NCBI GenBank assembly: GCA_963733195.1
Contig: CAVTCR010000081.1
Coordinates: 128,001 to 192,000, forward strand
Length of the DNA: 64,000 bases
Source of the DNA: an uncultured delta proteobacterium
Lineage (GTDB): Bacteria > Desulfobacterota > Binatia > Bin18
Direction of reading: 5' to 3'
A program made the translations under genes and the position numbers. The notes under the pieces are model-generated. The model was given only the letters and a program-made list of their open reading frames with translations. It searched no databases and was not told where the DNA came from. Positions 1 through 64,000 of this stretch are shown piece after piece. Positions within the stretch are counted from its first letter, which is position 1, and each line of letters opens with the position of its first letter.

Positions 1-435
1 TACCTTCCGCCCAAACGGACCTCACTGCTCGGACGATTACAGCCAGGCCAGCGCACGCCATTTTTTTGTATCGAGAGTAAACGCAAAAACACCGGGTATC
101 GCATGTTGACCTGCTATCTGCGCTTGGTGGAGGCGCAGCCAATTGAACTTCCCTTTGCCGGCTTAGTCCGTTTGGAGGTGAATCCCTCGCAACGCGATGG
201 CTGCAATGTGTCGGAAGTGTTCGATCAAGCAGCCGTGAAGGTTCGTGCATTAGCGTCCCGAGCGCCGAAAGATCCACGCGCGCCGCAAAATCTGATTCCC
301 ATAGGCGGGCTGGAGCGACGGTTACGTCACCAGTTAGGGGACGCACAATTAGTGCTACGCGGCATTAGGCAGAAATTACGAATGATGCACCAAGACAGTG
401 GACTGACAATCCCGGTTGGTGGATTGGAGGAATAA
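1..435 (+). CDS. nurA: NurA-family 5'-3' nuclease, C-terminal part (5' truncated by window edge)
   Basis: Frame 1 is open from base 1 (YLPPKRTSLLGRLQPGQRTPFF...YLRL...DPRAPQNLIPIGGLERRLRHQLGD), matching bacterial NurA motifs; overlaps the herA start. Confidence 0.8.
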   Translation, partial: YLPPKRTSLLGRLQPGQRTPFFCIESKRKNTGYRMLTCYLRLVEAQPIELPFAGLVRLEVNPSQRDGCNVSEVFDQAAVKVRALASRAPKDPRAPQNLIPIGGLERRLRHQLGDAQLVLRGIRQKLRMMHQDSGLTIPVGGLEE

Positions 436-2144
436 TGGGAAAAGTCATCGGCACACAGGATGCAACCCCGCTAGAATTTTGGGTGTTGTTGGACGAGACC
501 GAACCCGTACAGCAAGACGAGATGATCGTGGTCGAGACCAATTCTCCGGTTGGTCCGGTGAAGTTGTTTGGCATGGTGGACATCATTCGTTCCCGACACC
601 AGGGCTCGACCTTTGATTCTGATGTGGTGGAAGCCGAGCGCGGGCTGCCCGTTGAACTTTCGATCGCCGCCCATGTGCGCGTGACCCGGCTTGATCCTGA
701 GTATTACTATCCGCCGCTGCCGGGTGATCAGGTCCGCGTGGTCAGTGGTGAAGAGTATGCCAAGGCGCTGTTCATGGACAAGATGGAACGGAAGTTCCCA
801 CTCGGGCTTGCGCTCTCGCGCAAAGAAGTGGTGTACGGTAATCTCGACTTCCTCAACGGCCGCAAAGGCGCGCATATCAACATTAGTGGCGTTTCTGGCA
901 TTGCTACGAAAACCACCTACACAACCTTTTTGTTGCACAGTTTGTTAAATTGTGGCGCATTCGATGACCCGGCCAATACGCACGCCATTATCTTCAACGT
1001 GAAGAATGAAGACCTGTTGTTTCTCGATAAACGCAACAACCAGTTAAGCCCTGGCGATATGGCGGAATATGAAATGATGGGATTGCCTGCCGAGGCATTT
1101 GACTCGGTGCAGTTCTACGTCCCACCAGTGGACAATGGCAACGGCCCGATCCAGCCACGTATTGGTGCACGCAAAGCGGATGAGGTGACGCCCTATTTCT
1201 GGACAGTGCGCAGTTTCTGTAGAGATCGCCTGCTGCGCTACTTGTTTACCGATGCGAGCGAGGACTCTTCTCTACTTTCGACCTTGGTGTATCAAGTTGA
1301 GCGGAAATTGAGTGAAGCTGCAGAAGAGGCAGAGAAAGTTGGACCTGGACCAGGCGTGTTTTTGTCCTTGGGAAAAAGAGGCAAAGGGAAGAGAGAAGAG
1401 GACGAAGAGGATGAGGTCCAACCACCACAAGAAATTCGAGATTTCCGTTCGCTGATTGGCGGGATTGAGACTATTGCCTCGTCCACCAATCAAGCTGCTG
1501 GCACCGTTGGTGCGTTCATGCGTCGGCTCTATGGCACTGAAGACAAGATGTCGTCGGTCATCCGTGACCCGAGCGATGCTGATCCCACGCGACACATGAT
1601 TAACTGGCGCGCGAAACAGGTCACGGTCGTGAGTCTGACTGGACTCTACGAAGTCGGCAAAGGTTTTGTGGTGGGGTCGGTGCTGCAGCAGATTCAAGAA
1701 GAGAAAGAAGCAACGGGTAAGGCAGAGCCACTGTGTTTTATTGTTGTCGATGAACTCAATCGTTACGCGCCACGTGATGGCTGGTCACCAATTCGTGAGC
1801 GGTTACTCGAAATTGCCGAACGCGGGCGTTCGAGCGGCACGATCTTGATTGGCGCGCAGCAAACGGCCTCAGAAGTCGAACGCCGCATCGTGGCGAATCC
1901 CGCATTTCGTATCGTCGGCCGCCTTGATGCAGCAGAGGCGGAGCGTGCGGAGTACGGGTTTTTACCACCGACTTTACGTCAGCGCGCAAAGATTCTCACG
2001 TCTGGACGGATGATCGTGTCACAGCCAGATATTCCGACTCCTGTTCCTGTTTGTTTTCCCATGCCTGCGTGGGCGACACGGGCGGAAGAGGTGGAGAGTC
2101 AGCCACCAAACTTAAAGTTAGCGAAGGTGAGACGCAGTTCATGA
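435..2144 (+). CDS. herA: HerA/FtsK-superfamily ATPase (HAS barrel + helicase)
   Basis: N-terminal IGTQDATPLEFWV barrel, variant Walker A HINISGVSGIATKTTY, Walker B IVVDELNRYAP, ERGRS arginine finger, IGAQQ. Confidence 0.88.
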   Translation: MGKVIGTQDATPLEFWVLLDETEPVQQDEMIVVETNSPVGPVKLFGMVDIIRSRHQGSTFDSDVVEAERGLPVELSIAAHVRVTRLDPEYYYPPLPGDQVRVVSGEEYAKALFMDKMERKFPLGLALSRKEVVYGNLDFLNGRKGAHINISGVSGIATKTTYTTFLLHSLLNCGAFDDPANTHAIIFNVKNEDLLFLDKRNNQLSPGDMAEYEMMGLPAEAFDSVQFYVPPVDNGNGPIQPRIGARKADEVTPYFWTVRSFCRDRLLRYLFTDASEDSSLLSTLVYQVERKLSEAAEEAEKVGPGPGVFLSLGKRGKGKREEDEEDEVQPPQEIRDFRSLIGGIETIASSTNQAAGTVGAFMRRLYGTEDKMSSVIRDPSDADPTRHMINWRAKQVTVVSLTGLYEVGKGFVVGSVLQQIQEEKEATGKAEPLCFIVVDELNRYAPRDGWSPIRERLLEIAERGRSSGTILIGAQQTASEVERRIVANPAFRIVGRLDAAEAERAEYGFLPPTLRQRAKILTSGRMIVSQPDIPTPVPVCFPMPAWATRAEEVESQPPNLKLAKVRRSS

Positions 2145-3322
2145 GATTCCTTCACACCTCCGACTGGCATGTCGGCCGCACGATTCGCAACCGTTCGCGA
2201 ATCGAGGAGCACCAGGCCGTGTTTGCCGAAATTATTGATATTGCCAAACACGAACAGGTCGATGCCGTACTTATTACTGGTGATGTTTTTCATGAACGTC
2301 GTCCGCCGCTTGAGGCTGAAGAACTGGTAGCGCAGACGTTAGCTGACCTCGCCCGTGCGCAGATTCCCTCGGTCATGATTCCTGGGAATCATGATGATCC
2401 CTATCGCTTGCGAACCCTCAAACCATTAGGCGACTTGGTCCAGGTCCACGTCGTTACGGACTTTAATGGTGATGTCTCGTCGCTAGTCGTACCAATCCAC
2501 TCTCGCGATGGCAAAGAAAAAGCACTGGTTGGTTGCCTACCATACTTATCGCCTCACTCGGTGTTAACCGCAGCAGAAGGTGTCGGAGCCTCAGAGGATG
2601 TTCGTCTTGCCACCTATCAGAGCAAAGTGCAGGATTATTTTCGTGCCTTGGAAGAGGCCATGAAACGGCAAGATCGTAATGCTGTGACCATAGTCCTTGC
2701 TCATGCGCATCTTGCTGAGTGTGAATTCGGTGGCGGTGAGTGGCGGTCGAGTGTCTATCCGGTCAGTGCTCGGTTTCTTCCAGCGCATGTACAATATGTC
2801 GCATTAGGGCACATGCATAAACCGCAAGTGATTCCTGGTGCCAGTGCACAGGCACGCTATGCGGGTTCGATCTTGCAGATGGACTTCGGTGAACGAGATC
2901 AAAAGAAGAGCGTCTGCCTTATTGAGGCGCATCCTAACAAACCAGCAACGGTTACTCCCATTGAACTGAGTGCTGGTAAATGGCTTCTCCGCCGCACTGG
3001 CACTGCCGAAGCGATTCTCGCACAAGCAAATGAGTTCAGCGATGCGTGGGTGGAGGTCGTACTCCAGCCTGACAAGCATACATTCGAACTTGCGGAACAG
3101 GTGCGAACCTTGCCTGGTGTTATTGCTATGCGCTTTGAGGAGGTGCAAGCCACGAGCGTGGGAAACGGAGAAGCAGGGAAACGGGGAAACGGTAACAAGC
3201 CAGCAGCCGAACTCTTTGCTGAATACTACAAAACCAAACGCAAAGCTGACCCCGATCCGCAGTTAATGGCATTGTTTGACCGACTGTATCAAGAGGAAAG
3301 CACGGCGAAGGATGAGGCATAA
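2141..3322 (+). CDS. sbcD: SbcD/Mre11 metallophosphoesterase nuclease
   Basis: MRFLHTSDWHVG, TGDVFH, GNHD, HAH, ALGHMH, YAGS motifs; ATGA overlap with herA stop at 2141-2144. Confidence 0.95.
   Translation: MRFLHTSDWHVGRTIRNRSRIEEHQAVFAEIIDIAKHEQVDAVLITGDVFHERRPPLEAEELVAQTLADLARAQIPSVMIPGNHDDPYRLRTLKPLGDLVQVHVVTDFNGDVSSLVVPIHSRDGKEKALVGCLPYLSPHSVLTAAEGVGASEDVRLATYQSKVQDYFRALEEAMKRQDRNAVTIVLAHAHLAECEFGGGEWRSSVYPVSARFLPAHVQYVALGHMHKPQVIPGASAQARYAGSILQMDFGERDQKKSVCLIEAHPNKPATVTPIELSAGKWLLRRTGTAEAILAQANEFSDAWVEVVLQPDKHTFELAEQVRTLPGVIAMRFEEVQATSVGNGEAGKRGNGNKPAAELFAEYYKTKRKADPDPQLMALFDRLYQEESTAKDEA
3160..3195 (+). repeat. Octamer array inside sbcD
   Basis: gggaaacg gagaagca gggaaacg gggaaacg gtaa, translated as GNGEAGKRGNGN. 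Confidence 0.6.
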
Positions 3323-3351
3323 TGCGTGAAACGTAATGCGTAAAGCGTAAA
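3320..3351 (+). repeat. Heptamer array starting at the sbcD stop
   Basis: taatgcg tgaaacg taatgcg taaagcg taaa. Confidence 0.8.
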
Positions 3352-3391
3352 AATTTGCTGCCCTTTTATTATCCAACCTCCCAAACCACAT

Positions 3392-6300
3392 ATGCGCCCA
3401 CAAAAACTTACACTCAAAAACTTCATGCCTTTTCGAACCGCCAGTGGCGAAGAGCATGTCGTCGATTTTTCTAATCTCGATCTCTTTGCTATCACCGGCC
3501 CGATGGCAAGTGGGAAGTCTTCCCTGATCGATGCCATTGTTTGGTGTTTGTACGGACGTACTGCTCGTTATGGTGCAGATTCCAAAGGTGTGATCTCTGC
3601 CGGGGAAGGGCTGTGTGAAGTCGCGTTCGATTTTACTGTCGGTGATCGGTGGTTTCGTGCGGTGCGACGCACCGGTAAAACGACGGAATCCGGATTGAGT
3701 GAACGTGAAGGCGAAGAATGGATTCAGGACGAATCAGGGTCAGAGCGGCTCACTGCACGCGTCGAAGAGCTGTTGGGTATCGATTTTGATGGCTTCACCA
3801 AAACGGTCATTTTACCTCAAGGTCGATATGCCGAGTTCTTGAGCAGCAAGCCAAGTGACCGTCGTGAATTATTGGCCAGTATTCTTGAACTCGGTGTTTA
3901 TACTCGCGTGTCTGAGCGTGCGCGAGAAGTCGCTGGACAAGCAAAAGCACGGTCTGACGCTCTACGTGAAACGCTCTCTCAATATACTGGTGTTAGTCGC
4001 GAGCGACTTGAACAGCAACGGCAGGACCTTGTGACGCTTGAACGACAACTGGCAGAAACGACCAACCGAGAAGCTGTCTTTCAGACATTAATGCAAAATG
4101 TAGATGGCCTGACGATACTCATCCGCCGTGAGGCAGAACTGCGCACCGAAGAGCAAACGCGCACGAACGAAAGAACGCAAGCGGTACGAACGCTCACAGA
4201 AGCAGAAGCGCAACTCCAGTCACTTACCCAGAAGCTCGCACAGATTACGACAAATCGCGATGCGCTTGGCTATGACGCCACCCGCCATGACATTCTTCGA
4301 CGGGCGGTGGGACATCTGCGCGAGTATCACTCGGCGCGACACGAAGCTGAGCGTAAACAACAAGAATTAGGGTCGCTTCAGAAAGACATTGATGCGCTTG
4401 CCCAACGCCTCGTGATAAAAGAACAAGAAGTGACTACCATGCAACAGGAGTATCACGTCCATGCGACTGCTCTACAGGCAGAGATTACGCAGGGTGGCGA
4501 CATTGCCGTCTTGACAGAGAAGTTGTCACAGGCAACGCAGTGGAAAAAATTGCAACACGAGCAACACCGACTGCAGGCACAACACCAAAAGCAAGGTGAG
4601 AAGTTGGCCCAGGTTCAGCAGTCGCTCACTCAGTGCGTTCAACGGGAAGAAGCAAAAGACCAGGGGCTCCGCGCATTACAGCAACAGCGTGAGCGATTAC
4701 GTGAAGAAGAACAAGAAAAAGCGCGCTTAGAGGACGAAGCAAAAGCGCTTGGGAAAGAGTTGCAAGAGGCAGTCCGTGAAGAAAAACGACTCACCAAAGA
4801 ATGTGAAGATGCGCGTGCTGCTGTACTTATTGCAGAGCAAGAACTACAGCAGCAGCAGGACACCCTTACGCGGGCCGAGCAACATGAGAAAGACGCGCTC
4901 CGCGGGTTGGAGGAGACACGTCGCCAATACGAAGTCGAACATTTGCGTGCCTCGTTGCATGTCGGTGAGGCATGTCCTGTTTGTGAAGTAAAGGTGCAAC
5001 GCGTACCAGAAGTGTCCGAGTTAGCGATGGGAGATCTTGCAACCCTCCAACGGTCAGTGGACACCTCCAAAGCTACGGCACAGAGCGTACGTCAGGCGTT
5101 GCAAAAAGCCCACGCGACTGTCGCTGCCGCGACGACCAAGAAAGAGTCTGCGGAGCAAGAGTTGACTGTACGCGAACAGAAACGACGCGAAGCGCAGGAA
5201 CGATTTGTCAGTCGGTTTCCTGGATTTGCATCACTTGCTACTGCGCTCAGCGGTGTGCAACAACAGCGACAAGCTTTGGCAACTGCAGTCAAAGAGGCTG
5301 AAGCAAAAGCTCAAGTGACGGAAAAAGAAAAACTTGCTTTAACCCGGCAACGAGAACAGGAACAAAAGGAAGAGGCAACTCTGCAGGAAGCTATACGCAG
5401 TCTGACGGCGCAACTGGAAACGAACACCGCTCACATTGCCGAGCTTACTCAAGCACTCGCTGCATTCATCAAGACTGGTGAGGATCCGGAGTCCACGCTG
5501 ACCGCACGACGGCAACGGCTCGCGCAGCTTGAACAACAAGTGAAAGCGGCAGAGCAACAGCAGCGTGCGCTGGAATCGGCAATGGCAACAGAAAAGACCA
5601 ACAAAGTGCAAAAGGAAGGGACTGCTGGTATTCTAGCTTCTCAGCTAGAGGCGGCTGAACAACACGCACACCGTGAGGCGCACGCAGTGCGCGAAAATCT
5701 CACTCTTCCTGTTGACGCGATTTTGCCGGAACTGGCCACGCTCGATGGCGAACTGACTGGACTGACACAGAAACAACAACAGCATGCGGTTTTCCAGCAG
5801 CAAGAAAAAGCGCTGCTGGACGAACAAGGAAAACAGGACCGTCTCGTGACGAGGCTCCGTGCTGATTTGCAAGCCCGAGAGCGTGCATTAGCAGAAACAC
5901 AGCAAAGTGTTACGAAATGTGAGCAAGAACGGATACAAGCGCAGCAGGATTTGCGGACGGAAGTGCAAAAGGCTGGTTTGTCGGATATCGGTGAAGACGG
6001 ACAAGGGTTGAAAGAACAGCTTGCGAGCATTCATGCACAAGGAATCTCCATCCGTGAACGTCGCAGCCGATTAGAAGCTGAGATGTCCGAACTCGAACGG
6101 CGATGTACAGAAAAGGGACAGGAAGAAGAAAAACTGCGCGCCGCAGATACCGAAGGTCAGTTGGCGACCGACCTGCACAAGCTGTTGGGGTCAGAGTTTA
6201 CCGACTTCCTGTCACAAGAAGCAGTAGAAGCGTTGATGCGTGATGCGACCCTGCATCTACAACGACTCACGCATGGTCGTTACTCTTTTAACATCGCCTA

Positions 6301-6676
6301 TAAACGCCGGGCGATTGAGCTGCTAATCATCGATCATGAAGACAACAAGCGCGAGCGACCGACGCATTCACTCTCGGGCGGAGAAACGTTCCTAGCCTCG
6401 TTAGCGATAGCGCTGGCGCTCTCACAAGGCTTCCGTGAACTCGCCACCGGCAAAGCTGCCCGCACTTCGACCGAATGCCTCATTCTGGACGAAGGTTTTG
6501 GGACGCTCGATCGTGAAGGCGTACAACTTGTGACTGAAACGCTGCAAGAGTTGCGTGGCGAAGAAGGCCGCATGGTCGGCATTATTACCCACGTCGAGGA
6601 AGTTGCCGCTGCTATGCCCATGCGTATCGAAGTGCGGAAGGGAAATCGCAGTAGTGTGATTGCGGTGACCGGGTAG
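3392..6676 (+). CDS. sbcC: SbcC/Rad50 SMC-like ATPase
   Basis: Walker A GPMASGKSS, LPQG Q-loop, long coiled coil with CPVC zinc hook, LSGGE signature, ILDEGFGTLD, IITH. Confidence 0.95.
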   Translation: MRPQKLTLKNFMPFRTASGEEHVVDFSNLDLFAITGPMASGKSSLIDAIVWCLYGRTARYGADSKGVISAGEGLCEVAFDFTVGDRWFRAVRRTGKTTESGLSEREGEEWIQDESGSERLTARVEELLGIDFDGFTKTVILPQGRYAEFLSSKPSDRRELLASILELGVYTRVSERAREVAGQAKARSDALRETLSQYTGVSRERLEQQRQDLVTLERQLAETTNREAVFQTLMQNVDGLTILIRREAELRTEEQTRTNERTQAVRTLTEAEAQLQSLTQKLAQITTNRDALGYDATRHDILRRAVGHLREYHSARHEAERKQQELGSLQKDIDALAQRLVIKEQEVTTMQQEYHVHATALQAEITQGGDIAVLTEKLSQATQWKKLQHEQHRLQAQHQKQGEKLAQVQQSLTQCVQREEAKDQGLRALQQQRERLREEEQEKARLEDEAKALGKELQEAVREEKRLTKECEDARAAVLIAEQELQQQQDTLTRAEQHEKDALRGLEETRRQYEVEHLRASLHVGEACPVCEVKVQRVPEVSELAMGDLATLQRSVDTSKATAQSVRQALQKAHATVAAATTKKESAEQELTVREQKRREAQERFVSRFPGFASLATALSGVQQQRQALATAVKEAEAKAQVTEKEKLALTRQREQEQKEEATLQEAIRSLTAQLETNTAHIAELTQALAAFIKTGEDPESTLTARRQRLAQLEQQVKAAEQQQRALESAMATEKTNKVQKEGTAGILASQLEAAEQHAHREAHAVRENLTLPVDAILPELATLDGELTGLTQKQQQHAVFQQQEKALLDEQGKQDRLVTRLRADLQARERALAETQQSVTKCEQERIQAQQDLRTEVQKAGLSDIGEDGQGLKEQLASIHAQGISIRERRSRLEAEMSELERRCTEKGQEEEKLRAADTEGQLATDLHKLLGSEFTDFLSQEAVEALMRDATLHLQRLTHGRYSFNIAYKRRAIELLIIDHEDNKRERPTHSLSGGETFLASLAIALALSQGFRELATGKAARTSTECLILDEGFGTLDREGVQLVTETLQELRGEEGRMVGIITHVEEVAAAMPMRIEVRKGNRSSVIAVTG

Positions 6677-6712
6677 CGATACTTTCCGTGGTGCTCCTTC
6701 GGTATAGTCACG

Positions 6713-7003
6713 ATGTGGTTAAAAAAGCTTATCGTGAAAGATTTTATCGAAGAGAAATTATGGGAGAAACATCAGGTTACTCGCGGCGAAGTAGAAGAAT
6801 GTCTGGTTAATCGTCGAAGTATACGACTTCGGCATAAACGAAATCCTGTTAGACTTATTGTTCTTGGAGTGACGCAGGGCGGAAGACTTTTGAAAATTAT
6901 CCTAGAATTTCAAGGACGGGGGCAGTACTTTCTTGTAACTGCCATGAACATGGAACCTGAAGAAAGAAAGCAGTATGGGAAAAAAGTTAAAGGGCATTCC
7001 TAA
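6713..7003 (+). CDS. BrnT-like type II toxin
   Basis: 96 aa with KHQVTRGEVEE, LGVTQGGRLLKII, VTAMNM...ERKQY pattern of the BrnT/DUF497-like fold. Confidence 0.7.
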   Translation: MWLKKLIVKDFIEEKLWEKHQVTRGEVEECLVNRRSIRLRHKRNPVRLIVLGVTQGGRLLKIILEFQGRGQYFLVTAMNMEPEERKQYGKKVKGHS

Positions 7004-7178
7004 ATTTGCTTCTTGGGAAGAAGAAGATGAATTTTGGTCCACCCATAGTGTAACCGAGCTCGACTTAGAAGAAGACCCAACCCCCCTTATTGTCGAGTCA
7101 GGAGCATTGCGTACAGTAAAGATCATTACCGTCCCGAACCCTCGTGCGGTGCGCGTATGGAAAAGAAAAGCGGCATAA
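6975..7178 (+). CDS. BrnA/CopG-type antitoxin
   Basis: IPKFASWEEEDEFWSTH motif typical of BrnT-partner antitoxins; overlaps the toxin. Confidence 0.65.
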   Translation: MGKKLKGIPKFASWEEEDEFWSTHSVTELDLEEDPTPLIVESGALRTVKIITVPNPRAVRVWKRKAA

Positions 7179-7345
7179 TCGTGACCCGCGAAGGGCTTTT
7201 TATTCCTGCCCGTTACTTTGAGCAGATGGCTCAGCAGCTTGAAATAGTCCTTGCTGCCGAAGAGATAAAAATACGATCGTCAGCGAAGAAAGAATCGGCA
7301 ACCCGAAGACGGGAGGTCAAGCGAAAACCCGCCAAGGCGAACTGA
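7157..7345 (+). CDS. Small hypothetical protein, possibly AbrB/MazE-like
   Basis: Overlaps the antitoxin; IVTREGLFIP..helix..LEIVL...IKIR resembles a swapped-hairpin pattern. Confidence 0.35.
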   Translation: MEKKSGIIVTREGLFIPARYFEQMAQQLEIVLAAEEIKIRSSAKKESATRRREVKRKPAKAN

Positions 7346-7357
7346 TCAGCGTTGTAT

Positions 7358-7423
7358 GAGAGATTCTTCGCTTCGCTTAGAATGATAACGCCAGACGGCT
7401 CTGGTTATTTGGAGAGATTCTTC
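7358..7423. repeat. REP-like element (GAGAGATTCTTCG...AGAATGA family), one full and one partial copy
   Basis: gagagattcttcgcttcgcttagaatga at 7358 and gagagattcttcg at 7412; same family as 63364-63398. Confidence 0.6.
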
Positions 7424-7560
7424 GAGCATCTGCAGAGCCTCTCCTCCGGGCGAACACATAGAAATGGGTGTTTCCTTGCACAGATCACTGCACTCCACTT
7501 AAACTCCAGACAAACGATGTGAGCCACTAAGGGTGTGACGAATCGAGGGGAACGAGACGG

Positions 7561-9552
7561 ATGGAATCAACACAACTGAATTGGATCGTCAATTTCATCT
7601 GGGGTATTGCCGACGATGTGCTCCGTGATCTCTACGTGCGTGGCAAGTACCGTGATGTCATCCTGCCGATGATCGTGCTGCGCCGCTTGGATGCCGAGCT
7701 TGAACCGACGAAACAGGCAGTGCTGGACATGAAGGCGTCGCTTGATACCGCTGGCATCACCAACCAGGATATGCCGCTACGACAAGCGTCGGGGAAAGCA
7801 TTTTATAATACCTCGAAGTTTACGCTGCGTGACCTTCGTTCTCGCGCCAGTCAACAACAGCTTAGGGCCGACTTCGAGGCGTATCTCGACGGCTTCTCGC
7901 CCAACGTGCAGGAGATCCTCGATAACTTCGAGTTCCGTAATCAAATCCCGCGCCTCTCTAGAGCCGATGCGCTTGGCACGCTGATTGAGAAATTTCTTGA
8001 TCCTTCGATCAATCTGAGTCCTACCCCCGTTCTGAATGGCGATGGTTCCATGAAACAGCCTGGACTCGATAATCATGCGATGGGAACGATCTTTGAGGAG
8101 TTGGTCCGTCGCTTCAACGAAGAGAACAACGAAGAGGCAGGTGAGCACTGGACTCCGCGCGACGCTGTCAAGCTGATGGCGAAACTCATCTTCCTGCCGA
8201 TCGCCGAGCAGATCGAGTCAGGTTCTTATCTTCTCTATGACGGAGCCTGCGGCACTGGCGGGATGCTGACCGTGGCCGAGGAAACGTTGCAGCAGCTTGC
8301 GAAAGACCACGGCAAGCAGGTGACGACACATCTGTACGGCCAAGAAATCAACGCCGAAACCTACGCGATTTGCAAGGCGGACCTCTTGCTCAAAGGGGAA
8401 GGCGAAGCGGCGGACAACATCATCGGCGGGCCGGAACACTCGACCCTCGCGAATGACGCTTTTCGCTCATTGGAGTTTGACTTCATGCTCTCTAACCCAC
8501 CCTACGGCAAGAGCTGGAAAAGCGATCTGGAACGCATGGGTGGGAAGGATGGCATCAAGGACCCGCGCTTCGTGATTGAGCACGCAGGCGATCCGGAGTT
8601 CTCGCTGGTGACGCGCTCCAGTGACGGGCAATTGCTCTTTCTGGTCAATCTCCTCTCGAAGATGAAGACCAACACGCCGCTGGGGAGCCGCATCGCCGAG
8701 GTGCACAATGGCTCGTCATTGTTTACGGGCGACGCAGGGCAAGGTGAGAGCAACATCCGCCGTTGGATTATCGAGAATGACTGGCTCGAAGCGATCGTCG
8801 CGCTGCCGCTCAACATGTTCTACAACACCGGGATTGCGACCTACGTTTGGGTAGTCACCAATCGCAAGCCCGAGCATCGGCGCGGCAAAGTGCAGCTCAT
8901 CGACGCGACGCAATGGTACAAGCCGCTGCGCAAGAATCTGGGCAAGAAGAACTGCGAGTTGTCCGAGGAGGACATCCAACGTATCTGTGAGACCTTCCTC
9001 GCGTTCAAGGAAACTGAGCAGTCGAAGATCTTTCCCAACGCCGCCTTTGGTTATTGGAAGGTGACGGTTGAGCGGCCGCTACGTATTCGGGGCAGCAACC
9101 ATAATCGGGTCTACACGCCCAAAGAGATCAAAGCTCTCAAGGTTGACGGCCAGGTAGATGAAACCGCTCCGCCCATCATCAAGAAAATCCACAAACCTGG
9201 CAAGGCAGAAGCAGACTCGCTCCGTGGGCGGTATGAAGGAGTTATGGATGGAAAACCTTGTATCGTCGAATACGAGCCTGATCCAGAGTTACGTGACACT
9301 GAGCAGGTACCATTGCTGGAAGAAGGCGGCATCAAGGCATTCATTCGCCGTGAGGTGTTGCCCTATGCTCCCGACGCGTGGATCGACGAATCCGCCACAA
9401 AGATCGGCTACGAGATCTCCTTCACGCGCTACTTCTATAAACCGCAACCTTTGCGGACGTTAGAGGAAATCCGGGCCGACATCAAGGCGCTAGAGCAGGA
9501 AACCGAAGGATTGCTCGGGCAGATTCTGGTGGAGACGGAGGGGATGTCATGA
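7561..9552 (+). CDS. hsdM: Type I restriction-modification N6-adenine methyltransferase
   Basis: FIWGIADDVLR, GEHWTPRD, YDGACGTGGML, NPPYG, MFYNTGI. Confidence 0.95.
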   Translation: MESTQLNWIVNFIWGIADDVLRDLYVRGKYRDVILPMIVLRRLDAELEPTKQAVLDMKASLDTAGITNQDMPLRQASGKAFYNTSKFTLRDLRSRASQQQLRADFEAYLDGFSPNVQEILDNFEFRNQIPRLSRADALGTLIEKFLDPSINLSPTPVLNGDGSMKQPGLDNHAMGTIFEELVRRFNEENNEEAGEHWTPRDAVKLMAKLIFLPIAEQIESGSYLLYDGACGTGGMLTVAEETLQQLAKDHGKQVTTHLYGQEINAETYAICKADLLLKGEGEAADNIIGGPEHSTLANDAFRSLEFDFMLSNPPYGKSWKSDLERMGGKDGIKDPRFVIEHAGDPEFSLVTRSSDGQLLFLVNLLSKMKTNTPLGSRIAEVHNGSSLFTGDAGQGESNIRRWIIENDWLEAIVALPLNMFYNTGIATYVWVVTNRKPEHRRGKVQLIDATQWYKPLRKNLGKKNCELSEEDIQRICETFLAFKETEQSKIFPNAAFGYWKVTVERPLRIRGSNHNRVYTPKEIKALKVDGQVDETAPPIIKKIHKPGKAEADSLRGRYEGVMDGKPCIVEYEPDPELRDTEQVPLLEEGGIKAFIRREVLPYAPDAWIDESATKIGYEISFTRYFYKPQPLRTLEEIRADIKALEQETEGLLGQILVETEGMS

Positions 9553-10630
9553 AGAAGCGACAGGACCTTTCCCAGCGGAAGGTTGTGTCTGCCTCCCTGG
9601 AAGCCTCGTTCGCTGAAGTTGTGGATCTCATCCAGCAGGCGCGGCAACATGCGTTGCAGGCCGTTAACACTGAGCTGATTGATTTGTACTGGCAGATTGG
9701 TGAATACATCAGCCGGCAAACTAGAGAACTGCAATCTGGGGTGAAGGCGTGGTTGAGCAACTGGCGCGCCACATTGCTCGAAAACATCCTGACATCAAAG
9801 GATTCACTCGCCGTAACCTGTTTCGGATGCGCCAGTTCTACGAGATATATCGAAGCGATAAGAAAGTCTCACCACTGGTGCGACAATTGTCGTGGACCCA
9901 TAATTTGCTCATTCTTTAGTCGTGCTAAACGCTCCGAGGAACGTGACGTTTTATTGCGTTTGTGTCTGCGTGAAGCATTGGAGTAACGTGAACTTGAACG
10001 CCGGTTAGCAGTGCATCTGTTCGAGCGTACCGTCCTTGCGCCGCTAAAAGTGTCACCACCGGTGGCACAATTGCACCCTGACGCAACGTGCTTTTCAAGG
10101 ATACCTATCTCCTCGATTTCCTCGACTTGCCTGAGAAGCACGATGAGGCTGATTGCAACATGCCCTAGCCGCGAACCTGCGGCGGTTTCTCCTCGAACTT
10201 GGTCGTGATTTTTCCTTTGTCGGCGAACAAATATCTCGCTGTAGGTCGGCGGCAAAGACTACACCTGGATTTGCTCTTCTATCATCGGAGTTGCAATGTC
10301 TGGTCGCGATCGAACTGAAAATCGGTGAATTTCAGCCCGAATACCTTGGCAAGTTGGAGTTCTATTTTGAAGCCTTGGACCGCGATGTACGCAAGCCTCA
10401 CGAGCGCCCGTCTATCGGCGTGCTGCTGTGTGCCACGAAGAACAATGAGGTCGTCGAATACGCTCTGAGTCCGTTCTCTATCGCCCACACTCATTGCCGA
10501 GTATCAAACCCAGTTCGCCCGACAAAAAGCTGCTCCAGACAAACCCACGAGTTCTATGAACTTGCCCAGTCATCTGGAGAACAATCAGTGAGACAGTACC
10601 GAGCGAAGCCGCACGTTGTCTTCTCGCACG
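9549..10630 (+). pseudogene. YhcG/DUF1016 PD-(D/E)XK nuclease-like gene, multiple frameshifts
   Basis: AVNTELIDLYWQIG N-terminus; FLLELGRDFSFVG, LVAIELKIGEFQPEYLGKLEFY, ERPSIGVLLC pieces in different frames; end approximate. Confidence 0.8.
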
Positions 10631-10647
10631 ATGAAAGGGAAGCGTGC

Positions 10648-12088
10648 ATGAAGCTCAAGCCCTATCCTGAGTACAAGGATTCCGGCGTGCCGTGGTTGGG
10701 GAAGGTGCCGGAGCATTGGGAGAGTACGAAGCGGATGAAGACGGTCTTTGTGTGACAGCTCGGACGAACGTCGCTGGCTCGATGGCATCTTTCTGTCGTT
10801 CGCGGAAGGGTCTCATTGCGTCCACTATGAGAGACGAAGAGAATCACAAGTTGCATGATGATCTCAGCGGCTACAAAGTTGTTCGTCCTGGGAATTTGGT
10901 CGTTAATAAGATGAAGGCATGGCAGGATCACTCGGCGTGTACGAGCTCGATGGCATAGTCAGCCCTGCATATGTTTGTCTACGACTTCCGGGTAGCTAAT
11001 CTCCACTTAGGGCCATGTCTTTTCACGCAGCCTCTACGTTGCTGACCATTTGCAGAGTTCTCGAAGGTGTACGGATTTGGACAATGGGCTTCGTCATATT
11101 GACGGCATGAAGCGATTCCAATCGTTCTCCCATCGTCAAATGAACAATCCGCCATCGTCCGCTACCTTGACCATATTGACCGACGCATACAGCGTTACAT
11201 CCGCGCCAAGCGGCGGTTGATAGCACTGCTCAATGAGCAGAAACAGGCCATCATTCACCGCGCCGTGACTCGCGGTCTCGATCCCAACGTGCGTCTCAAG
11301 CCTTCGGGTGTAGAATGGCTCGGTGACGTGCCGGAGCATTGGGAGGTGCGGCCACTAAGTCGCTTGTCACGAAGGGTCAGCTGGTTCGACATCTCCGAAG
11401 GCAATGTACTACACTGGCAGGATGGTCGATTTCCTATGGTTACAGCTGAAGATGTGAACCGGATGACTTAATGATAGCGTGACATATGACATACTTCGGA
11501 AGATACGATTGCTGAGATGTCCGTGCATCCGTGTATTGCCGAGGAGTGTTCTTGCTGCATTGTCATGGCAAAACGGTTCGGTGTGAGGCTCTACTATTAG
11601 ATCAGAAAGCGTTAACCAGGGATCGTAGCGTTACTTGCCCGCAACCGAACTGCTTACCGAATTCATTCACGATGCGCAGCTCTGATCGTCCTACTCATGA
11701 CAGGCTGCGAGCTTATGCGAGAGTGCTAAGGGTACCACCATGAGCGTATTGAACCTGCGAGAGACTTGGCGAATTGCATCGCATTCTCCTGCCACCAGAA
11801 GACGAGCAGGATGCGATTTGCGATTACTTGATCGAAGACAACGAATACAAGCTTGTCACTGCGATCACTGCGTGCCCAGCGCGAAATCGATCTTCTCCGC
11901 GAGTACCGCACTCGCTTGATCGCCGACGTAGTCACAGGCAAATTGGACGTATGTGAAGCAGCAGCAACCTACCTGACGAAACCAATGAGCGAGAGGAGTT
12001 TGACGGAGCTGAGGTAGTAGCAGACGGTGATGAGATAGCAGAAGACGCCGAAATCGATGCCATAGAGGAAGTGAGTGATGTTGCATGA
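10648..12088 (+). pseudogene. hsdS: Type I R-M specificity subunit, many frameshifts (possibly sequencing errors)
   Basis: MKLKPYPEYKDSGVPWLGKVPEHW start, central ALLNEQKQAIIHRAVTRGLDPNVRLKPSGVEWLGDVPEHW, terminal REYRTRLIADVVTGKLDV. Confidence 0.85.
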
Positions 12089-12107
12089 GAATAGCTGGCT
12101 ACGGAGT

Positions 12108-12765
12108 ATGAGCGTGCATGCGCTAGTATTCGACCAGCCCCAAAATCTATCACATCACGCATGTGGACAACCTGCCATCTATCATTGCTGCTGATGGTAT
12201 CGGTTCGGATGCCCAACGAATCCGGCAAGGATTGGTGAACACCAATATCGGTATGTCGGAGATCAAAAGAAGAAGGTTGGCGTTGGTAGTCGGTTGCTGT
12301 CCGGGTACTACCGTTGGCGAATATGTGCCATTTTACTTCTGTCCACGCTCAATCATGTTGTTCCTCATTCATCGCGGAAATCATCCAGACCTACCTTATC
12401 GCGGAGGGCAACGACCGATCGTACATCTCGAAGCGGATCTCAACAGGGTGGTGCAGTGGGCTGAGGCTAATAATCGGCAATGGGCATTCAGCAAGAGCAA
12501 CGCTGGAGCCTATTACACAAAGTTCTTCAACCGACTCGACCAACTCGATGAGATTGACTGGGCAGCGGTGACTGCCCTAGACTTTCGCGACTCGATGGTA
12601 AAAGAAGGGAAGCAGGCGGAGTTTCTCGTATTTGATGACTTTCCCTGGCATCTCATTGAGCAGATTGGTGTGATTGATCAGCGAATGGCGGAACAGGTTG
12701 TTCCTCTGGTGAGCCAAGCGGCGTACCAACCTACCGTAAGCGTTCAACGAGTTTGGTACTATTGA
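12108..12765 (+). CDS. darT: DarT DNA ADP-ribosyltransferase toxin (DUF4433); 5' end has an apparent indel
   Basis: PKIYHITHVDNLPSI (from 12139), YVPFYFCPRSIML, KQAEFLV catalytic Glu motif. Confidence 0.9.
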
Positions 12766-12779
12766 GCGCCATAGGGGTC

Positions 12780-13831
12780 ATGGCCATGATTGAACTGAAA
12801 CACGACGATATTGTGACCGCGGATGCTGAAGCCTTGGTCAATACGGTGAACTGTGTTGGTGTGATGGGTCGTGGCATCGCCTTGCAATTTCGCAAAGCCT
12901 TCCCCGAGAATTTCACCGCCTACAAAATTGTCTGTGATCGCGGCGAACTCCGCCCAGGCCAGTTGTTTGTGTATGTGCAAGACCAACTGACCAACCCACG
13001 TTACATCATCAACTTTGCCACCAAAGATCATTGGAAAGGGAAGAGTCACCTCGATTACATCGACTCAGGGTTGAAAGCGCTCGTGCAAGAAGTGCGACAA
13101 CGAGGAATTCGTTCGATCGCGATTCCACCATTAGGTTGTGGTTTAGGAGGCCTTAGATGGAGTGACGTACGCCCGCGTATCGAGCATGCATTCAGTGTGC
13201 TGCCTAAGGTTCAGGTTCTGTTATATGAGCCGGACGGTGCGCCACAGGCTTCGGTCATGGCAAAAACACAGCAAGTCCCAAAATGACTGTTGGGCGAGCC
13301 GCTTTGTTGGGGTTAATGAATCAATATCTGGCCGCGCTGATGGACCCTTTCGTTTCCTTGTTAGAGATCCATAAGCTCATGTACTTCATGCAGGAAGCAG
13401 GAGAAAACCTCAAGCTACAGTACCGTAAGGGAACCTACGGTCCATACGCAGAAAATCTGCGACATGTCTTGAACGTCATTGAAGGACACTTCATCCGTGG
13501 ATACGGCGATGCAGAAGATGCTCCGGGTACCCAGATCGAATTAGTCCCAGACGCAGTCAGCCAAGCTCAGGCTTTTCTCCAGCATCATGCAGATACCCGT
13601 GCGCGTTTTGATCGGGTCGCCCATCTTGTTGAAGGATTCGAGACGTCCTTTGGTATGGAGCTACTCGCTACAGTCCACTGGGTTGCAACGCGTGAGGAGA
13701 GTGTTTCCATAGACGAGGCTATCGAGAAAACCTATGCGTGGAACAGCCGGAAACGTATGTTTGATCCGGCGCAGATTCGCATTGCTTGGGAAGTCCTCCA
13801 CCAGAAAGGATGGCTGTCCAAGGGGGCGTAA
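12780..13831 (+). CDS. darG: DarG macrodomain antitoxin, split by a 1-nt frameshift near 13283
   Basis: Macrodomain ALVNTVNCVGVMGRGIALQF, IINFATK, SIAIPPLGCGLGGL; C-domain LLEIHKLMYFMQ, YGPYA, GFETSFGMELLATVHW. Confidence 0.9.
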
Positions 13832-13840
13832 AGAAAAGCA

Positions 13841-16833
13841 ATGCCGACGACCGACACCACGAGAAAGGACTCGAAAATCTCATCGTGACCGCGATGACAG
13901 GCCGTCCGACACCGGAGCCGACAGCGAATGATGTCGTGCGCGACGTGACGCTTCCCCTTGGCAGGGCAGTCTGGATTCTTGGCGACCCGAAAAACTACGA
14001 CCGTGAATATGCGGTAGACCTCCTGCAACTGCGCGTTTTTCTGTTGGCAACGCAGAAGGACACCGCCGAAGCGCTTGACCTCAACCATGCCAGCCCCATT
14101 CGGCAGAAATTTCTCGCTCGTCTCCAGGGTGAGATTACCAAACGTGGCGTCATCGACGTTTTGCGTCACGGCATCAAACACGGGCCGCATCACCTTGACC
14201 TCTTCTACGGCACGCCCTCGCCCGGCAATGTGAAAGCTGCCGAGCGCTTCGCAGCCAATCGCTTCAGTATCACCCGACAATTACGCTACAGCCGCGATGA
14301 AACACAACTCGCGCTTGACCTCTGCCTTTTCATCAACGGGTTGCCCATTGCCACCTTCGAGTTGAAGAATAGCTTGACCAAGCAGACCGTCGAGGATGCG
14401 GTGGAGCAGTACAAACGCGACCGCGACCCACGCGAACTGCTCTTTCAGTTCGGGCGCTGCATCGTGCATTTTGCCGTGGATGACCACGAGGTGCGCATGT
14501 GCACCCACCTCCAAGGCAAGGGCTCGTGGTTCTTGCCCTTCAATCAAGGCTGGAATGACGGCGCGGGCAACCCGCCCAATCCAGAAGGGCTCAAAACCGA
14601 TTATCTCTGGAAGCGTATGCTCACGCCGCAGGGACTCACCGACATTCTGGAGAACTACGCACAGATTGTTGAGCGGAAAGACAAGAAGACCGGCAGAAAG
14701 AAGCGGGAACAGATCTTCCCACGGTATCACCAACTCGACGTTGTACGACGGTTGCTGGCTGACGCCGCGCGCAACGAGGGCGGGCGACGATACTTGATCC
14801 AGCACTCGGCAGGCAGCGGCAAGTCCAATTCGATAGCCTGGCTTGCGCATCAGCTTATTGGCTTGCGCCAGGACGATGCGCCAGTGTTCGACTCGATCAT
14901 CGTTGTCACGGACCGCACCATCCTGGATGAACAGATTCGTGACACGATCAGGCAATTTGCCCAGGTAGGGGCAACGGTTGGCCATGCCGCGCATTCAGGT
15001 GACCTGCGGAAGTTCATCGAGAGCGGCAAGAAGATCATCATCAGTACCGTGCAAAAGTTCCCGTTCATTCTCGACGAGATCGGCACCGAGCATCGTGGGC
15101 GCAGGTTCGCTATCCTCATCGACGAAGCGCATTCGAGCCAGGGCGGACGCACCTCGGCAGCGATGAGCATGGCGCTTTCAGAGGCGGGCGCGGAAGAAGA
15201 CGACGAGACTACTGAGGACCGTATCAATCGCATGATGGAAGCCCGGAAGATGCTGCCCAACGCCAGCTACTTCGCCTTCACGGCGACCCCGAAGGGTAAG
15301 ACGCTAGAGATCTTCGGCGAGGCGTATCACGAGGGCGTTCAGGTGAAGCATCGTCCCTTTCACAGCTACACGATGAAACAAGCGATTCAGGAAGGCTTCA
15401 TCCTGGACGTACTGAAGAGCTACACCCCGGTCGAGAGCTACTACAAGTTAGTGAAAACGATCGAAGGCGATCCCGAGTTTGATACCAAACGGGCAAAGAA
15501 AAAGTTGCGCCGCTACGTCGAGAGCCACGACCACGCCATCCGGCTGAAGGCCGAGATCATGGTGGATCACTTTCACGAGCAGGTGCTGGCGCTGAACAAG
15601 ATCGGTGGGCAGGCACGGGCAATGGTCGTGACCAGCGGCATCGAGCGCGCAATCCAGTATTTTCACGCCATCCGTGAGTACCTGAAGGACCGCAAGAGCC
15701 CGTATCAGGCCATTGTCGCTTTCTCCGGTGAACATGAGTATGGCGGAGTAAAGGTCACCGAGGCATCGCTGAACGGCTTTCCCAGCAGCCAGATTGCCGA
15801 CCGCATCCAGGAGGACCCTTACCGTTTTCTCATCTGTGCTGACAAGTTCCAAACCGGCTACGATGAGCCACTGCTGCACACGATGTATGTGGACAAGCCG
15901 TTAGCAGGTATCAAGGCCGTGCAGACGCTCTCACGGCTCAATCGTGCCCATCCCCAGAAACACGATGTGTTCGTGCTCGACTTCATGAACGATAGCAAGA
16001 CGATCGAGGCGGCGTTCGCCGACTACTATCGCACTACCATCCTCAGCGAAGAGACCGACCCGAACAAACTGCACGACCTCAAAGCAACACTTGACGGATA
16101 TCAGGTCTACACGCCCGCGCAGATCGACCAGTTTGTCGACCTCTACCTCGGTGGTGCTGACCGCGACAGACTTGATCCGATCCTGGATGCTTGTGTGGCA
16201 GTCTACATCGAACAACTCGACGAAGACGGACAGGTGGATTTTAAGGGTACGGCCAAGGCGTTCACGCGCACCTATGGATTCCTCGCGTCGATCTTGCCCT
16301 ACACCAACGCCGAGTGGGAGAAGCTGTCGATCTTTCTTACCTTCCTCGTTTCAAAGCTGCCCGCACCGAAGGAAGAAGACCTGTCCAAGGGTATTCTTGA
16401 AGCAATTGACATGGACAGTTACCGCGTTGAGAAGAAAGCGGCAATGCAGATTGCACTGCCAGATCAGGACGCTGAGATCGCGCCAGCGCCGACCACCGGT
16501 GGCGGCTCCAAAGGCGATCCTGAGTTGGACCGGCTCTCTAACATTCTCAAGACCTTCAACGACCAATTCGGCAACGTTTCATGGACTGACACTGACCGGG
16601 TTCACAAATTGATTACACAGGATATTCCGGCAAAGGTCGCCGCCGACTCGGCGTACCAGAACGCCAAGATACATTCTGACCGTCAGAACGCCCGTATCGA
16701 GCATGATAAAGCGTTGGCGCGAGTAATGACCGGCGTCCTGAAGGACGACACGGAACTCTTCAAACAGTTCAGCGACAATGAGTCCTTCCGGCGCTGGCTC
16801 ACAGACACCATCTTCGCACTGACGTATGAGTAG
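13841..16833 (+). CDS. hsdR: Type I restriction endonuclease subunit R (likely 1-nt indel after MPTTDT start)
   Basis: DLCLFINGLPIATFELKN nuclease motif, QHSAGSGKS, IDEAHSSQ, FTATPK, KFQTGYDEP, QTLSRLNR. Confidence 0.93.
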
Positions 16834-16880
16834 TGGGTTCTGTGAGGCCAGAGCAGATGGGCGAAGAAGAAAGGTGACAT

Positions 16881-17662
16881 ATGACAACAAACAATCGCAT
16901 TGATGTCTATCTGATTTGTAACGCAAGATTTCACGATACCAACTTTGCCCGGCTGGAGTTGTTAAAACTCTTGGCTGAGCACGAGGATGTGATGGTGCGA
17001 GTGGCAGAGGATTATCGCGACTATCGAAGCGATCAACCAATCTCAACTCTTAGTGACCTACACATGCAATGTCTGTCCGACACCAGAGCAACAGGAAGGG
17101 TTGAAGCAATTCCTGACCAGCGGCAAGCGCTGGTTTGCGCTGCATGCCACCAATGCATTGGTTGAGTTTGTTGGGCCAGAGCGGAAAGTTGGTGACATTA
17201 CCATTCCCGGTGCAGCCGATACACCTAACAAGGCTCCCAAGCTAATGGAGTTGCTCGGTAGCCGTTTTGTTGCCCATCCACCGCAGCAAAACTTTCATGT
17301 GACGGTGTCAGACCCGGCGCATCCGTTGGTGCGCGGTATTGCAAGCGTTCGATGTGTACGACGAGCCGTACTACTGCGAGTATTTCGGCAAAGTTCACAC
17401 CTTGTTGGAGTCGCGTTACACAACCAAGGCCACAGGCTACGTCCGTGAAGACTGGGACAAAGACGAACCGCGACCGCAGTTCTATCTTCATCCTTACGGT
17501 ACAGGCGAGGTCTTGTATCTGACACTTGGGCACTGTCGCGGTAAATACGATATGCAGCCGATTATGCCTGTGTGTTCGGTTGAACGCTGTGCGTGGGACT
17601 TGCCGGTCTACTATGAGTTGCTACGACGCGGCATCCGGTGGGGTATCGGAGCGTTGCAGTAA
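16881..17662 (+). pseudogene. ThuA-like (class I glutamine amidotransferase-like) protein, two frameshifts
   Basis: HDTNFARLELL, FALHAT, LGSRFVAHPP, DEPYY, GEVLYLTLGH across three frames. Confidence 0.7.
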
Positions 17663-17735
17663 GGGTAAGTTCCTTGGTGCATCGCATCGCGGTTTCTGCT
17701 ACGAGAGTGAGCAACTCATCGAAGGAGGGAACGCG

Positions 17736-19186
17736 ATGGCTGATGAACTTGCTGCTCTCGATGCGATGGCGCAGGCCGATCTGGTGCGTCGTGGGGAACT
17801 GAAACCCATCGAACTTATTGACCGGGCGATTGCGCGGATCGAAAAACTTAATCCGCAAATCAATGCGGTTATTACCCCACTGTTTGACAAAGCACGAGTA
17901 CAGGCCAATTCGCCAACACTGTCCAACGGCTCGTTTCGTGGCGTTCCGTTTCTGTTGAAAGATCTTGGCTGTCATTCGGCTGGAGACCCGTATCACGAAG
18001 GCTGTCGGTTCGCCAAAAACGCTGGCTGGGTAGAAAAAGAAGATACCTACATGGCTGCGAAGCTACGCGCCGCTGGCTTCATCTTCTTAGGGAAAACTAA
18101 TACGCCAGAATTTGGTACGTTTCCGACGACTGAACCGGTTGCCTATGGTCCGAGCAGAAATCCATGGGACACCACGCGTTCAACTGGTGGATCAAGCGGT
18201 GGATCTGGTGCTGCTGTTGCTTCAGGAATGGTCCCCGCTGCGCATGCCAACGATGGTGGCGGTTCGATCCGCATTCCAGCGAGTGAATGTGGTCTCGTCG
18301 GACTCAAACCCTCGCGTGGTCGTTTGTCTTGGGGGCCTGACTACGGTGAGTTGTGGGCTGGCTTGGCGGTTGAACACGTTGTGAGTCGTTCGGTACGGGA
18401 CTCAGCAGCAATCCTCGATGTTGTTTCTGGTGCGATGCCTGGCGATCCTTACTTTGCCCCGCCACCATCTCGACCCTTCTTACAAGAAGTGGGAGCAGAA
18501 CCCGGTAAATTACGCATTGGTCTCATGAAGACCGCGGCTGGTGGAGCAATTTCTGTCCACCCTGATTGCGTAGCAGCGGTGACTGAAACCGCCCGCCTGC
18601 TAGAATCTCTTGGCCATCGTGTCGAGGAATCGTATCCAAAAGCGCTCGACAATAATCACGAGCGATTCTCATCACGTGTGGACCTTGGTGGCGAGCTCGG
18701 TAGCGGCAGTCCTTGCGGGCTGGAGCAAGCGGGTTGGTCGCCCGGTTGGACCTGACGATGTGGAGTTGCACAACTGGACGATTGGCGAGATCGGGCGCAC
18801 TCAGTACCGCAGCGCAGTATGTTGAAGCAGTCACCTGGCTCCAGGCAGATAGCCGACGCATTGTGAGCTGGTGGAATGAAGGATTTGACCTCTTGCTGAC
18901 ACCAACGCTTGCTGAACCGCCGCCACTGTTGGGACAGTTTGTCTCTACTCCGAGTGATCCACTCGCAGCCGCGCGACGAACCGAAACGATCATTCCCTTC
19001 ACTCCAGCTTTCAATCAAACAGGTCAACCGGCGATTTCACTCCCGCTGTATTGGAGCAAGGAAGGATTGCCGATCGGGATTCACCTGGTAGCTGCGTACG
19101 GGCGTGAAGATTTACTGATTCGTATCGCCTCACAGCTTGAGCAAGCCAGGCCGTGGGCGGATCGACGACCGGCGGTGCATGCATGA
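17736..19186 (+). pseudogene. Amidase signature family enzyme, frameshifted at about 18650-18810
   Basis: [52 protein letters not shown]. Confidence 0.85.
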
Positions 19187-19572
19187 GCGCGAAGAAGAAC
19201 CGTAAGATGAGGGTGTCAAGAAGTGATCCAATAGTACCTATACAGAAACGCACAGCTGATCGCAGTGTCACTGTTGCTAATTGGGAACGAATAGCGGCAA
19301 TGGATGAGTTCAAAGTACTTGTCGCTGCGAAACTCAAGTTTATTGTCCCCGCGACTGTCTTCTTTCTCGTGTATTACTTCGCATTGCCAGTACTGGTGGG
19401 TTACGCACCGCGTCTTATGGAGACGAAAGTCCTGGGTGTAGTAAACCTTGCCTACGTATTTGCCCTGTCGCAGTTCTTCATGGCGTGGATTTTGGCAGCG
19501 ATGTATCTGCGTGCCGCAGGACGGTTTGACGAGATGGCAAAAGATGTGGTGGATAAGATCAAACGACGATGA
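19183..19572 (+). CDS. DUF485 (YjcH-like) small membrane protein
   Basis: Two TM segments, ALSQF, Y..AA..FD; canonical partner upstream of actP. Confidence 0.85.
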   Translation: MSAKKNRKMRVSRSDPIVPIQKRTADRSVTVANWERIAAMDEFKVLVAAKLKFIVPATVFFLVYYFALPVLVGYAPRLMETKVLGVVNLAYVFALSQFFMAWILAAMYLRAAGRFDEMAKDVVDKIKRR

Positions 19573-19573
19573 G

Positions 19574-19676
19574 AGGGGAAACGGCGAAATGGGAGAAAAG
19601 TAAAAAGTAGTCAGTAGAAAAAAGGCTTTGGACTTTGAACTTGGAACGTTAAACCAGAAACTAGAAACTTGAAGTT
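19574..19676 (+). repeat. Composite octamer/heptamer arrays between DUF485 and actP
   Basis: gggaaacg gcgaaatg; agtagtcagtag; ctttgga ctttgaa cttggaa cgttaaa ccagaaa ctagaaa cttgaag. Confidence 0.8.
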
Positions 19677-21236
19677 ATGTCTACTGCGCTCATAATGTTT
19701 CTTGCTTTCATCGCGGTGACTTTGGGCATCACCTACTGGTCAGCACGGCAGTCAACGGGGGCCAACTCGTTTTTTGCTGCCGGTCGCCGTATGACGGCAT
19801 GGCAGAACGGCGTGGCAGTTGCTGGGGATTATATGAGCGCGGCGTCGTTTCTTGGCATCGCCGGTATCATTGCCTTCCAGGGCTACGACGGGTTTATGTA
19901 TTCAGTCGGCTGGTTAGTTGCCTATCTCACTGTTCTCCTCATCGTTGCTGAACCGTTGCGCAATACGGGAAAGTATACGATGGCTGATGTGTTGGCGTAT
20001 CGCTTGAGCCCGCGTCCAGTCCGAGCAATGGCTGCGCTCAGCACACTGACTGTGAGTACGTTCTACATGATCGCCCAGATGGTTGGCGCTGGTGCGCTCG
20101 TTGCTCTGCTTCTGAAGGATTCTGGCATCAGCTATCAGACTGCGGTCATCGGTGTGGGCGTGCTCATGGTCACCTATGTCGTTTTTGGTGGCATGTTAGC
20201 GACGACGTGGGTACAAATTATTAAAGCGATTCTGTTAATGGCTGGTACGGTACTCTTGAGCATCCTGGTTCTTGCTCACTTCGACTTCAGCTTTAGTAAA
20301 TTTTTCAATGCCATTACGCAGGTCACGTATACCGAGAACGGCGTACAAGTGACTAAAGACTTTCTCCAACCAGGACTGCGGTTCAAACCACCGTACGGAG
20401 CGCTCGACCTGATCTCCCTGAGTTTGGCTTTGATCTTTGGCACCGCTGGATTGCCGCACATTCTGGTACGGTTTTATACCGTGCCGGACGCGAAGACCGC
20501 GCGAATTAGTGTCGTTTGGGCGATGGCGCTGATCGGTAGCTTCTACATCATGACCACGTTTCTCGGATTTGGTGCGGCGACGATCGTCGGACGTGACACG
20601 ATTGCTGCGAACGGCGGTACCAACATGAGTGCACCGTTACTCGCGCAGACGTTGGGTGGGGATGTGTTTTTTGCTTTTGTCGCGGCGATTGCCTTTGCGA
20701 CCATTCTTGCCGTCGTTGCTGGTCTTACTATTAGTGCTTCCACTTCTTTTGCCCACGACTTTTACACGAACGTCCTCCATCATGGCAAAGAACGCAGTCC
20801 AGGCGAAGAGGTTCGTGTCGCGCGAATTACGGCATTCGTCGTCGGTGCGGTCGCTATCGCGATTGCCATTCTCCTTGGACCTGCTGCCAACGTTGCGTTC
20901 TTGGTCGCCCTGGCGTTTGCTGTAGCTGCGTCTGCGAATCTCCCAGTCATCATCCTCTCGCTCTTCTGGAAACGATTTACCACCGCAGGTGCAGTGAGTG
21001 GGTTAGCGACCGGACTTGTAGCGTCGATTGTTTTGATCCTAATCGGTCCGAGTATTATGAAGAGTGGCCCATTGTTTCCGTTAGAGAATCCAGGGATTGT
21101 CAGTATTCCGCTTGGGTTTCTTGGTGCGGTGGTTGGTACGTTGCTGAGTCGTGAACCAGCAACTGAGGAAAAATTCGCTGAACTTATCGTCCGGGCGAAT
21201 ACGGGTTTGGGGGCGGAGAAAGCGACGGAACACTAA
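19677..21236 (+). CDS. actP: Cation/acetate symporter (SSS family)
   Basis: [60 protein letters not shown]. Confidence 0.93.
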
Positions 21237-21347
21237 AACGTGATCATGGTGCGTGAAGCATAATGCGTGAAACGTAAAACGTGAGACGTAGGAGGAGGGC
21301 AAGAATGCCTTCTACTGACTACTGAATGCTGACTACCGACTACTGTT
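21234..21347 (+). repeat. Heptamer arrays between actP and maoC
   Basis: tgaagca taatgcg tgaaacg taaaacg tgagacg; tactgac tactgaa tgctgac taccgac tactgtt. Confidence 0.85.
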
Positions 21348-21365
21348 CCCGTTAAGGAGGGACCT

Positions 21366-22247
21366 ATGCCGCTGAATTCATCTACTGTCGGTGCGACGGC
21401 GGAACCTATCGTTCATGATGTCGATGCCCGTTGGCTGATGGCCTATGCCGCCGGACTCGGGGATACGTTACCCTGCTATCTGGACACGTTACGCCCGCAA
21501 AGTATCATCGGTCATCCTTTGTTCCCGGTATGTATCGAGTGGCCAACCGTACTGGCCATGCGGGGACAAGCCGAGGGTGCGGGATTGTCCACTGACGAAG
21601 CCATCCGCTCAGTACATGCAACGCACGATGTGATTATTCATCGTAGTGTACGGCCCGGAGATCGTCTCACAACCCGTGCGACTATCGTTGGGGTTGAGCG
21701 GCGCAAACCGGGTGCGTTTCAGGTGATGCGGCTTGATACAGTCGATGCGAGTGGATCTCCCGTGTGTACTACCTGGCAAGGGGGCCTGTTTCGCGAGGTT
21801 GCCGTCGCCGGACCAGATCGTCCGGCGACGGAGATCCCGCCACTGCCGAACTTTGCTGCGACCGGTACGTCAATACGAGCAGAGGTACACATTCCCATCT
21901 CTGCCTTAGCGGCGCACGTATATACCGAATGTGCGCGAATTTGGAATCCGGTGCACACCGACACGGCGGTTGCTGATCGGGCTGGGTTGCCGGGGCTGAT
22001 TCTGCATGGAACGGCGACGTTAGCGCTGGCAGTCTCACAGATTGTCCACCTCGAAGCCGACAATGAACCTGGCACGAGTGCGACGCGTTCTGGCCGGTTT
22101 AACGCAATGGTATTGATGCCGTCGGAGATCACTGTCCGAATCGTGTCGCGTGAAAAATCTGCTGACGGTGATGTCGTGTATTTTGAGGTGCGCAACGCTG
22201 AGGGAGCACTAGCGGTTCGAGATGGCGCTATCGTGCTGCGTGGATGA
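21366..22247 (+). CDS. MaoC-family double hot-dog dehydratase
   Basis: VHATHDV, WNPVHTD...GLPGLILHG; SD aaggagg upstream. Confidence 0.8.
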   Translation: MPLNSSTVGATAEPIVHDVDARWLMAYAAGLGDTLPCYLDTLRPQSIIGHPLFPVCIEWPTVLAMRGQAEGAGLSTDEAIRSVHATHDVIIHRSVRPGDRLTTRATIVGVERRKPGAFQVMRLDTVDASGSPVCTTWQGGLFREVAVAGPDRPATEIPPLPNFAATGTSIRAEVHIPISALAAHVYTECARIWNPVHTDTAVADRAGLPGLILHGTATLALAVSQIVHLEADNEPGTSATRSGRFNAMVLMPSEITVRIVSREKSADGDVVYFEVRNAEGALAVRDGAIVLRG

Positions 22248-22258
22248 AGTTGGGGAAA

Positions 22259-22367
22259 AGTAATCAGTAGTCAGCATTCAGTAGCCAGTAGGGGAGAACA
22301 CGTCATGATTTCTTTTCCCATGCTGGCTATTGATTTTCGTGCTTTCGTTCCTCATTCATCGTTCATC
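22259..22367 (+). repeat. Heptamer arrays between maoC and the VOC gene
   Basis: agtaatc agtagtc agcattc agtagcc agtag; tcgttcc tcattca tcgttca. Confidence 0.85.
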
Positions 22368-22399
22368 CAGAATTAGCGTTAAAAAAGGAAGGGACAACC

Positions 22400-22870
22400 A
22401 TGATCAAAGGTATCTTTCACATCAACATTAACGTGACGAATTTTGAGCGCTCCCTGGCATTCTATCAGCAACTTGGCTTCAAGGTGGTCAAGGATCTGGG
22501 TGAAGGTGGGAACCCACAGTTTGAGAAGGGGCTACGAATGGCCAATCCGCGCGGACGAGCCGCACTCTTGATGTTAGGGGACAACAAGTATGCGACTCGT
22601 ATTGATCTCATCGAATGGAAGAGCCCGAAGGTCGAAGGGAAACCTTACCCGCATCTCCATCACGTCGGGATGGCGCGGCTGGCGTTGTGGACCGACACCC
22701 TGCAACAAGACTACGAAAGACTGAAAGCGACAGGTGTCGAGTTTTTCTCCGAGCCGCAAATCATGAAAGATGGTTCGTCGTTTGTCTGTTTCACTGATCC
22801 AGACGGTACGATACTGGAATTTATCCAGTTCGGAGGGGAACGGCGTAAGGAACAGGCTCTCAGTGAGTGA
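22400..22870 (+). CDS. VOC/glyoxalase family protein
   Basis: HININVTNFERSLAFY, DLIEW, FTDPDGTILE. Confidence 0.85.
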   Translation: MIKGIFHININVTNFERSLAFYQQLGFKVVKDLGEGGNPQFEKGLRMANPRGRAALLMLGDNKYATRIDLIEWKSPKVEGKPYPHLHHVGMARLALWTDTLQQDYERLKATGVEFFSEPQIMKDGSSFVCFTDPDGTILEFIQFGGERRKEQALSE

Positions 22871-24224
22871 ACCCTCTCGCGTGTCGCAGTCCACGACATC
22901 CGCTTCGATCCAACCTGCACAGACAGAGACGGATGAAGCGGATCGTCATTATCGACCATCGTGGTTCAAGTTTGCTTTCTTCATTGGCCGACCACCGGAG
23001 CTGACTCGACGCCAGTGGCATGTCCTTGGCTTGGTGGCCGCAGTCTCGTTCTTTGAACAGTACGATCTCTATCTGTTTACTCTCGCGCTCAAGCAAATTC
23101 AGACAGGATTAGCGATTGAAGAAGCAGAGCTTGGGCTTTTAGGGTCGATTGTTCGGTTTGGTGCTTTGCCGGCGTTCTTTGTTACGTTAGTCGCTGACCG
23201 CATTGGTCGTCGTCGCGTGCTGCTGTTTACCATCCTGGCCTATACGTTGTTCACTGGGCTGACGGCATTTGCCTCTGATGTTCGTCTTTTTGTTGTCTGT
23301 CAGTTTTTGGCTCGTACCTTCGCAGTGGCGGAAGCCTTGCTTGCAGTAGTCGTCATTGCCGAAGAGTTCGGTCCCACTGTCCGCGGATGGGGCATCGGTG
23401 CCTTTGCTGCGATTCAATCCTGTGGAGCAGGATTTGCGGCTTTGCTATTTGCCTTTGTCGGGCATACGGAACATGGTTGGCGTGGACTCTACCTCGTCGG
23501 TCTGGTTCCACTCTTGCTAATTGCACAGTGGCGTCGCACATTACCAGAGACAGAACGATTCGCGGAATACCAGCAGCAACGAACACGCGCAGGTCAGTCA
23601 GAACACGCACTAGCGCCGCTCCTTCGGCTCATACGCATGTACCCTCGTCGTATGGTGATGCTATCCGCTGTTGTGTTCGTGTTAGCGGTTACGGAAGCGG
23701 CAGCAGGATTTTTTGGCCCCAAGTATTTGCAAGAGGTTCATGGGTGGACACCTAGTGGAGTAGGCCTTCTGACCGTCCTTGGTGGGGCGTTTGCGGTGGT
23801 GGGGAATACTTTTGCTGGTTGGCTCAGCGACCGCGTTGGACGCAAATATGTCACTGTTGGTTTCTTATTTGGTGAAGTTATTTTCACTCTTGCGTATTAC
23901 AATGCGCCCGCGTCGTTCATGGTACCCCTATGGATATTGATGATTTTCACTCTTCTTGGCGGCAATGTGACATTGGCCGCGTATGGGGCTGAGTTGTTTC
24001 CGACATCTTATCGTTCGACTGCAGCTGGCGCGCGAGTTGTTGTCACCACGATTGGGGGAAGCATCGGCCTGGCACTTCAATCGGTGCTGTATGGAGTTCT
24101 GGGATCACACTGGGAAGCTATTTCGTTGTTAGCAGCGCTCGCAATATTGGGTCCTATTCTTGTTATGCTGACTTTCCCGGAAACGAGCGGAAGGACGTTG
24201 GAAGAAATTGCGCCGGAGCGATAG
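22863..24224 (+). CDS. MFS transporter
   Basis: About 12 TM segments, ADRIGRR and SDRVGRK motifs, ELFPTSYR, PET. Confidence 0.9.
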   Translation: MSEPSRVSQSTTSASIQPAQTETDEADRHYRPSWFKFAFFIGRPPELTRRQWHVLGLVAAVSFFEQYDLYLFTLALKQIQTGLAIEEAELGLLGSIVRFGALPAFFVTLVADRIGRRRVLLFTILAYTLFTGLTAFASDVRLFVVCQFLARTFAVAEALLAVVVIAEEFGPTVRGWGIGAFAAIQSCGAGFAALLFAFVGHTEHGWRGLYLVGLVPLLLIAQWRRTLPETERFAEYQQQRTRAGQSEHALAPLLRLIRMYPRRMVMLSAVVFVLAVTEAAAGFFGPKYLQEVHGWTPSGVGLLTVLGGAFAVVGNTFAGWLSDRVGRKYVTVGFLFGEVIFTLAYYNAPASFMVPLWILMIFTLLGGNVTLAAYGAELFPTSYRSTAAGARVVVTTIGGSIGLALQSVLYGVLGSHWEAISLLAALAILGPILVMLTFPETSGRTLEEIAPER

Positions 24225-24237
24225 CAGAGTTGCGATC

Positions 24238-24930
24238 TTACCGAATCCCGAGTCGGTGGCAGACTGCCAGAAGTACGTCGGGGCGGTCTGAACCAATCGC
24301 ATCCACACCAAGGTCGATCAAGCGGCGCATGTCAGCTTCTTTATCGGTATTCCATGCACGAACGAGTAAGCCTTGCCTATGGGCATCATTCACAAGCTGT
24401 TGGTCGATGAATTCGTGCCAGATGTGTAGAGCATGAAGCCCAAGTTGCTGGGTTCGTTGGACAACATCGGCGGGAAGGCGACCCCATAACGCCCCGGCGC
24501 GAAGCTGCGGATTTCGCGTGCGGGCTTCTATCAACCAATCATGTTTGAAAGACGTAAGGATAACCTGATCGACCGCATGTGCAGCTTCTACCGCTTGTAC
24601 CACTGGGAGAGCGCTACCGGACCCTTTGAGTTCTATTTGCAGCACGACTTTTCCGTGTGTGACAGCAAGAATTTCTTCGAGTGTCGGAATATGTTCCCCG
24701 AGGCCAGCATCGAGCCGGCGAATCTCTGCGAAGGTTAACTCTGCTACTTTCCCCGTGCCGTTGGTCGTGCGGTCGACGGTTGAATCATGCATTAACACTA
24801 AATGACCATCGCGTGTGAGTTGGACGTCGGTTTCGATTTGATCAACACCGAGCGCAATCGCTCGCTGCATGGCCCGCAGTGTGTTTTCTGGTTCGAGGGA
24901 CCCGGCACCTCGATGCGAGGTAATAATCAC
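24238..24930 (-). CDS. Glycerophosphodiester phosphodiesterase
   Basis: SHRGA..PENT, IETDV, MHD..VDRTT, IELK, SDRP. Confidence 0.9.
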   Translation of the reverse strand: MIITSHRGAGSLEPENTLRAMQRAIALGVDQIETDVQLTRDGHLVLMHDSTVDRTTNGTGKVAELTFAEIRRLDAGLGEHIPTLEEILAVTHGKVVLQIELKGSGSALPVVQAVEAAHAVDQVILTSFKHDWLIEARTRNPQLRAGALWGRLPADVVQRTQQLGLHALHIWHEFIDQQLVNDAHRQGLLVRAWNTDKEADMRRLIDLGVDAIGSDRPDVLLAVCHRLGIR

Positions 24931-24954
24931 AGCGTTTGCTTTTGGGTGTTGTGG

Positions 24955-25398
24955 TCAGACTCGTTGCCACTGCACGAGCGTCACATCTTCATGATCTTCC
25001 CACACCACTTCGACCGCATCACCAATCTTCACATCTTGTTGTGGATCACCGAGGAGGTTGCCGACCATACGCACATTGCCAGCGGCAGGCAGTTCTACCA
25101 AGACGATGAGGTACGGCACGCGATCCTTGAGTGCTTTGTGAACCGGATGCCAGACACGCTCAAATGCGTAGACTTTGCCACGACTTGAACATTCAACCCA
25201 CGCGATTTCTCCCGAGCGACAGTTGTGGCAGATCCACTCAGGGCCAAACTGGAAAGCACTACAAGCGTTGCAGCGTTGCACCAACAGCTTGTGCTGTTTC
25301 GTTCCCTCCCAAAATGATGCATCGAGTCCATCGGGCATCGGGCCGGGTAGGGGCATTCCTTCAGGGAAGTAGGAAGTTGTTGTGGAGTCGTGCGACAT
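24955..25398 (-). CDS. DUF35 Zn-ribbon/OB-fold acyl-CoA-binding protein
   Basis: FWEG, QRCNAC, CHNC, VPY, IGDAV; follows the thiolase-like gene. Confidence 0.88.
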   Translation of the reverse strand: MSHDSTTTSYFPEGMPLPGPMPDGLDASFWEGTKQHKLLVQRCNACSAFQFGPEWICHNCRSGEIAWVECSSRGKVYAFERVWHPVHKALKDRVPYLIVLVELPAAGNVRMVGNLLGDPQQDVKIGDAVEVVWEDHEDVTLVQWQRV

Positions 25399-25408
25399 TG
25401 GGGTTTCC

Positions 25409-25462
25409 TTTCACGTTTCACGACATTACGCGTCACGTGAACGTAAAACGTGTTGCGTGAGA
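25409..25462. repeat. Heptamer arrays between the DUF35 and thiolase-like genes
   Basis: tttcacg tttcacg..attacg cgtcacg tgaacg taaaacg tgttgcg tgagac. Confidence 0.7.
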
Positions 25463-25481
25463 CTGATACCGTAGCTCTCGT

Positions 25482-26651
25482 TTAATTCCGCATCAACAAA
25501 TTACTCACCGGCGCGACCATCGGCCCGGCGGCAACGAGGCACGTGCGCGCATTTTTCACCTGACACGTCGACGTGCCACGCATTTGTCGCACTCCTTCGA
25601 GAACCAGTTCGAGACCATGCATGTACGCTTCGGCGAGGTTGCCACCGCTCGTGTTTAACGGCAGCTTGCCATTGGGCCACTCCAAATTGCCGTTGGTACA
25701 AAATGCTTCAGCTTCTTCAGGTGCGCACAGGCCGTGTTCGACTAAGCTCATCAACACGCCACCTGTGAAGTTTTCGTATACTTGGGCGACATCAACATCT
25801 TTGGGTGTAATTCCTGCCATGCCAAAAAGCCGGGGAGCGAGCGTCTTAAAATTTGAGGTCGCATAGTCTGGGTCATTATGAGCAGCAGTCCATTGACGAT
25901 AGCCTGAGCCTTGGGCAGCGGCCATAAGATAAACGGGCTTTTGTTGCAAGTCTCGCGCTCGTTCCGCAGTGGTGAGGACGACAGCCGCAGCTCCATCGTT
26001 CTCTAAGCAGCAATCAAACAGATGGAACGGTTCAACGATCCAGCGCGAATTGTAATACGACTCGCGAGTAAGTGGGCGACCGTACATAATCGCACGAGGA
26101 TTTTGCTGCGCGTGTTTGTATGAAGCCAAAGCGATACCGCACAGCGCTTCTTGGCTAATCTTATGCTCGTACATGAACCGCTGTGTACGCATGGCGAACA
26201 TTTGCGCCGGGGACATCAGTCCGTAGGGCATTGAGTACGCCATTGGACCGCGTACACGTGCGCTGGCGTGACCTTGACCGAAGCGGCCAAATTGCCCTTG
26301 GGCTAAGGCGCGAAAAGCCACGACATGCTTTGCATAACCTGCGACGACTGCTGCTGCAGCATTACCTACAGCCCCAGCGACACCGCCGCCACCACCTCCC
26401 CAATGCATGTTGGAGAACTGAATCTGTGGGATTCCTAATGCTGCGGCAAGACGTACTGGGTCGTTACGATCATCACTGTACGAGGCAAAACCATCGATAT
26501 CTTCAACTCGCAATCCCGCGTCAGCCACTGCCTTCTGAACCGCTTCCAGTGCAAGCTGAAACTCGCTCACTGGCGATTGTCCGGCTTTGTAGTATCGCGT
26601 CTCGCCGATGCCGACGATGGCAACTTTGTCTTTGATAGTGTAGTCGGTCAC
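25482..26651 (-). CDS. Thiolase-fold lipid-transfer protein / Ltp2-like aldolase
   Basis: AIVGIG, DCCLENDGA, VYENFT, NTSGGNLAEAYMHG; GTG start after ggagggg. Confidence 0.85.
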   Translation of the reverse strand: MTDYTIKDKVAIVGIGETRYYKAGQSPVSEFQLALEAVQKAVADAGLRVEDIDGFASYSDDRNDPVRLAAALGIPQIQFSNMHWGGGGGGVAGAVGNAAAAVVAGYAKHVVAFRALAQGQFGRFGQGHASARVRGPMAYSMPYGLMSPAQMFAMRTQRFMYEHKISQEALCGIALASYKHAQQNPRAIMYGRPLTRESYYNSRWIVEPFHLFDCCLENDGAAAVVLTTAERARDLQQKPVYLMAAAQGSGYRQWTAAHNDPDYATSNFKTLAPRLFGMAGITPKDVDVAQVYENFTGGVLMSLVEHGLCAPEEAEAFCTNGNLEWPNGKLPLNTSGGNLAEAYMHGLELVLEGVRQMRGTSTCQVKNARTCLVAAGPMVAPVSNLLMRN

Positions 26652-26692
26652 AGCCCCTCCTTGATGGGTCAATCGATGGTAACACGGCGTGA

Positions 26693-27010
26693 TTATGCCG
26701 CTTTTTGCTTCCGAGCAGCAGCGAAATCGATAATAACTTTTGCTGGCGGTAAATCCGGAATGGCAGTATGTTTGCCATGAAAAGGAAAGAGTATCTGATC
26801 AAGTTCCTGAGCCACTTCTCTAGAAAAGAAGGCTCGTCCGCATACCGGGCAGAGATCGGTCGGGATTTCTTCTACGATGACCTCAACCGCACTTCCTGTG
26901 CGGCGGAAAACCCGAGTAATCGTGTCGGATTGTAGTTGACCTGGGCAGTCGCTCAGGCAACGTCTTACTTGCGTTTTTTTCGTCGGCGTCTTTTCCAATC
27001 TGGTTGCCAT
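26693..27010 (-). CDS. YgiT/MqsA-type zinc-finger protein (putative antitoxin)
   Basis: C...CPG and IP..LCPVCG..FF; downstream of a DUF4258 gene. Confidence 0.65.
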   Translation of the reverse strand: MATRLEKTPTKKTQVRRCLSDCPGQLQSDTITRVFRRTGSAVEVIVEEIPTDLCPVCGRAFFSREVAQELDQILFPFHGKHTAIPDLPPAKVIIDFAAARKQKAA

Positions 27011-27285
27011 AATTTTGCATCAGGAACATAGGCAGTAACAACACTCGCTTCATCTGTTCCCGGGACGTACTCTAACACGATGTGGCATGGTATCCCATCG
27101 TCCCGGGTGAAATGTAAGAGAAGCCCACGCATCCCATAGTCTTCAATCAGTTCTCCATGGAAGACAGCTTCTTCAAGATCGTTGCTGGTTAAGCCGTCCT
27201 TTCTTCCTTCAATCAGGGCATGATCGACAAAGCGTAGGACAATTCTTCCTTGTGCAAGCAATCTGCGCACGCTGATGAGGTTCAT
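26965..27285 (-). CDS. DUF4258 putative toxin
   Basis: HA, GELIEDY, PCHIV, VVTAYVPD...W..DWKRR. Confidence 0.75.
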   Translation of the reverse strand: MNLISVRRLLAQGRIVLRFVDHALIEGRKDGLTSNDLEEAVFHGELIEDYGMRGLLLHFTRDDGIPCHIVLEYVPGTDEASVVTAYVPDAKLWQPDWKRRRRKKRK

Positions 27286-27310
27286 GCGTTCCGAATAGCC
27301 AGAAGGAACA

Positions 27311-27374
27311 GAGGCTGTAGACTAAAGGCGATTTTCTTTTCTCCCTCAAGCCTGCAGCCTCAAGCCTTTAGCCT
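27311..27374. repeat. Heptamer hairpin (AGGCTNN / NNAGCCT)
   Basis: aggctgt agactaa aggcg ... cctcaag cctgcag cctcaag cctttag cct. Confidence 0.75.
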
Positions 27375-27744
27375 ATTTCTGTTTCGCATCAACTTCATCA
27401 AACACTTCTTTGGCGATACGCAGACCGTTCACACCGGTGGGCCAACCGCCATAGTGAGCGAGGTGGATCATCATTTCGTTGATTTTCTCTCGGCTAATTC
27501 CGGCATTGAGTCCGCCACGGATATGAACTTTCATCTCACGCTCACGAGCAAGCACGGTGAGTGCTGCGATAGTAATCATCGAGCGTTCCCTCAATTCGAG
27601 ACCTGGCCGGTTCCAGATATCGCCGAACAGATTTTCGACGGTCACCTTAAGAAAATCTTCCTGCATCATCCCAGGTTGCGGCTCGCGGCCAAACAATTCT
27701 TTCATCTTGGCCACACCTTTTTGCCAGCGTTCTGATTCTGCCAT
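27373..27744 (-). CDS. Carboxymuconolactone decarboxylase family protein
   Basis: FGDIWNRPGL..RERSMIT, H..GGL..G, HLAHYGGWP. Confidence 0.88.
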   Translation of the reverse strand: MAESERWQKGVAKMKELFGREPQPGMMQEDFLKVTVENLFGDIWNRPGLELRERSMITIAALTVLAREREMKVHIRGGLNAGISREKINEMMIHLAHYGGWPTGVNGLRIAKEVFDEVDAKQK

Positions 27745-27832
27745 ATCCTTTTCCTCCTTTGTTTTTTGCGTCTTTCACCCTTGCTAGCTAGGAACCGGTT
27801 GTTTACTATCAGACCTGCTATTCGTCAGTCAA

Positions 27833-27997
27833 AGTCCTGAGAGCAATGAGACATAAGGACTGAGAACTGAGTAACGAGTGATGAGTAATGAATAACGTGA
27901 TACGTAGTGCGTAATGCGTGACCCCTCATTCCGCTTTTTACGTTTTACGCTCTGTGTCTTTATCGTTTTCGTCACGTTTCACGTAATACGTCATACG
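27833..27997 (+). repeat. Composite heptamer arrays upstream of the rhodanese gene
   Basis: gactgag aactgag taacgag tgatgag taatgaa; cgtgata cgtagtg cgtaatg cgtga; ttttacg ttttacg; cgtcacg tttcacg taatacg tcatacg. Confidence 0.8.
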
Positions 27998-28006
27998 AAA
28001 GACTCT

Positions 28007-28327
28007 ATGATTTCTGAAATTTCTGCCCAAGCACTCAAGAAGAGGATCACCGCTGGTGAAAAGCCAGTTTTGCTCGATGTTCGCGAGCCAGAGGAAGTGG
28101 CGATCGTTCGCCTTCCTGGCGCGGTGCATATCCCAATGGGTGAAGTGCCCGGACGTCTGCACGAACTCGATCCTGACAAGGAGATTATCGTGTATTGCCA
28201 TCATGGAGTGCGAAGCTTACGCGTCGCGCAGTTCCTGGCGCAGCGTGACTTTGACCGAGTAAGCAATTTAACTGGTGGTATCGACGCCTGGGCAATAGAA
28301 GTCGAGCCGGGAATGGCACGATACTGA
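28007..28327 (+). CDS. Rhodanese-domain sulfurtransferase
   Basis: LLDVREPEE, YCHHGVRS, LTGGIDAW. Confidence 0.9.
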   Translation: MISEISAQALKKRITAGEKPVLLDVREPEEVAIVRLPGAVHIPMGEVPGRLHELDPDKEIIVYCHHGVRSLRVAQFLAQRDFDRVSNLTGGIDAWAIEVEPGMARY

Positions 28328-28331
28328 GATA

Positions 28332-28427
28332 AGAATTCAGAATGTAGAATTCAGAATGCAGAATGAAAAAAGAAAGATTCTCCAATGCCTAATACCCAAC
28401 CCCCAACCCCTAACCCCCAGCACCCAG
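28332..28427 (+). repeat. Heptamer arrays at the rhodanese/CoA-transferase junction
   Basis: agaattc agaatgt agaattc agaatgc agaatga; acccaac ccccaac ccctaac ccccagc (translated). Confidence 0.8.
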
Positions 28428-29617
28428 GCCCCCTGCAAGGTATTCGCGTCATCGAGTGTGGCAACATGGTGTCTGCCCCCTATGCGGCGAAGTTGATGGC
28501 CGATTTGGGTGCGGAAGTGATTAAAGTCGAGTCCCTGGCTGGAGATGCCTCGCGTCGTCGGGGGCCGTATCCTGGCAACGTGCCGCATCCGGAAAAGAGT
28601 GGGACCTTCTTATACCTCAATACCAATAAACTCGGAGTGACACTCAATCTTGAAGCGGCGAAGGGGCAAGAGATTCTTCACCGCCTGGTGAAAGATGCTG
28701 ACCTGGTAATTCATAACTACCACCCGACGCATATGGCAGAGGTCGGTATGGATTATGACATCTTACGTCAAGTGAACCCGCGAGTGGTCATGACCTCGAT
28801 TTCGCCGTTCGGGCAGACTGGTCCAAACCACAACCTCCATGCCCAAGAACTCACCATGTGGAGTGCAGGTGGCATTGTTTACCTCGGTGGCGTTTCTGGT
28901 CGTCCTGATATGCCGCCCCTGAAGACTTTTGGACACCAGGCTGGATTTCAGGGCGGTGTTAATGCTGCCAACGGTTCTTTAGCTGCGCTGTTTGGCCGCT
29001 TCCGCAGCGGCAAGGGGCAACATGTCGATATTTCGGTGCAGGAATGCCTCGTGGCGATTATGGAGAATAACTACATCTCCTGGCCGTACGATCATAGTGT
29101 CGCCTCACGCCTTGGTTTTCGCCTGATCCCACAGGATATGTTTCAGTGCCGGGACGGTTTCATTTATTTCTTGGCGATTGAAGATCATCAATGGAAAGGT
29201 GCCGTTGAATTGATGGGCAACCCAGACTGGGCAGCGATGGACATTTTTCAAGATTTTCCCTCGCGTTCAGCCAACTGGGATGTACTGAAAACGTTGCTCG
29301 AAGAATGGATGGCCGACAAATCGGTACAGGAAGTTTACCATGCTGCGCAAGCGCGCCGGGTGCCGTTTGCGCCGGTGTCGACCATGGGTGACCTGATTGC
29401 CTCAAAGCATCTGAATGCCCGTGGTTTCTTCGCTGAAATTGCTCATCCGCAAACTGGCAACCTGAAATACCCCGGTGCACCGTATCGTTTCTCGGCGACG
29501 CCATGGGCGTTGCGACAGCCTGCACCGTGCCTCGGACAGCACAACAGTGAGGTGTATGGTCGTATTGGCTTATCACAAACTGAGATCGATGAATTAAAGA
29601 AGCAAGGAGTGATCTAA
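28385..29617 (+). CDS. Family III (CaiB/BaiF) CoA-transferase, subunit lacking the canonical Asp
   Basis: PLQGIRVIE, ADLGAEVIKVE, NKLGVTLNL, GKGQHVDIS, APCLGQHN. Confidence 0.9.
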   Translation: MPNTQPPTPNPQHPGPLQGIRVIECGNMVSAPYAAKLMADLGAEVIKVESLAGDASRRRGPYPGNVPHPEKSGTFLYLNTNKLGVTLNLEAAKGQEILHRLVKDADLVIHNYHPTHMAEVGMDYDILRQVNPRVVMTSISPFGQTGPNHNLHAQELTMWSAGGIVYLGGVSGRPDMPPLKTFGHQAGFQGGVNAANGSLAALFGRFRSGKGQHVDISVQECLVAIMENNYISWPYDHSVASRLGFRLIPQDMFQCRDGFIYFLAIEDHQWKGAVELMGNPDWAAMDIFQDFPSRSANWDVLKTLLEEWMADKSVQEVYHAAQARRVPFAPVSTMGDLIASKHLNARGFFAEIAHPQTGNLKYPGAPYRFSATPWALRQPAPCLGQHNSEVYGRIGLSQTEIDELKKQGVI

Positions 29618-29619
29618 GA

Positions 29620-29682
29620 GGTGAAACGTTAAAGCGTGAAACGTGAACGTACCACGTAACACGCATCACGGATTTCGCATTA
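29620..29682 (+). repeat. Heptamer hairpin between the CoA-transferase genes
   Basis: tgaaacg..taaagcg tgaaacg tgaacg; accacg taacacg catcacg gatttcg. Confidence 0.7.
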
Positions 29683-29699
29683 TATGATGGTTAAAATTC

Positions 29700-30917
29700 A
29701 TGCCAGACGATTTGCCGTTATCAGGAGTTCGCATCGCAGATTTTACCTGGGTGTGGGCTGGACCGTTTGCCACCCTGCAGCTTGCGCACCTGGGAGCAGA
29801 AGTCATTCGCATTGAAACGCAGAACCGCGTGTGTGTCACACGCCGGATTCCGCCGTTTGCCGAAGGGCAAGCGGGGGTGAACCGTAGCGGCTACTACAAT
29901 CAATACAACCAGGGCAAAGAATCGATCTTCCTTAACCTCAAAGACCCGCAAGCCCTGGAGATTGCCAAGAAGCTCGTCGCTGCAAGTGATGTCGTTAGCG
30001 AAAACTTTGCCGCTGGAGTGATGGACAAAATGGGCCTCAGCTACGAGGTCATGCGCAAGATCAAGTCGGACATCATCATGATCTCCATGTCTGGCTATGG
30101 CGCAGTCGGACCAGAAAGTCCGTATGTATCGTATGGACCAGCACAAGCACCGCTGAGTGGATTGTCTTCGCTAACGGGCTTTCCCGACTTTCCACCCATG
30201 CATGTCGGCTTTTCGTATGGCGATCCGAACGGTGGCTTGCATGGCGCGTTCGCGGTTCTCGCTGCACTCATGCATCGCGCTCGTACCGGTGAGGGGCAAT
30301 ACATCGATCTGTCGCAATGGGAATCCTCAATCGCCGTGATTGGCGAAGGGATGATGGCGCAGACGATGAACGGTGCTCCTCTTCCACGCATTGGCAATCG
30401 CGATCCGTACATGTCTCCACACGGTTTGTTTCGCTGTCAAGGCGAAGACCGTTGGGTGAGTATTGTCGTTACCAACGAAGAAGAATGGCAGCGATTCTGC
30501 CAGGGTAGTGGACAGCCTGGACTCGCGACGGACGCTCGTTTTGGCTCACTTGCTGAGCGCAAAACGAATGAAGATGTATTGGAGAATCTGATTACTGCTT
30601 GGACAGAAACGCTGACCGCTGAAGAGGTGACAGCGAAGTTACAAGCAGTCGGTGTAGCTGCGTTTCCTGCTGTCACCAACAAGGAATTAGCCGAAGACCC
30701 GCATTTGCAGGATCGCGGATTCTTCGTCGAATTGCCCCATCCTGAGGTGGGAGTACGTCGGCATGCTGGGGTGCCGTGGATGTTCTCTGATACGCCGTGC
30801 CAAGTGCGACGACCTGCTCCGTGTGGCGGGCAAGATACGGACGACGTTCTGCAGCGCGTTCTCGGATATTCCGCAGACGAGGTTGCTGCGTTCCGAACGA
30901 AGGGTGTTTTGACCTAG
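29700..30917 (+). CDS. Family III CoA-transferase, catalytic subunit
   Basis: PLSGVRIADFTWVWAGP, GAEVIRIE, YGDPNGG, GEGQYIDLSQ. Confidence 0.9.
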   Translation: MPDDLPLSGVRIADFTWVWAGPFATLQLAHLGAEVIRIETQNRVCVTRRIPPFAEGQAGVNRSGYYNQYNQGKESIFLNLKDPQALEIAKKLVAASDVVSENFAAGVMDKMGLSYEVMRKIKSDIIMISMSGYGAVGPESPYVSYGPAQAPLSGLSSLTGFPDFPPMHVGFSYGDPNGGLHGAFAVLAALMHRARTGEGQYIDLSQWESSIAVIGEGMMAQTMNGAPLPRIGNRDPYMSPHGLFRCQGEDRWVSIVVTNEEEWQRFCQGSGQPGLATDARFGSLAERKTNEDVLENLITAWTETLTAEEVTAKLQAVGVAAFPAVTNKELAEDPHLQDRGFFVELPHPEVGVRRHAGVPWMFSDTPCQVRRPAPCGGQDTDDVLQRVLGYSADEVAAFRTKGVLT

Positions 30918-30926
30918 GAAAAGATC

Positions 30927-31439
30927 ATGGCAGTCAAAAGGCAAAGAGACAGTCGAGAGTCCAAGGTCCAAGATCTAGAGTCTTTCGCATTACGCATTAC
31001 GTGTTACGTGTTACGCACCCTTTGGCCTTTGGACTTGAGACTTTGGACTTCGTTCGTATTGCTATGGTTGTTCCTTACTCCGATTAGCGCTGCTGCGCAA
31101 ATGACGGGTGGGGGATGGACGATAAGCCTCTACGGTATGGTACAGGTTGAGCCAGGCAATGGTGTTACCACGCTGAAAGTCAGAGACGAACACATCCGTT
31201 TCGTCATTCATAACATCCAGTGTTCCGATCGAAACTTTTCAACCGGGCGTTTCCTGTCGGATGTGACCAATAGAGAGCCAGGTCTCTACATCAAAGGTCC
31301 GGAAGAATGGTTGGATTTGTTGATTAACGAACGTCCGGGCAAACGTGTCCTGCAAATGCGCGGGGCCTACTACCCAGACTCGCGCATGTTGCTCCTTCAT
31401 AAGCTGGAACGATTTCAGGGAACACCGATACCAAAGTAG
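30927..31439 (+). CDS. Hypothetical exported protein
   Basis: Hydrophobic stretch ending ISAAA-Q; N-region encoded by heptamer arrays; start uncertain. Confidence 0.55.
   Translation: MAVKRQRDSRESKVQDLESFALRITCYVLRTLWPLDLRLWTSFVLLWLFLTPISAAAQMTGGGWTISLYGMVQVEPGNGVTTLKVRDEHIRFVIHNIQCSDRNFSTGRFLSDVTNREPGLYIKGPEEWLDLLINERPGKRVLQMRGAYYPDSRMLLLHKLERFQGTPIPK
30951..31049 (+). repeat. Nested heptamer arrays in a signal-peptide region
   Basis: agtcgag agtccaa ggtccaa gatctag; cattacg cattacg tgttacg tgttacg; ctttggc ctttgga cttgaga ctttgga. Confidence 0.85.
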
Positions 31440-31491
31440 TGAGCCTCTCCGGCTTTTGCCTTGGTCCAAAGCATGGTAACATCCCTACCTA

Positions 31492-33196
<1,705 letters not shown>

Positions 33197-33216
<20 letters not shown>

Positions 33217-33260
33217 AGGATGGGGAGAACAAACCCCTAATTCCTCACCTCCACCTCTAG
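33197..33260 (+). repeat. Heptamer hairpin at the gspE/gspF junction
   Basis: gattgga ggtaaga gttagag gatgggg / cccctaa ttcctca cctccac ctctag. Confidence 0.6.
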
Positions 33261-33265
33261 AAGAT

Positions 33266-34495
33266 ATGCCTATCTACGCATATACAGGGTTAACCTCACA
33301 AGGCCGAACGGTCGCGGGCGTGATCGATGCCGATAGTCCCAAGACTGCCCGGGTGTCGTTACGTCGTACAGGGATTTTCCCGACCGCTGTTCATGAAGAG
33401 CAGGCAAATCGAACCACGGCGACTGGGAGCACTCTAGACACCTCTGGCTACGGGTTTGGCCGTATATCGGCACAAGATTTAGCACTGCTGACGCGACAGT
33501 TTGCGACACTGACTAAAGCGGGACTGGCGCTCATTGAGTGCTTAGGGACGCTTATTGATCAGGTGGAGCAGGTACGCCTCAAACGTGTTCTAACCCACGT
33601 GCGTCAACAGGTGCGTGAAGGGAGATCCTTAGCCGATGCTTTGCAGGCTCATCCCCGAGTGTTCTCCGGAATCTATGTAAACATGGTACGTGCGGGAGAG
33701 GAAAGTGGGACTCTCGAAGCGGTCCTAGCACGATTGGCCGACTACAATGAAAGTCAAGCTCGTCTTCTGCGCACCGTGCAGTCTGCGCTCACATACCCTG
33801 TAATCATGATTGTCGTATCCCTCGCCATCCTCATTTTTCTGTTGACGTATGTGGTCCCTCAAGTCACACGGATTTTTACCGAAACCGGTCGTCCATTGCC
33901 GCTCGCTACACGGATCCTACTTAGTTGTTCTTCATTTTTTGCTGACTACTGGTGGAGCCTGCTTTTGGCCCTCGCGGTTGGAGGACTAGTCGCTGCACGA
34001 CTCATCCGCACCCCAAAAGGACGCGAGTGGTACGATCGTACGCTTTTACGGCTACCGTGGGTGGGGCGCCTGTTTCAGCGTCTGAACGTTGCTCGCTTTG
34101 CCCGTACGTTAAGCACGTTACTTGCCAGCGGAGTGCCAATCCTAACAGCACTCAGTATTGTGACACATTTACTAAGTAACTCCGTGTTGCGGCGTGCGGT
34201 AGAAGGCGCGCGTGCCAGCGTTCAGGAAGGGGAGAGTTTAGCCGCACCGCTGCGGCGGAGTGGTCTTTTTCCTGCTTTGCTGACACAGATGATTGCTGTC
34301 GGGGAGCGGAGTGGGGAGCTAGAGGGTATGTTGGCACGGGCTGCGGATGCGTATGATGAGGAGGTCACTGTCGCCCTCTCGCGGCTGACGAGTCTGTTGG
34401 AACCTCTCACTATTCTGCTGATGGGTGGAGTCATCTTGTTTATCGTGTTGGCGATTCTCCTACCGATCTTTGACCTGAACCAATTAGTGCATTGA
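33266..34495 (+). CDS. gspF: Type II secretion inner-membrane platform protein
   Basis: TRQFATL, AGEESG.L, ALTYP, GERSGEL, LLEP. Confidence 0.95.
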   Translation: MPIYAYTGLTSQGRTVAGVIDADSPKTARVSLRRTGIFPTAVHEEQANRTTATGSTLDTSGYGFGRISAQDLALLTRQFATLTKAGLALIECLGTLIDQVEQVRLKRVLTHVRQQVREGRSLADALQAHPRVFSGIYVNMVRAGEESGTLEAVLARLADYNESQARLLRTVQSALTYPVIMIVVSLAILIFLLTYVVPQVTRIFTETGRPLPLATRILLSCSSFFADYWWSLLLALAVGGLVAARLIRTPKGREWYDRTLLRLPWVGRLFQRLNVARFARTLSTLLASGVPILTALSIVTHLLSNSVLRRAVEGARASVQEGESLAAPLRRSGLFPALLTQMIAVGERSGELEGMLARAADAYDEEVTVALSRLTSLLEPLTILLMGGVILFIVLAILLPIFDLNQLVH

Positions 34496-34544
34496 TGCAT
34501 AGGCAGGGCCTTGCTAAGCTAACTATGGTTGTTGAGGAGGTGGT

Positions 34545-35100
34545 ATGGCGGTATCAAAGTTCAGAGTTCAAAGTTCAAAGTCCAGAGTTCAAAACTTTAA
34601 AGTCTCTAGTTTCTGGCTTCTGGTTCAAAGTCCAGAGTCCAGAGTCCGAACCTCAGCCTACTGGCTACTGGCTACTGGCTACTGACTACCGTTCCCGCGG
34701 CTTCACCCTCATCGAAATCATGGTGGTGGTGTTTATCTTAGGACTATTGGTGACTTTAGTCGCGCCAAAAGTGATGGGGAGAACCGACGAGGCAAAGCGG
34801 ACGAAAGCAGCGGCAGACCTGCGTGCCGTGCAGCAAGCGCTGAATCTCTATCGTCTCGATAATGGCGGCTATCCCACCACCGACCAGGGGTTACAGGCCC
34901 TGGTGACGAAGCCCCAGAATGGAGCGATCCCACAACGTTGGAATCCTGAGGGGTATCTCGAAAAGATGCAGACCGATCCTTGGGGCCATCCGTACATGTA
35001 TCTGAGCAATGGCGAACGCTATTCACTGAAGTCGCTTGGCGCAGATGGTGAGGAAGGTGGGGACGGAAAGTATGCAGATTTGGATAGTCGAGACTTATAG
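34545..35100 (+). CDS. gspG: Major pseudopilin with a repeat-encoded leader (SD-led ATG 34545 is 1 nt out of frame; in-frame ATG at 34525)
   Basis: G/FTLIEIMVV at 34699, YRLDNGGYPTTDQGLQAL, DPWG.PY, SLGADG. Confidence 0.93.
34553..34690 (+). repeat. About 19 heptamers forming the gspG leader
   Basis: ttcaaag/tccagag units, tttctgg units, tactggc x3 tactgac. Confidence 0.9.
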
Positions 35101-35720
35101 GGAGGAAGGAGGGAAACGGCGAAACAGGGAAACGGCGAAAGGGCGACGAACGATCTCTTTACTGTTTCACGTTTCATGTCTCTGACCCAAGCCTCAAGCC
35201 TCAAGCCTCAAACCCCAAAGGTTTTACCCTCCTCGAACTCTCCCTTGTCTTGTTCATCATTGGACTGTTAGTGACGATTCTTCTTCCTCGTTTTGGCGAT
35301 ATTGGTGGAGCACGTTTGGAGAGCAGTGCCCGGCGGCTGGCTGCATTAGTGCGCTACCTGAATGGCGAAGCAGCCTTCAGTGGTCAGGTTTACCGAATTA
35401 GTTATGACCTAGGGGAGCAGTCCTACGCGGTGCAGGTGTTAGTGCCGTCCCGTAGAGCAACCGAGTTCGTGGCTGATTCATCGCCGATGTCGCAGCCGGT
35501 GAGGCTACCGTCGGGTATCGCTTTTGCTGATATTCGCGTTTCCCAGGCTGGGCGGATGAATGCGGGGCAAGTGTTCACGCACTTTTATCCGCAGGGGTAT
35601 GTTGACCCGACAGTAGTGCATTTGCGCGACCAACAGGCACGGATGATGACCGTAATAATCCCGCCAATCACCGGCGAGGCGAAGGTGTATGAAGGGTATG
35701 TGGATGGAACGAACCGATAG
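35072..35720 (+). CDS. gspH: Minor pseudopilin; no in-frame ATG/GTG/TTG before the cleavage site as assembled
   Basis: G/FTLLELSLVLFIIG at 35220, FYPQG; overlapping ATG 35072 is out of frame by 1 nt. Confidence 0.85.
35111..35219 (+). repeat. Octamer plus heptamer arrays forming the gspH leader
   Basis: gggaaacg gcgaaaca gggaaacg gcgaaagg; gtttcac gtttcat; caagcct x3. Confidence 0.9.
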
Positions 35721-36243
35721 GCGTTTGGAGTTCAGAGTCCAGGACCAAAAGTTCGAGGTTCGAGGTTCGAGGTTCGAGGTCCAAAGATATTCAAAGTTCA
35801 AAGTTCGGAGTTCAAAGTCTACGCATCACGCAACACGCAACACGCAACACGGTTCAAGTCCCCAGTCCCCAGTCCCAAGCCCCAAGGGCTTTACCCTCCT
35901 CGAAGTCCTTGTCGCGCTGGCCGTCCTTGCTGTCGCGCTGGTAGGCTTGCTTGGCTTACACAATCGAAACCTGCTGCTGATGATACGAGCAGAGCGGCTG
36001 AGCACTGCGACTTTGCTTGCGCGCGAGGTGCTCACGCGTACGCAGCTAGAAGGTCAAAACGCTGCGAAGGTGACAAATGGTGACTTCTCTGCCTTTCATC
36101 CAGGTCAATATTCAGAGTTCCGTTGGCGTCGGACGGTGCGCCCCGCGCCAGTCGAAGGATTATGGGAACTCCGAGTTAATGTTTTGTGGGGAGAACGGGA
36201 AGACGAACGGTGCGAGTTGACGCTGTTTACACCGTTGAGCTGA
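35689..36243 (+). CDS. gspI: Minor pseudopilin with a leader of up to 67 aa encoded by repeats
   Basis: G/FTLLEVLVALAVLA at 35887, F.WR, V.V.W. Confidence 0.88.
   Translation: MKGMWMERTDRRLEFRVQDQKFEVRGSRFEVQRYSKFKVRSSKSTHHATRNTQHGSSPQSPVPSPKGFTLLEVLVALAVLAVALVGLLGLHNRNLLLMIRAERLSTATLLAREVLTRTQLEGQNAAKVTNGDFSAFHPGQYSEFRWRRTVRPAPVEGLWELRVNVLWGEREDERCELTLFTPLS
35724..35886 (+). repeat. About 22 heptamers forming the gspI leader
   Basis: ttcgagg x4, ttcaaag units, acgcaac x3, tccccag x2 tcccaag ccccaag. Confidence 0.9.
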
Positions 36244-36247
36244 AGAA

Positions 36248-36393
36248 AGTAGTCAGGAGCCAGTAGGAAAAAACGATGAACACGGAACGATGAATGATGA
36301 ACGGAGAACAGAATCCCTCTTTAATTCAGCAGTCAGGCTTCGGCATTCTGCGTTCCCGCTGTGCTGGCTACTGGCTACTGGCTACTGGCTACT
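36248..36393 (+). repeat. Heptamer arrays at the gspI/gspJ junction and in the gspJ leader
   Basis: agtagtc aggagcc agtag; acgatga/atgatga units; ctggcta x4. Confidence 0.9.
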
Positions 36394-37079
36394 CTTCTCG
36401 TGGTTTTACTTTGCTAGAAGTTCTTGTCGCCAGCTCTATCCTTAGCATCGTCCTTGCCATCCTCTACGGCGTGTTCTCACAAACCCTGACAAGTAAACAG
36501 ATCGCGGAGGAACGCTCTACTCTATCCCGTACGGCACGAGTGGTGTTGCTGCGTATAGGGGAAGACTTGCAAGCAAGTTTCCCCTTTGCTCCTGAGAATG
36601 CACGGTTTATTGGCAAGACACACCGGACCTCCACATTTCCTCAGGCGTCATTGTCCTTCATGTCTTTCGCCAATGCGCAATTGACTAACGTCGGTCGTGA
36701 AGGCGATTGGAGTGAGATTGTATACGACCTCGTACCAGATCCCTTCGCGCCGACCTTATGGCAACTGGTACGACGCGTTCATCTTAATTCAGAGCCTGCT
36801 CGCTTTGAACCAGATGAGGAAATTCTGCCACTCCTCTCGCGCGTACAAGGTCTCCGTTTTCGCTTCTTTGATGGACGGACATGGTCTGAAGAATGGGGAC
36901 AAGACCAGACCCGAGGGCGCGTTCCACAAGCTGTTGAAGTCGAAATTATACTAGCAATGGCAGAAAAGCCTGGAGTCAAGAGTAACGAACAGTTAGAGGA
37001 TGTGACGTTCTCAACTCTGGTTGACTTGCCACTGGCTCGCCCAGTTGGAGCTGCGGGGCGCGTTGGAGGAAATTCATGA
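36294..37079 (+). CDS. gspJ: Minor pseudopilin
   Basis: G/FTLLEVLVA at 36402, L.FRFFDG..W..EW, P.AVEV. Confidence 0.88.
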   Translation: MMNGEQNPSLIQQSGFGILRSRCAGYWLLATGYSSRGFTLLEVLVASSILSIVLAILYGVFSQTLTSKQIAEERSTLSRTARVVLLRIGEDLQASFPFAPENARFIGKTHRTSTFPQASLSFMSFANAQLTNVGREGDWSEIVYDLVPDPFAPTLWQLVRRVHLNSEPARFEPDEEILPLLSRVQGLRFRFFDGRTWSEEWGQDQTRGRVPQAVEVEIILAMAEKPGVKSNEQLEDVTFSTLVDLPLARPVGAAGRVGGNS

Positions 37080-38032
37080 GAATGGAATCCTCACACCAGA
37101 CTGGGGCCGCACTCGTCACAACATTACTTGCTGTGACGTTGCTGACTATTGCTGTGGTCGAGTTTGCCTACTCTAGTCAAGTGGACTATCACCTCGCGCA
37201 TAATGCACTCAAGGCATTACAGGCGAACTACCTGGCGCGGTCAGGAGTCAACCTAGCCATGCTCGTGCTTAAGCGTGATGGTCGCTCGGCCTCTGGCATT
37301 GACTCGCTGCGGGATGAATGGGCGCACCCCCTTCCTCCTCTGCCTGTCGGCGAAGGGATGGTGGTGATCCGTGTGAGCGATGAACAGGGAAAAGTAAATC
37401 TGAACGCCCTCCGCAATACGAGCGGAACAATCAATCGCACTTGGCGGGAAGTCACTGAACGTGTGTTTGCCCTTCGCGAGATTGATCTCAATGTTCTGGA
37501 CCCGTTGTTGGATTGGTTGGATGCCGACGATTTTCCCGAGCCACGGGGGGCAGAGCGAGATCACTACGCGCGACTCTCGCCTTCGTATGTGCCGACGAAC
37601 GGCTTTCTCCTGACAATGGGAGAGCTAGGTCGGATCGAGGGGTTTTCGGCGGCTCTGCGTGCTCGGCTAGGGGAGGTCGTCACTGTTCTCCCGAGTAACA
37701 GCACGCCAATCAATGTGAATACGGCTCCTGGAGAAGTGCTTGCGGCGTTGTTTCCGACAGTAGACCATCAGACCCTTGAAGGATTCCTTGTCTCGCGGGT
37801 CGAAACTCCCGTGCATGGAGTCAATGAACTGCGTGATCGTCTCGGCTTCGATCCAAAGGTTTCTCTCGACATGTTGCGATTAGTGTCAGTGCGGAGTGAA
37901 TATTTTGTTGTCACCACGTTGGCAACCGTCGAACCCGTAAGCCAAGGACTCTCCGTTATTATCCAACGTCGCGCGGCAACTGTGACACCTCTCACCTGGC
38001 AGACAGCCCTACCGGTGGCGGTGCAAGGATAA
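37076..38032 (+). CDS. gspK: Minor pseudopilin
   Basis: G/AALVTTL, DEQGKVNLN, DWLDAD, GAE..Y, INVNTAP. Confidence 0.9.
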   Translation: MRMESSHQTGAALVTTLLAVTLLTIAVVEFAYSSQVDYHLAHNALKALQANYLARSGVNLAMLVLKRDGRSASGIDSLRDEWAHPLPPLPVGEGMVVIRVSDEQGKVNLNALRNTSGTINRTWREVTERVFALREIDLNVLDPLLDWLDADDFPEPRGAERDHYARLSPSYVPTNGFLLTMGELGRIEGFSAALRARLGEVVTVLPSNSTPINVNTAPGEVLAALFPTVDHQTLEGFLVSRVETPVHGVNELRDRLGFDPKVSLDMLRLVSVRSEYFVVTTLATVEPVSQGLSVIIQRRAATVTPLTWQTALPVAVQG

Positions 38033-38036
38033 ACCA

Positions 38037-39558
38037 GTGGCACGGCGTATCTTAGCACTTGATCTTGGGTCTCACTCGCTCAAAGCGGCGATGATTGAAA
38101 GTTCGCTGAGTCGCTGCCATGTGACCGGATTCTTTCAGCAGCTTCGTGTGTCAGATCGTTCGTTGGCTGAGCAGCTGCAAGACTTCTGCACTTCGCATCA
38201 GTTACAGGCGGATACGGTGTTGTCCTGTCTCCCAGGAGATATCGTTTCTCACCGATTGTTAAACTTGCCGTTTACTCAGACACGACAAATCAGCCAGGCT
38301 GTTCCTTTTGAACTGGAGAGCCAAATCCCTTTCAGCTTGGATGATATGGTGATCGCTGATCAGATTATCCAGCGGACAGAAGATGGCACGCAGACCCTTG
38401 CCGTAGCAGCGTTGAAGCAGACGATCGCCGAGCATCTCGACGTTTTGATGATGGCGGGATTAGACCCCGCACAAATCATACTCGCTCCATTGGCACCGCT
38501 GACATTGTTGACACTAGCAGGAGCGAACACGAGTGGATTTTCTGCGCTGCTTGATATCGGCGAGAAGCGTACTTCTGTTGTCCTACTCCAGGAGGGAATG
38601 TTTGTTGGTTTACGAACGTTTGAGATCGGCTTGAGTCGTACTGGCGGTTTGGCGGCTTTTCTTCAGGAGTTGCGCTGGACTTTCCTAGCACTGAGTCCAG
38701 ACGAGTCCTTACTGCCTACGAAGATTTTCTTGTGTGGTGGGGGCGCATGCTTTCCTGAATTGCAGAGCGAACTCGAGCGCGAGTTTGCGGTAGAAATTTC
38801 TCCCGTTTCAACAACTCGCTATTCCTTCAATTGCTGAACCTCAACGAGAAAGTCAGGCAGCGTTCGCGACATGCCTTGGGATGGGGTTGCATGAGGCACT
38901 GCGTGGGACAACACCGATGGTGAATCTCCGCCGAGGTGAATTTGTTCCGCAACGCCACAATGAGACTGTTCGCCACGAGTCTCGCCGTCTCGGCTGGTTA
39001 GCGGTTGGGGTTGCTGCGGCTGCCGCACTTGCTTTCATGTTAGATTTGCATCGCTTGAATTTGCGCTATCAGGCGTTACGCCAAGAAACCCGTCGCGCGT
39101 TTGTTGCCACACTACCCGATACACAGACAGTGGTGAACGAAAAGGCACAGCTTGAAGACGCGGTAGAAGCGTTGCAAAAGCGGCAACGCCTCCTACACGG
39201 ATCGTCTACTGGATCACCACTCGATGTTCTCCGTCACTTGAGTGCAGTCGTTCCCGAGCAGATAGCCCTCGATCTTGACGAATGGGCATTTGACGAGGAT
39301 GCCATCCGTCTGCAAGGCACTACCTCGTCGTTTGAAGCAACCGAGGCTATCAAAACTGCTGTTATGAGTCTTGGGCTCTTTCGTGAAGCGCAACTCAAAG
39401 ACGTGAAAACTGTGGCGGGAAGTAAGAAGGTAGCGTTTGGGTTGCAATTGTTCTTCCAGAAAAACGAGACGCAGGAGACAAAACAGGAAGAGAAAAATCG
39501 TGGACACCAAGCAGAAGTAAGGCAACCGAATGCGGATGCTCGAAGGGGAGAAGGATGA
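38037..39558 (+). CDS. gspL: Type II secretion protein L, frameshifted at about 38810-38880
   Basis: LALDLGSHSLK actin-like domain, VPFELESQIPF, LDIG, LCGGGA; second part VNLRRGEF plus TM. Confidence 0.8.
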
Positions 39559-40169
39559 GGAGCTGGCTTTCACTTCCTTCGATGTTCCTCCGAGAAAGAT
39601 TGAGATTGCCTGGCAAGCTCAATGGTGTCGTTCTTGATGTTGTTGCTGGACTTGCTGCTCGCCTTTCGCCCCGAGAACGGGGGTTCGTCGGTCTCGCAGG
39701 GGTCGCCCTTGTTACTCTGTTACTCTCTCTATTTGTCATTGAGCCACTCTGGGATATGCATGGACGCTTGCGGGCAAAAGTTGCAGCAAAAGAACGAGAG
39801 TTAACTGAAGTGGCAGCATTAGCTGATACCTATGAAGCTCTCCGGCGCGAACTGGAAATGGTCGGATCAGCCACTGGTACGGCCCTGTCCCCGTTTGCAT
39901 TTCTCGAAGGACTGACGACGAGTACCCTAGGGCGAGAGAAATTAGCAGCAATCAACCCGGTTGGGCGCGAGGAACGCGGTGGAGTAGCACGAGAGGCCAT
40001 TGAGTTGAAGTTGAGTGGCGTATCGCTGCAAGAGCTAGTGGACCTTTTGTATAAGATTGATGTGACAGGTGCTGCGGTGCGTTGTACCAATCTTGCGATC
40101 AAGAAACGTTATAAGGACCCGTATACTTTCGATGTCACCCTTACCGCCATTGCCCTCAACACCCGATAG
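39555..40169 (+). CDS. gspM: Type II secretion protein M
   Basis: LSPRER plus TM, coiled coil, L.GVSLQELVDLLY.I; operon position. Confidence 0.8.
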   Translation: MRSWLSLPSMFLRERLRLPGKLNGVVLDVVAGLAARLSPRERGFVGLAGVALVTLLLSLFVIEPLWDMHGRLRAKVAAKERELTEVAALADTYEALRRELEMVGSATGTALSPFAFLEGLTTSTLGREKLAAINPVGREERGGVAREAIELKLSGVSLQELVDLLYKIDVTGAAVRCTNLAIKKRYKDPYTFDVTLTAIALNTR

Positions 40170-41088
40170 TGAGGTTGCGCTCTCCGAGACCAGCGCAGTA
40201 CCGGCGATGCTCGTGTTGCGACGATGGACGCCTCCGTTCTCCCCACGTTTTGGATGGGGATTGTATACACTGCTCTGTTTCGGTGTTTTTCTCTTCCTGA
40301 CGTTTCCCGTGGATATTTTGTTACAACGTGTGGTGGTCTCAACAACTCGTGGGACACCGTTACGCGTCCGTTATGCTCAAGGAGAGCTAAATTGGCACGG
40401 GGCTGGTGTCGTGCACGATATGACGATTGAGCATGCGGATACGAACCTCCCTGCGTTCAGACTGAATCGTCTGACTGTCCAACCATCGTGGCTCGGTCTG
40501 TTTTTCGGTCACCCACTGCCGTTGGCTTTTCAGGCTGACTTGTACGGTGGAACGATAAGCGGAACAGTTAAGCAAAGTACGGAGGGACTGAAGACGCATC
40601 TCGTCGTGCAGCGATTAAACTTGGCGCTGTTACCCTTGCTCTTCCCAGGTAAACCTGGAGGACTCAAAGGTTTCCTCACTGGCAGTGGAGATGTCAGTGG
40701 CGATCTCTCGCAGGTGTTTTCTCTGAAAGGCACGCTTGAGCTGGATCTTTCAGAAGGAGCCTTGTCGGCCGGGGTGCTTGGGAAAGTTCCAGTCCCGCCA
40801 TTTCAATCTCTCCAAGGAAAGCTGCGTACAGTGATCCGTGACGGGCGACTCAACATTTCTGACCTCGTCCTTACGGGAGACGGTATTGAAGCCCGCGTGC
40901 AGGGTACACTTACTCTCGGCACCCCACTTCCTCGTAGTGGACTTGATTTTCAACTCACGGCTAAAACCATAGGTTCTCCCCCGCCTCCCTTGGTCGCGCT
41001 GCTTTCACTCCTACCCGTGTCCCCTAACATGCCAGGCGAGCGGCGGGCAACGATTAGTGGTTCGCTTGCTACTCCAGTGATGCGGTAA
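40132..41088 (+). CDS. gspN: Type II secretion protein N (start uncertain)
   Basis: N-terminal TM ending LTFP, ADLYGG, beta-rich repeats, I.GSL..P C-terminus. Confidence 0.75.
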   Translation: MSPLPPLPSTPDSEVALSETSAVPAMLVLRRWTPPFSPRFGWGLYTLLCFGVFLFLTFPVDILLQRVVVSTTRGTPLRVRYAQGELNWHGAGVVHDMTIEHADTNLPAFRLNRLTVQPSWLGLFFGHPLPLAFQADLYGGTISGTVKQSTEGLKTHLVVQRLNLALLPLLFPGKPGGLKGFLTGSGDVSGDLSQVFSLKGTLELDLSEGALSAGVLGKVPVPPFQSLQGKLRTVIRDGRLNISDLVLTGDGIEARVQGTLTLGTPLPRSGLDFQLTAKTIGSPPPPLVALLSLLPVSPNMPGERRATISGSLATPVMR

Positions 41089-41189
41089 AACGCAAACTGA
41101 ACACTACTCCAAGATGGAAGTGTAAACGCCATTCCCTTCCCATCATCTTTTTGCCAGAATACTGGCCACGTTCAGGAGCATCGGTACGC

Positions 41190-43097
41190 ATGCCGCATAT
41201 TATTGGTACTGCCGGACATATTGACCACGGCAAAACGTCACTCATCCGTGCCCTCACCGGTCAGGAAACCGACCGCCTGAAGGAAGAACAAGAGCGTGGG
41301 ATTTCGATTGATCTGGGGTTTGCTTACATGGATCTGCCAGATGGCGAACGGGCCGGCATTGTCGATGTTCCCGGACATGAGCGCTTTATCCGCAATATGT
41401 TGGCTGGTGCGCACGGTATCGATCTCGTGCTGTTTACTATTGCTGCAGATGACGGGGTGATGCCGCAGAGTGAAGAACATCTCGATTTCCTGCATCTGCT
41501 CGGAGTAAAGAAGGGAATCTGCGTTATCACTAAAGCGGACCTAGTTGATGCGGCGCGTCTGGCTGAGGTACAAGAAGAGATTGAGATTCTGACGCTCGAC
41601 ACGACACTCGAAGGATCACCGATTGTTCCAGTCTCGTCGGTAACCGGTTCGGGGCTTGATCGTTTGCGTGCAGAGATTGCAACGCAGTTCCAAGCGTATG
41701 AGCGTCCTTCTCTACCCGGCTACTTTCGCCTGCCCGTCGATCGTACCTTTGTCGTCAAAGGACATGGCGTAGTAATCACCGGGACTGCTGTGGCTGGCAC
41801 AATCAGTGAAGGCGATACCGTTCGAGTTCTCCCCGGCGGTGAAGAGTCGCGCGTTCGCTCCATACAGGTGCATGGGCAATCGGTCTCGCAAGCGAAATGG
41901 GGCCAACGGGTGGCGCTTAATCTTACGGGGTTAGAGAAGAGTGTTCTCACGCGCGGCCATGTGATCTGTCATCCAAAACTGACCCTGACGACGGACCGTT
42001 TTGATGCTTTCGTGGAAATCCGTCCAGGCGCAGGGCGTGACATAGAGAATCACGAACGTGTACGTGTACACCTCGGAACGGCGGAAATCATCGGCAAAGT
42101 GATTATTCTCGATAGACGCGAGATACTTCCGCCCCGTTCGAGCGGCTACTGTCAGATCGTTCTAGAAGAGCCGGTGGTGGCATTCCGTGGTGACCGTTTT
42201 GTGCTGCGCAATCAAACTGCCCAAGGGACACTTGGAGGCGGTGAGGTTATTCTTCCTTTTGCCCAGCGCCACCGGCGTTCAGAGGAAGGCACTATCGAAC
42301 GGTTAATGCTCTTACGCTCGGCGGACCTCCTTCGTGCGTGTCGTGCTTATCTGGAAGCGCAAAATGCGTTTGCTTTGCCGTTGGAAGAAATCTATCAGGG
42401 AGTGAATGCGCGCGAAGAGGAGGTCGCGAAACTGCTTGCGCAAGACGCAGAGATTTTACCACTCCCTGACAAAGCCCATCCAGAGGCTTACTCAGTCGCT
42501 GCGAAATGGAAACGTGTCGTGATTGAAGTGACGAAGGTGTTAGCCGCATTTCATGAGGCGACCCCGTTGGCGAGAGGTATGGAGATGGAGTCACTGCGCA
42601 GCCAATTATCGTTCTCATTTACGCCCAAAATTTTTCGCGCAGTCATCGAAAAATTGGTGAGTGAGAAGGTTACGGTACGAGAGGAGAGCATTCTCCGGCT
42701 TCCCGCGCATAGTGTAAAACTGAGTGGCGGTGAACAAGAAACCGCGGCCCGTGTAGAGCGCCTCCTGCAAGAGGGTGGGTTTACTCCGCCAGAGGTAAAG
42801 GAACTCGAAGAGAAACTCAAGATTGCCCGTAAACAACTTACAGAGCTTCTGAACGTGCTGGAGTCGCGTGGTGCGATTGTGAAGGTTACGACGGATCTCT
42901 ATCTCAGCGGTGCAACGCTAGAAAAAGCGAAGACCACTTTGATTGATCATCTGACTATGCATGGGGAAATCGCTGCCGCGGCATTTCGTGACCTTTTGGG
43001 AGTCAGTCGTAAGACTGCGATTCCGCTCTTAGAGTACTTTGACCGCACTGGACTCACCCTGCGAGTTGGGGATGTCAGGAAACTGCGAAAAAAGTAA
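41190..43097 (+). CDS. selB: Selenocysteine-specific elongation factor
   Basis: IIGTAGHIDHGKT, DVPGHERF, TKAD, C-terminal winged helix SRK.AIPLLEYFD. Confidence 0.96.
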   Translation: MPHIIGTAGHIDHGKTSLIRALTGQETDRLKEEQERGISIDLGFAYMDLPDGERAGIVDVPGHERFIRNMLAGAHGIDLVLFTIAADDGVMPQSEEHLDFLHLLGVKKGICVITKADLVDAARLAEVQEEIEILTLDTTLEGSPIVPVSSVTGSGLDRLRAEIATQFQAYERPSLPGYFRLPVDRTFVVKGHGVVITGTAVAGTISEGDTVRVLPGGEESRVRSIQVHGQSVSQAKWGQRVALNLTGLEKSVLTRGHVICHPKLTLTTDRFDAFVEIRPGAGRDIENHERVRVHLGTAEIIGKVIILDRREILPPRSSGYCQIVLEEPVVAFRGDRFVLRNQTAQGTLGGGEVILPFAQRHRRSEEGTIERLMLLRSADLLRACRAYLEAQNAFALPLEEIYQGVNAREEEVAKLLAQDAEILPLPDKAHPEAYSVAAKWKRVVIEVTKVLAAFHEATPLARGMEMESLRSQLSFSFTPKIFRAVIEKLVSEKVTVREESILRLPAHSVKLSGGEQETAARVERLLQEGGFTPPEVKELEEKLKIARKQLTELLNVLESRGAIVKVTTDLYLSGATLEKAKTTLIDHLTMHGEIAAAAFRDLLGVSRKTAIPLLEYFDRTGLTLRVGDVRKLRKK

Positions 43098-43164
43098 GAA
43101 TGAAAAATTAAGAGTGAGGAATGAAAAACGGGAAAGGAAACTTCACTAATTCTCAACTCTTCAA
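43095..43164 (+). repeat. Heptamer arrays at the selB/selD junction
   Basis: taagaa tgaaaaa ttaagag tgaggaa tgaaaaa; aattctc aactctt caa. Confidence 0.65.
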
Positions 43165-43194
43165 CCTTCCTTCAGATTGCTCCAAAGGAGCTTT

Positions 43195-44274
43195 ATGAGT
43201 CAGCCAGACCAAACCCCGAGAGATCAACGTTCACGTATTCGCTTGACCGAAAAAGTCAAAGCGGCTGGGTGAGCGGGGAAACTAGGTCCGGCGGACCTAG
43301 CAGTAGTACTCGGTACGCTTCCGCGTAGCCATCATCCTGATTTACTCGTCGGTGTCGAAACATCGGACGATGCCGGTGTATTTCGTCTGCGCGACGATCT
43401 AGCGATTGTGAATACCGTTGATTTCTTCACCCCAGTCGTGGATGACCCGTACACGTACGGACTAATTTCGGCAACCAACTCTCTGAGTGATGTCTATGCG
43501 ATGGGTGGCGAACCGAAAACTGCAATGAACATCGTATGTTTTCCGCAAAGTGGGATCGAGAAAGAGATCCTGGTGGAAATCCTTCGTGGAGGTGGAGATA
43601 AAGCAACGGAGGCTGGTGTCGTGATTGTCGGCGGTCACTCTGTCGCTGACGACGAAATCAAGTATGGCATGGCTGTGACTGGAGTGATCGACCCGCGCAA
43701 GATCATTCGCAACGTTGGCGCGCAAGAGGGCGATGTTGTAGTTCTGACCAAACCGCTGGGTACCGGTATTCTCACCACCGCACTCAAAAAAGGGCATCTG
43801 AGTGAAGAAGAATATGGTGCGGCGGTGATATCGATGTCGATACTTAATGCCAAAGCTGCGCAGGTGATGTCACGCTACAGTGCGCATGCCTGTACCGATG
43901 TGACTGGCTTCAGCCTCATGGGGCATGGCTGTGAAATGGCGATGGGCAGTAAACTCACTCTCCGTTTGCAAGCTAGTGCGCTGCCGATCCTGCCTGGTGC
44001 ATTGCGGCTATCTTTGGAAGGCTACATTACCGGTGGCTGTAAACGGAATCGAAATTATCTGGCTGATAAAGTCCAAGTGGCTGCTTCTGTGTCACAGGAT
44101 TTGAATGAGGTAGCTTTTGATCCTCAGACCTCTGGCGGTTTACTTATTGCCATCCCCGCTCACGAAGCACAGGCGTTTACGCGAGAGTTGTTGAATGAAG
44201 GAACGCTGGCCGCTGCAGTGATTGGTGAGGTAGTGGCGCCTGCGTCTACGGGAGTGTGGGTGGAGTTGGTCTAA
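43195..44274 (+). CDS. selD: Selenophosphate synthetase, selenoprotein (in-frame UGA at 43270-43272)
   Basis: ATG 43195 after aaggag; RLTEKVKAAG-U-AGKLGP, SDDAGV, TVDFFTPVVDDP, DVTGF, DPQTSGGLL. Confidence 0.93.
43282..43300 (+). promoter_or_regulatory. Bacterial SECIS hairpin of selD
   Basis: ctaggtcc-ggc-ggacctag, perfect 8-bp stem starting 10 nt after the UGA, G-containing loop. Confidence 0.8.
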
Positions 44275-45158
44275 CTTCAGGTCTCTGGGCAAAAAGGCCC
44301 GCCCACGCATAACAACGCCCATAAATGGGCTTATCGCAGGAATACTCCGGCGATCAACCCAAGCTAGAGTGCGAGCTCTGCGGTGTTGGTCATGCCGTGT
44401 ACAAGCATCATGAAGGCTGGCATAAAGGCAGGACGCCGTAGCCATACAACGCGTGCAGCGCAGCCGCGAGAGACAAGTGATGAAAAGAGCGCAGTTGCCA
44501 CATGAACCGCAACACATCGCGAAAGGAGTCTGTGGGGTGACCGACGTTCTTGTTTGCAGACCTTCCGATTGTCCGCGTGGTGGTTCACGCAAGGTTAATC
44601 TGCACTACTAAGGCAAGCACGCACTCCCGGCATCCGACGACAAAGAAGGCTGTGCGCGAACCGAAGTACTGATTGATCCAGCCGCCTACTAGGTAGCCGA
44701 TCATAATGCCGATCGGAACACCGAGTGAGAAAATAGACAACGCTGTTCCTCGCGTTCAGGAGGGAAATAATCGGAAAGGAGAGAGTGGGCTGGAGGCGAG
44801 CAAGCAGCTTGCCGATACCGACACCAATTCGCGCGAGGGCGAGTTGCGTGAAGGATTGCGCCTAGTTCGGTGAGGGCAGTCATGCCACTCCACACGGCGA
44901 GTCCAAGCGCTATAATCGTTCGACGCATTCCGCGGTCCGCCCAGCGCGCGATGGGAATTCCGGCAAATGTGTAGAACAAGCGCAAAGGCAATGCCGGTCA
45001 GAAAGCCGAGCGCCGTGTCGGAGAGTTGTAAGTCCGCTTAATCGACTCCAGGAGAATCGAGAGGATCTGTCGGTCGAGATAGTTGAAGACGTTGACACGA
45101 CGAGCAGCGCTAATGCATAGTTCCGATACGTGGACGAGAGCGTGTTGGATACCGACAC
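44275..45158 (-). pseudogene. Spinster-like MFS transporter remnant, heavily frameshifted and 3' truncated
   Basis: RNYALALL, NYLDRQILSILLE, FYTFAGIPIARWADR, CSPPAHSLLSDYFPPE fragments. Confidence 0.75.
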
Positions 45159-45193
45159 CGCCGACGTGCTCTCAGGTTGTGAAATCGAGATTT

Positions 45194-45431
45194 GTTGAGC
45201 CAGAGAGATCCTGTACTTTCTTCTTTAGCTCTCCGCTTTCCATTCCAGTCCGAGTCTCATCAACGGAGCAGCGACCGAGATATTCACTCGGTCGGCATAA
45301 TTGATCGCGCCGCTAGTCGCGAGCAGTCTCACCAATTTGTAACGGACAGTTATGCCATGCTTCCCTCCTTGTGGCCTGGTGAACCGAGCGGCAGAATTGT
45401 ACTCATCATGAGTGAAAAGGTCAAAAAAATC
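45194..45431. repeat. Diverged direct repeat, copy 1 (5' fragment of an MFS gene on the minus strand)
   Basis: Aligns by eye with 50364-50604; encodes VRYKL...NYADRVNISVAAPL. Confidence 0.8.
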
Positions 45432-45784
45432 GGAGCAGGGCAAGAAGAGGTTAACCTCGGAACTCTCTGGCAAATTGACGTGAATCCCTTCATTCGTAAC
45501 GTTCTTTTCATGAGGAGTAGCCGGACTTTACAGGAACTAAGGGCATAATCTGCTCTTTGGGTAAGACAGAAATATAGGCTTAAGTATTCTCGACGCAACG
45601 TTCTTGGCAAGACAAAGCGAAGCCTTTGTTGTCACCGTAATGATCGGATCCCTAAAAGTAGTGCGGATATTGCGTATCCTAATTTCTTGCTCAAAATTAT
45701 GATTTCTTCTGCTGATTGACGAACCGAAGGCGTCGGCAGGATAATCGCCTTCCAGGAAGGGTGAAGGAAACGCAAGCTCGCGAC

Positions 45785-45813
45785 GTAACGAGTACTGAGT
45801 ACTGAGAAATTGA
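45785..45813 (+). repeat. Heptamer array upstream of the serine hydrolase gene
   Basis: taacgag tactgag tactgag aaattga. Confidence 0.6.
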
Positions 45814-46433
45814 TACGCAAGGATGCTCTATGACACAGCCTGTGCTTCAACGGAAGTTCCTCAGCCGATGGCGACGGTGGTTGGCGATTACCTTGATCCT
45901 TGGACTTGTCGGTGTCATCGTTCTAGCGTTTGCCTTATGGCGACAAGCAATCGGGGCCGAGGCCAAGGATTGTCGTGGCGAAACGCCGCTGCCCACAGGA
46001 GTGCACCTCATCACACCTGGTGCCGAGGTGCCAGAAGCGGTTGCGCGGTTTGCCGGTGCATGGACCGGGGTATGGAGACCGCAAGGGCTTGTTGCGATCT
46101 CCTTGCTCGTTCCGCAACTTCATGCGCGGCCAGAGCTTTGTGCCACCATGTCAAACTCTGGTCGTCGAGGAGGTGCGACCGAACGGTTACGCTCGGCTCA
46201 TTTTCAGTTATGCTGCGGCTCCCACTTTGGATGTCCAGCTGCCAGACTTTTTGCGTGCGAGCGGACGAGTTGCCAACGGTGAACTCCGGTTTCAATTACC
46301 CTTGCCGTTTTCCCTCCCCTCGTTCACCTATCGCATGGTCGGTGGGGCGCTGGACGGTGTTATCAATCTTGGCGATAACACGATCACCGGCGTACGCTTG
46401 ACTCGGGTGACAGACCTCGACCGGCGAGGCTAG

Positions 46434-48116
46434 CCCGGATTATTCATGAGGAAGTGGGACGACACGGCTCGACTCTGCTAAGGTCTGAAGCTGTCAAGAC
46501 TTTCGGACCCTGCGCAAAGGAGCGAGCCGATGGCAGAGTGTATTACACAACTCTCGCTGGATTTCCATCCGACCGTCCCTCTGAAGGTGGCTTTTGATGC
46601 GCCCCATATCTCCAGTGATGGCGGGTGCGCTGTTACTACGCCAAATGGATGATCGCCTGGGGCTGAGTGAGCGGCTGGCGGCCCTGCTGCCTGATGAGCG
46701 TGATCCGCGCAAAGTCAAACATGACCGTCGTGAGCAACTGCGGCAGCGGCTCTACCAGATTGCCTTGGGGTATGCCGACTGCAACGACGCGGACCGTCTG
46801 CGGCACGACCCGTTGCTCAAGAGTGTGTGCGATCGCACCCCGCAGGCCGAAGGACTTTCCTCGCAACCGACGCTCTCGCGGTTAGAGAACGCGGTGGATG
46901 CGCGGACGCTACGGGCGTTCTTACGTGAGATCGAGGAACAGTATGTGAGATCCTTTACTGAAGCCCAGCCGTGATTGTCTTGGATATTGACTCCACCGAC
47001 GATCCCACGCACGGCCAGCAGCAACTGTCGTTCTTTCACAAATACTACGACCAGCACATGTATCACCCGTTGGTAATCTTTGACGGAGAACGGGGGCAGC
47101 TGGTGAGTGCAGTGCTGCGGCCCGGCAATGCCCATGCGGCCCGTGGGGCAATGGGCGTCATCCGGCGTATTATTCGGGGCCTCAAGCAGCGCTTTCCTGA
47201 CGTGCAGATTGTCGTGCGGGGCGATTCGGCGTTTGCCGTCCCGCGCGTGCTACGAATGATGGAGGAGCTGGATCGGGAGCTCGGCGGCATCGCCTACGTC
47301 TTTGGGCTGGCCCAGAATGCCGTCCTGCTCCGCGCTGGAGCCGTCGCGTTGACGGAAGCCCAGGGCCGCTTTCGGGCCGCCAAGCAGACCGTGCAACACT
47401 TCGACGCCTTTGCCTATGCGGCGGAGAGTTGGCCGCAGGCCCGCCACGTCGTGATGAAAGCGGAGGTCAGCGCGCAAGGCGCCAATCCGCGCTTTGTCGT
47501 GACCTCGCTCTCGGAATTTGCCCCCGCGCTGCTCTATCACGCCTATTGTGAGCGGGGCCAGTGTGAAAATTTCATCAAAGACTTCAAAAATGCGCTGCAG
47601 GCCGATCGCCTCTCGTGTTCCACGTTTGCGGCGAACTTCTTTCGGCTCCTGGAACACGCGGCCGCCTATGTGCTCTTCCACGCGCTACGCACCCAGGTCG
47701 CGCCGTTGGCCCCCAGCTGGGCCGGGCGCAGTTCGATACGCTGCGGCTGCAACTCTTGAAAGTGGCGGCCATTGTCTCACAGTCGACGCGTCGGGTGCTC
47801 GTGCGGCTCCCGTCCGCTTTTCCGTTGGCGCGCGTGTTCCGCCAACTCGCCACGACGCTCGCGGGGCTGCCCGTCCTGTCCTCCGCGTAATCGCGATCCT
47901 CCTCATAGAGAGTTTGTCCTCGTTTCGCTGTCGCCTTCGCGTCGGCAGGGAGAAGTTCGTCTACACCTGACTACGGACGCTTTGGATGCCCCTCGTCAGT
48001 CCTCGTTTTCCTTGTCATGGCCCTACCTCTAATCACTTTTCGTTACAATTGAAGCTCTTTTGCTGTTGGAGTAGACGACTTCCGACCTTCTGCTCTTCGT
48101 TCATGAATAATCCGGG
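46434..48116 (+). mobile_element. IS1380-family insertion sequence, 1683 bp
   Basis: Perfect 16-bp terminal IRs cccggattattcatga / tcatgaataatccggg; CTAG duplicated at 46430-46433 and 48117-48120. Confidence 0.93.
46530..47890 (+). pseudogene. IS1380 DDE transposase (about three frameshifts)
   Basis: GYADCNDADRLRHDP, LSSQPTLSRLEN, LDIDSTDDPTHGQQQ, VRGDSAF, YCERGQCENFIK. Confidence 0.9.
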
Positions 48117-50363
48117 CTAGCGATGTCGGGTCATCGCCAGCTCCACCGGTCAATAGTCCACGCGATCGACTCATTGCCGATGAACTGTTGAAGGACGTCG
48201 GTATGCAGTCTGGAGTTGTTCACAACGCATACTTCTTACCGGTCGGCCAGCACACTACCAGCGCTTCACACTTTTAAGGGGACACTGACGGTCGCGGCAT
48301 CGACCATGTTCAGGGCTCATCATGGATGTGCTGGTTCATCAGAGACGCTCCCTCCGTTCTCTGCTACCTTTTTCACTCAAGGTGAATATCTCGTACCAGT
48401 CATGCGCGACATCATACAACCGCCGGGTAACTTGATTCTCTCTCCTGGGCGTGTGTGGTCCGAGCCAAACGACGGGGAGATGTCGCGGGCCTCTTTTCCG
48501 TTCGTGCTGATCAGCCCATATTCCAATGAGACTCACAATGGTCTGGCCACTTTTCTCTACGATGGTACGCGCGTGTCTGCCTTACAGTTTCAGGTGATGC
48601 AAGAAACTGCCGCCTGGGCGAAGTATGATGGCTGGGGTCGCGCCACGATGTCCTATACTCCAGGCTCCATTACCAACGAGGATGCGTTACGGGAGACAGT
48701 TCGCCGCTGAGCTGCGCTCCCAGGCACCTATCCAGCCGTGGTCGGCACTACAGGTTTCGTCTGGAACGGAATGGCTGAAGCGCTTTGACGGTGAGGCTGC
48801 GCCCGAAGACATCAGCGCCAATGGGTTGATCGTGGATGGTGTCATCTATCTTCGAGGCTGCGACACGCGCTATGGTCTCTATCCTTACTGTCAGCAGATG
48901 CGACATGGGGTCTTTTCCGTGACCAAGTCTCTTGGCGCTGCGGTTGCTCTCTTGCGGCTGGCGCAGAAGTATGGCGACCAGGTGTTCGATCTCAAGATCA
49001 AAGACTATCTTCCAGTGATGGCTACCCATGATGGGTGGGAGAAGGTAACTTTTGGTGATGCTTTGAGCATGGCCACTGGCATCGGAGACCTCGCGCCACA
49101 GCGGGAGCTGAACCAACCCTTCGCGGATGAGAATAAGCCGAAGAGTTTTCAATGGAGTATGGCGCAGACAGCCAAAGAGAAACTCAACATCAGTTTTTCC
49201 TATGGCAAATATCCATGGGGACCGGGGCAGGTGCTGCGCTATAACAGCACCCAGACGTTTGTCCTGGCGGCTGCGATGGACGGCTTCTTGAAGAGTAGAG
49301 AAGGACCGCAGGCACACTGTGGGACATGGTGGGGAACGAGGTGTTCCAGCCCATCGGGATCTTCCATCTGCCTACTATGCATACGCTCGAACCACAGGAG
49401 GCACGCGGCATTCCGCTTCTCGCATCGGGTCTTTATCCGACGATTGACGATCTCGCCAAACTCACGACGTTGCTACAAAACGGCGGCCGCTATCAGGAGC
49501 AGCAACTCTTGCATGCTGGTAAACTGGCCGAAGCCCTGAACAAGACAGCAGTTGCGGGTCTGCTAAACCGCCAAGAGAATCGCTTTGGCAAGGGACAGTA
49601 TCACTTATCGTTTTGGTCGATACCGTATCGGACGGCAAATGGCTGCTTCTTCCAGGTTCCCTACATGACTGGATATGGTGGCAATTTGGTCATGCTGTTA
49701 CCTAATGGCGTTTCCGCTTTCCGGCTTGCCGATGGCCACAATTATGATGTGGATACGATGGTGTTAGCGAGCGAGGCGGTTCGCGCCCTTTCCATGTTCG
49801 TCGGAAGCTGTAGAGGCGCCGCACAGGCAGCAACCGCTGAGTGCGAGCGAGGTACGTACGGAGTTATCTGGAAACACGCTTTATGCTGACCCCTGGAGCG
49901 CGTTCGGGGTTTACGACGCACGCCTCAAGATGTTTGTCGCAGCCGACGGCCTGATGTACATCACTCTCGATGGGGGATCTGAAGTTGGCGTATGGCCCGA
50001 CGCTGGTAAGTGGCACATAACGCCAGAAGGGCAGTTTTGTAGCAAAGGGTGGAATGACCGGCGTGAACGATGTGCTGTGGTGTACCGGCAAGGAGAAGCC
50101 TTCGAGCTGCATCTGACAGACGGATTCGAAAAATGGACCTTCCGACGTGCACCGGGTAACCCCGAAGGCTATTGAGGAACACGCTATGACCGAACCAATG
50201 CCGCTTGTGGATGGACGATCCAACGCTCTGTTAATGACCTCCAATTCTGCTTAGCTTCCTCATCAGCCGGTCGGTGTCTATCGGACTCGACACTTTCTGC
50301 CGTCAGCATGGCTGTAGTCGTGAGAGCAAATGCATCCTCGATCTCTGGCCGCTTGGCAATATA

Positions 50364-50604
50364 GTTGAGCCATAGAGAACCTGTACGTTTCTTCTTTAGC
50401 TCTCCGTTTCCATTCCAGCCCGGGTCTCATCAGCGGAGCAGCGATCGAGCTATTCACACGGTCGGAATAATTGCTCGCGCTACCAGTCGTGAGCAGACCT
50501 ATCAACTTGTAACGTACGGGATACGCCACAGTCCCCTCCTTGTGGTCGGGTGAGCCGAACGGCGGGATTGTGCATCATCAAGAGTGAAAAGGTCAAAGAA
50601 AATC
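50364..50604. repeat. Diverged direct repeat, copy 2
   Basis: Matches 45194-45431; minus-strand MAYPVRYKLIG...NYSDRVNSSIAAPL. Confidence 0.8.
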
Positions 50605-50831
50605 AAAGGATCGCGATCGTAGATCACACGAAACTTGCTTATGCGTTTCGTAATCATTTAAGGTGGAAATGTAACTCAAACGTCAATGGGCGCAGTCGGG
50701 TGGGGGCAAAAGGCGGCAGGGGTAGTGCGTGACGTGCCACCGGGAATTCACCGCAACTGTGCAGAGAAGAGAACGCCTTACCGTTTTTCTACCGAGCTTT
50801 CGATTTCACTCATTAAAGGAGAACACGCCTT

Positions 50832-51443
50832 ATGCTCAAACGATTCGTTTCTGATGCACTTGGATTAAGTGATATCGGTTCTGTGATTAGTCCAGCAGAC
50901 TACGACAAGGTTGATGCTGATGATTACGTGATGCATGAAGATGGAGAGAAAATCATCTTCTTAATCAAATCCAAGACCGATGAATACTGCTTTACGAATC
51001 TCGCTTTGATCCATGTGGATGGAACATCGGCCGTGAGCAAAAAACGAACGTTGCGACGCTTTGATTACAGTAAGCATCCCATCCAGGACGTTACCTTAGA
51101 AACCGCAGGGACGGTGGATATGGACGTCGAAATCAAGTTCAGCATGGGAGAACTATTCTATTCCATCGATGTGAACAAAAAGTATATCGAGGAACTCAAA
51201 GATCTGTATAAGGCTCTGATCAAGATCGGAGCACTGCAGCATGAAAACGCCGAACGCTTCCAATATGCCCAGCAGAGCCTAGTGACAGCTGCTAACGCAG
51301 TTAACCGTTCTTCTAGTTCAAGCCCTCTCGATGAGCAGTTCAAAGCTGTCAATCACTATGCCTTTGACTGGATACAACAAGCCCGCACGACATACGTAGT
51401 CAAAGACTTTGGCACGGTGTTCGAAAAATTCATTAAAAACTAG
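50832..51443 (+). CDS. Bacterial PH-domain protein (YvbH-like)
   Basis: GLSDIG, DYDKVDADDY, IKSKTDEYCFTN, LETAG.VD.DVEIKF. Confidence 0.8.
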   Translation: MLKRFVSDALGLSDIGSVISPADYDKVDADDYVMHEDGEKIIFLIKSKTDEYCFTNLALIHVDGTSAVSKKRTLRRFDYSKHPIQDVTLETAGTVDMDVEIKFSMGELFYSIDVNKKYIEELKDLYKALIKIGALQHENAERFQYAQQSLVTAANAVNRSSSSSPLDEQFKAVNHYAFDWIQQARTTYVVKDFGTVFEKFIKN

Positions 51444-51479
51444 TAACTACTCAGCCGTAGCGCGGCGAATGTAGGGTAG

Positions 51480-51542
51480 GCCGGTCTTACAAGGCCGGTT
51501 GAGCTGGCGTCCTTGTAAGCAACTGGCTCTTCTTGTTTTTTT
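51480..51542 (+). terminator. Hairpin plus T-tract, probable intrinsic terminator or REP
   Basis: gccggt-cttacaagg...ccttgtaag-..actggc followed by tcttcttgttttttt. Confidence 0.45.
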
Positions 51543-51630
51543 CCTGGAATAAAGAATTATACGGTTCTGTCGATTCTATTAATCGTACAGGCACTACGAC
51601 CACGGGGGTGGTCAGATAGGGGGAAGCGAT

Positions 51631-53760
51631 ATGCAAGCGACAGAATCGGCTATTCTGCTACAGAATTTGGTCTCTCTCTCAGAGGGATTTTCACAGCTTG
51701 GCACACGGTTATCACAAGCGGCGAATGTCCTACAGGCGACGGGCATGCCACCGGCAAAGACGCTAATCGACGAGATCACTACCTCCCGCAATTCGTTTAC
51801 TGAATTGTGTGCAAAGGGCGTCGCTCTCGCTGAGGCTCTTGCCCTTTCGCCAGCACCCAAACCCGAAACGATTGTGTCGCTCAACGATCTCAAGTCGTTA
51901 TTGCAGACCATTACCCAGGCTGAGGAAAAGAGAAAGGCCATGCAAGAGCTGTCACAACGAGCCCTGGCAACGTTGGATCGGCTCTACGCGATTAGGCATC
52001 GAGAGCGTGATGTGTTCACGCCGTTAGCGGAATGTCAAATGCGTGGCACCGTGCTTCGCAATGCCATTACCGAGACCCCGTGGCCAAAGTTACATCCCAG
52101 CGTCGAAGAGTTAGCAAAAGCGGATAATCCGTTTGTTGCCCTCCTGACTCTCGTCGAACAAGGAGAGAAGCTTGAAGACGACCATTGTATGCGGTTGCAA
52201 GAGATTGTCGAACGTGCGTTTAACAAATCGCTTGCTATCGCTGCTTTACGGGGAAAGCTCACCTTCTTATCTGATAATGAACCTGTGCGAGAGATTCGGA
52301 CTATAAGCCCACAGTCGGCAACGAAAACTGAACGTAGTGGCATCCCTAACAGCACGCGACCGGGTTTGGAATCGTCCCCAATCAGCGTATCTGGCGGGGT
52401 GGTTCCCAAAGTCGAGAGTGAGAAACAATCAGCCGTATTCGCCGATGCACGTACTGTCAATAAAGAGATCAAGCCGGAGGTGCTATGGGCAAATGATCTG
52501 CCCCGTTCATTTTCCGAAGCGAGCGGCGAGAGCAAACCCTCTTCCCTTGCGGATATACAGAATGGGATGAAGGGCGTGAAAGCAGAACCGTCCTCTGCGA
52601 GGGAACCAGTGCAGTTTCGCATGGTGCCCGAAACTGGAGACGGGAACAGCGTCACATTTTCTGCGTCCACAATGACCGATGAACCAATTGCTCTAAATCT
52701 GGCTCCCCTCAGCGATACGCCTGAGTTACAGGACGATCCGATACTGATTCCATCTTCTGCCCCCACCATGACAGACCATGGAGCAGAGACAATAGGAGGC
52801 GGGAGTGTTGATGTATTCTATCGCTGCGAGGCAGACGACAAAGCGCAAAAGATCGCCAATATGTTACTGACGAGAGCTTATGGATTAGTAGAGGAGAAAC
52901 CTGCCTTTCTGCGGGACTTAGTGTGGCGGCTCATCTTTGAAGAGAAACTGAGCCTTGCCTTTCATGTCGCTCGTTGCCTAGAAATACAACACCCAGAGTT
53001 TTATCCACGGCTGCCGTCCTGGTTGCTCCGCACAATTGTTCTTGGCCAGCGTGTCCGGAATCCAGCGGGAGACATTGCCCGCCTCTTGAAGGACGATTTC
53101 GCTCGTTGTGATACTGACTGTCGCACAACGGGTGATAAGGGGTGGGATCTTGCAGTCGAGCTCCTTCTACTCGCAGGAGCATTCCTTCCTGCTCTACTTG
53201 CGCCTGACACACGGGCCTCAACCATTCTCCATGGTGTGTGCCTTGGCGACGGTCTAGAGAATCTCTCTACCTACTGTAATGCCATCGCATTGTACGGGGA
53301 TTTGCTTGTCCCTCTTGATCCGACGATGCTCAAGAAGTCAAGCCGGATGCAGGCGAAAGAATCTGTAGGCTTCATGCGTCGCTTCATCGGGAATCAGGAA
53401 AACGGTATACGAAAAGATGTTGTTTCAGAGCAAACAGAGCCGCTTCGCATTGAGCTTAGCAATCGACACCAGACAGTGATCGATGAACTGAGTCTTTTAA
53501 AAACCGCTAATTCCTCCCTTGCGTTGCTCGGTAGTCTTGCCTGTTGCCGACGAGCGATTGAGAACGTGGCCCTCCTCTTTGACCCAGAGACATCGTTTTC
53601 TTTCGATGAGCCGTTACCTCGCCCGCTCTTGAATGCGGACCTCTCGCGCATTCCGACGTTGGTATTGAACAAGCAAGGCGAAGTGGAGGGGATCGATCAG
53701 CCGGCGTTTCTAGAAAGTTTGTTAAGGCTGATAGCCAGCGGGTCACTGAAGATGCTCTAA
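51631..53760 (+). CDS. Hypothetical 709-aa protein
   Basis: Long ORF after a ggggg SD-like stretch; helical N-domain, Ser/Pro-rich linker, helical C-domain. Confidence 0.7.
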   Translation: MQATESAILLQNLVSLSEGFSQLGTRLSQAANVLQATGMPPAKTLIDEITTSRNSFTELCAKGVALAEALALSPAPKPETIVSLNDLKSLLQTITQAEEKRKAMQELSQRALATLDRLYAIRHRERDVFTPLAECQMRGTVLRNAITETPWPKLHPSVEELAKADNPFVALLTLVEQGEKLEDDHCMRLQEIVERAFNKSLAIAALRGKLTFLSDNEPVREIRTISPQSATKTERSGIPNSTRPGLESSPISVSGGVVPKVESEKQSAVFADARTVNKEIKPEVLWANDLPRSFSEASGESKPSSLADIQNGMKGVKAEPSSAREPVQFRMVPETGDGNSVTFSASTMTDEPIALNLAPLSDTPELQDDPILIPSSAPTMTDHGAETIGGGSVDVFYRCEADDKAQKIANMLLTRAYGLVEEKPAFLRDLVWRLIFEEKLSLAFHVARCLEIQHPEFYPRLPSWLLRTIVLGQRVRNPAGDIARLLKDDFARCDTDCRTTGDKGWDLAVELLLLAGAFLPALLAPDTRASTILHGVCLGDGLENLSTYCNAIALYGDLLVPLDPTMLKKSSRMQAKESVGFMRRFIGNQENGIRKDVVSEQTEPLRIELSNRHQTVIDELSLLKTANSSLALLGSLACCRRAIENVALLFDPETSFSFDEPLPRPLLNADLSRIPTLVLNKQGEVEGIDQPAFLESLLRLIASGSLKML

Positions 53761-53800
53761 AGCAAATTGCAATTGTTTTTACTCTATACCTCAACTTTCG

Positions 53801-53867
53801 ACCCTCACCCTAGCCCTCTCTCTACCAGGGAAAGGGCAGCACGAGCGGAACGCGTGCGGGTGAGGGT
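53801..53867. repeat. REP-like palindrome between convergent genes
   Basis: accctcaccc...gggtgagggt 10-bp IR with internal ccctctc/gggaaaggg. Confidence 0.6.
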
Positions 53868-53909
53868 AAGGTGCACGGTACACCCAAGTGGAATCCGCTC
53901 TATCAGCAA

Positions 53910-54377
53910 TTAATCCAACGTAATAAACAGTGACTTGCGGGGTTTGCCGCCGACCGCGCGGCTAATGTGCCCTTGGCCGGTGGTGTCTTCGGCCAACAGA
54001 ATGTCGCCGCTTCGCAGAAGGCGCTTGGTGCCGTCACCCACTTCAATCTCTACTTCGCCCTCCAGGTTGACTACATACTGTCGTCGTGGTGCGTTGTGAA
54101 AATCAAAATTGTACGAGCCGTCAGTTTCGCGAAACACCACGCCAGTGGCCTTCTCTAATGCGGACATGAATCCAGCTTTGCCACCATCCTTTAGCTGAAC
54201 TTCGATATCCTCGAAATGCGATTTATTGTCTGCGCCGGTATATACACGGGTAATCTTCATCGTTCGTCCTCCTGTGTTGGCGAAAATTTCTTGTGGTCGT
54301 AGTGTGTCTGTGTTCCACATGGTCGTAAAGAACAGGGCGAGAATCGCTCCAACCCCAACCGCTTTCTTCGGTGACAC
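53910..54377 (-). CDS. Cupin-like protein (alternative start 54260)
   Basis: SHFED, FHNAPRRQYVV.L.G, GDILLAEDTTGQGH. Confidence 0.8.
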   Translation of the reverse strand: MSPKKAVGVGAILALFFTTMWNTDTLRPQEIFANTGGRTMKITRVYTGADNKSHFEDIEVQLKDGGKAGFMSALEKATGVVFRETDGSYNFDFHNAPRRQYVVNLEGEVEIEVGDGTKRLLRSGDILLAEDTTGQGHISRAVGGKPRKSLFITLD

Positions 54378-54543
54378 AGCCGTCTCCCTTCTCTTCGAGA
54401 ATTGCGACCTTGTTCTATGTCATTGTCGAGGGATTGAGAAGGCTACGTACTTGGCAGATTCCTTGTGCTGGAGATTGAAATCCCTGACTACCATCAGGGG
54501 CCCTTCGTAAGCCGGGATAAGGCTGCAGGCCATTCCCGCAATC

Positions 54544-56830
54544 TTACTTTTCCGTCCCTGGCAAGAGAACACCACCTGATTTCTTATCTGGCGGGGCAGC
54601 AAAGGTTGGTCGATCAAGCTGTTTTTGCCACTGTGGCGGTGCTTTGTGGTCACGCAAGAAATTACGGAACCGGTCGCGCTCGCCAGACGAATGCGCAGCA
54701 ATCTCGGTTTCATCGCGCACGATGTGCGGGGTCAGAAAAATCAACAAATTGATCTTGTCATTATGCACATCGTCCGTACGGAAAAAATTCCCCAACACTG
54801 GCATGTCTTGGAGATACGGAACGCCAGAACGTCGTCGGACCGAGTTGTCGGAGATCAGGCCGCCAATAACCACCGTTTGTCCATTCTTCGCCACCACGGT
54901 CGTACTGGCCGAACGCACGGAGGTTGTGGGGCCGACGAGATCGGGATCACCAACCACAGTCGGTACAATCGCTGAGACTTCTTCATAGACATCGAGTCGG
55001 ACTGTCTCCCCTTCAGAGATCTGTGGTGTGAGCCGTAAGGTGATACCGACATCCTCGCGTTCTACATTAGCAAACAGGTTGTTGAGCTGAGAGGCATCTG
55101 TCGCTCGGCTGGTGATGAACGGTACGTTTTGACCGACTAGAATTTCAGCCTCCTGGTTATCAGCGGTCAATAATGTTGGGGCGGAGAGCACGTTGATGTC
55201 TCTACTGTTTTGCACGGCACGCAACAGTGCAGCTTGTGCAGGAACACGAGTACCATCGGGAAGTTCAATGGTTTTGTTACTCGCCGCAGCGAGCGAGTAA
55301 GCCTGAGAGGCTCGCGGGATTAGTTAAAGCTGTGTTTAAATCTTTAAAATTCGTGCGGCCAAGGGCGACACCCTCACCGCCTAGACTAAAGGCATATTGG
55401 AGTTCAATACCTAACTCCCGGGCTCTCGCCATACTAACTTCGAGAATAATCGCTTCGACGTAGACTTGCCGGCGACGGACATCGAGTTGTTCAATAACTG
55501 TCTTCAAGGTGGCGAAATCTTGTGGCGCGGCGCTAATAAGTAACGAGTTCGTCGTGGGATCTGCAGAAATAGTGACTTCGCTACTGAATTCTGGAGAGCT
55601 CGCGGAAACGGTACCTCCACCGGACGGTGCGGTCGGGAGTTGGGAAGAGGAAGGGGATCGCTCAGCTAATCCTGAACCATAGCGGTCGCTACTTCTGCCG
55701 AAACGTTGATCTCGAGTATAGCGCCGTTCGCGACGAGGAATATTGAGCGAACGGCTTTCTCCTGTGCTGCCGGTGCTACCATCAATTAAGTCTGCCAACA
55801 CTGGCAGTAGCTCTTCGGCATTGGCATATTTGAGCGCGTAGACATGAATCTTGCTGTGGCCTGGCGGAAGTGGGACGTCAAGCTGATGAACTAAACGGTG
55901 GACTGTTTTCAATTCTCGAGGGCCCCCCATGACAATGAGTGAGTTCGTGCGTTCATCGGGTAACACACGTATCGTCCGAGTGCTACTCGAGCTTGGTGGA
56001 GGGTTGTTTGTTGCAGCCGTGGTCGCTGCGGTTGTTATAATCTTGACCCGTGATCCAGTCGGGCTGTCGCTATTGCCCTGATCTTTCATGATTTCTTCAA
56101 TTTTCTTAGATAAATCCGTTGCAATGGCATGCTTGAGGGGAATCACCTCCGTGAGGCGCTCATATCCTTCGACATCAAGGTCCTCTAGCATGCCGAGTAA
56201 GCGCTTGACGTTCGTTGCCGCGTCGGTGAGGATTAACGAATTGGTTTGCGGGTACGGCAGCACTAAACCGTCGCCAGAAACCATCGGCTGTAGGACTTGA
56301 ACCATTTCGGCAGCGCTGACATGGCGTAAAGGAACTAATCGGGTAATAAATTCGTCTCCGACAGTGGCTAACGAACCATTATACAGGGTTGGCAGGCCAA
56401 CTTGTTTCGCTTCTTTACTCGGGACGATTTTTACCACTTGGCCACTTTGTACGGTGGTAAACCCTTTTACTTGCAGGACTGACTGAAAGATGGCGTAGGC
56501 TTCATCTGTGGTGACTTTGGTGGGAGAGATGACCGTGACTTTGCCACGCACTTTCTCATCGACAATAAAGTTTCGATGGGTGATCTCGCTGATGAACTGC
56601 GCCAGGACAGGGATATCGATGTCTTGAAAGTTCATCGTGACCAGGTTGTCTGACGATGGCGGCAGCGGCTTCTTGCCGTTGGTTGCAGGCGCGAACCCGT
56701 GGTGTTGTGTGTCGGCGTCGTCCACGCTGTCGTTCTGCGACTGCGGATGTTGTTGTGTCCAACCCACCGAGCCATGCACAAGCACGAGCAAGGTGGTCAC
56801 CAGACCGATCACATGATTAGCGAATTTCAT
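54544..56830 (-). CDS. gspD: Type II secretion secretin, frameshifted at about 55225-55295
   Basis: MNFQDIDI, VRGKVTVISP, DERTNSL, LDVRRRQVYVEAIILEV, SAPTLLT.DN.EA, VP.L.D.PVLG, IFLTPHIV. Confidence 0.92.
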
Positions 56831-57710
56831 AAGAAAGCGATGTCGGTTGCTGGTTACGAAGCACATCGACTCGGATTTGTGGGTGCCCTTGGAGATCTTG
56901 TAAGAGCTGAAAGGCGGTACTTGGGTCTGAAATTTCTACGCCGTTGACACGTTGGATCACATCTCCGTTTTTCAAGCCAATGCGATCAATGAGGCTGTCA
57001 GGTTTGATTTGAAACAGTCGGAAGCCCTGCACGACACCCTCTTGTAGCGAATAGGGAACCGCACGGACTTGGGTGAACAGTTCACTCAGGTTGTTGATCG
57101 CATGATCAACCTCTCGGCGGTCGATCTGGTAACTATCTTGCGCCAGTTGTCGCACGCCTTCCGGAGTACTTTGACTTGCGAGCGTAGAGATAGGGACGGT
57201 TGGCGGCTGTCCCGGTATTGCAGGTAAGTCTTTGGGCAAGAGGAGCGTTTCTCGTTTTCCGTCACGCTCAATGGTGATGCGATCCCAACCTACTTGCACC
57301 AGGATGATACCAGGAGCTACGAGATCTCCCTCGCGGTACAGCCCTTGCGTACGGGTGGTTTGGTTCTCGACGATGGCAAAGGCACGGTCCTGCATACTGG
57401 TGGCGGTGCCAAGGAGTCGGATATTTGCATTACTGGTGGCAGCGACGAGTGCTGTTCCTTCGTGCGTCGTCGGTGCTTTTGTAGAATTAAAAAGGTCGCG
57501 CACGTAGACAATCGCGTATGAGGAGAGCGGTGGCTTTGTTTGTGGAGTGCGAGAAAATGAAGTCTCATGTCGCTGCGGAACTGACGGCGAGAGCGCCAGT
57601 TTGGTGGCGACGACCGTGTTGACAGAGAGAGCGCAAAAGTACGCTAGTCCTGTTAACAGTGACACACGCGCACTGAGGAGAAGAACCCGCACACCTACCA
57701 CCACATCCAC
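56817..57710 (-). CDS. gspC: Type II secretion protein C (TM-HR-PDZ)
   Basis: N-terminal TM, LLGT...AFAIVE, PDZ GF.L..IKPDS...IGLKNGDVI..VNG. Confidence 0.88.
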   Translation of the reverse strand: MDVVVGVRVLLLSARVSLLTGLAYFCALSVNTVVATKLALSPSVPQRHETSFSRTPQTKPPLSSYAIVYVRDLFNSTKAPTTHEGTALVAATSNANIRLLGTATSMQDRAFAIVENQTTRTQGLYREGDLVAPGIILVQVGWDRITIERDGKRETLLLPKDLPAIPGQPPTVPISTLASQSTPEGVRQLAQDSYQIDRREVDHAINNLSELFTQVRAVPYSLQEGVVQGFRLFQIKPDSLIDRIGLKNGDVIQRVNGVEISDPSTAFQLLQDLQGHPQIRVDVLRNQQPTSLSYEIR

Positions 57711-57856
57711 CTTTCAGCCTATGGTGGCAGGATAGGTGAAAGCCGATGGCAATTCAAGCTTTCCGTGAAATTTGTTGCTGTAACCTGATGGCGAACAAAG
57801 AAAGATTTACCTTCCTCATTGACTCGTTGCTCGTTCTTGGTTAAGCCCGTTGCTCT

Positions 57857-59341
57857 ATGGAAGACAATGAGCAAATCCTCGTTCGTAAGAACAAACTGGC
57901 GGCGCTGAAAGAGTCTGGCGTAGAAGCCTATCCGAATGATTTTTTTCCTTCCCATACGACCGCAGAGTTGCACAAACGCTTCGCCGGAACAAACGAAGAA
58001 GATCTCGCCAAAGGAGCCGAGGTCACGACGGTTGCTGGCCGTATCATGTCGGTGCGCCACTTCGGCAAAGCCGCGTTTTTTCATCTGCAAGATCGTAGCG
58101 GACAGATTCAGGTCTATGTTCGTCAGGGAGACAGTCCGCCGGAAGCCGTGACTCTTCTCAAAGAATCTCTCGATGTCGGCGATATTGTCGGCGTTACCGG
58201 ACCGCTGTTCCGTACGCGCACGGGTGAACTGACCATCAAAGCCACAACCCTGCGCTTGCTAAGTAAAGCACTGATTCCACTCCCAGAAAAATGGCATGGT
58301 TTGCAAGATGTCGAGGCGCGGTATCGCCAGCGCTATCTTGACCTGATCGTCAATCCGCAGGCGCGCGAGACCTTCCGCAAACGGGCAAAGATTATTGAGA
58401 TTATTCGCCGTTTCTTTCAAGAACGTGACTTCATTGAAGTCGAAACGCCGATGATGCAGAGTCTTGCAGGTGGTGCGTTGGCACGACCGTTTATCACGCA
58501 TCATAACACCTTGGATATCGACCTCTATTTGCGGATCGCACCGGAACTGTTCCTGAAGCGCCTAGTTGTGGGTGGCTTCGATCGAGTGTTTGAATTCGGT
58601 CGCAATTTTCGTAACGAAGGCATATCGACCAGACATAACCCCGAGTACACCATGTTGGAGTTCTATCAGGCCTACGCTACCTACGAGCATTTGATGACCC
58701 AGACCGAGGAGTTGTTTGTCCGCCTCGCCCAAGAAGTGAACGGCGGCCTACGGGTAACCTATGGAGAGCATGAGATTGATCTCTCTCCTCCGTGGCGGCG
58801 ACTTGGGTTGAAGGAAGGAGTCTGTGAATATACTGGACTGACACTAGAGGAGGCAGATCAGGAGGAGACGTTGCGGGCCAAGGCCCATGAGCTTGGCATT
58901 CATCCACCAGCGTCTGCTCCATTAGGAAAAGTGCTTGAGGAAATCTTCGGGGTAGCTGTTGAACCGCATCTGATCCAGCCGACTTTTGTGGTGAGCTATC
59001 CCGTAGAAGTTTCGCCTTTAGCGCGGCGCAATCACACTGATCCCCGCTTCGTTGATCGCTTTGAGCTGTACGTTGCCGGTCGCGAGATTGCCAACGCCTT
59101 CTCAGAGTTAAATGACCCTGAGGATCAGTTGCAGCGCTTTGTCGAACAATTGCACGAACGCGAGGCTGGGGACCAAGAAGCGCACGCGCTTGATGAAGAC
59201 TACGTGCGCGCACTGGAGTATGGGCTCCCGCCGACGGCTGGAGAAGGAATCGGCATTGATCGGCTCGTTATGTTGCTGACCAACTCGCCGTCCATACGTG
59301 ATGTGATTCTGTTCCCGCAAATGCGGCCAGAGAAAAAATAA
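57857..59341 (+). CDS. lysS: Lysyl-tRNA synthetase class II
   Basis: VAGRIM, RYRQRYLDL, LRIAPEL.LKRL, FRNEG, YGLPPTAG.GIGIDR. Confidence 0.97.
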   Translation: MEDNEQILVRKNKLAALKESGVEAYPNDFFPSHTTAELHKRFAGTNEEDLAKGAEVTTVAGRIMSVRHFGKAAFFHLQDRSGQIQVYVRQGDSPPEAVTLLKESLDVGDIVGVTGPLFRTRTGELTIKATTLRLLSKALIPLPEKWHGLQDVEARYRQRYLDLIVNPQARETFRKRAKIIEIIRRFFQERDFIEVETPMMQSLAGGALARPFITHHNTLDIDLYLRIAPELFLKRLVVGGFDRVFEFGRNFRNEGISTRHNPEYTMLEFYQAYATYEHLMTQTEELFVRLAQEVNGGLRVTYGEHEIDLSPPWRRLGLKEGVCEYTGLTLEEADQEETLRAKAHELGIHPPASAPLGKVLEEIFGVAVEPHLIQPTFVVSYPVEVSPLARRNHTDPRFVDRFELYVAGREIANAFSELNDPEDQLQRFVEQLHEREAGDQEAHALDEDYVRALEYGLPPTAGEGIGIDRLVMLLTNSPSIRDVILFPQMRPEKK

Positions 59342-59414
59342 TGTCTAGGTTCACATAAGAGAGGCTGGTACAATCGGGAAGGAGAGAGAGGGGTATCATG
59401 AGGAATAAAAGGCC

Positions 59415-60782
59415 ATGCCACTCGGACAGACTATAGAAGCTGAGACCAAGGAGGTGCGCGAAGCCACTGCGCCGCTCCACGCTCCACTCTCCGATCGTAA
59501 GCCTTTCTTTTCCCTGCCATACGAACTCTTCGTGAGCCTTCGTTACTTGCGAGCGAAGCGCCGTGAACGGTTCATCTCGCTGATTACGTTTTTCTCTACG
59601 CTGGGAGTGCTGCTAGGGGTGATGACGCTTAACATCGTTCTCGCGGTCATGACTGGTTTTGAAGAAGACTTGCGCAATCGTATTCTGGGCTTTAACCCTC
59701 ATGTCCTCGTCTCGAGCTATAGCAACACGATTACTAACTACAAGCCTGCGGTTGAGAAAGCAAAGCAGGTACCGGGAGTCATTGCTGCGACTCCTGTTGT
59801 GTATGGCCAGGTGATGGTTAGCTCGCGTCAGCGCGTATCCGGTGTTGTCGTGCGCGCAGTCGAGCCAGAACTCGCCAGCTCAGTCGTGAACGTTGTTGCC
59901 CACGTCGGAGTCGGCACCTTGGACGATCTCGGGAAAGAACGAGACATCACCATTAGTGAAGAAGGAGAAATGCGCAGCGTGCGTCTCTCTGGGGTCGTCA
60001 TCGGTGAAGAGCTACGAAAGCAACTGGAAGTGGAAGTTGGTGAACCGATCAGCCTCGTGTCTCCGTTACAGACGACTCCTGGGCCACTTGGGATGGTGCC
60101 AAAGGTAAAACGTTTCTTTGTTGCTGCTGCATTTAAGTCTGGGATGGTCGATTATGACGGCACGCTGATTTACATGGGGCTGGCTGACGCGCAGAAGTTT
60201 TTTGCGATCGGCGACCAGGTCACTGGTATCGAAGTACGAGTCCAGGACCCCTACAACGCACCAGAAGTGGCGAACGTGTTACAGTCGCAGCTCGGCATTC
60301 CCTATACAGCGCGTGACTGGACGAAGATCAACAGTAACATCTTTGTTGCGTTGAAACTGGAGAAGTTCGTTTACTCGCTTGTGATTCTACTTATCGTGCT
60401 GGTGGCTGCGTTCAACATCATTGCCACGCTGATTATGGTGGTGATGGAAAAGCGCAAAGATATTGCTGTGCTCAAGTCGATTGGCGCAACCAGCAAATCC
60501 ATTAGTCGCATCTTTATTTTCAAAGGATTCGTGATCGGTGCGATTGGTGCGCTCTTGGGCACTGTGTGTGGCTATGGTGTGTGTTGGATGATGCAGGAGG
60601 GATACATTCGTGTGCCATTGCCTCCCGATGTGTTTTACGTCAATACCGTGCCGATCAAAATCTACTCAGAGAATTTTCTCCTGGTCGGAGCCGCAGCGTT
60701 GCTCATCTGTTTGCTTGCCACCATTTATCCTGCACGCCAAGCTGCGAAACTCTCACCGGTAGAAGTGATCCGCTATGAGTAA
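59415..60782 (+). CDS. lolE: Lipoprotein-releasing ABC permease LolC/E
   Basis: RYLRAKR, VMTGFE, VAAFNII.TL.M.V.EK..DIA.L, YPA..AA...P. Confidence 0.9.
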   Translation: MPLGQTIEAETKEVREATAPLHAPLSDRKPFFSLPYELFVSLRYLRAKRRERFISLITFFSTLGVLLGVMTLNIVLAVMTGFEEDLRNRILGFNPHVLVSSYSNTITNYKPAVEKAKQVPGVIAATPVVYGQVMVSSRQRVSGVVVRAVEPELASSVVNVVAHVGVGTLDDLGKERDITISEEGEMRSVRLSGVVIGEELRKQLEVEVGEPISLVSPLQTTPGPLGMVPKVKRFFVAAAFKSGMVDYDGTLIYMGLADAQKFFAIGDQVTGIEVRVQDPYNAPEVANVLQSQLGIPYTARDWTKINSNIFVALKLEKFVYSLVILLIVLVAAFNIIATLIMVVMEKRKDIAVLKSIGATSKSISRIFIFKGFVIGAIGALLGTVCGYGVCWMMQEGYIRVPLPPDVFYVNTVPIKIYSENFLLVGAAALLICLLATIYPARQAAKLSPVEVIRYE

Positions 60783-60906
60783 GTTCAAAGTTTAAAGATT
60801 AATGAACGTGAACGATGAATAGCAAAGGAAGAAAGGTTAGAGCGACAGTTTTTTTCTCGTTCTTTTTCTCTCACTGACTACTGAATGCTGACAACTGATG
60901 ACTACT
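60780..60906 (+). repeat. Heptamer arrays at the lolE/lolD junction
   Basis: ttcaaag tttaaag; atgaacg tgaacga tgaatag; cactgac tactgaa tgctgac aactga. Confidence 0.8.
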
Positions 60907-60914
60907 TCAGCTCT

Positions 60915-61613
60915 ATGTCTGAAGTCCTGATCCGTGCTGAACAGATAGGCAAAAGCTACGGCGACGGCGAGCATGTCGTCCGCGTGTTTGCCGAGTTAGA
61001 TCTGACTATCCACCGACGTGAGCGGGTAGCGATTATCGGCGAGTCAGGGGTGGGGAAGAGTACGCTGCTGCATATTCTTGGGACCTTGGATCGACCCAGC
61101 GAAGGGAAGGTTTTTCTCGATGGGCAGGACTTTTTCGCGCTTCCAGAACCCGAGCTTGCGTCACTGCGCAACCGCGAGATCGGTTTTATCTTTCAGTTTC
61201 ATCATCTTATGCCGGACTTCACCGCGCTTGAGAACGTGATGATGCCGACCCTCGTCGCTGGGGCAAGTTGGCCGGAGGCACGGAAACGGGCGACCGAAAT
61301 GCTCCAGCGAGTAGGGCTGGCTGACCGCGTGACGCATCGTCCGGGAGAACTCTCAGGTGGTGAGCAACAGCGTGTTGCAGTTGCTCGTGCATTGGTGTTG
61401 CGGCCTCGTCTCATCCTTGCCGACGAGCCAACAGGAAATCTTGATCCGGCGACCGGTGAGAGCGTGTTGCGGTTGCTGCTCTCGCTCAATCATGAACTCG
61501 GGGTGACGATGGTGATTGTCACTCATAGTGAAAAACTTGCCGCGGCTATGGACCGAACGTTGCGGTTGACCGGTGGCACCCTCGTTGATGTGACGGCGAC
61601 GCATCATCAATAG
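60915..61613 (+). CDS. lolD: Lipoprotein-releasing ABC ATPase
   Basis: GESGVGKST, FQFHHL, LSGGEQQR, ADEPTGNLD. Confidence 0.92.
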   Translation: MSEVLIRAEQIGKSYGDGEHVVRVFAELDLTIHRRERVAIIGESGVGKSTLLHILGTLDRPSEGKVFLDGQDFFALPEPELASLRNREIGFIFQFHHLMPDFTALENVMMPTLVAGASWPEARKRATEMLQRVGLADRVTHRPGELSGGEQQRVAVARALVLRPRLILADEPTGNLDPATGESVLRLLLSLNHELGVTMVIVTHSEKLAAAMDRTLRLTGGTLVDVTATHHQ

Positions 61614-61659
61614 TGACGCTCCGGTGGAACGTCACGACCAAGGGGCGTCTGTTCCAATA

Positions 61660-63105
61660 CTATCGCACCACCTGATTCGTTGGTGCAGCCGGCGGTGCAG
61701 TTGGCGTCAGAGTTCCTATCGTCTTGAATCCTGCCATGATCTTCCATCCTGGGTTCGTAGAATTCGTTTCCCTTTCGTATGCTCCAACATCGAAGGGACC
61801 GGTGCGTGTTGTGTCATTAAAATCCGTGGGCGCGACCAAATTCGTATCAGCTTTGCCGAGAAGGATCGAGGTGGCAGGAGGCCAGAAATTGAACTGGGCT
61901 GGATCGGTAAAGGCAGCCGTAGCAGCTCCACCGGAGAGGAATGCGTTATTGTCGATCGTCACTCCGATCAGGCCGCCTGTTACGTAGTTTGCTCGGACCG
62001 TGATTCCCGCTCGACTTAATCCGGTAGCGTTGACAGCGGTTTTTTCCGGGCAGTAGCTTGCGTTATTCGCCAACACCCCATTACTGACGGTGTCCCAGTG
62101 GATGAGGAAACACTCTGAGCCCCCATAGATGGTGTTGTTCACGATCGTGAGGTTTTTCTTGATAGCAACTGCATTGTGAGGATAGGAAGAAAGCCCCTGA
62201 TCAGAGTTCACAATAATATTGTTGCGCACGATCGCATCAGACACGGCAAAGATTCCTTCGCCGCAATTCCACATGCTGTTTCCTTCAACGATATTGGCTG
62301 CCGCACCACCTCCATAGACGAAAATGCAGGGATAGCGCTTGCCAATGGTCGTGTCATGGATCACGTTATCTCGGATGATGTTGCCGGATGAGCCAACTTT
62401 GACCTCAATGCCGTCGTTGCCGCCGCCGCTAGTGGCGCGGAGATGATGAATATAGTTGTCCTCGATGAAACTATTGGTGACTTGGCACGAGCCATCGTGA
62501 CACCCTAAATATATACCCTCTCCTTCGGTAGAGTCTGCTGTGCTTAACCCTGTATGGTGGATATGGTTCCGACGAATAATGAGGGAGTCGGCACTGGCAC
62601 TGTTGACCGGAATCGCGTTATTCAGCGTCTCAAATATCTCACAGTCTTCGATCGTGACATGATGGCCGCCTATGATACGGACACCAGAATTTCCTCCCTG
62701 GAAACGCAGACCGCGAATGACAAGATGTGATGAGCGGTCGATTTCAAGGTTGTTCTGTTGGGTGCTACTGGCTGCTGTCCGGAGCAGGAGTGGCCGCTCC
62801 CCAGCAGCAGCACGAATAATAATGGGATTTGCCTCCGTACCATTCACCGAGATCGCACGGCGACAGCTCTGGGAGTACGTGCCATCGTGTAAAACCAATT
62901 CGTCCCCAGGCTCCAGTGAATTGGCAACATTCTCAAACTGCTCGTCGCAAGTTGCGGTCGTCGGCGGGAAAATTTCGATAACAGCAGCGTCCCCTTGCTT
63001 TAAGGCAATAAGGAGCCAGGTTGTGAGACACATGACAAGCTGATAGGTGCGAAGGTGAAACAAATGCAGCCAAGAGTGTCGGTGACGAGGTGGTCGTTGT
63101 CTCAT
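61660..63105 (-). CDS. Secreted right-handed parallel beta-helix protein
   Basis: Signal-like N-terminus, PGD...L..GTY, repeated I..N.IH, GEGIY.G, DGIEVK, DVGAYE. Confidence 0.8.
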   Translation of the reverse strand: MRQRPPRHRHSWLHLFHLRTYQLVMCLTTWLLIALKQGDAAVIEIFPPTTATCDEQFENVANSLEPGDELVLHDGTYSQSCRRAISVNGTEANPIIIRAAAGERPLLLRTAASSTQQNNLEIDRSSHLVIRGLRFQGGNSGVRIIGGHHVTIEDCEIFETLNNAIPVNSASADSLIIRRNHIHHTGLSTADSTEGEGIYLGCHDGSCQVTNSFIEDNYIHHLRATSGGGNDGIEVKVGSSGNIIRDNVIHDTTIGKRYPCIFVYGGGAAANIVEGNSMWNCGEGIFAVSDAIVRNNIIVNSDQGLSSYPHNAVAIKKNLTIVNNTIYGGSECFLIHWDTVSNGVLANNASYCPEKTAVNATGLSRAGITVRANYVTGGLIGVTIDNNAFLSGGAATAAFTDPAQFNFWPPATSILLGKADTNLVAPTDFNDTTRTGPFDVGAYERETNSTNPGWKIMAGFKTIGTLTPTAPPAAPTNQVVR

Positions 63106-63210
63106 GTGATCGTCCCCCTTGAAGGTTCTGCAATGATGTAGCACTTGATGATAGAACCGTCTGTCCCTAGTAGCGTAACGGGATTTGCTACGCGATCCTA
63201 ATGCGGCGAT

Positions 63211-63450
63211 GGTAGTGGTTCAGTGTGGCCGACAACGCTACGAGCCTGTCATTCTGAACGGAGCCCTTCGACAGAGCCTGTCCTCCTGCGCATCCTGAGC
63301 TTGACGAAGGACTCAGGATAAACTCTGCGAAGTGAAGAATCTCTCCCCTCCGCGCTCTAGCCCGAGAGATTCTTCGTCGCGGGACTCCTCAGAATGACGC
63401 GGATTGTGCAAGTTTCTGCTTGACCTGGAAAGGGGAACTGAACCGCTACC
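63211..63450. mobile_element. Putative 240-bp MITE carrying a REP doublet
   Basis: TIRs ggtagtggttcagt / actgaaccgctacc (13/14); flanks gcggcgat / aaggcgat (6/8); internal IR gtcattctga...tcagaatgac at 63248-63398. Confidence 0.55.
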
Positions 63451-63527
63451 AAGGCGATCGGCGACTTTACAATGAGAGGAGATTCTGTTACGGAAATTCC
63501 GACCTTTGTGAAAGAAGTACCCTACTT

Positions 63528-64000
63528 ATGATGCGCACGATCTGGGTGGTGAGTGCGGCCTTCCTGCTTTTCTTCAATCAAGCACAGGCTGATGATCTTA
63601 AAGCGAAGAGCCCTTCTGGGGGATCCCAGACGATTGAGAACGCGCCTCTACCAACCTCCCCGACTTCTTCGTCGACAGAAACCAAGCTCGCTATCAGTCA
63701 AATTCTGATCGGTGGTAACGACCGGGTCGAAGAGGAAGCCATTCGAGTCTATATCAAAAGTATGATTGGCGAGCCGTTAGATGAAGAGCAAGTCGATCGT
63801 GACATCCGGGCGATCTATAATATGGGATTCTTCAGAAATGTTGAGGCTCGGGTCACAGAAGAAAAAGGTCGCACGGTATTAACCTATTGGGTAAGTGAAC
63901 GCCCGCTTCTCCGTGAAGTGCGTATCGAAGGACAGAAGGTGCTATCAAAGGACGACATTGAGAATAAGCTCAAGGTACATCCGCGGACGATTCTCAACCC
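63528..64000 (+). CDS. bamA: Outer-membrane assembly factor BamA, 5' part
   Basis: Signal peptide, then POTRA I.I.GNDRVEEEAI...DIRAIYNMGFFRNV..V.ERP; canonical position after lolD. Confidence 0.85.
   Translation, partial: MMRTIWVVSAAFLLFFNQAQADDLKAKSPSGGSQTIENAPLPTSPTSSSTETKLAISQILIGGNDRVEEEAIRVYIKSMIGEPLDEEQVDRDIRAIYNMGFFRNVEARVTEEKGRTVLTYWVSERPLLREVRIEGQKVLSKDDIENKLKVHPRTILN

Follow-up and report, generated by a model that had tools for sequence, protein, structure and literature searches.

Short heptamer arrays in an uncultured Binatia genome look like gene-less copies of the mirror-image arms around a putative ring-protein gene

The short tandem arrays found in the window (the whole stretch of 64 000 nt analysed here) look like gene-less versions of the mirror-image arms that surround a gene for a putative five-part ring protein; the likeness suggests a source for this kind of repeat as well as a ligand for the protein. 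The window arrays are probably gene-less copies of the arms of a small selfish cassette with a PF05635 gene. We observed the cassette layout, a shared vocabulary of repeat words, filled and empty alleles, a 10-codon stump of the gene and replacement of one repeat family by another in place.

Between positions 3160 and 60906 we found 17 clear array loci and two weak ones (45790 and 59473) with Tandem Repeats Finder and our own scans. A preliminary description of this DNA had claimed about 18 such loci, and the unit families named there were those recovered in our rescan. The loci are as follows (x, number of units; z, score of the fold between arms):

3160..3192, plus strand: solo octamer arm GGGAAACG x4.1, an in-frame part of a translated loop close to the SbcD C-terminus.
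3320..3351, plus strand: CGT-word opening arm x4.6, beginning at the sbcD stop codon; closing arm absent before sbcC.
19574..19673, plus strand: layered locus between a DUF485 gene and an acetate-symporter gene; the opening arms are degenerate, and CTTTGGA x3.1 and AAACTAG x3.3 close it.
21258..21345, plus strand: mixed doublet; opening CGTGAAA x3.4, closing arm the reverse five-unit AGTAG block (CTACTGA x4.9).
22259..22367, plus strand: AGTAG five-unit block, partial complement at 22323-22333, then TTCATCG x3; z=-4.05.
25409..25462, strand unassigned: degenerate CGT-word arrays between thiolase and OB-fold genes of a minus-strand operon.
27311..27374, strand unassigned: matched doublet, AGGCTG opening arm and CAAGCCT x3.7 closing arm; z=-3.21.
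27859..27919, plus strand: no closing arm; ACTGAGT x5.3 and CGTAGTG x2.4 are opening arms ahead of the rhodanese start, at a divergent junction.
28332..28427, plus strand: mixed doublet; an AGAATGC run sets out from the rhodanese stop, and CCCAACC x4.7 falls within the N-terminal part of the CoA-transferase ORF that follows.
29621..29670, plus strand: matched CGT-word doublet between two CoA-transferase genes; z=-2.10.
30952..31050, plus strand: nested locus; outer GTCCAAG and CTTTGGA arms pair (z=-1.95), inner CGCATTA x4.6 unpaired.
34554..34689, plus strand: layered arrays in the GspG prepilin leader (TCAAAGT x5, AGTCCAG x2.7, CTACTGG x4.6).
35110..35219, plus strand: GspH leader; octamer opening arm, CAAGCCT x4.6 closing arm.
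35728..35886, plus strand: 66-residue GspI leader translated in frame; GTTCGAG, TTCAAAG, ACGCAAC and AGTCCCC, 3.4-4.4 units.
36248..36393, plus strand: nested locus between gspI and gspJ, also in an independent contig; outer AGTAG arm pairs with CTGGCTA x4.3, inner AACGATG x4.6; z=-2.61.
43089..43173, plus strand: an arm of AAGAATG type opens the locus at the selB stop, and a degenerate arm closes it ahead of selD.
60781..60906, plus strand: layered locus between lolE and lolD; opening TTCAAAG and CGATGAA arms, reverse AGTAG block last.

No PF05635 ORF was present at any array locus of the window, and the window had zero Rfam matches. Solo arms stand at 3320 and 27859. The arrays had been assigned to gene junctions, which is right for most loci; the 3160-3192 arm, however, is an in-frame part of sbcD, and the four gsp loci belong to prepilin leaders. 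The R-M/DarTG island is indeed free of arrays (0 in 10.8 kb), but this is weak evidence, as ∼1.5 arrays would be expected there at the genome rate of 0.135 per kb. The preliminary description also held that halves of different families cannot fold locally. While there was no fold signal between the arms at 19574, 34550, 35105, 35725 and 60778 (z from -0.65 to +1.1), several other loci do fold, those at 22248, 27310, 36245, 29618 and (outer arms) 30930, with the scores listed above.

An independent soil-metagenome contig covers positions 35790-36393 with 8 substitutions and no gaps, which backs the GspI leader from 35790 onward, and arrays occur at the same junctions in other assemblies; an assembly artefact was thus rejected. 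Among array-bearing prepilin leaders 28/34 keep an in-frame ATG and 6/34 are out of frame. The conserved SD-ATG of GspG is out of frame in the window as well as in relatives G001, G002 and G014, and the in-frame start of GspH is absent from this assembly. As to phase-variable repeats, in which gain or loss of units would switch a frame, contigs covering part of the arrays showed no indel; this assembly has many split ORFs.

Genome-wide, we detected 358 arrays of period 7 (score >=12), 44 of period 8 and 108 of period 14 (double of 7), with no more than 23 for any of the remaining periods between 4 and 15. In 1.67 Mb of order-5 Markov control sequence there were no arrays of period 7 or 8; the period-7 arrays are therefore above chance. 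Strong array loci number 251, among 3288 intergenic gaps. A purine array comes first and a pyrimidine array last at 104 of the 178 multi-array loci, the reverse being true for 10 (p=7e-21). Purine-reading arrays start within 40 nt of a stop codon in 107/447 cases, pyrimidine-reading ones in 24/447, compared with 3.7% for random positions (figures based on crude ORF calls). Thus, the claim of an ordered, multi-family and non-random system, with halves in a set order, is supported.

On the other hand, the halves of a locus are not generally unable to pair. Of 446 strong arrays, 110 (about a quarter) have their complement no more than 150 nt away on the inner side and 2 on the outer side. Many loci are thus hairpin doublets, and others combine families. 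First and last units are within one mismatch of complementarity at 25 of the 104 purine-first loci (shuffle mean 8.3). Long-range pairing between junctions, proposed earlier, found no backing: beyond ∼450 nt, the cassette length taken as the limit for this comparison, matched pairs were purine-first in 9 cases and pyrimidine-first in 7 (∼0.9-2.2 kb).

Array length is restricted as well. In ten families we counted 156 arrays with four units, 122 with five, 26 with six and 7 with seven or more; geometric decay was rejected (p=2e-10). Cassette arms drop alike after five units (4:70, 5:66, 6:19, 7+:16), although perfect runs of more than 10 units in G014 and G018 indicate that five is no hard cap. 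In the AGTAG family an odd unit, CAGCATT, occupies slot 3 in 16/24 five-unit runs (p=0.0005), and a 30-nt pattern of the AGTAG block has matches in 16/41 genomes; judged by sequence, the slot bias and the pattern match point to copying from a template. Slot-specific patterns were seen in 1/8 families tested.

These numbers bear on an explanation independent of any protein, in which slippage would seed the runs, template switching would copy the inverse of an arm, purifying selection would confine the product to spare DNA and PF05635 would hitchhike. The long expansions in G014 and G018 show that slippage acts, a heptamer excess is described as widespread in bacteria (cited in PMC4692102) and 7/8 families have no slot pattern. 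Yet we consider such a mutational by-product quite improbable given the fixed polarity (110 partners inside, 2 outside), the fall in number beyond five units and a slot-specific block common to many genomes. It is also at odds with the pilin leaders of 12 other-family genomes, which have no arrays (only two 2-unit traces), and with two observations described below, bracketing that is specific to PF05635 and words that track the protein subfamily across phyla.

The genome carries eight loci with a PF05635 four-helix-bundle gene, among them intact genes at C62:337157 and C63:35727; all lie outside the window and are flanked by complementary arms (8/8). The same was true for 50/68 loci in relatives and for 61/79 homologues from many phyla, the null rate being 3.3% (2/157 PF05635 loci without flank were left out). 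Among control loci with Uma2 genes 0/22 were bracketed, and 2 had one array, near the random rate of 7.6%; Uma2 was thus rejected as a partner gene, and the four-helix-bundle gene, a candidate named at the outset, was retained. A Uma2 gene does sit among arrays at sbcD/sbcC of G018. The GxxExxY family (PF13366) was dropped, with no match in the genome; DUF559 has 2 matches. A ninth, decayed PF05635 copy lies between AGTAG arms at C50:106850-107150 (frames read by eye; nhmmer gave E=0.55 only).

Filled loci of relatives that map to this genome (31/69) fall on 19 sites, as judged by eye. Three of the sites are filled, one has a stump with arms, seven carry gene-less doublets of another family, one has a solo arm, two are degenerate, four are array-free and one is unclear. 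The stump, 10 codons of the gene between arms (contig C77), was recognized by comparison with orthologues; an automated search of 109 arm pairs for further stumps returned only two known genes. In 87/96 cases the cassette gene points the same way as the gene upstream of it. A whole cassette can be read through in another frame, so its removal is not always needed.

Several facts count against descent of the window arrays from cassettes. No window junction is filled by a PF05635 gene in any relative examined; ∼725 array loci face 8-9 genes; and for the abundant CGT, AAAAGTC and CGATGAA families no cognate gene was found in the 93%-complete assembly. Arrays are present in G016, which has no PF05635 hit, and 7/23 genomes with neither of the two tested array patterns nonetheless have PF05635 hits. 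G019, on the other hand, speaks for the cassette: it has 34 GGG-family hits and a single PF05635 gene, with GGG arms, and its three congeners have 0 hits. When the arm vocabulary was pooled, one-mismatch matching was unspecific (443 of 525 arrays versus 377 for reversed words), whereas exact matching gave 166 versus 60. As for the target-site duplication expected of a MITE, none was evident at array-free orthologues, but these are only ∼75-80% identical.

The window junctions themselves differ between relatives; at one of them six genomes have six different repeat families. At 29621 each of G001, G002, G006, G010 and G018 has a complementary pair (by eye), four being of other families and that of G010 a CGT variant. 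Doublets of other families occupy the 3320 junction in G001, G002, G003 and G018, other array combinations the 28332 junction in G001, G002, G010 and G018, and clear doublets the 25409 junction in the same four genomes. By eye, the 3160 spot has other octamer-like runs in G001, G002 and G018 and none in G003; the selB/selD junction has other families in G001, G003 and G018, the same one in G002 and none clear in G010. Some blocks are retained: the last block at 19574 and the closing block at 21258 recur in G001 and G002, where inner and opening blocks, respectively, differ, and the outer blocks at lolE/lolD recur in G001. The AGTAG block at 22259 serves in G001 as the arm upstream of a four-helix-bundle gene (locus L078); the gene at L051, also in a relative, has GGG arms. 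Array-free junctions were seen in G010 (19572, where the junction is short, and 22247) and at lolE/lolD of G006 and G018, which is few bases long.

One could speculate that the arrays form a host regulatory network, with PF05635 pentamers (or another host factor) domesticated as RNA-binding regulators, arrays serving as selected operators or as stems for RNase III-type processing that adjust operon-segment stoichiometry, and gene arms providing autoregulation. Arrays hugging stop and start codons in core operons, the long stems of matched doublets and the persistence of outer blocks across a genus would fit; besides, the heptamer stem of the Coxiella IVS is described as cut by RNase III (PMC4990558), and regulatory roles were proposed for the Geobacter and Beggiatoa arrays. 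We nevertheless regard such a network as unlikely: the family at a junction differs between nearly all genomes compared and some relatives are array-free, arrays also occur inside prepilin leaders and protein loops, and the PF05635 genes decay in place.

Let us consider the protein. Its monomer model gave TM scores of 0.86 to 2GSC, 0.77 to 2RLD and 0.73-0.74 to Avd (4DWL/8UB7), identity to Avd being 9%. The solved homologues 2GSC and 2RLD have five chains each, from which we infer a probable pentamer; the protein has no known catalytic activity. Avd is described as a required cofactor of the DGR reverse transcriptase that holds flipped-out bases in the crevices its five protomers form between them (10.1101/2023.10.23.563531). 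Sharing of arm words rises with protein identity, from 14% (identity <30%) to 63% (60-65%) and 96% (70-80%), across phyla too (18/144 aligned loci with no shared periodic word were left out). Word classes cluster on the protein tree, a quick one with many open forks. This correlation could be plain co-inheritance within a transferred cassette; also, much of the unit differs between orthologous genes at the same locus, which counts against a fixed tie between protein and word.

The fold shared with Avd brings up RNA-templated spread, in which an Avd-like pentamer would hold arm RNA for a borrowed reverse transcriptase and the cDNA block would overwrite arms. Co-directionality of cassettes with transcription, 12 PF00078 matches in the genome and the resemblance of whole-block replacement to homing agree with it. 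However, none of the 12 matches is at the eight cassette loci, and a reverse transcriptase tracking the arrays was not seen across the genomes compared: array-bearing G006 and G020 (82% and 95% complete) have no PF00078 hit, while G038 has 11 and neither tested array pattern. The only true-looking DGR avd (L089, in a relative) has no arms (by eye). Identity to Avd is low as well, and we judge this route very unlikely; likewise, the repeat-adding enzyme proposed in the preliminary description was not borne out.

We return to the selfish cassette. A full element consists of an opening arm with roughly five words of 7 nt (in some cases 8 or 9 nt), the gene and a closing arm in reverse complement. 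The PF05635/S23p four-helix-bundle gene would be promoterless, and the element, placed directly behind a stop codon, would be read from host transcription. By analogy with Avd, we are inclined to think that the pentamer binds single-stranded RNA or DNA at five words placed at equal distances, with every crevice between subunits holding one of them; such binding would set the length of five units and give every protein subfamily a word of its own. Quite possibly, if short of probably, arms and doublets spread at the DNA level and replace one another; host recombination or conversion would do this with older arms as landing sites, and slippage would add or remove units. Mixed-family layers with opening arms on the left and closing arms on the right would arise because arrivals are serial and nested and are followed by deletions. 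The host would tolerate arrays where they are harmless: behind stops, ahead of starts, within protein loops and in prepilin leaders, which are cleaved off.

A broader proposal we put forward tentatively, as something rather doubtful: a class of transposase-free selfish elements whose Avd-like pentamer reads five words spaced by 7 nt in a subfamily-specific code and drives arm blocks of 30-35 nt to insert and to overwrite others in place. It might be the common source of heptamer repeats in bacteria (STRR and the arrays known from Geobacter, Xanthomonas and Beggiatoa), of class switching in Nostoc P6b and of the ORF-bearing rRNA IVS, Avd being a relative recruited by DGRs. This would join two puzzles, the origin of bacterial 7-base repeats and the role of the S23p/four-helix-bundle protein (structure released in 2006), and would account for long odd N-terminal extensions on prepilins and other gene products. 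Each cassette would supply its protein with a candidate ligand of its own, informative as to binding, stoichiometry and specificity; should the code hold, nature would offer a set of small ring proteins whose specificity for nucleic-acid words can be swapped.

Known systems share parts of this picture. Short tandem heptamer repeats of cyanobacteria are known as STRR. In REP/REPIN systems with RAYT, few genes are flanked by inverted repeats and hundreds of inverted doublets are gene-less; such a layout, dispersed inverted doublets with rare gene-bearing copies, is present in this genome. However, here the arms are periodic words rather than palindromes, and the enclosed gene is an all-helical PF05635 rather than an HUH tyrosine transposase.

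The system is not wholly undescribed, as had been supposed: paired heptamer arrays are already published for Geobacter, Xanthomonas, Nostoc and the Coxiella IVS. A paper on Geobacter metallireducens describes several classes of four-to-five-unit hepta- and octamer sites, mostly in opposite-strand pairs (PMC2700814); unit size of 7-8 nt, copy number, pairing and several classes per genome are all as here. For Xanthomonas, convergent heptamer pairs hugging stop codons, with GGGAATC arrays, are described (PMC4692102), the G-rich form right after the stop and its complement before the start being a further likeness. Beggiatoaceae have TAACTGA repeats (PMC4679880). These array papers suggest that the repeats are sites for regulators or quadruplexes; term searches of the texts of PMC4692102 and PMC4679880 turned up no four-helix-bundle gene, nor did a literature search find a genome-wide link of paired heptamer arrays to a PF05635 cassette. 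The traits of the paired-heptamer class recur in this genome (358 period-7 arrays versus 0, modal four to five units, 107 versus 24 of 447 near stops); unlike Geobacter, Xanthomonas and STRR, it has at least 10 families and layered mixed loci.

In the DGR Avd (4DWL, 8UB7) we see the same fold and a pentameric RNA binder with base pockets between protomers, whereas PF05635 cassettes have no linked reverse transcriptase, template or variable repeat. The 23S rRNA IVS with S23p/PF05635 (Coxiella, Leptospira; PMC4990558) is described as a gene inside terminal complementary arms whose ORF decays, and the Coxiella arm as tandem heptamers of variable number. The IVS lies in rRNA; here cassettes occupy junctions between protein genes or lie within ORFs, the window copies lack the ORF, and their flanks are protein genes with no Rfam match rather than rRNA helices. 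In the Nostoc trnL intron P6b (PMC4476775), a hairpin site, the heptamer class (TDNGATT or NNTGAGT) has been repeatedly replaced whole, and similar words occur in this genome; P6b is one locus with two classes, while here we observe hundreds of loci, many classes and a candidate partner gene.

In the window, 17 clear and two weak loci carry 7- or 8-nt tandem runs. Across the whole genome (6.95 Mb, 87 contigs, 93% complete, GC ∼53%; the window is C81:128001-192000) we counted 358 period-7 and 44 period-8 arrays at score ≥12, against 0 in 1.67 Mb of order-5 Markov sequence, so that the ordered arrays of the preliminary description are real; at score 9 there were 937 arrays at 725 loci. The proposed order, purine-rich first and pyrimidine-rich last, was found at 104 of the 178 multi-array loci and its reverse at 10; this layout is identical when read from either strand. 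For 110/446 strong arrays a complementary partner lay inward within 150 nt (median spacer 31 nt); for 2/446 it lay outward. Array starts lay near a stop codon in 107/447 cases for the purine form versus 24/447 (random positions, 3.7%), and the first unit often includes the stop codon itself. First and last units agreed within one mismatch at only 25 of the 104 ordered loci (shuffle mean 8.3, maximum 20); thus matched doublets (paired arms without a gene) and mixed layers coexist. The idea that the two halves cannot fold locally has to be given up as a rule, since the arms fold together at five window loci and do not at five others.

Besides a type I R-M/DarTG island and an IS1380 region, the window carries sbcDC, catabolic genes, selB/selD, lysS, lolE/D, a type II secretion operon and gspCD; an Rfam search of it gave no match.

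Features of the window (window coordinates)
435-2144: 569-aa ORF without NCBIfam or Pfam match
12163-13831: darG, split in two ORFs
17526-19186: amidase, split in two ORFs
34525-34700 and 35060-35220: out-of-frame leader regions (others at L012, L013, L020)
38037-39558: gspL, split in two ORFs
45823-46401: 192-aa ORF without NCBIfam or Pfam match
46594-47759: IS1380 transposase, split in two ORFs
51631-53760: 709-aa ORF without NCBIfam or Pfam match
53910-54377: 155-aa ORF without NCBIfam or Pfam match
54544-56866: gspD, split in two ORFs

The splits in darG, amidase, gspD and gspL make single-base errors likely, and all five split ORFs are in line with an indel-prone assembly; independent contigs cover the gsp arrays in part and are gap-free there. 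Within the N-terminal portion of selD (43218-43250) a TGA, seemingly in frame and, by eye, conserved in G001, G002 and G018, probably encodes selenocysteine, which would put the selD start near 43196 (the called ORF begins at 43408).

In gspG, H, I and J the arrays stand between the start and the cleavage motif. Eleven genomes of the family have 34 array-bearing leaders, 28 of which keep an in-frame ATG (p=6e-9 versus one third, kinship ignored); therefore the arrays are usually translated. Prepilin processing removes the leader, and translated arrays are presumably cut off along with it. The exceptions are gspG in G000 (the source genome), G001, G002 and G014 and gspH in G000 and G002; the conserved SD-ATG and the mature pilin are in different frames for gspG in 4/7 array-bearing genomes and for gspH in two. 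Possible causes are error, gene decay and switching, the last for instance as 7-nt phase variation of type II secretion. Leaders in twelve genomes from other families were mostly short and had no arrays beyond two 2-unit traces.

A four-helix-bundle gene family had been suggested as a possible partner of the arrays, and one was found. The PF05635 profile had 10 matches at 8 loci of the genome; at all 8 an opening array precedes the gene and the reverse complement of that array follows it, and nearly every locus uses its own unit. By a fixed score, set at 8 or more reverse-complement 7-mers, 8/8 loci here, 50/68 in relatives and 61/79 from many phyla (drawn from the best 80 of at least 569 matches) were bracketed, against 3.3% of shuffled pairs and 0/22 genes of the control family Uma2. 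Arm periods were 7 (190 arms), 8 (27) and 9 (20), and the gene was co-directional with its upstream neighbour in 87/96 cassettes. AGTAG arms at C50:106850-107150 seem to enclose a ninth, frameshifted copy, recognized by eye and weak in score. Window arrays and cassette arms share their vocabulary.

Window unit families also found as cassette arms
AGTAG: L046, L078, L108
TTCAAAG: L007, L092
GGGGATT: L051
CGATGAA: L082
ACTGAGT: L006, L096
AGGCTG: L080
GGGAAACG (octamer): L101, L105
CGT: L088

Several loci are unusual. A whole cassette lies within a DNA-methyltransferase ORF at L059 (G009), L063 (G015) and L005 (G000, C7:79628-79943); the methyltransferase frame is open across the four-helix-bundle gene, which uses another frame, at 2/151 loci, and at L005 the two frames are interrupted at nearly the same point, as expected from assembly error. 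At one sbcD/sbcC junction (L234, G018:C569:6623-7632) a Uma2 nuclease gene has a doublet before it and a closing array after it. The arms seem opposite or non-complementary in order at L184 (Nostoc plasmid), L118, L155 and L157.

By both flanks, 31/69 filled loci of relatives map to this genome, at 19 sites whose states were read by eye: three filled, seven with a gene-less doublet of a different family, one solo arm, four array-free, one with a 10-codon stump between arms (C77:3070), two degenerate and one unclear. Among the relatives examined no PF05635 gene occurs at the window junctions; most carry arrays of other families. Arrays are replaced in place: six genomes have six different complementary pairs at junction 29617. 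Members of the genus have the outermost block in common at 19572, 21236 and 60782, and their inner blocks differ, which suggests that newer blocks land inside older ones; serial arrival and deletion would produce the mixed layers. Longer palindromic REP-like elements between or beside heptamer arms (L225 at lolE/lolD of G002, L053, L070, L077) indicate that doublet centres attract other small repeats too. Some relatives are array-free at window junctions, so the arrays are dispensable, and we regard a host regulatory network as an unlikely account of them. That the arms spread through recombination or conversion by the host at pre-existing arms, aided by slippage, is a reading to which we give slightly less than an even chance.

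Array length is limited. Run lengths in ten families were 2 (94 runs), 3 (129), 4 (156), 5 (122), 6 (26), 7 (6) and 10 (1), with detection bias at 2-3 units; from four units upward geometric decay is rejected (p=2e-10), and cassette arms show the same drop. Long perfect runs are present in G014 and G018. Among five-unit AGTAG runs, 16/24 carry CAGCATT, the odd unit, at slot 3 (p=0.0005); seven other families showed no slot pattern. A 30-nt AGTAG-block pattern, which with two mismatches allowed counts plain repeats as well, matches 16/41 genomes, all of one family and 15 of them with PF05635 matches. Both solved homologues (2GSC, 2RLD) have five chains. The predicted PF05635 monomer (pLDDT 94) resembles 2GSC (TM 0.86), 2RLD (0.77) and Avd (0.73-0.74), the accessory protein of diversity-generating retroelements (DGR), for which one report describes flipped-out bases bound between its five protomers (10.1101/2023.10.23.563531). 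One could suppose, with the odds slightly in favour, that a PF05635 pentamer binds five words. Higher protein identity goes with more sharing of arm words, across phyla too, and G019 compared with its congeners is consistent with the word following the gene; this correlation could be explained by co-inheritance without binding, and kin are not independent. That the arrays are a protein-free mutational by-product seems quite improbable to us. Avd-like RNA-templated spread we consider very improbable, as no reverse transcriptase, another suggested partner, tracks the arrays. A genuine DGR seems to lie at L089 (G010:C14:91550-94850), where a reverse transcriptase matches at 91634-92272, PF05635 matches weakly between two similar repeats and heptamer arms are lacking.

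The arrays belong to a repeat class already known, as yet unexplained; the ordered arrays of the proposed undescribed system stand, and its status as a wholly new class does not, since kin are described in two reports: Geobacter hepta/octamer sites of four to five units, in several classes and mostly opposite-strand pairs (PMC2700814), and Xanthomonas GGGAATC, mostly in four units, with 70 convergent pairs, near stop codons (PMC4692102). Other papers describe Beggiatoaceae TAACTGA repeats, with other candidate binders proposed (PMC4679880), one heptamer class repeatedly swapped for another in Nostoc P6b (PMC4476775), and the Coxiella IVS, where heptamers precede the S23p ORF, RNase III cuts the IVS and the S23p protein is a homopentamer of unknown function (PMC4990558). 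Our literature search, which took in main texts and few subscription journals, returned no published link of PF05635 genes to dispersed heptamer arrays. Arrays and cassette together give a direct test of the origin of the repeats and of the function of the PF05635 protein. The arrays behave like non-autonomous copies of the type seen in REPIN/RAYT systems, yet they are not members of the REPIN family; likewise, their presumed parent cassette is IVS-like (an ORF-bearing rRNA intervening sequence), and the arrays themselves are not members of the IVS family.

What the first reader, a model, noticed from the sequence alone, without database searches (positions are those of the whole stretch)
34545..36404. 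Leader peptides of four consecutive pseudopilins (GspG, H, I, J) are built from repeat arrays
Seen: before each G/FTLxE cleavage site (34699, 35220, 35887, 36402) lie roughly 110-165 nt of heptamer or octamer arrays. They give leaders such as ...FKVQSPESEPQPTGYWLLATDYRSR-G and ...FEVRGSRFEV...HATRNTQH..SPQSPVPSPK-G (up to 67 aa in GspI). Established: T2SS pseudopilin leaders are normally only about 6-10 aa and are removed by prepilin peptidase. Inference: the cleavable leader is either a safe haven for an invasive repeat, or the arrays tune pseudopilin stoichiometry through mRNA structure or frame. The TACTGGC/TACTGAC run before gspG (34672-34689) is 17/18 complementary to gtagtcaggagccagtag after gspI (36249-36266), which could close a loop around gspG-H-I.
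Basis: partly seen in the sequence, partly recalled or inferred. Interest (0 to 1): 0.8.

Follow-up and report, generated by a model that had tools for sequence, protein, structure and literature searches.

The report
Repeat-built long leaders on four pseudopilins
In one lineage of uncultured soil bacteria (Binatia), the throw-away leader peptides of four neighbouring secretion-system subunits have grown from about 8 to 30-90 residues by filling up with 7-base tandem repeats that are really translated.

Summary

- **Repeat class:** The arrays belong to a genome-wide, mostly intergenic class of heptamer repeats. This 2 kb is the densest cluster in the 6.9 Mb genome.
- **Translation:** In relatives, a conserved SD+start lies upstream of the arrays. 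It is in frame with the cleavage Gly and stop-free at 127 of 152 distinct sites, against 11 and 13 in the two control frames. 149 of 152 have some in-frame canonical start. I conclude the arrays are translated.
- **Leader properties:** The leaders are long (commonly 30-87 aa), hydrophilic and net positive.
- **Lineage:** More distant Binatia have about 8-aa GspG leaders and almost no arrays.
- **Best reading:** The cytoplasmic, cleaved leader is a permissive sink for a lineage-specific heptamer-repeat process.
- **Window frames:** The window's gspG main start is out of frame and gspH has no start. These are probably consensus errors, because rpoB, rpoC, gspD and gspL are also frameshifted in this assembly.
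- **RNA loop:** The proposed 1.5-kb loop is unsupported. The same arm has a partner 101 nt away.

This is a new variant of known things, of moderate interest.

The parts
31492..34495 (+). gspE (31492-33216) and gspF (33200-34495), upstream genes of the operon
   Evidence: Pfam T2SSE E 2.1e-145 and T2SSF E 1.6e-61
34534..34547 (+). Conserved Shine-Dalgarno (GAGGAGGTGG) plus ATG 34545, the family's usual gspG start. In this assembly it is 154 nt from the Gly codon, so out of frame.
   Evidence: in frame in 8 of 12 genomes
34554..34689 (+). gspG leader arrays: TCAAAGT x5.7 (34554-34593), AGTCCAG x2.7 (34629-34647), CTACTGG x4.6 (34658-34689)
   Evidence: TRF
34699..35100 (+). Mature GspG, starting at the Gly(-1) codon of G|FTLIE
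   Evidence: Pfam T2SSG E 1.2e-34 and N_methyl
35072..35074 (+). Ancestral gspH start ATG inside the 3' end of gspG. In this assembly it is 148 nt from the Gly codon, so out of frame, and no in-frame start exists.
35110..35211 (+). gspH leader arrays: GAAACGGC 8/16-mer (35110-35146), degenerate GTTTCAC units (~35163-35182, not called by TRF), CAAGCCT x3.4 (35188-35211)
   Evidence: TRF; sequence
35220..35720 (+). Mature GspH from the Gly(-1) codon
   Evidence: N_methyl E 2.8e-5; GspH PF12019 E 0.0067, below cut-off; named by position in the operon
35689..35886 (+). gspI leader: ATG 35689 inside the gspH 3' end, then four abutting arrays, GTTCGAG (35751-35780), TTCAAAG (35790-35818), ACGCAAC (35821-35851), CAAGTCC/CCCCAGT (35855-35886). 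66 codons, in frame.
35887..36243 (+). Mature GspI from the Gly(-1) codon
   Evidence: N_methyl E 1.6e-7 only; named by position
36248..36266 (+). Inverted copy of the TACTGGC/TACTGAC units. It is complementary to 34672-34689 (94%) and to 36368-36393 (89%).
   Evidence: local fold z -2.0
36272..36393 (+). gspJ start region and leader: AACGATG array (36272-36303, holds ATG and TGA), in-frame ATG 36294, CTGGCTA x4.3 array (36364-36393)
36402..37079 (+). Mature GspJ from the Gly(-1) codon
   Evidence: Pfam T2SSJ E 8.9e-10 and N_methyl
37076..41088 (+). gspK, gspL (split here into 38037-38837 and 38881-39558), gspM, and a 339-aa ORF. There are no arrays at these junctions.
   Evidence: Pfam; gspL is one continuous ORF in G010
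54544..57710 (-). gspC (56817-57710) and gspD, split into 55277-56866 (N0 + Secretin_N) and 54544-55224 (Secretin)

Best explanation
A lineage-specific mutational process fills unconstrained DNA in this Binatia family with short tandem arrays of 7-nt units. In the compact gsp operon, the start codons of gspH and gspI lie inside the preceding gene. The only unconstrained DNA there is the stretch coding the leader of the class III signal peptide.

Inferred from the established biology of prepilins: the leader stays in the cytoplasm, is cut off after Gly(-1) by prepilin peptidase and is discarded. Arrays can therefore accumulate there as long as three conditions hold: the total length keeps the reading frame, no unit carries a stop on the sense strand, and the peptide stays hydrophilic and net positive.

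The result is hypervariable translated leaders of about 30-87 aa made of 7-residue peptide repeats, because each heptamer array is read in all three frames. The mature pseudopilins are unchanged. Arrays occasionally move between the four leaders of one genome, probably by recombination anchored on the very similar GFTLLE-coding DNA. I see no evidence for a dedicated function.

Shown: the arrays, their translation (by comparative frame conservation), and the restriction to one lineage. Inferred: cleavage of the long leaders, neutrality, and the recombination route.
For: 1. Frame conservation in 12 genomes. The conserved start is in frame and open in gspG 8 of 12, gspH 8 of 10, gspI 11 of 11 and gspJ 11 of 11.

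2. Frame conservation in the larger set, 152 distinct sites including metagenome contigs.
- In-frame SD+start with an open path: 127 of 152, against 11 and 13 in the two shifted control frames.
- Any in-frame canonical start: 149 of 152, against 77 and 57.
- Open for >=30 codons: 144 of 152, against 67 and 64.

3. There is rarely a start near the cleavage site. Most sites have none within 20 codons, and none of the near ones has an SD.

4. Among the 10 leader pairs with >=93% identity, 7 have no indel and 3 have only 21-nt differences: 21 nt in L110/L112 and L111/L112, and 18+3 nt in L121/L122.

5. All 38 in-frame leaders are net positive, with mean GRAVY -0.58. The other five frames of the same DNA carry 2.8-4.9 stops per 100 codons.

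6. Lineage. Close relatives have a median of 1.0 arrays/kb and a median GspG leader of 39 aa (n=57). More distant Binatia have medians of 0 and 8 aa (n=84). Spearman rho is 0.77 (n=122, kin not independent).

7. In distant relatives the previous stop lies 13-58 nt before the Gly in 15 of 18 gene junctions examined (75% or more of each genome's junctions); the other three are 86, 141 and 475 nt. The gspH ATG already lies inside gspG.

8. Arrays are a genome-wide class. There are 1160 period-7 TRF rows against 224 (period 6) and 400 (period 8). 762 of 1239 merged arrays are intergenic, in 20% of the genome. The unit vocabulary is restricted: 291 unit classes among 1144 arrays.

9. Arrays are also read through inside real proteins: the GlnE linker, within or beside the AAA_16 domain of a Trans_reg_C regulator, and an adenylate cyclase N-terminus.

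10. Two prepilin peptidase genes are present. The leader is cytoplasmic and variable in length (PMC10191384, passages read).

11. Different-gene leader tails share a 12-mer in 9 of 177 within-locus pairs, against 94 of 8306 between-locus pairs.
Against: - No protein, Ribo-seq or transcript data exist. Translation and cleavage are inferred.
- The density here is far above ordinary spacers. Only 4 of 896 co-directional spacers of 100-200 nt hold >=3 arrays, yet four consecutive leaders do, and this persists across genera. That could mean long leaders are favoured, not merely tolerated.
- Eight of the 9 other prepilin-like genes of the same genome keep short leaders (3-16 aa) without arrays within 250 nt. 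The ninth (C78:65974) has a 32-aa leader with 1 array. So a cleavable leader alone does not attract arrays.
- 3 of 152 sites lack any in-frame start (window gspH, G002 gspG, G014 gspG). G002 is not an error-rich assembly (2 of 81 long ORFs split).
- For gspJ only 14 of 27 sites have an SD by my crude rule.
- Kin are not independent, and my gene calls are home-made.
Confidence: 0.7

Rival explanations
1. The long, repeat-built leaders are selected for a function. They might set relative translation or processing rates of the four pseudopilins (stoichiometry), space overlapping genes, or form mRNA hairpins around start sites. The arrays would be the evolvable material for that tuning.
For: This is the highest array density in the genome and far above ordinary spacers. 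Long leaders persist in all four genes across many genera although the arrays themselves turn over. An inverted arm could pair across the gspJ start.
Against: There is no conserved sequence, length or structure. Leaders of 94-96%-identical GspG proteins differ almost completely. The hairpin is weak (z -2.0) and the inverted arm is absent at that place in G002. Rfam finds nothing. G024 has leaders of 15 and 17 aa for gspI and gspJ.
Confidence: 0.13
2. The arrays act as a phase-variation (contingency) switch. Slipped-strand gain or loss of 7-nt units shifts the frame between the start and the cleavage site and turns single pseudopilins on and off, as CTCTT repeats do in the leader-coding part of Neisseria opa genes.
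For: The unit is not a multiple of 3 and lies inside the leader-coding DNA. Off-frame main starts are seen in the window (gspG, gspH), G002 (gspG, gspH), G001 (gspG) and G014 (gspG). One low-depth contig of run X2 (97.7% alike over 256 nt) carries 14 extra bases in the gspH leader, which makes the distance 162 nt, in frame. The opa precedent is from PMC3745409 (passage read).
Against: 149 of 152 sites keep an in-frame start. Tracts are short (about 3-6 units) and imperfect. The window assembly has frameshifts in rpoB, rpoC, gspD and gspL, and about 15 of 87 long orthologues are split, so its off states are probably errors. The X2 difference comes as 1+7+5+1 bases, which fits a 12-nt in-frame difference plus two single-base errors equally well. 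The close-pair indels seen are 21 nt.
Confidence: 0.08
3. The arrays are untranslated spacers. Translation starts at a non-canonical codon a few codons before the Gly, for example the CTG in TAC TGG CTA CTG before gspG and gspJ, giving classical ~8-aa leaders.
For: CTG codons lie 9 codons before the Gly in gspG and gspJ of the window. The window's gspH has no canonical in-frame start. Heptamer arrays are mostly intergenic elsewhere.
Against: This would not explain why the upstream SD+start is in frame and stop-free at 127 of 152 sites against 11 and 13 in control frames. It would not explain why close-pair indels are 21 nt. No SD precedes the near-site codons.
Confidence: 0.04

Closest known systems
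Class III signal peptides with long leaders (type IVb pilins; Streptococcus sanguinis T4aP major pilins)
   Same: A hydrophilic, cytoplasmic leader ends in Gly and is followed by a hydrophobic helix with Glu5. It is cut by prepilin peptidase, and its length is known to vary (PMC10191384, passages read).
   Different: These are T2SS pseudopilins, with four genes in a row. Leaders are commonly 30-87 aa, made of heptamer DNA arrays, and unalike even between near relatives. That T4b leaders are about 15-30 aa is recalled, not from a call.
Neisseria opa genes: CTCTT repeats in the leader-peptide-coding sequence (phase variation)
   Same: Tandem repeats whose unit is not a multiple of 3 lie in the leader-coding part of an envelope protein gene, so copy number sets the frame (PMC3745409, passage read).
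   Different: opa has one long homogeneous tract that switches at about 1e-3 per generation. Here there are several short, imperfect arrays of different units, and the frame is kept in nearly all genomes (149 of 152).
Heptanucleotide simple-sequence repeats of bacteria (Mrazek 2007 as cited in PMC4679880; TAACTGA repeats of Beggiatoaceae and cyanobacteria; cyanobacterial STRR, recalled)
   Same: Many short tandem arrays of 7-nt units, mostly intergenic, with a sporadic phylogenetic distribution and indels in 7-nt steps between strains (PMC4679880, passages read).
   Different: Here there are many unit types (291 classes), no single motif, no fixed position before start codons, and arrays read through inside coding DNA. 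A CCCCAGT-type array at 35855-35886 resembles STRR1 only by my recall.
Tandem repeats in Borg elements that create disordered protein regions
   Same: Fast-evolving tandem repeats inside ORFs add unstructured peptide (PMC9879509, abstract from the search listing only).
   Different: The host is a bacterial chromosome. The unit is 7 nt, so each array must be read in all three frames and only net multiples of 3 survive.

Membership tests
T2SS pseudopilins (type IV pilin-like, class III signal peptide) | N-terminal G|F-T-L-x-E motif followed by a hydrophobic helix | tested here: met
   Pfam N_methyl PF07963 in all four genes (E 1.8e-8, 2.8e-5, 1.6e-7, 2.7e-8)
T2SS pseudopilins (type IV pilin-like, class III signal peptide) | Subunit-specific globular domain | tested here: inconclusive
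   GspG PF08334 E 1.2e-34 and GspJ PF11612 E 8.9e-10 pass. GspH PF12019 scores 17.4 bits, below the cut-off of 21. GspI has no domain hit. H and I are named by position.
T2SS pseudopilins (type IV pilin-like, class III signal peptide) | Operon with GspE ATPase, GspF platform, GspK/L/M, and secretin GspD/GspC | tested here: met
   Pfam hits for E, F, K, L, M, C and D. gspC and gspD lie 14 kb away on the other strand. gspD and gspL are frameshifted in this assembly.
T2SS pseudopilins (type IV pilin-like, class III signal peptide) | Prepilin peptidase present, and leader actually cleaved | not testable with these tools
   Two Peptidase_A24 genes are in the genome (C52:77432, C50:202827). Cleavage of the long leaders was not observed.
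T2SS pseudopilins (type IV pilin-like, class III signal peptide) | Short leader (about 6-10 aa): usual, not defining | tested here: not met
   Leaders are commonly 30-87 aa in this lineage; the median is 8 aa in more distant Binatia.
Phase-variable contingency locus (slipped-strand mispairing) | Non-triplet tandem repeat inside the reading frame | tested here: met
   Heptamer arrays lie between start and cleavage site.
Phase-variable contingency locus (slipped-strand mispairing) | ON and OFF frame states common among strains | tested here: not met
   149 of 152 sites have an in-frame start. The window's OFF states are suspect because of assembly errors.
Phase-variable contingency locus (slipped-strand mispairing) | Copy-number polymorphism within a population; high reversible switching rate | tested here: inconclusive
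   Only Logan contigs were available. One contig of depth 2.6 carried +14 nt. Raw reads of the source sample were not available.
Heptanucleotide SSR arrays (LSSR/STRR-like) | Many tandem arrays of 7-nt units genome-wide, in excess over neighbouring periods | tested here: met
   1160 rows of period 7 against 224 (period 6) and 400 (period 8)
Heptanucleotide SSR arrays (LSSR/STRR-like) | Mainly intergenic | tested here: met
   762 of 1239 arrays lie in the 20% of the genome that my gene calls leave non-coding.
Heptanucleotide SSR arrays (LSSR/STRR-like) | The named unit sequences (TAACTGA; STRR1-3) | not tested
   The top units here are AAGAATG, ACTACTG and AACTGAC. They were not compared with the published units; STRR units are recalled only.

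The most novel reading that the evidence does not exclude
The long leaders are not just tolerated. The heptamer arrays, spread among the four genes by recombination on the conserved GFTLLE-coding DNA, would be an evolvable module. It would set or switch the output of each pseudopilin, through frame, translation rate or processing delay. That would be a contingency-type control of a type II secretion pseudopilus in a free-living soil bacterium, and part of a wider process in which non-triplet repeats write new peptide segments into proteins.
Probability: 0.13. Interest if true: 0.75.

Novelty: new variant of a known kind. Interest (0 to 1): 0.5.

Why it matters
- **Tolerance of the leader.** If the inferred processing holds, the leader of a class III signal peptide can be stretched about ten-fold and rewritten at will while the mature pseudopilin stays conserved. 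That would bear on how prepilin peptidase and SRP/Sec recognise their substrates, and on gene callers and pilin finders that expect short leaders.
- **Non-triplet repeats in coding DNA.** It is a clean natural case of a 7-nt repeat living inside coding DNA. Selection is visible only as frame-keeping, stop avoidance and charge.
- **A marker for one lineage.** A Binatia lineage is marked by a heptamer-repeat process that also reaches linkers of ordinary proteins.
- **A practical warning.** This MAG has many frameshift errors, so frame-based claims from it need read support.

Tried and rejected
- **Phase variation.** I rejected this as the main reading after finding that G000 splits rpoB and rpoC and about 15 of 87 long orthologues, against 2 of 81 in the reverse test.
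- **Public runs.** None holds more than 0.31 of the stretch's words. Laying X1-X4 gave only short, low-depth contigs. Parts without cover say nothing. The one informative record is the +14 nt contig of X2.
- **Gap lengths.** A census over 134 leader pairs was uninformative because most pairs are too diverged to align: 68 of 994 gaps were multiples of 7 and 260 were multiples of 3. Only the 10 pairs at >=93% identity were used.
- **Stop bias in spacers.** Arrays in co-directional spacers are stop-free on the sense strand in 169 of 411 cases. This is not interpretable, because my gene caller absorbs stop-free arrays into ORFs.
- **Long-range RNA loop.** Not supported. Rfam at E<=1 gives 0 matches.
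- **Literature.** Searches for Binatia/Binatota together with heptamer, tandem-repeat, leader-peptide or T2SS terms listed no paper holding a Binatia term. Only the top 12 and 10 rows were seen. Supplements are closed.
- **Apparent long GspG matches.** Matches spanning 510-595 nt in L030, L033 and others looked like insertions. My two translations were in the wrong frame and showed nothing. I did not pursue it, and they may be joined hits to the neighbouring gspH N-terminus.
Full report
**What is there.** The window is G000:C81:128001-192000 of a 6.95-Mb, 87-contig MAG. Titles of its closest relatives name the class Binatia, some under older 'Deltaproteobacteria' labels.

Positions 31492-41088 hold a type II secretion operon:
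- gspE (T2SSE, E 2.1e-145) and gspF (T2SSF, E 1.6e-61).
- gspG (T2SSG, E 1.2e-34), then three further genes with the N_methyl motif. The last of these is GspJ (E 8.9e-10). The middle two are called H and I by position; GspH scores below Pfam's cut-off and GspI has no domain hit.
- gspK, gspL and gspM.
- gspC and gspD lie 14 kb further on, on the other strand.

By my sum they make up about half of the ~608 nt between the upstream starts and the Gly codons.

**Is it more than chance?** Yes.
- Genome-wide, period 7 stands out: 1160 TRF rows, against 224 for period 6 and 400 for period 8.
- Only 56 exact arrays of >=3 copies exist in the genome, and 5 of them lie in this 1.8 kb.
- After merging there are 1239 arrays. 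This is the densest 2-kb stretch, with 10 arrays; the next has 7.
- With a home-made gene caller, 762 of 1239 arrays fall in the 20% of the genome that is intergenic.
- They favour short co-directional spacers: 18% of the 896 spacers of 100-200 nt hold one, but only 4 of 896 hold three or more.
- The units come from a restricted vocabulary: 291 classes among 1144 arrays, with the top 20 classes covering 44%. The units seen in the leaders also occur elsewhere in the genome.

So the arrays belong to a genome-wide repeat class, and the four leaders are an extreme concentration of it.

**Are the arrays translated?** The window alone cannot say, so I compared relatives.

In 12 genomes of the same family, each gene has a conserved start upstream of the arrays:
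- gspG: GAGGAGGTG plus ATG after gspF.
- gspH: an ATG inside the last codons of gspG.
- gspI: ATGs inside the end of gspH.
- gspJ: an ATG just after gspI.

That start is in frame with the cleavage Gly and stop-free in gspG 8 of 12, gspH 8 of 10, gspI 11 of 11 and gspJ 11 of 11.

Adding metagenome contigs gives 152 distinct sites. I dropped sites with less than 200 nt upstream, sites with a mature ORF under 40 aa, and sites with no BLAST match to the four window proteins. Identical 230-nt contexts were counted once.

| Test | True frame | Control frame +1 | Control frame +2 |
|---|---|---|---|
| In-frame SD+start with an open path | 127 of 152 | 11 | 13 |
| Any in-frame canonical start | 149 of 152 | 77 | 57 |
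| Open for >=30 codons | 144 of 152 | 67 | 64 |

Further points in the same direction:
- Starts close to the cleavage site are rare and lack an SD.
- Among the 10 near-identical leader pairs (>=93% identity), 7 have no indel and 3 have only 21-nt differences. L110/L112 and L111/L112 differ by 21 nt, and L121/L122 by 18+3 nt.
- The 38 in-frame leaders of the 12 genomes (the 6 off-frame ones were left out) are all net positive and hydrophilic: mean 46.6 aa, GRAVY -0.58.
- The other five frames of the same DNA carry 2.8-4.9 stops per 100 codons.
- All array units inside the window's leaders are stop-free on the + strand by my reading. Only about 59% of array units genome-wide are stop-free on a given strand (my arithmetic).

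I conclude that the arrays are read as protein. Each heptamer array is read in all three frames and gives a 7-residue peptide repeat.

**Lineage and origin.** Relatives whose GspG N-terminus is >=40/48 identical (n=57) have a median of 1.0 heptamer arrays per kb in the locus and a median GspG leader of 39 aa. More distant Binatia (n=84) have medians of 0 and 8 aa. Spearman rho is 0.77 for n=122, with kin not independent.

In the six distant relatives I looked at, the previous stop lies 13-58 nt before the next Gly codon in 15 of 18 gene junctions. The other three are 86, 141 and 475 nt. The gspH ATG already sits inside gspG. So the arrays were inserted into an existing, compact leader-coding stretch.

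Leaders of genomes whose mature GspG is 94-96% identical are almost unalignable. Turnover is therefore fast.

Tails of different leaders in one genome sometimes match. Examples are gspG/gspJ in the window and G001, and gspI/gspJ sharing nearly all of the last 60 nt in G010. A 12-mer is shared in 9 of 177 within-locus pairs, against 94 of 8306 between-locus pairs. I read this as occasional recombination anchored on the similar GFTLLE-coding DNA. That is an inference.

**Not special to prepilins as such.** Eight of the 9 other prepilin-like genes of G000 have in-frame starts 3-16 codons upstream and no array within 250 nt. The ninth has a 32-aa leader with 1 array.

Heptamer arrays are also read through inside ordinary proteins:
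- the central linker of GlnE (aa ~467-510, between Pfam domains);
- around and within the AAA_16 domain of a Trans_reg_C regulator;
- ahead of an adenylate cyclase domain.

The common factor is unconstrained sequence, whether coding or not.

**The window's own frames.**
- The SD-ATG at 34545 is 154 nt from the gspG Gly, so out of frame, with a stop 16 nt before the Gly. Only the non-conserved ATGs at 34495 and 34525 are in frame.
- gspH has no in-frame start. Its ancestral ATG at 35072 is 148 nt from the Gly.

This looked like repeat-driven phase variation. However, gspD is split by a frameshift. gspL is split too, whereas G010 has one continuous ORF.

A test with 131 long ORFs from 400 kb of the same-genus genome G002 settled it. 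89 had a >=70% match: 87 were fully covered, 2 were partial, and the rest had no such hit. Of the 87, 71 are in a single frame and 16 were listed as split in G000. One of the 16 is a paralogue artefact. The split genes include rpoB (three frames) and rpoC (two frames).

The reverse test gives 79 single and 2 split. ORFs of >=1000 aa number 8.9 per Mb in G000 against 27.5 per Mb in G002.

The assembly is therefore rich in indel errors, and its off-frame leaders are most likely errors too. One contig of run X2 (depth 2.6, 6 mismatches in 256 nt) has 14 extra bases in the gspH leader, which puts the ATG in frame. The bases come as 1+7+5+1, so a 12-nt in-frame difference plus two single-base errors fits as well as a 2-unit slip.

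G002 (gspG, gspH) and G014 (gspG) remain unexplained off-frame cases.

**RNA structure.** The 17/18 complementarity is real. The same arm (36248-36266) also matches 36368-36393 at 89%, only 101 nt away. That local fold is weak, with z -2.0 and 7 of 200 shuffles folding as well. The inverted arm is absent at that place in G002. Rfam finds nothing.

**Known context.**
- Leaders of class III signal peptides are cytoplasmic, hydrophilic and variable in length, and are cut at the membrane face by prepilin peptidase (PMC10191384, passages).
- Heptanucleotide repeats are the commonest long SSR class in many bacteria, and TAACTGA arrays are known in Beggiatoaceae and cyanobacteria (PMC4679880, passages).
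- CTCTT repeats in the opa leader-coding DNA cause phase variation (PMC3745409, passage).
- My searches listed nothing on Binatia and such repeats (only the top rows were seen).

**Verdict.** This is a real and well-supported oddity: translated, repeat-built, hypervariable long leaders on four consecutive T2SS pseudopilins, confined to a heptamer-rich Binatia lineage. It is best read as a permissive sink (confidence 0.7). A function for the long leaders (0.13) or a frame switch (0.08) is not excluded. It is a new variant of known kinds, of moderate interest.

Noticed in passing
G000:C71:133065-141175 and 13 other places: The MAG that holds the window has many frameshifts relative to its same-genus relative G002. 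rpoB is read in three frames and rpoC in two, and about 15 of 87 long orthologues are split. The reverse test gives 2 of 81. ORFs of >=1000 aa are three times rarer per Mb. These are probably consensus indel errors.
   Followed up: yes
window 54544-56866 (- strand): The secretin gene gspD is split into an N0/Secretin_N part (55277-56866) and a Secretin part (54544-55224) in different frames. The shift lies near a short ctcg-ctcg duplication around 55285-55295.
   Followed up: partly
window 38037-39558: gspL is in two ORFs in different frames, whereas G010 has one continuous ORF. The homology changes frame at a CCC run near 38800-38806.
   Followed up: partly
G000:C3:44382-44511; C10:43427-43825; C16:7174-7248 (loci L184, L183, L185): Heptamer arrays are read through inside ordinary genes: the central linker of GlnE, around and within the AAA_16 domain of a Trans_reg_C/TPR regulator, and the N-terminal part of an adenylate cyclase/AAA protein.
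   Followed up: partly
window 30927-31439: A 170-aa ORF with no Pfam hit has two heptamer arrays (30986-31017, 31020-31050) in its first 40 codons, ahead of what looks like a signal-peptide-like hydrophobic stretch. This may be another N-terminal extension through arrays, or a miscalled start.
   Followed up: no
whole genome G000: The commonest heptamer units (AAGAATG, ACTACTG, AACTGAC) carry stop codons. Only 36% of array units are stop-free on both strands, against 62% of random genomic heptamers. Many intergenic arrays would therefore stop translation in all three frames.
   Followed up: partly
L024 (G010) 5100-5700; L143; L025: The last ~60 nt of the leaders of two different pseudopilin genes in one genome share most of their 12-mers (36 of 49 in L024 gspI/gspJ). 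This suggests conversion between neighbouring genes.
   Followed up: partly
L026 (G006) ~5550-5980: The gspJ of G006 has an open frame of 144 codons upstream of the cleavage site, with the first ATG 141 codons away. It is far longer than in the other genomes and also full of arrays.
   Followed up: no
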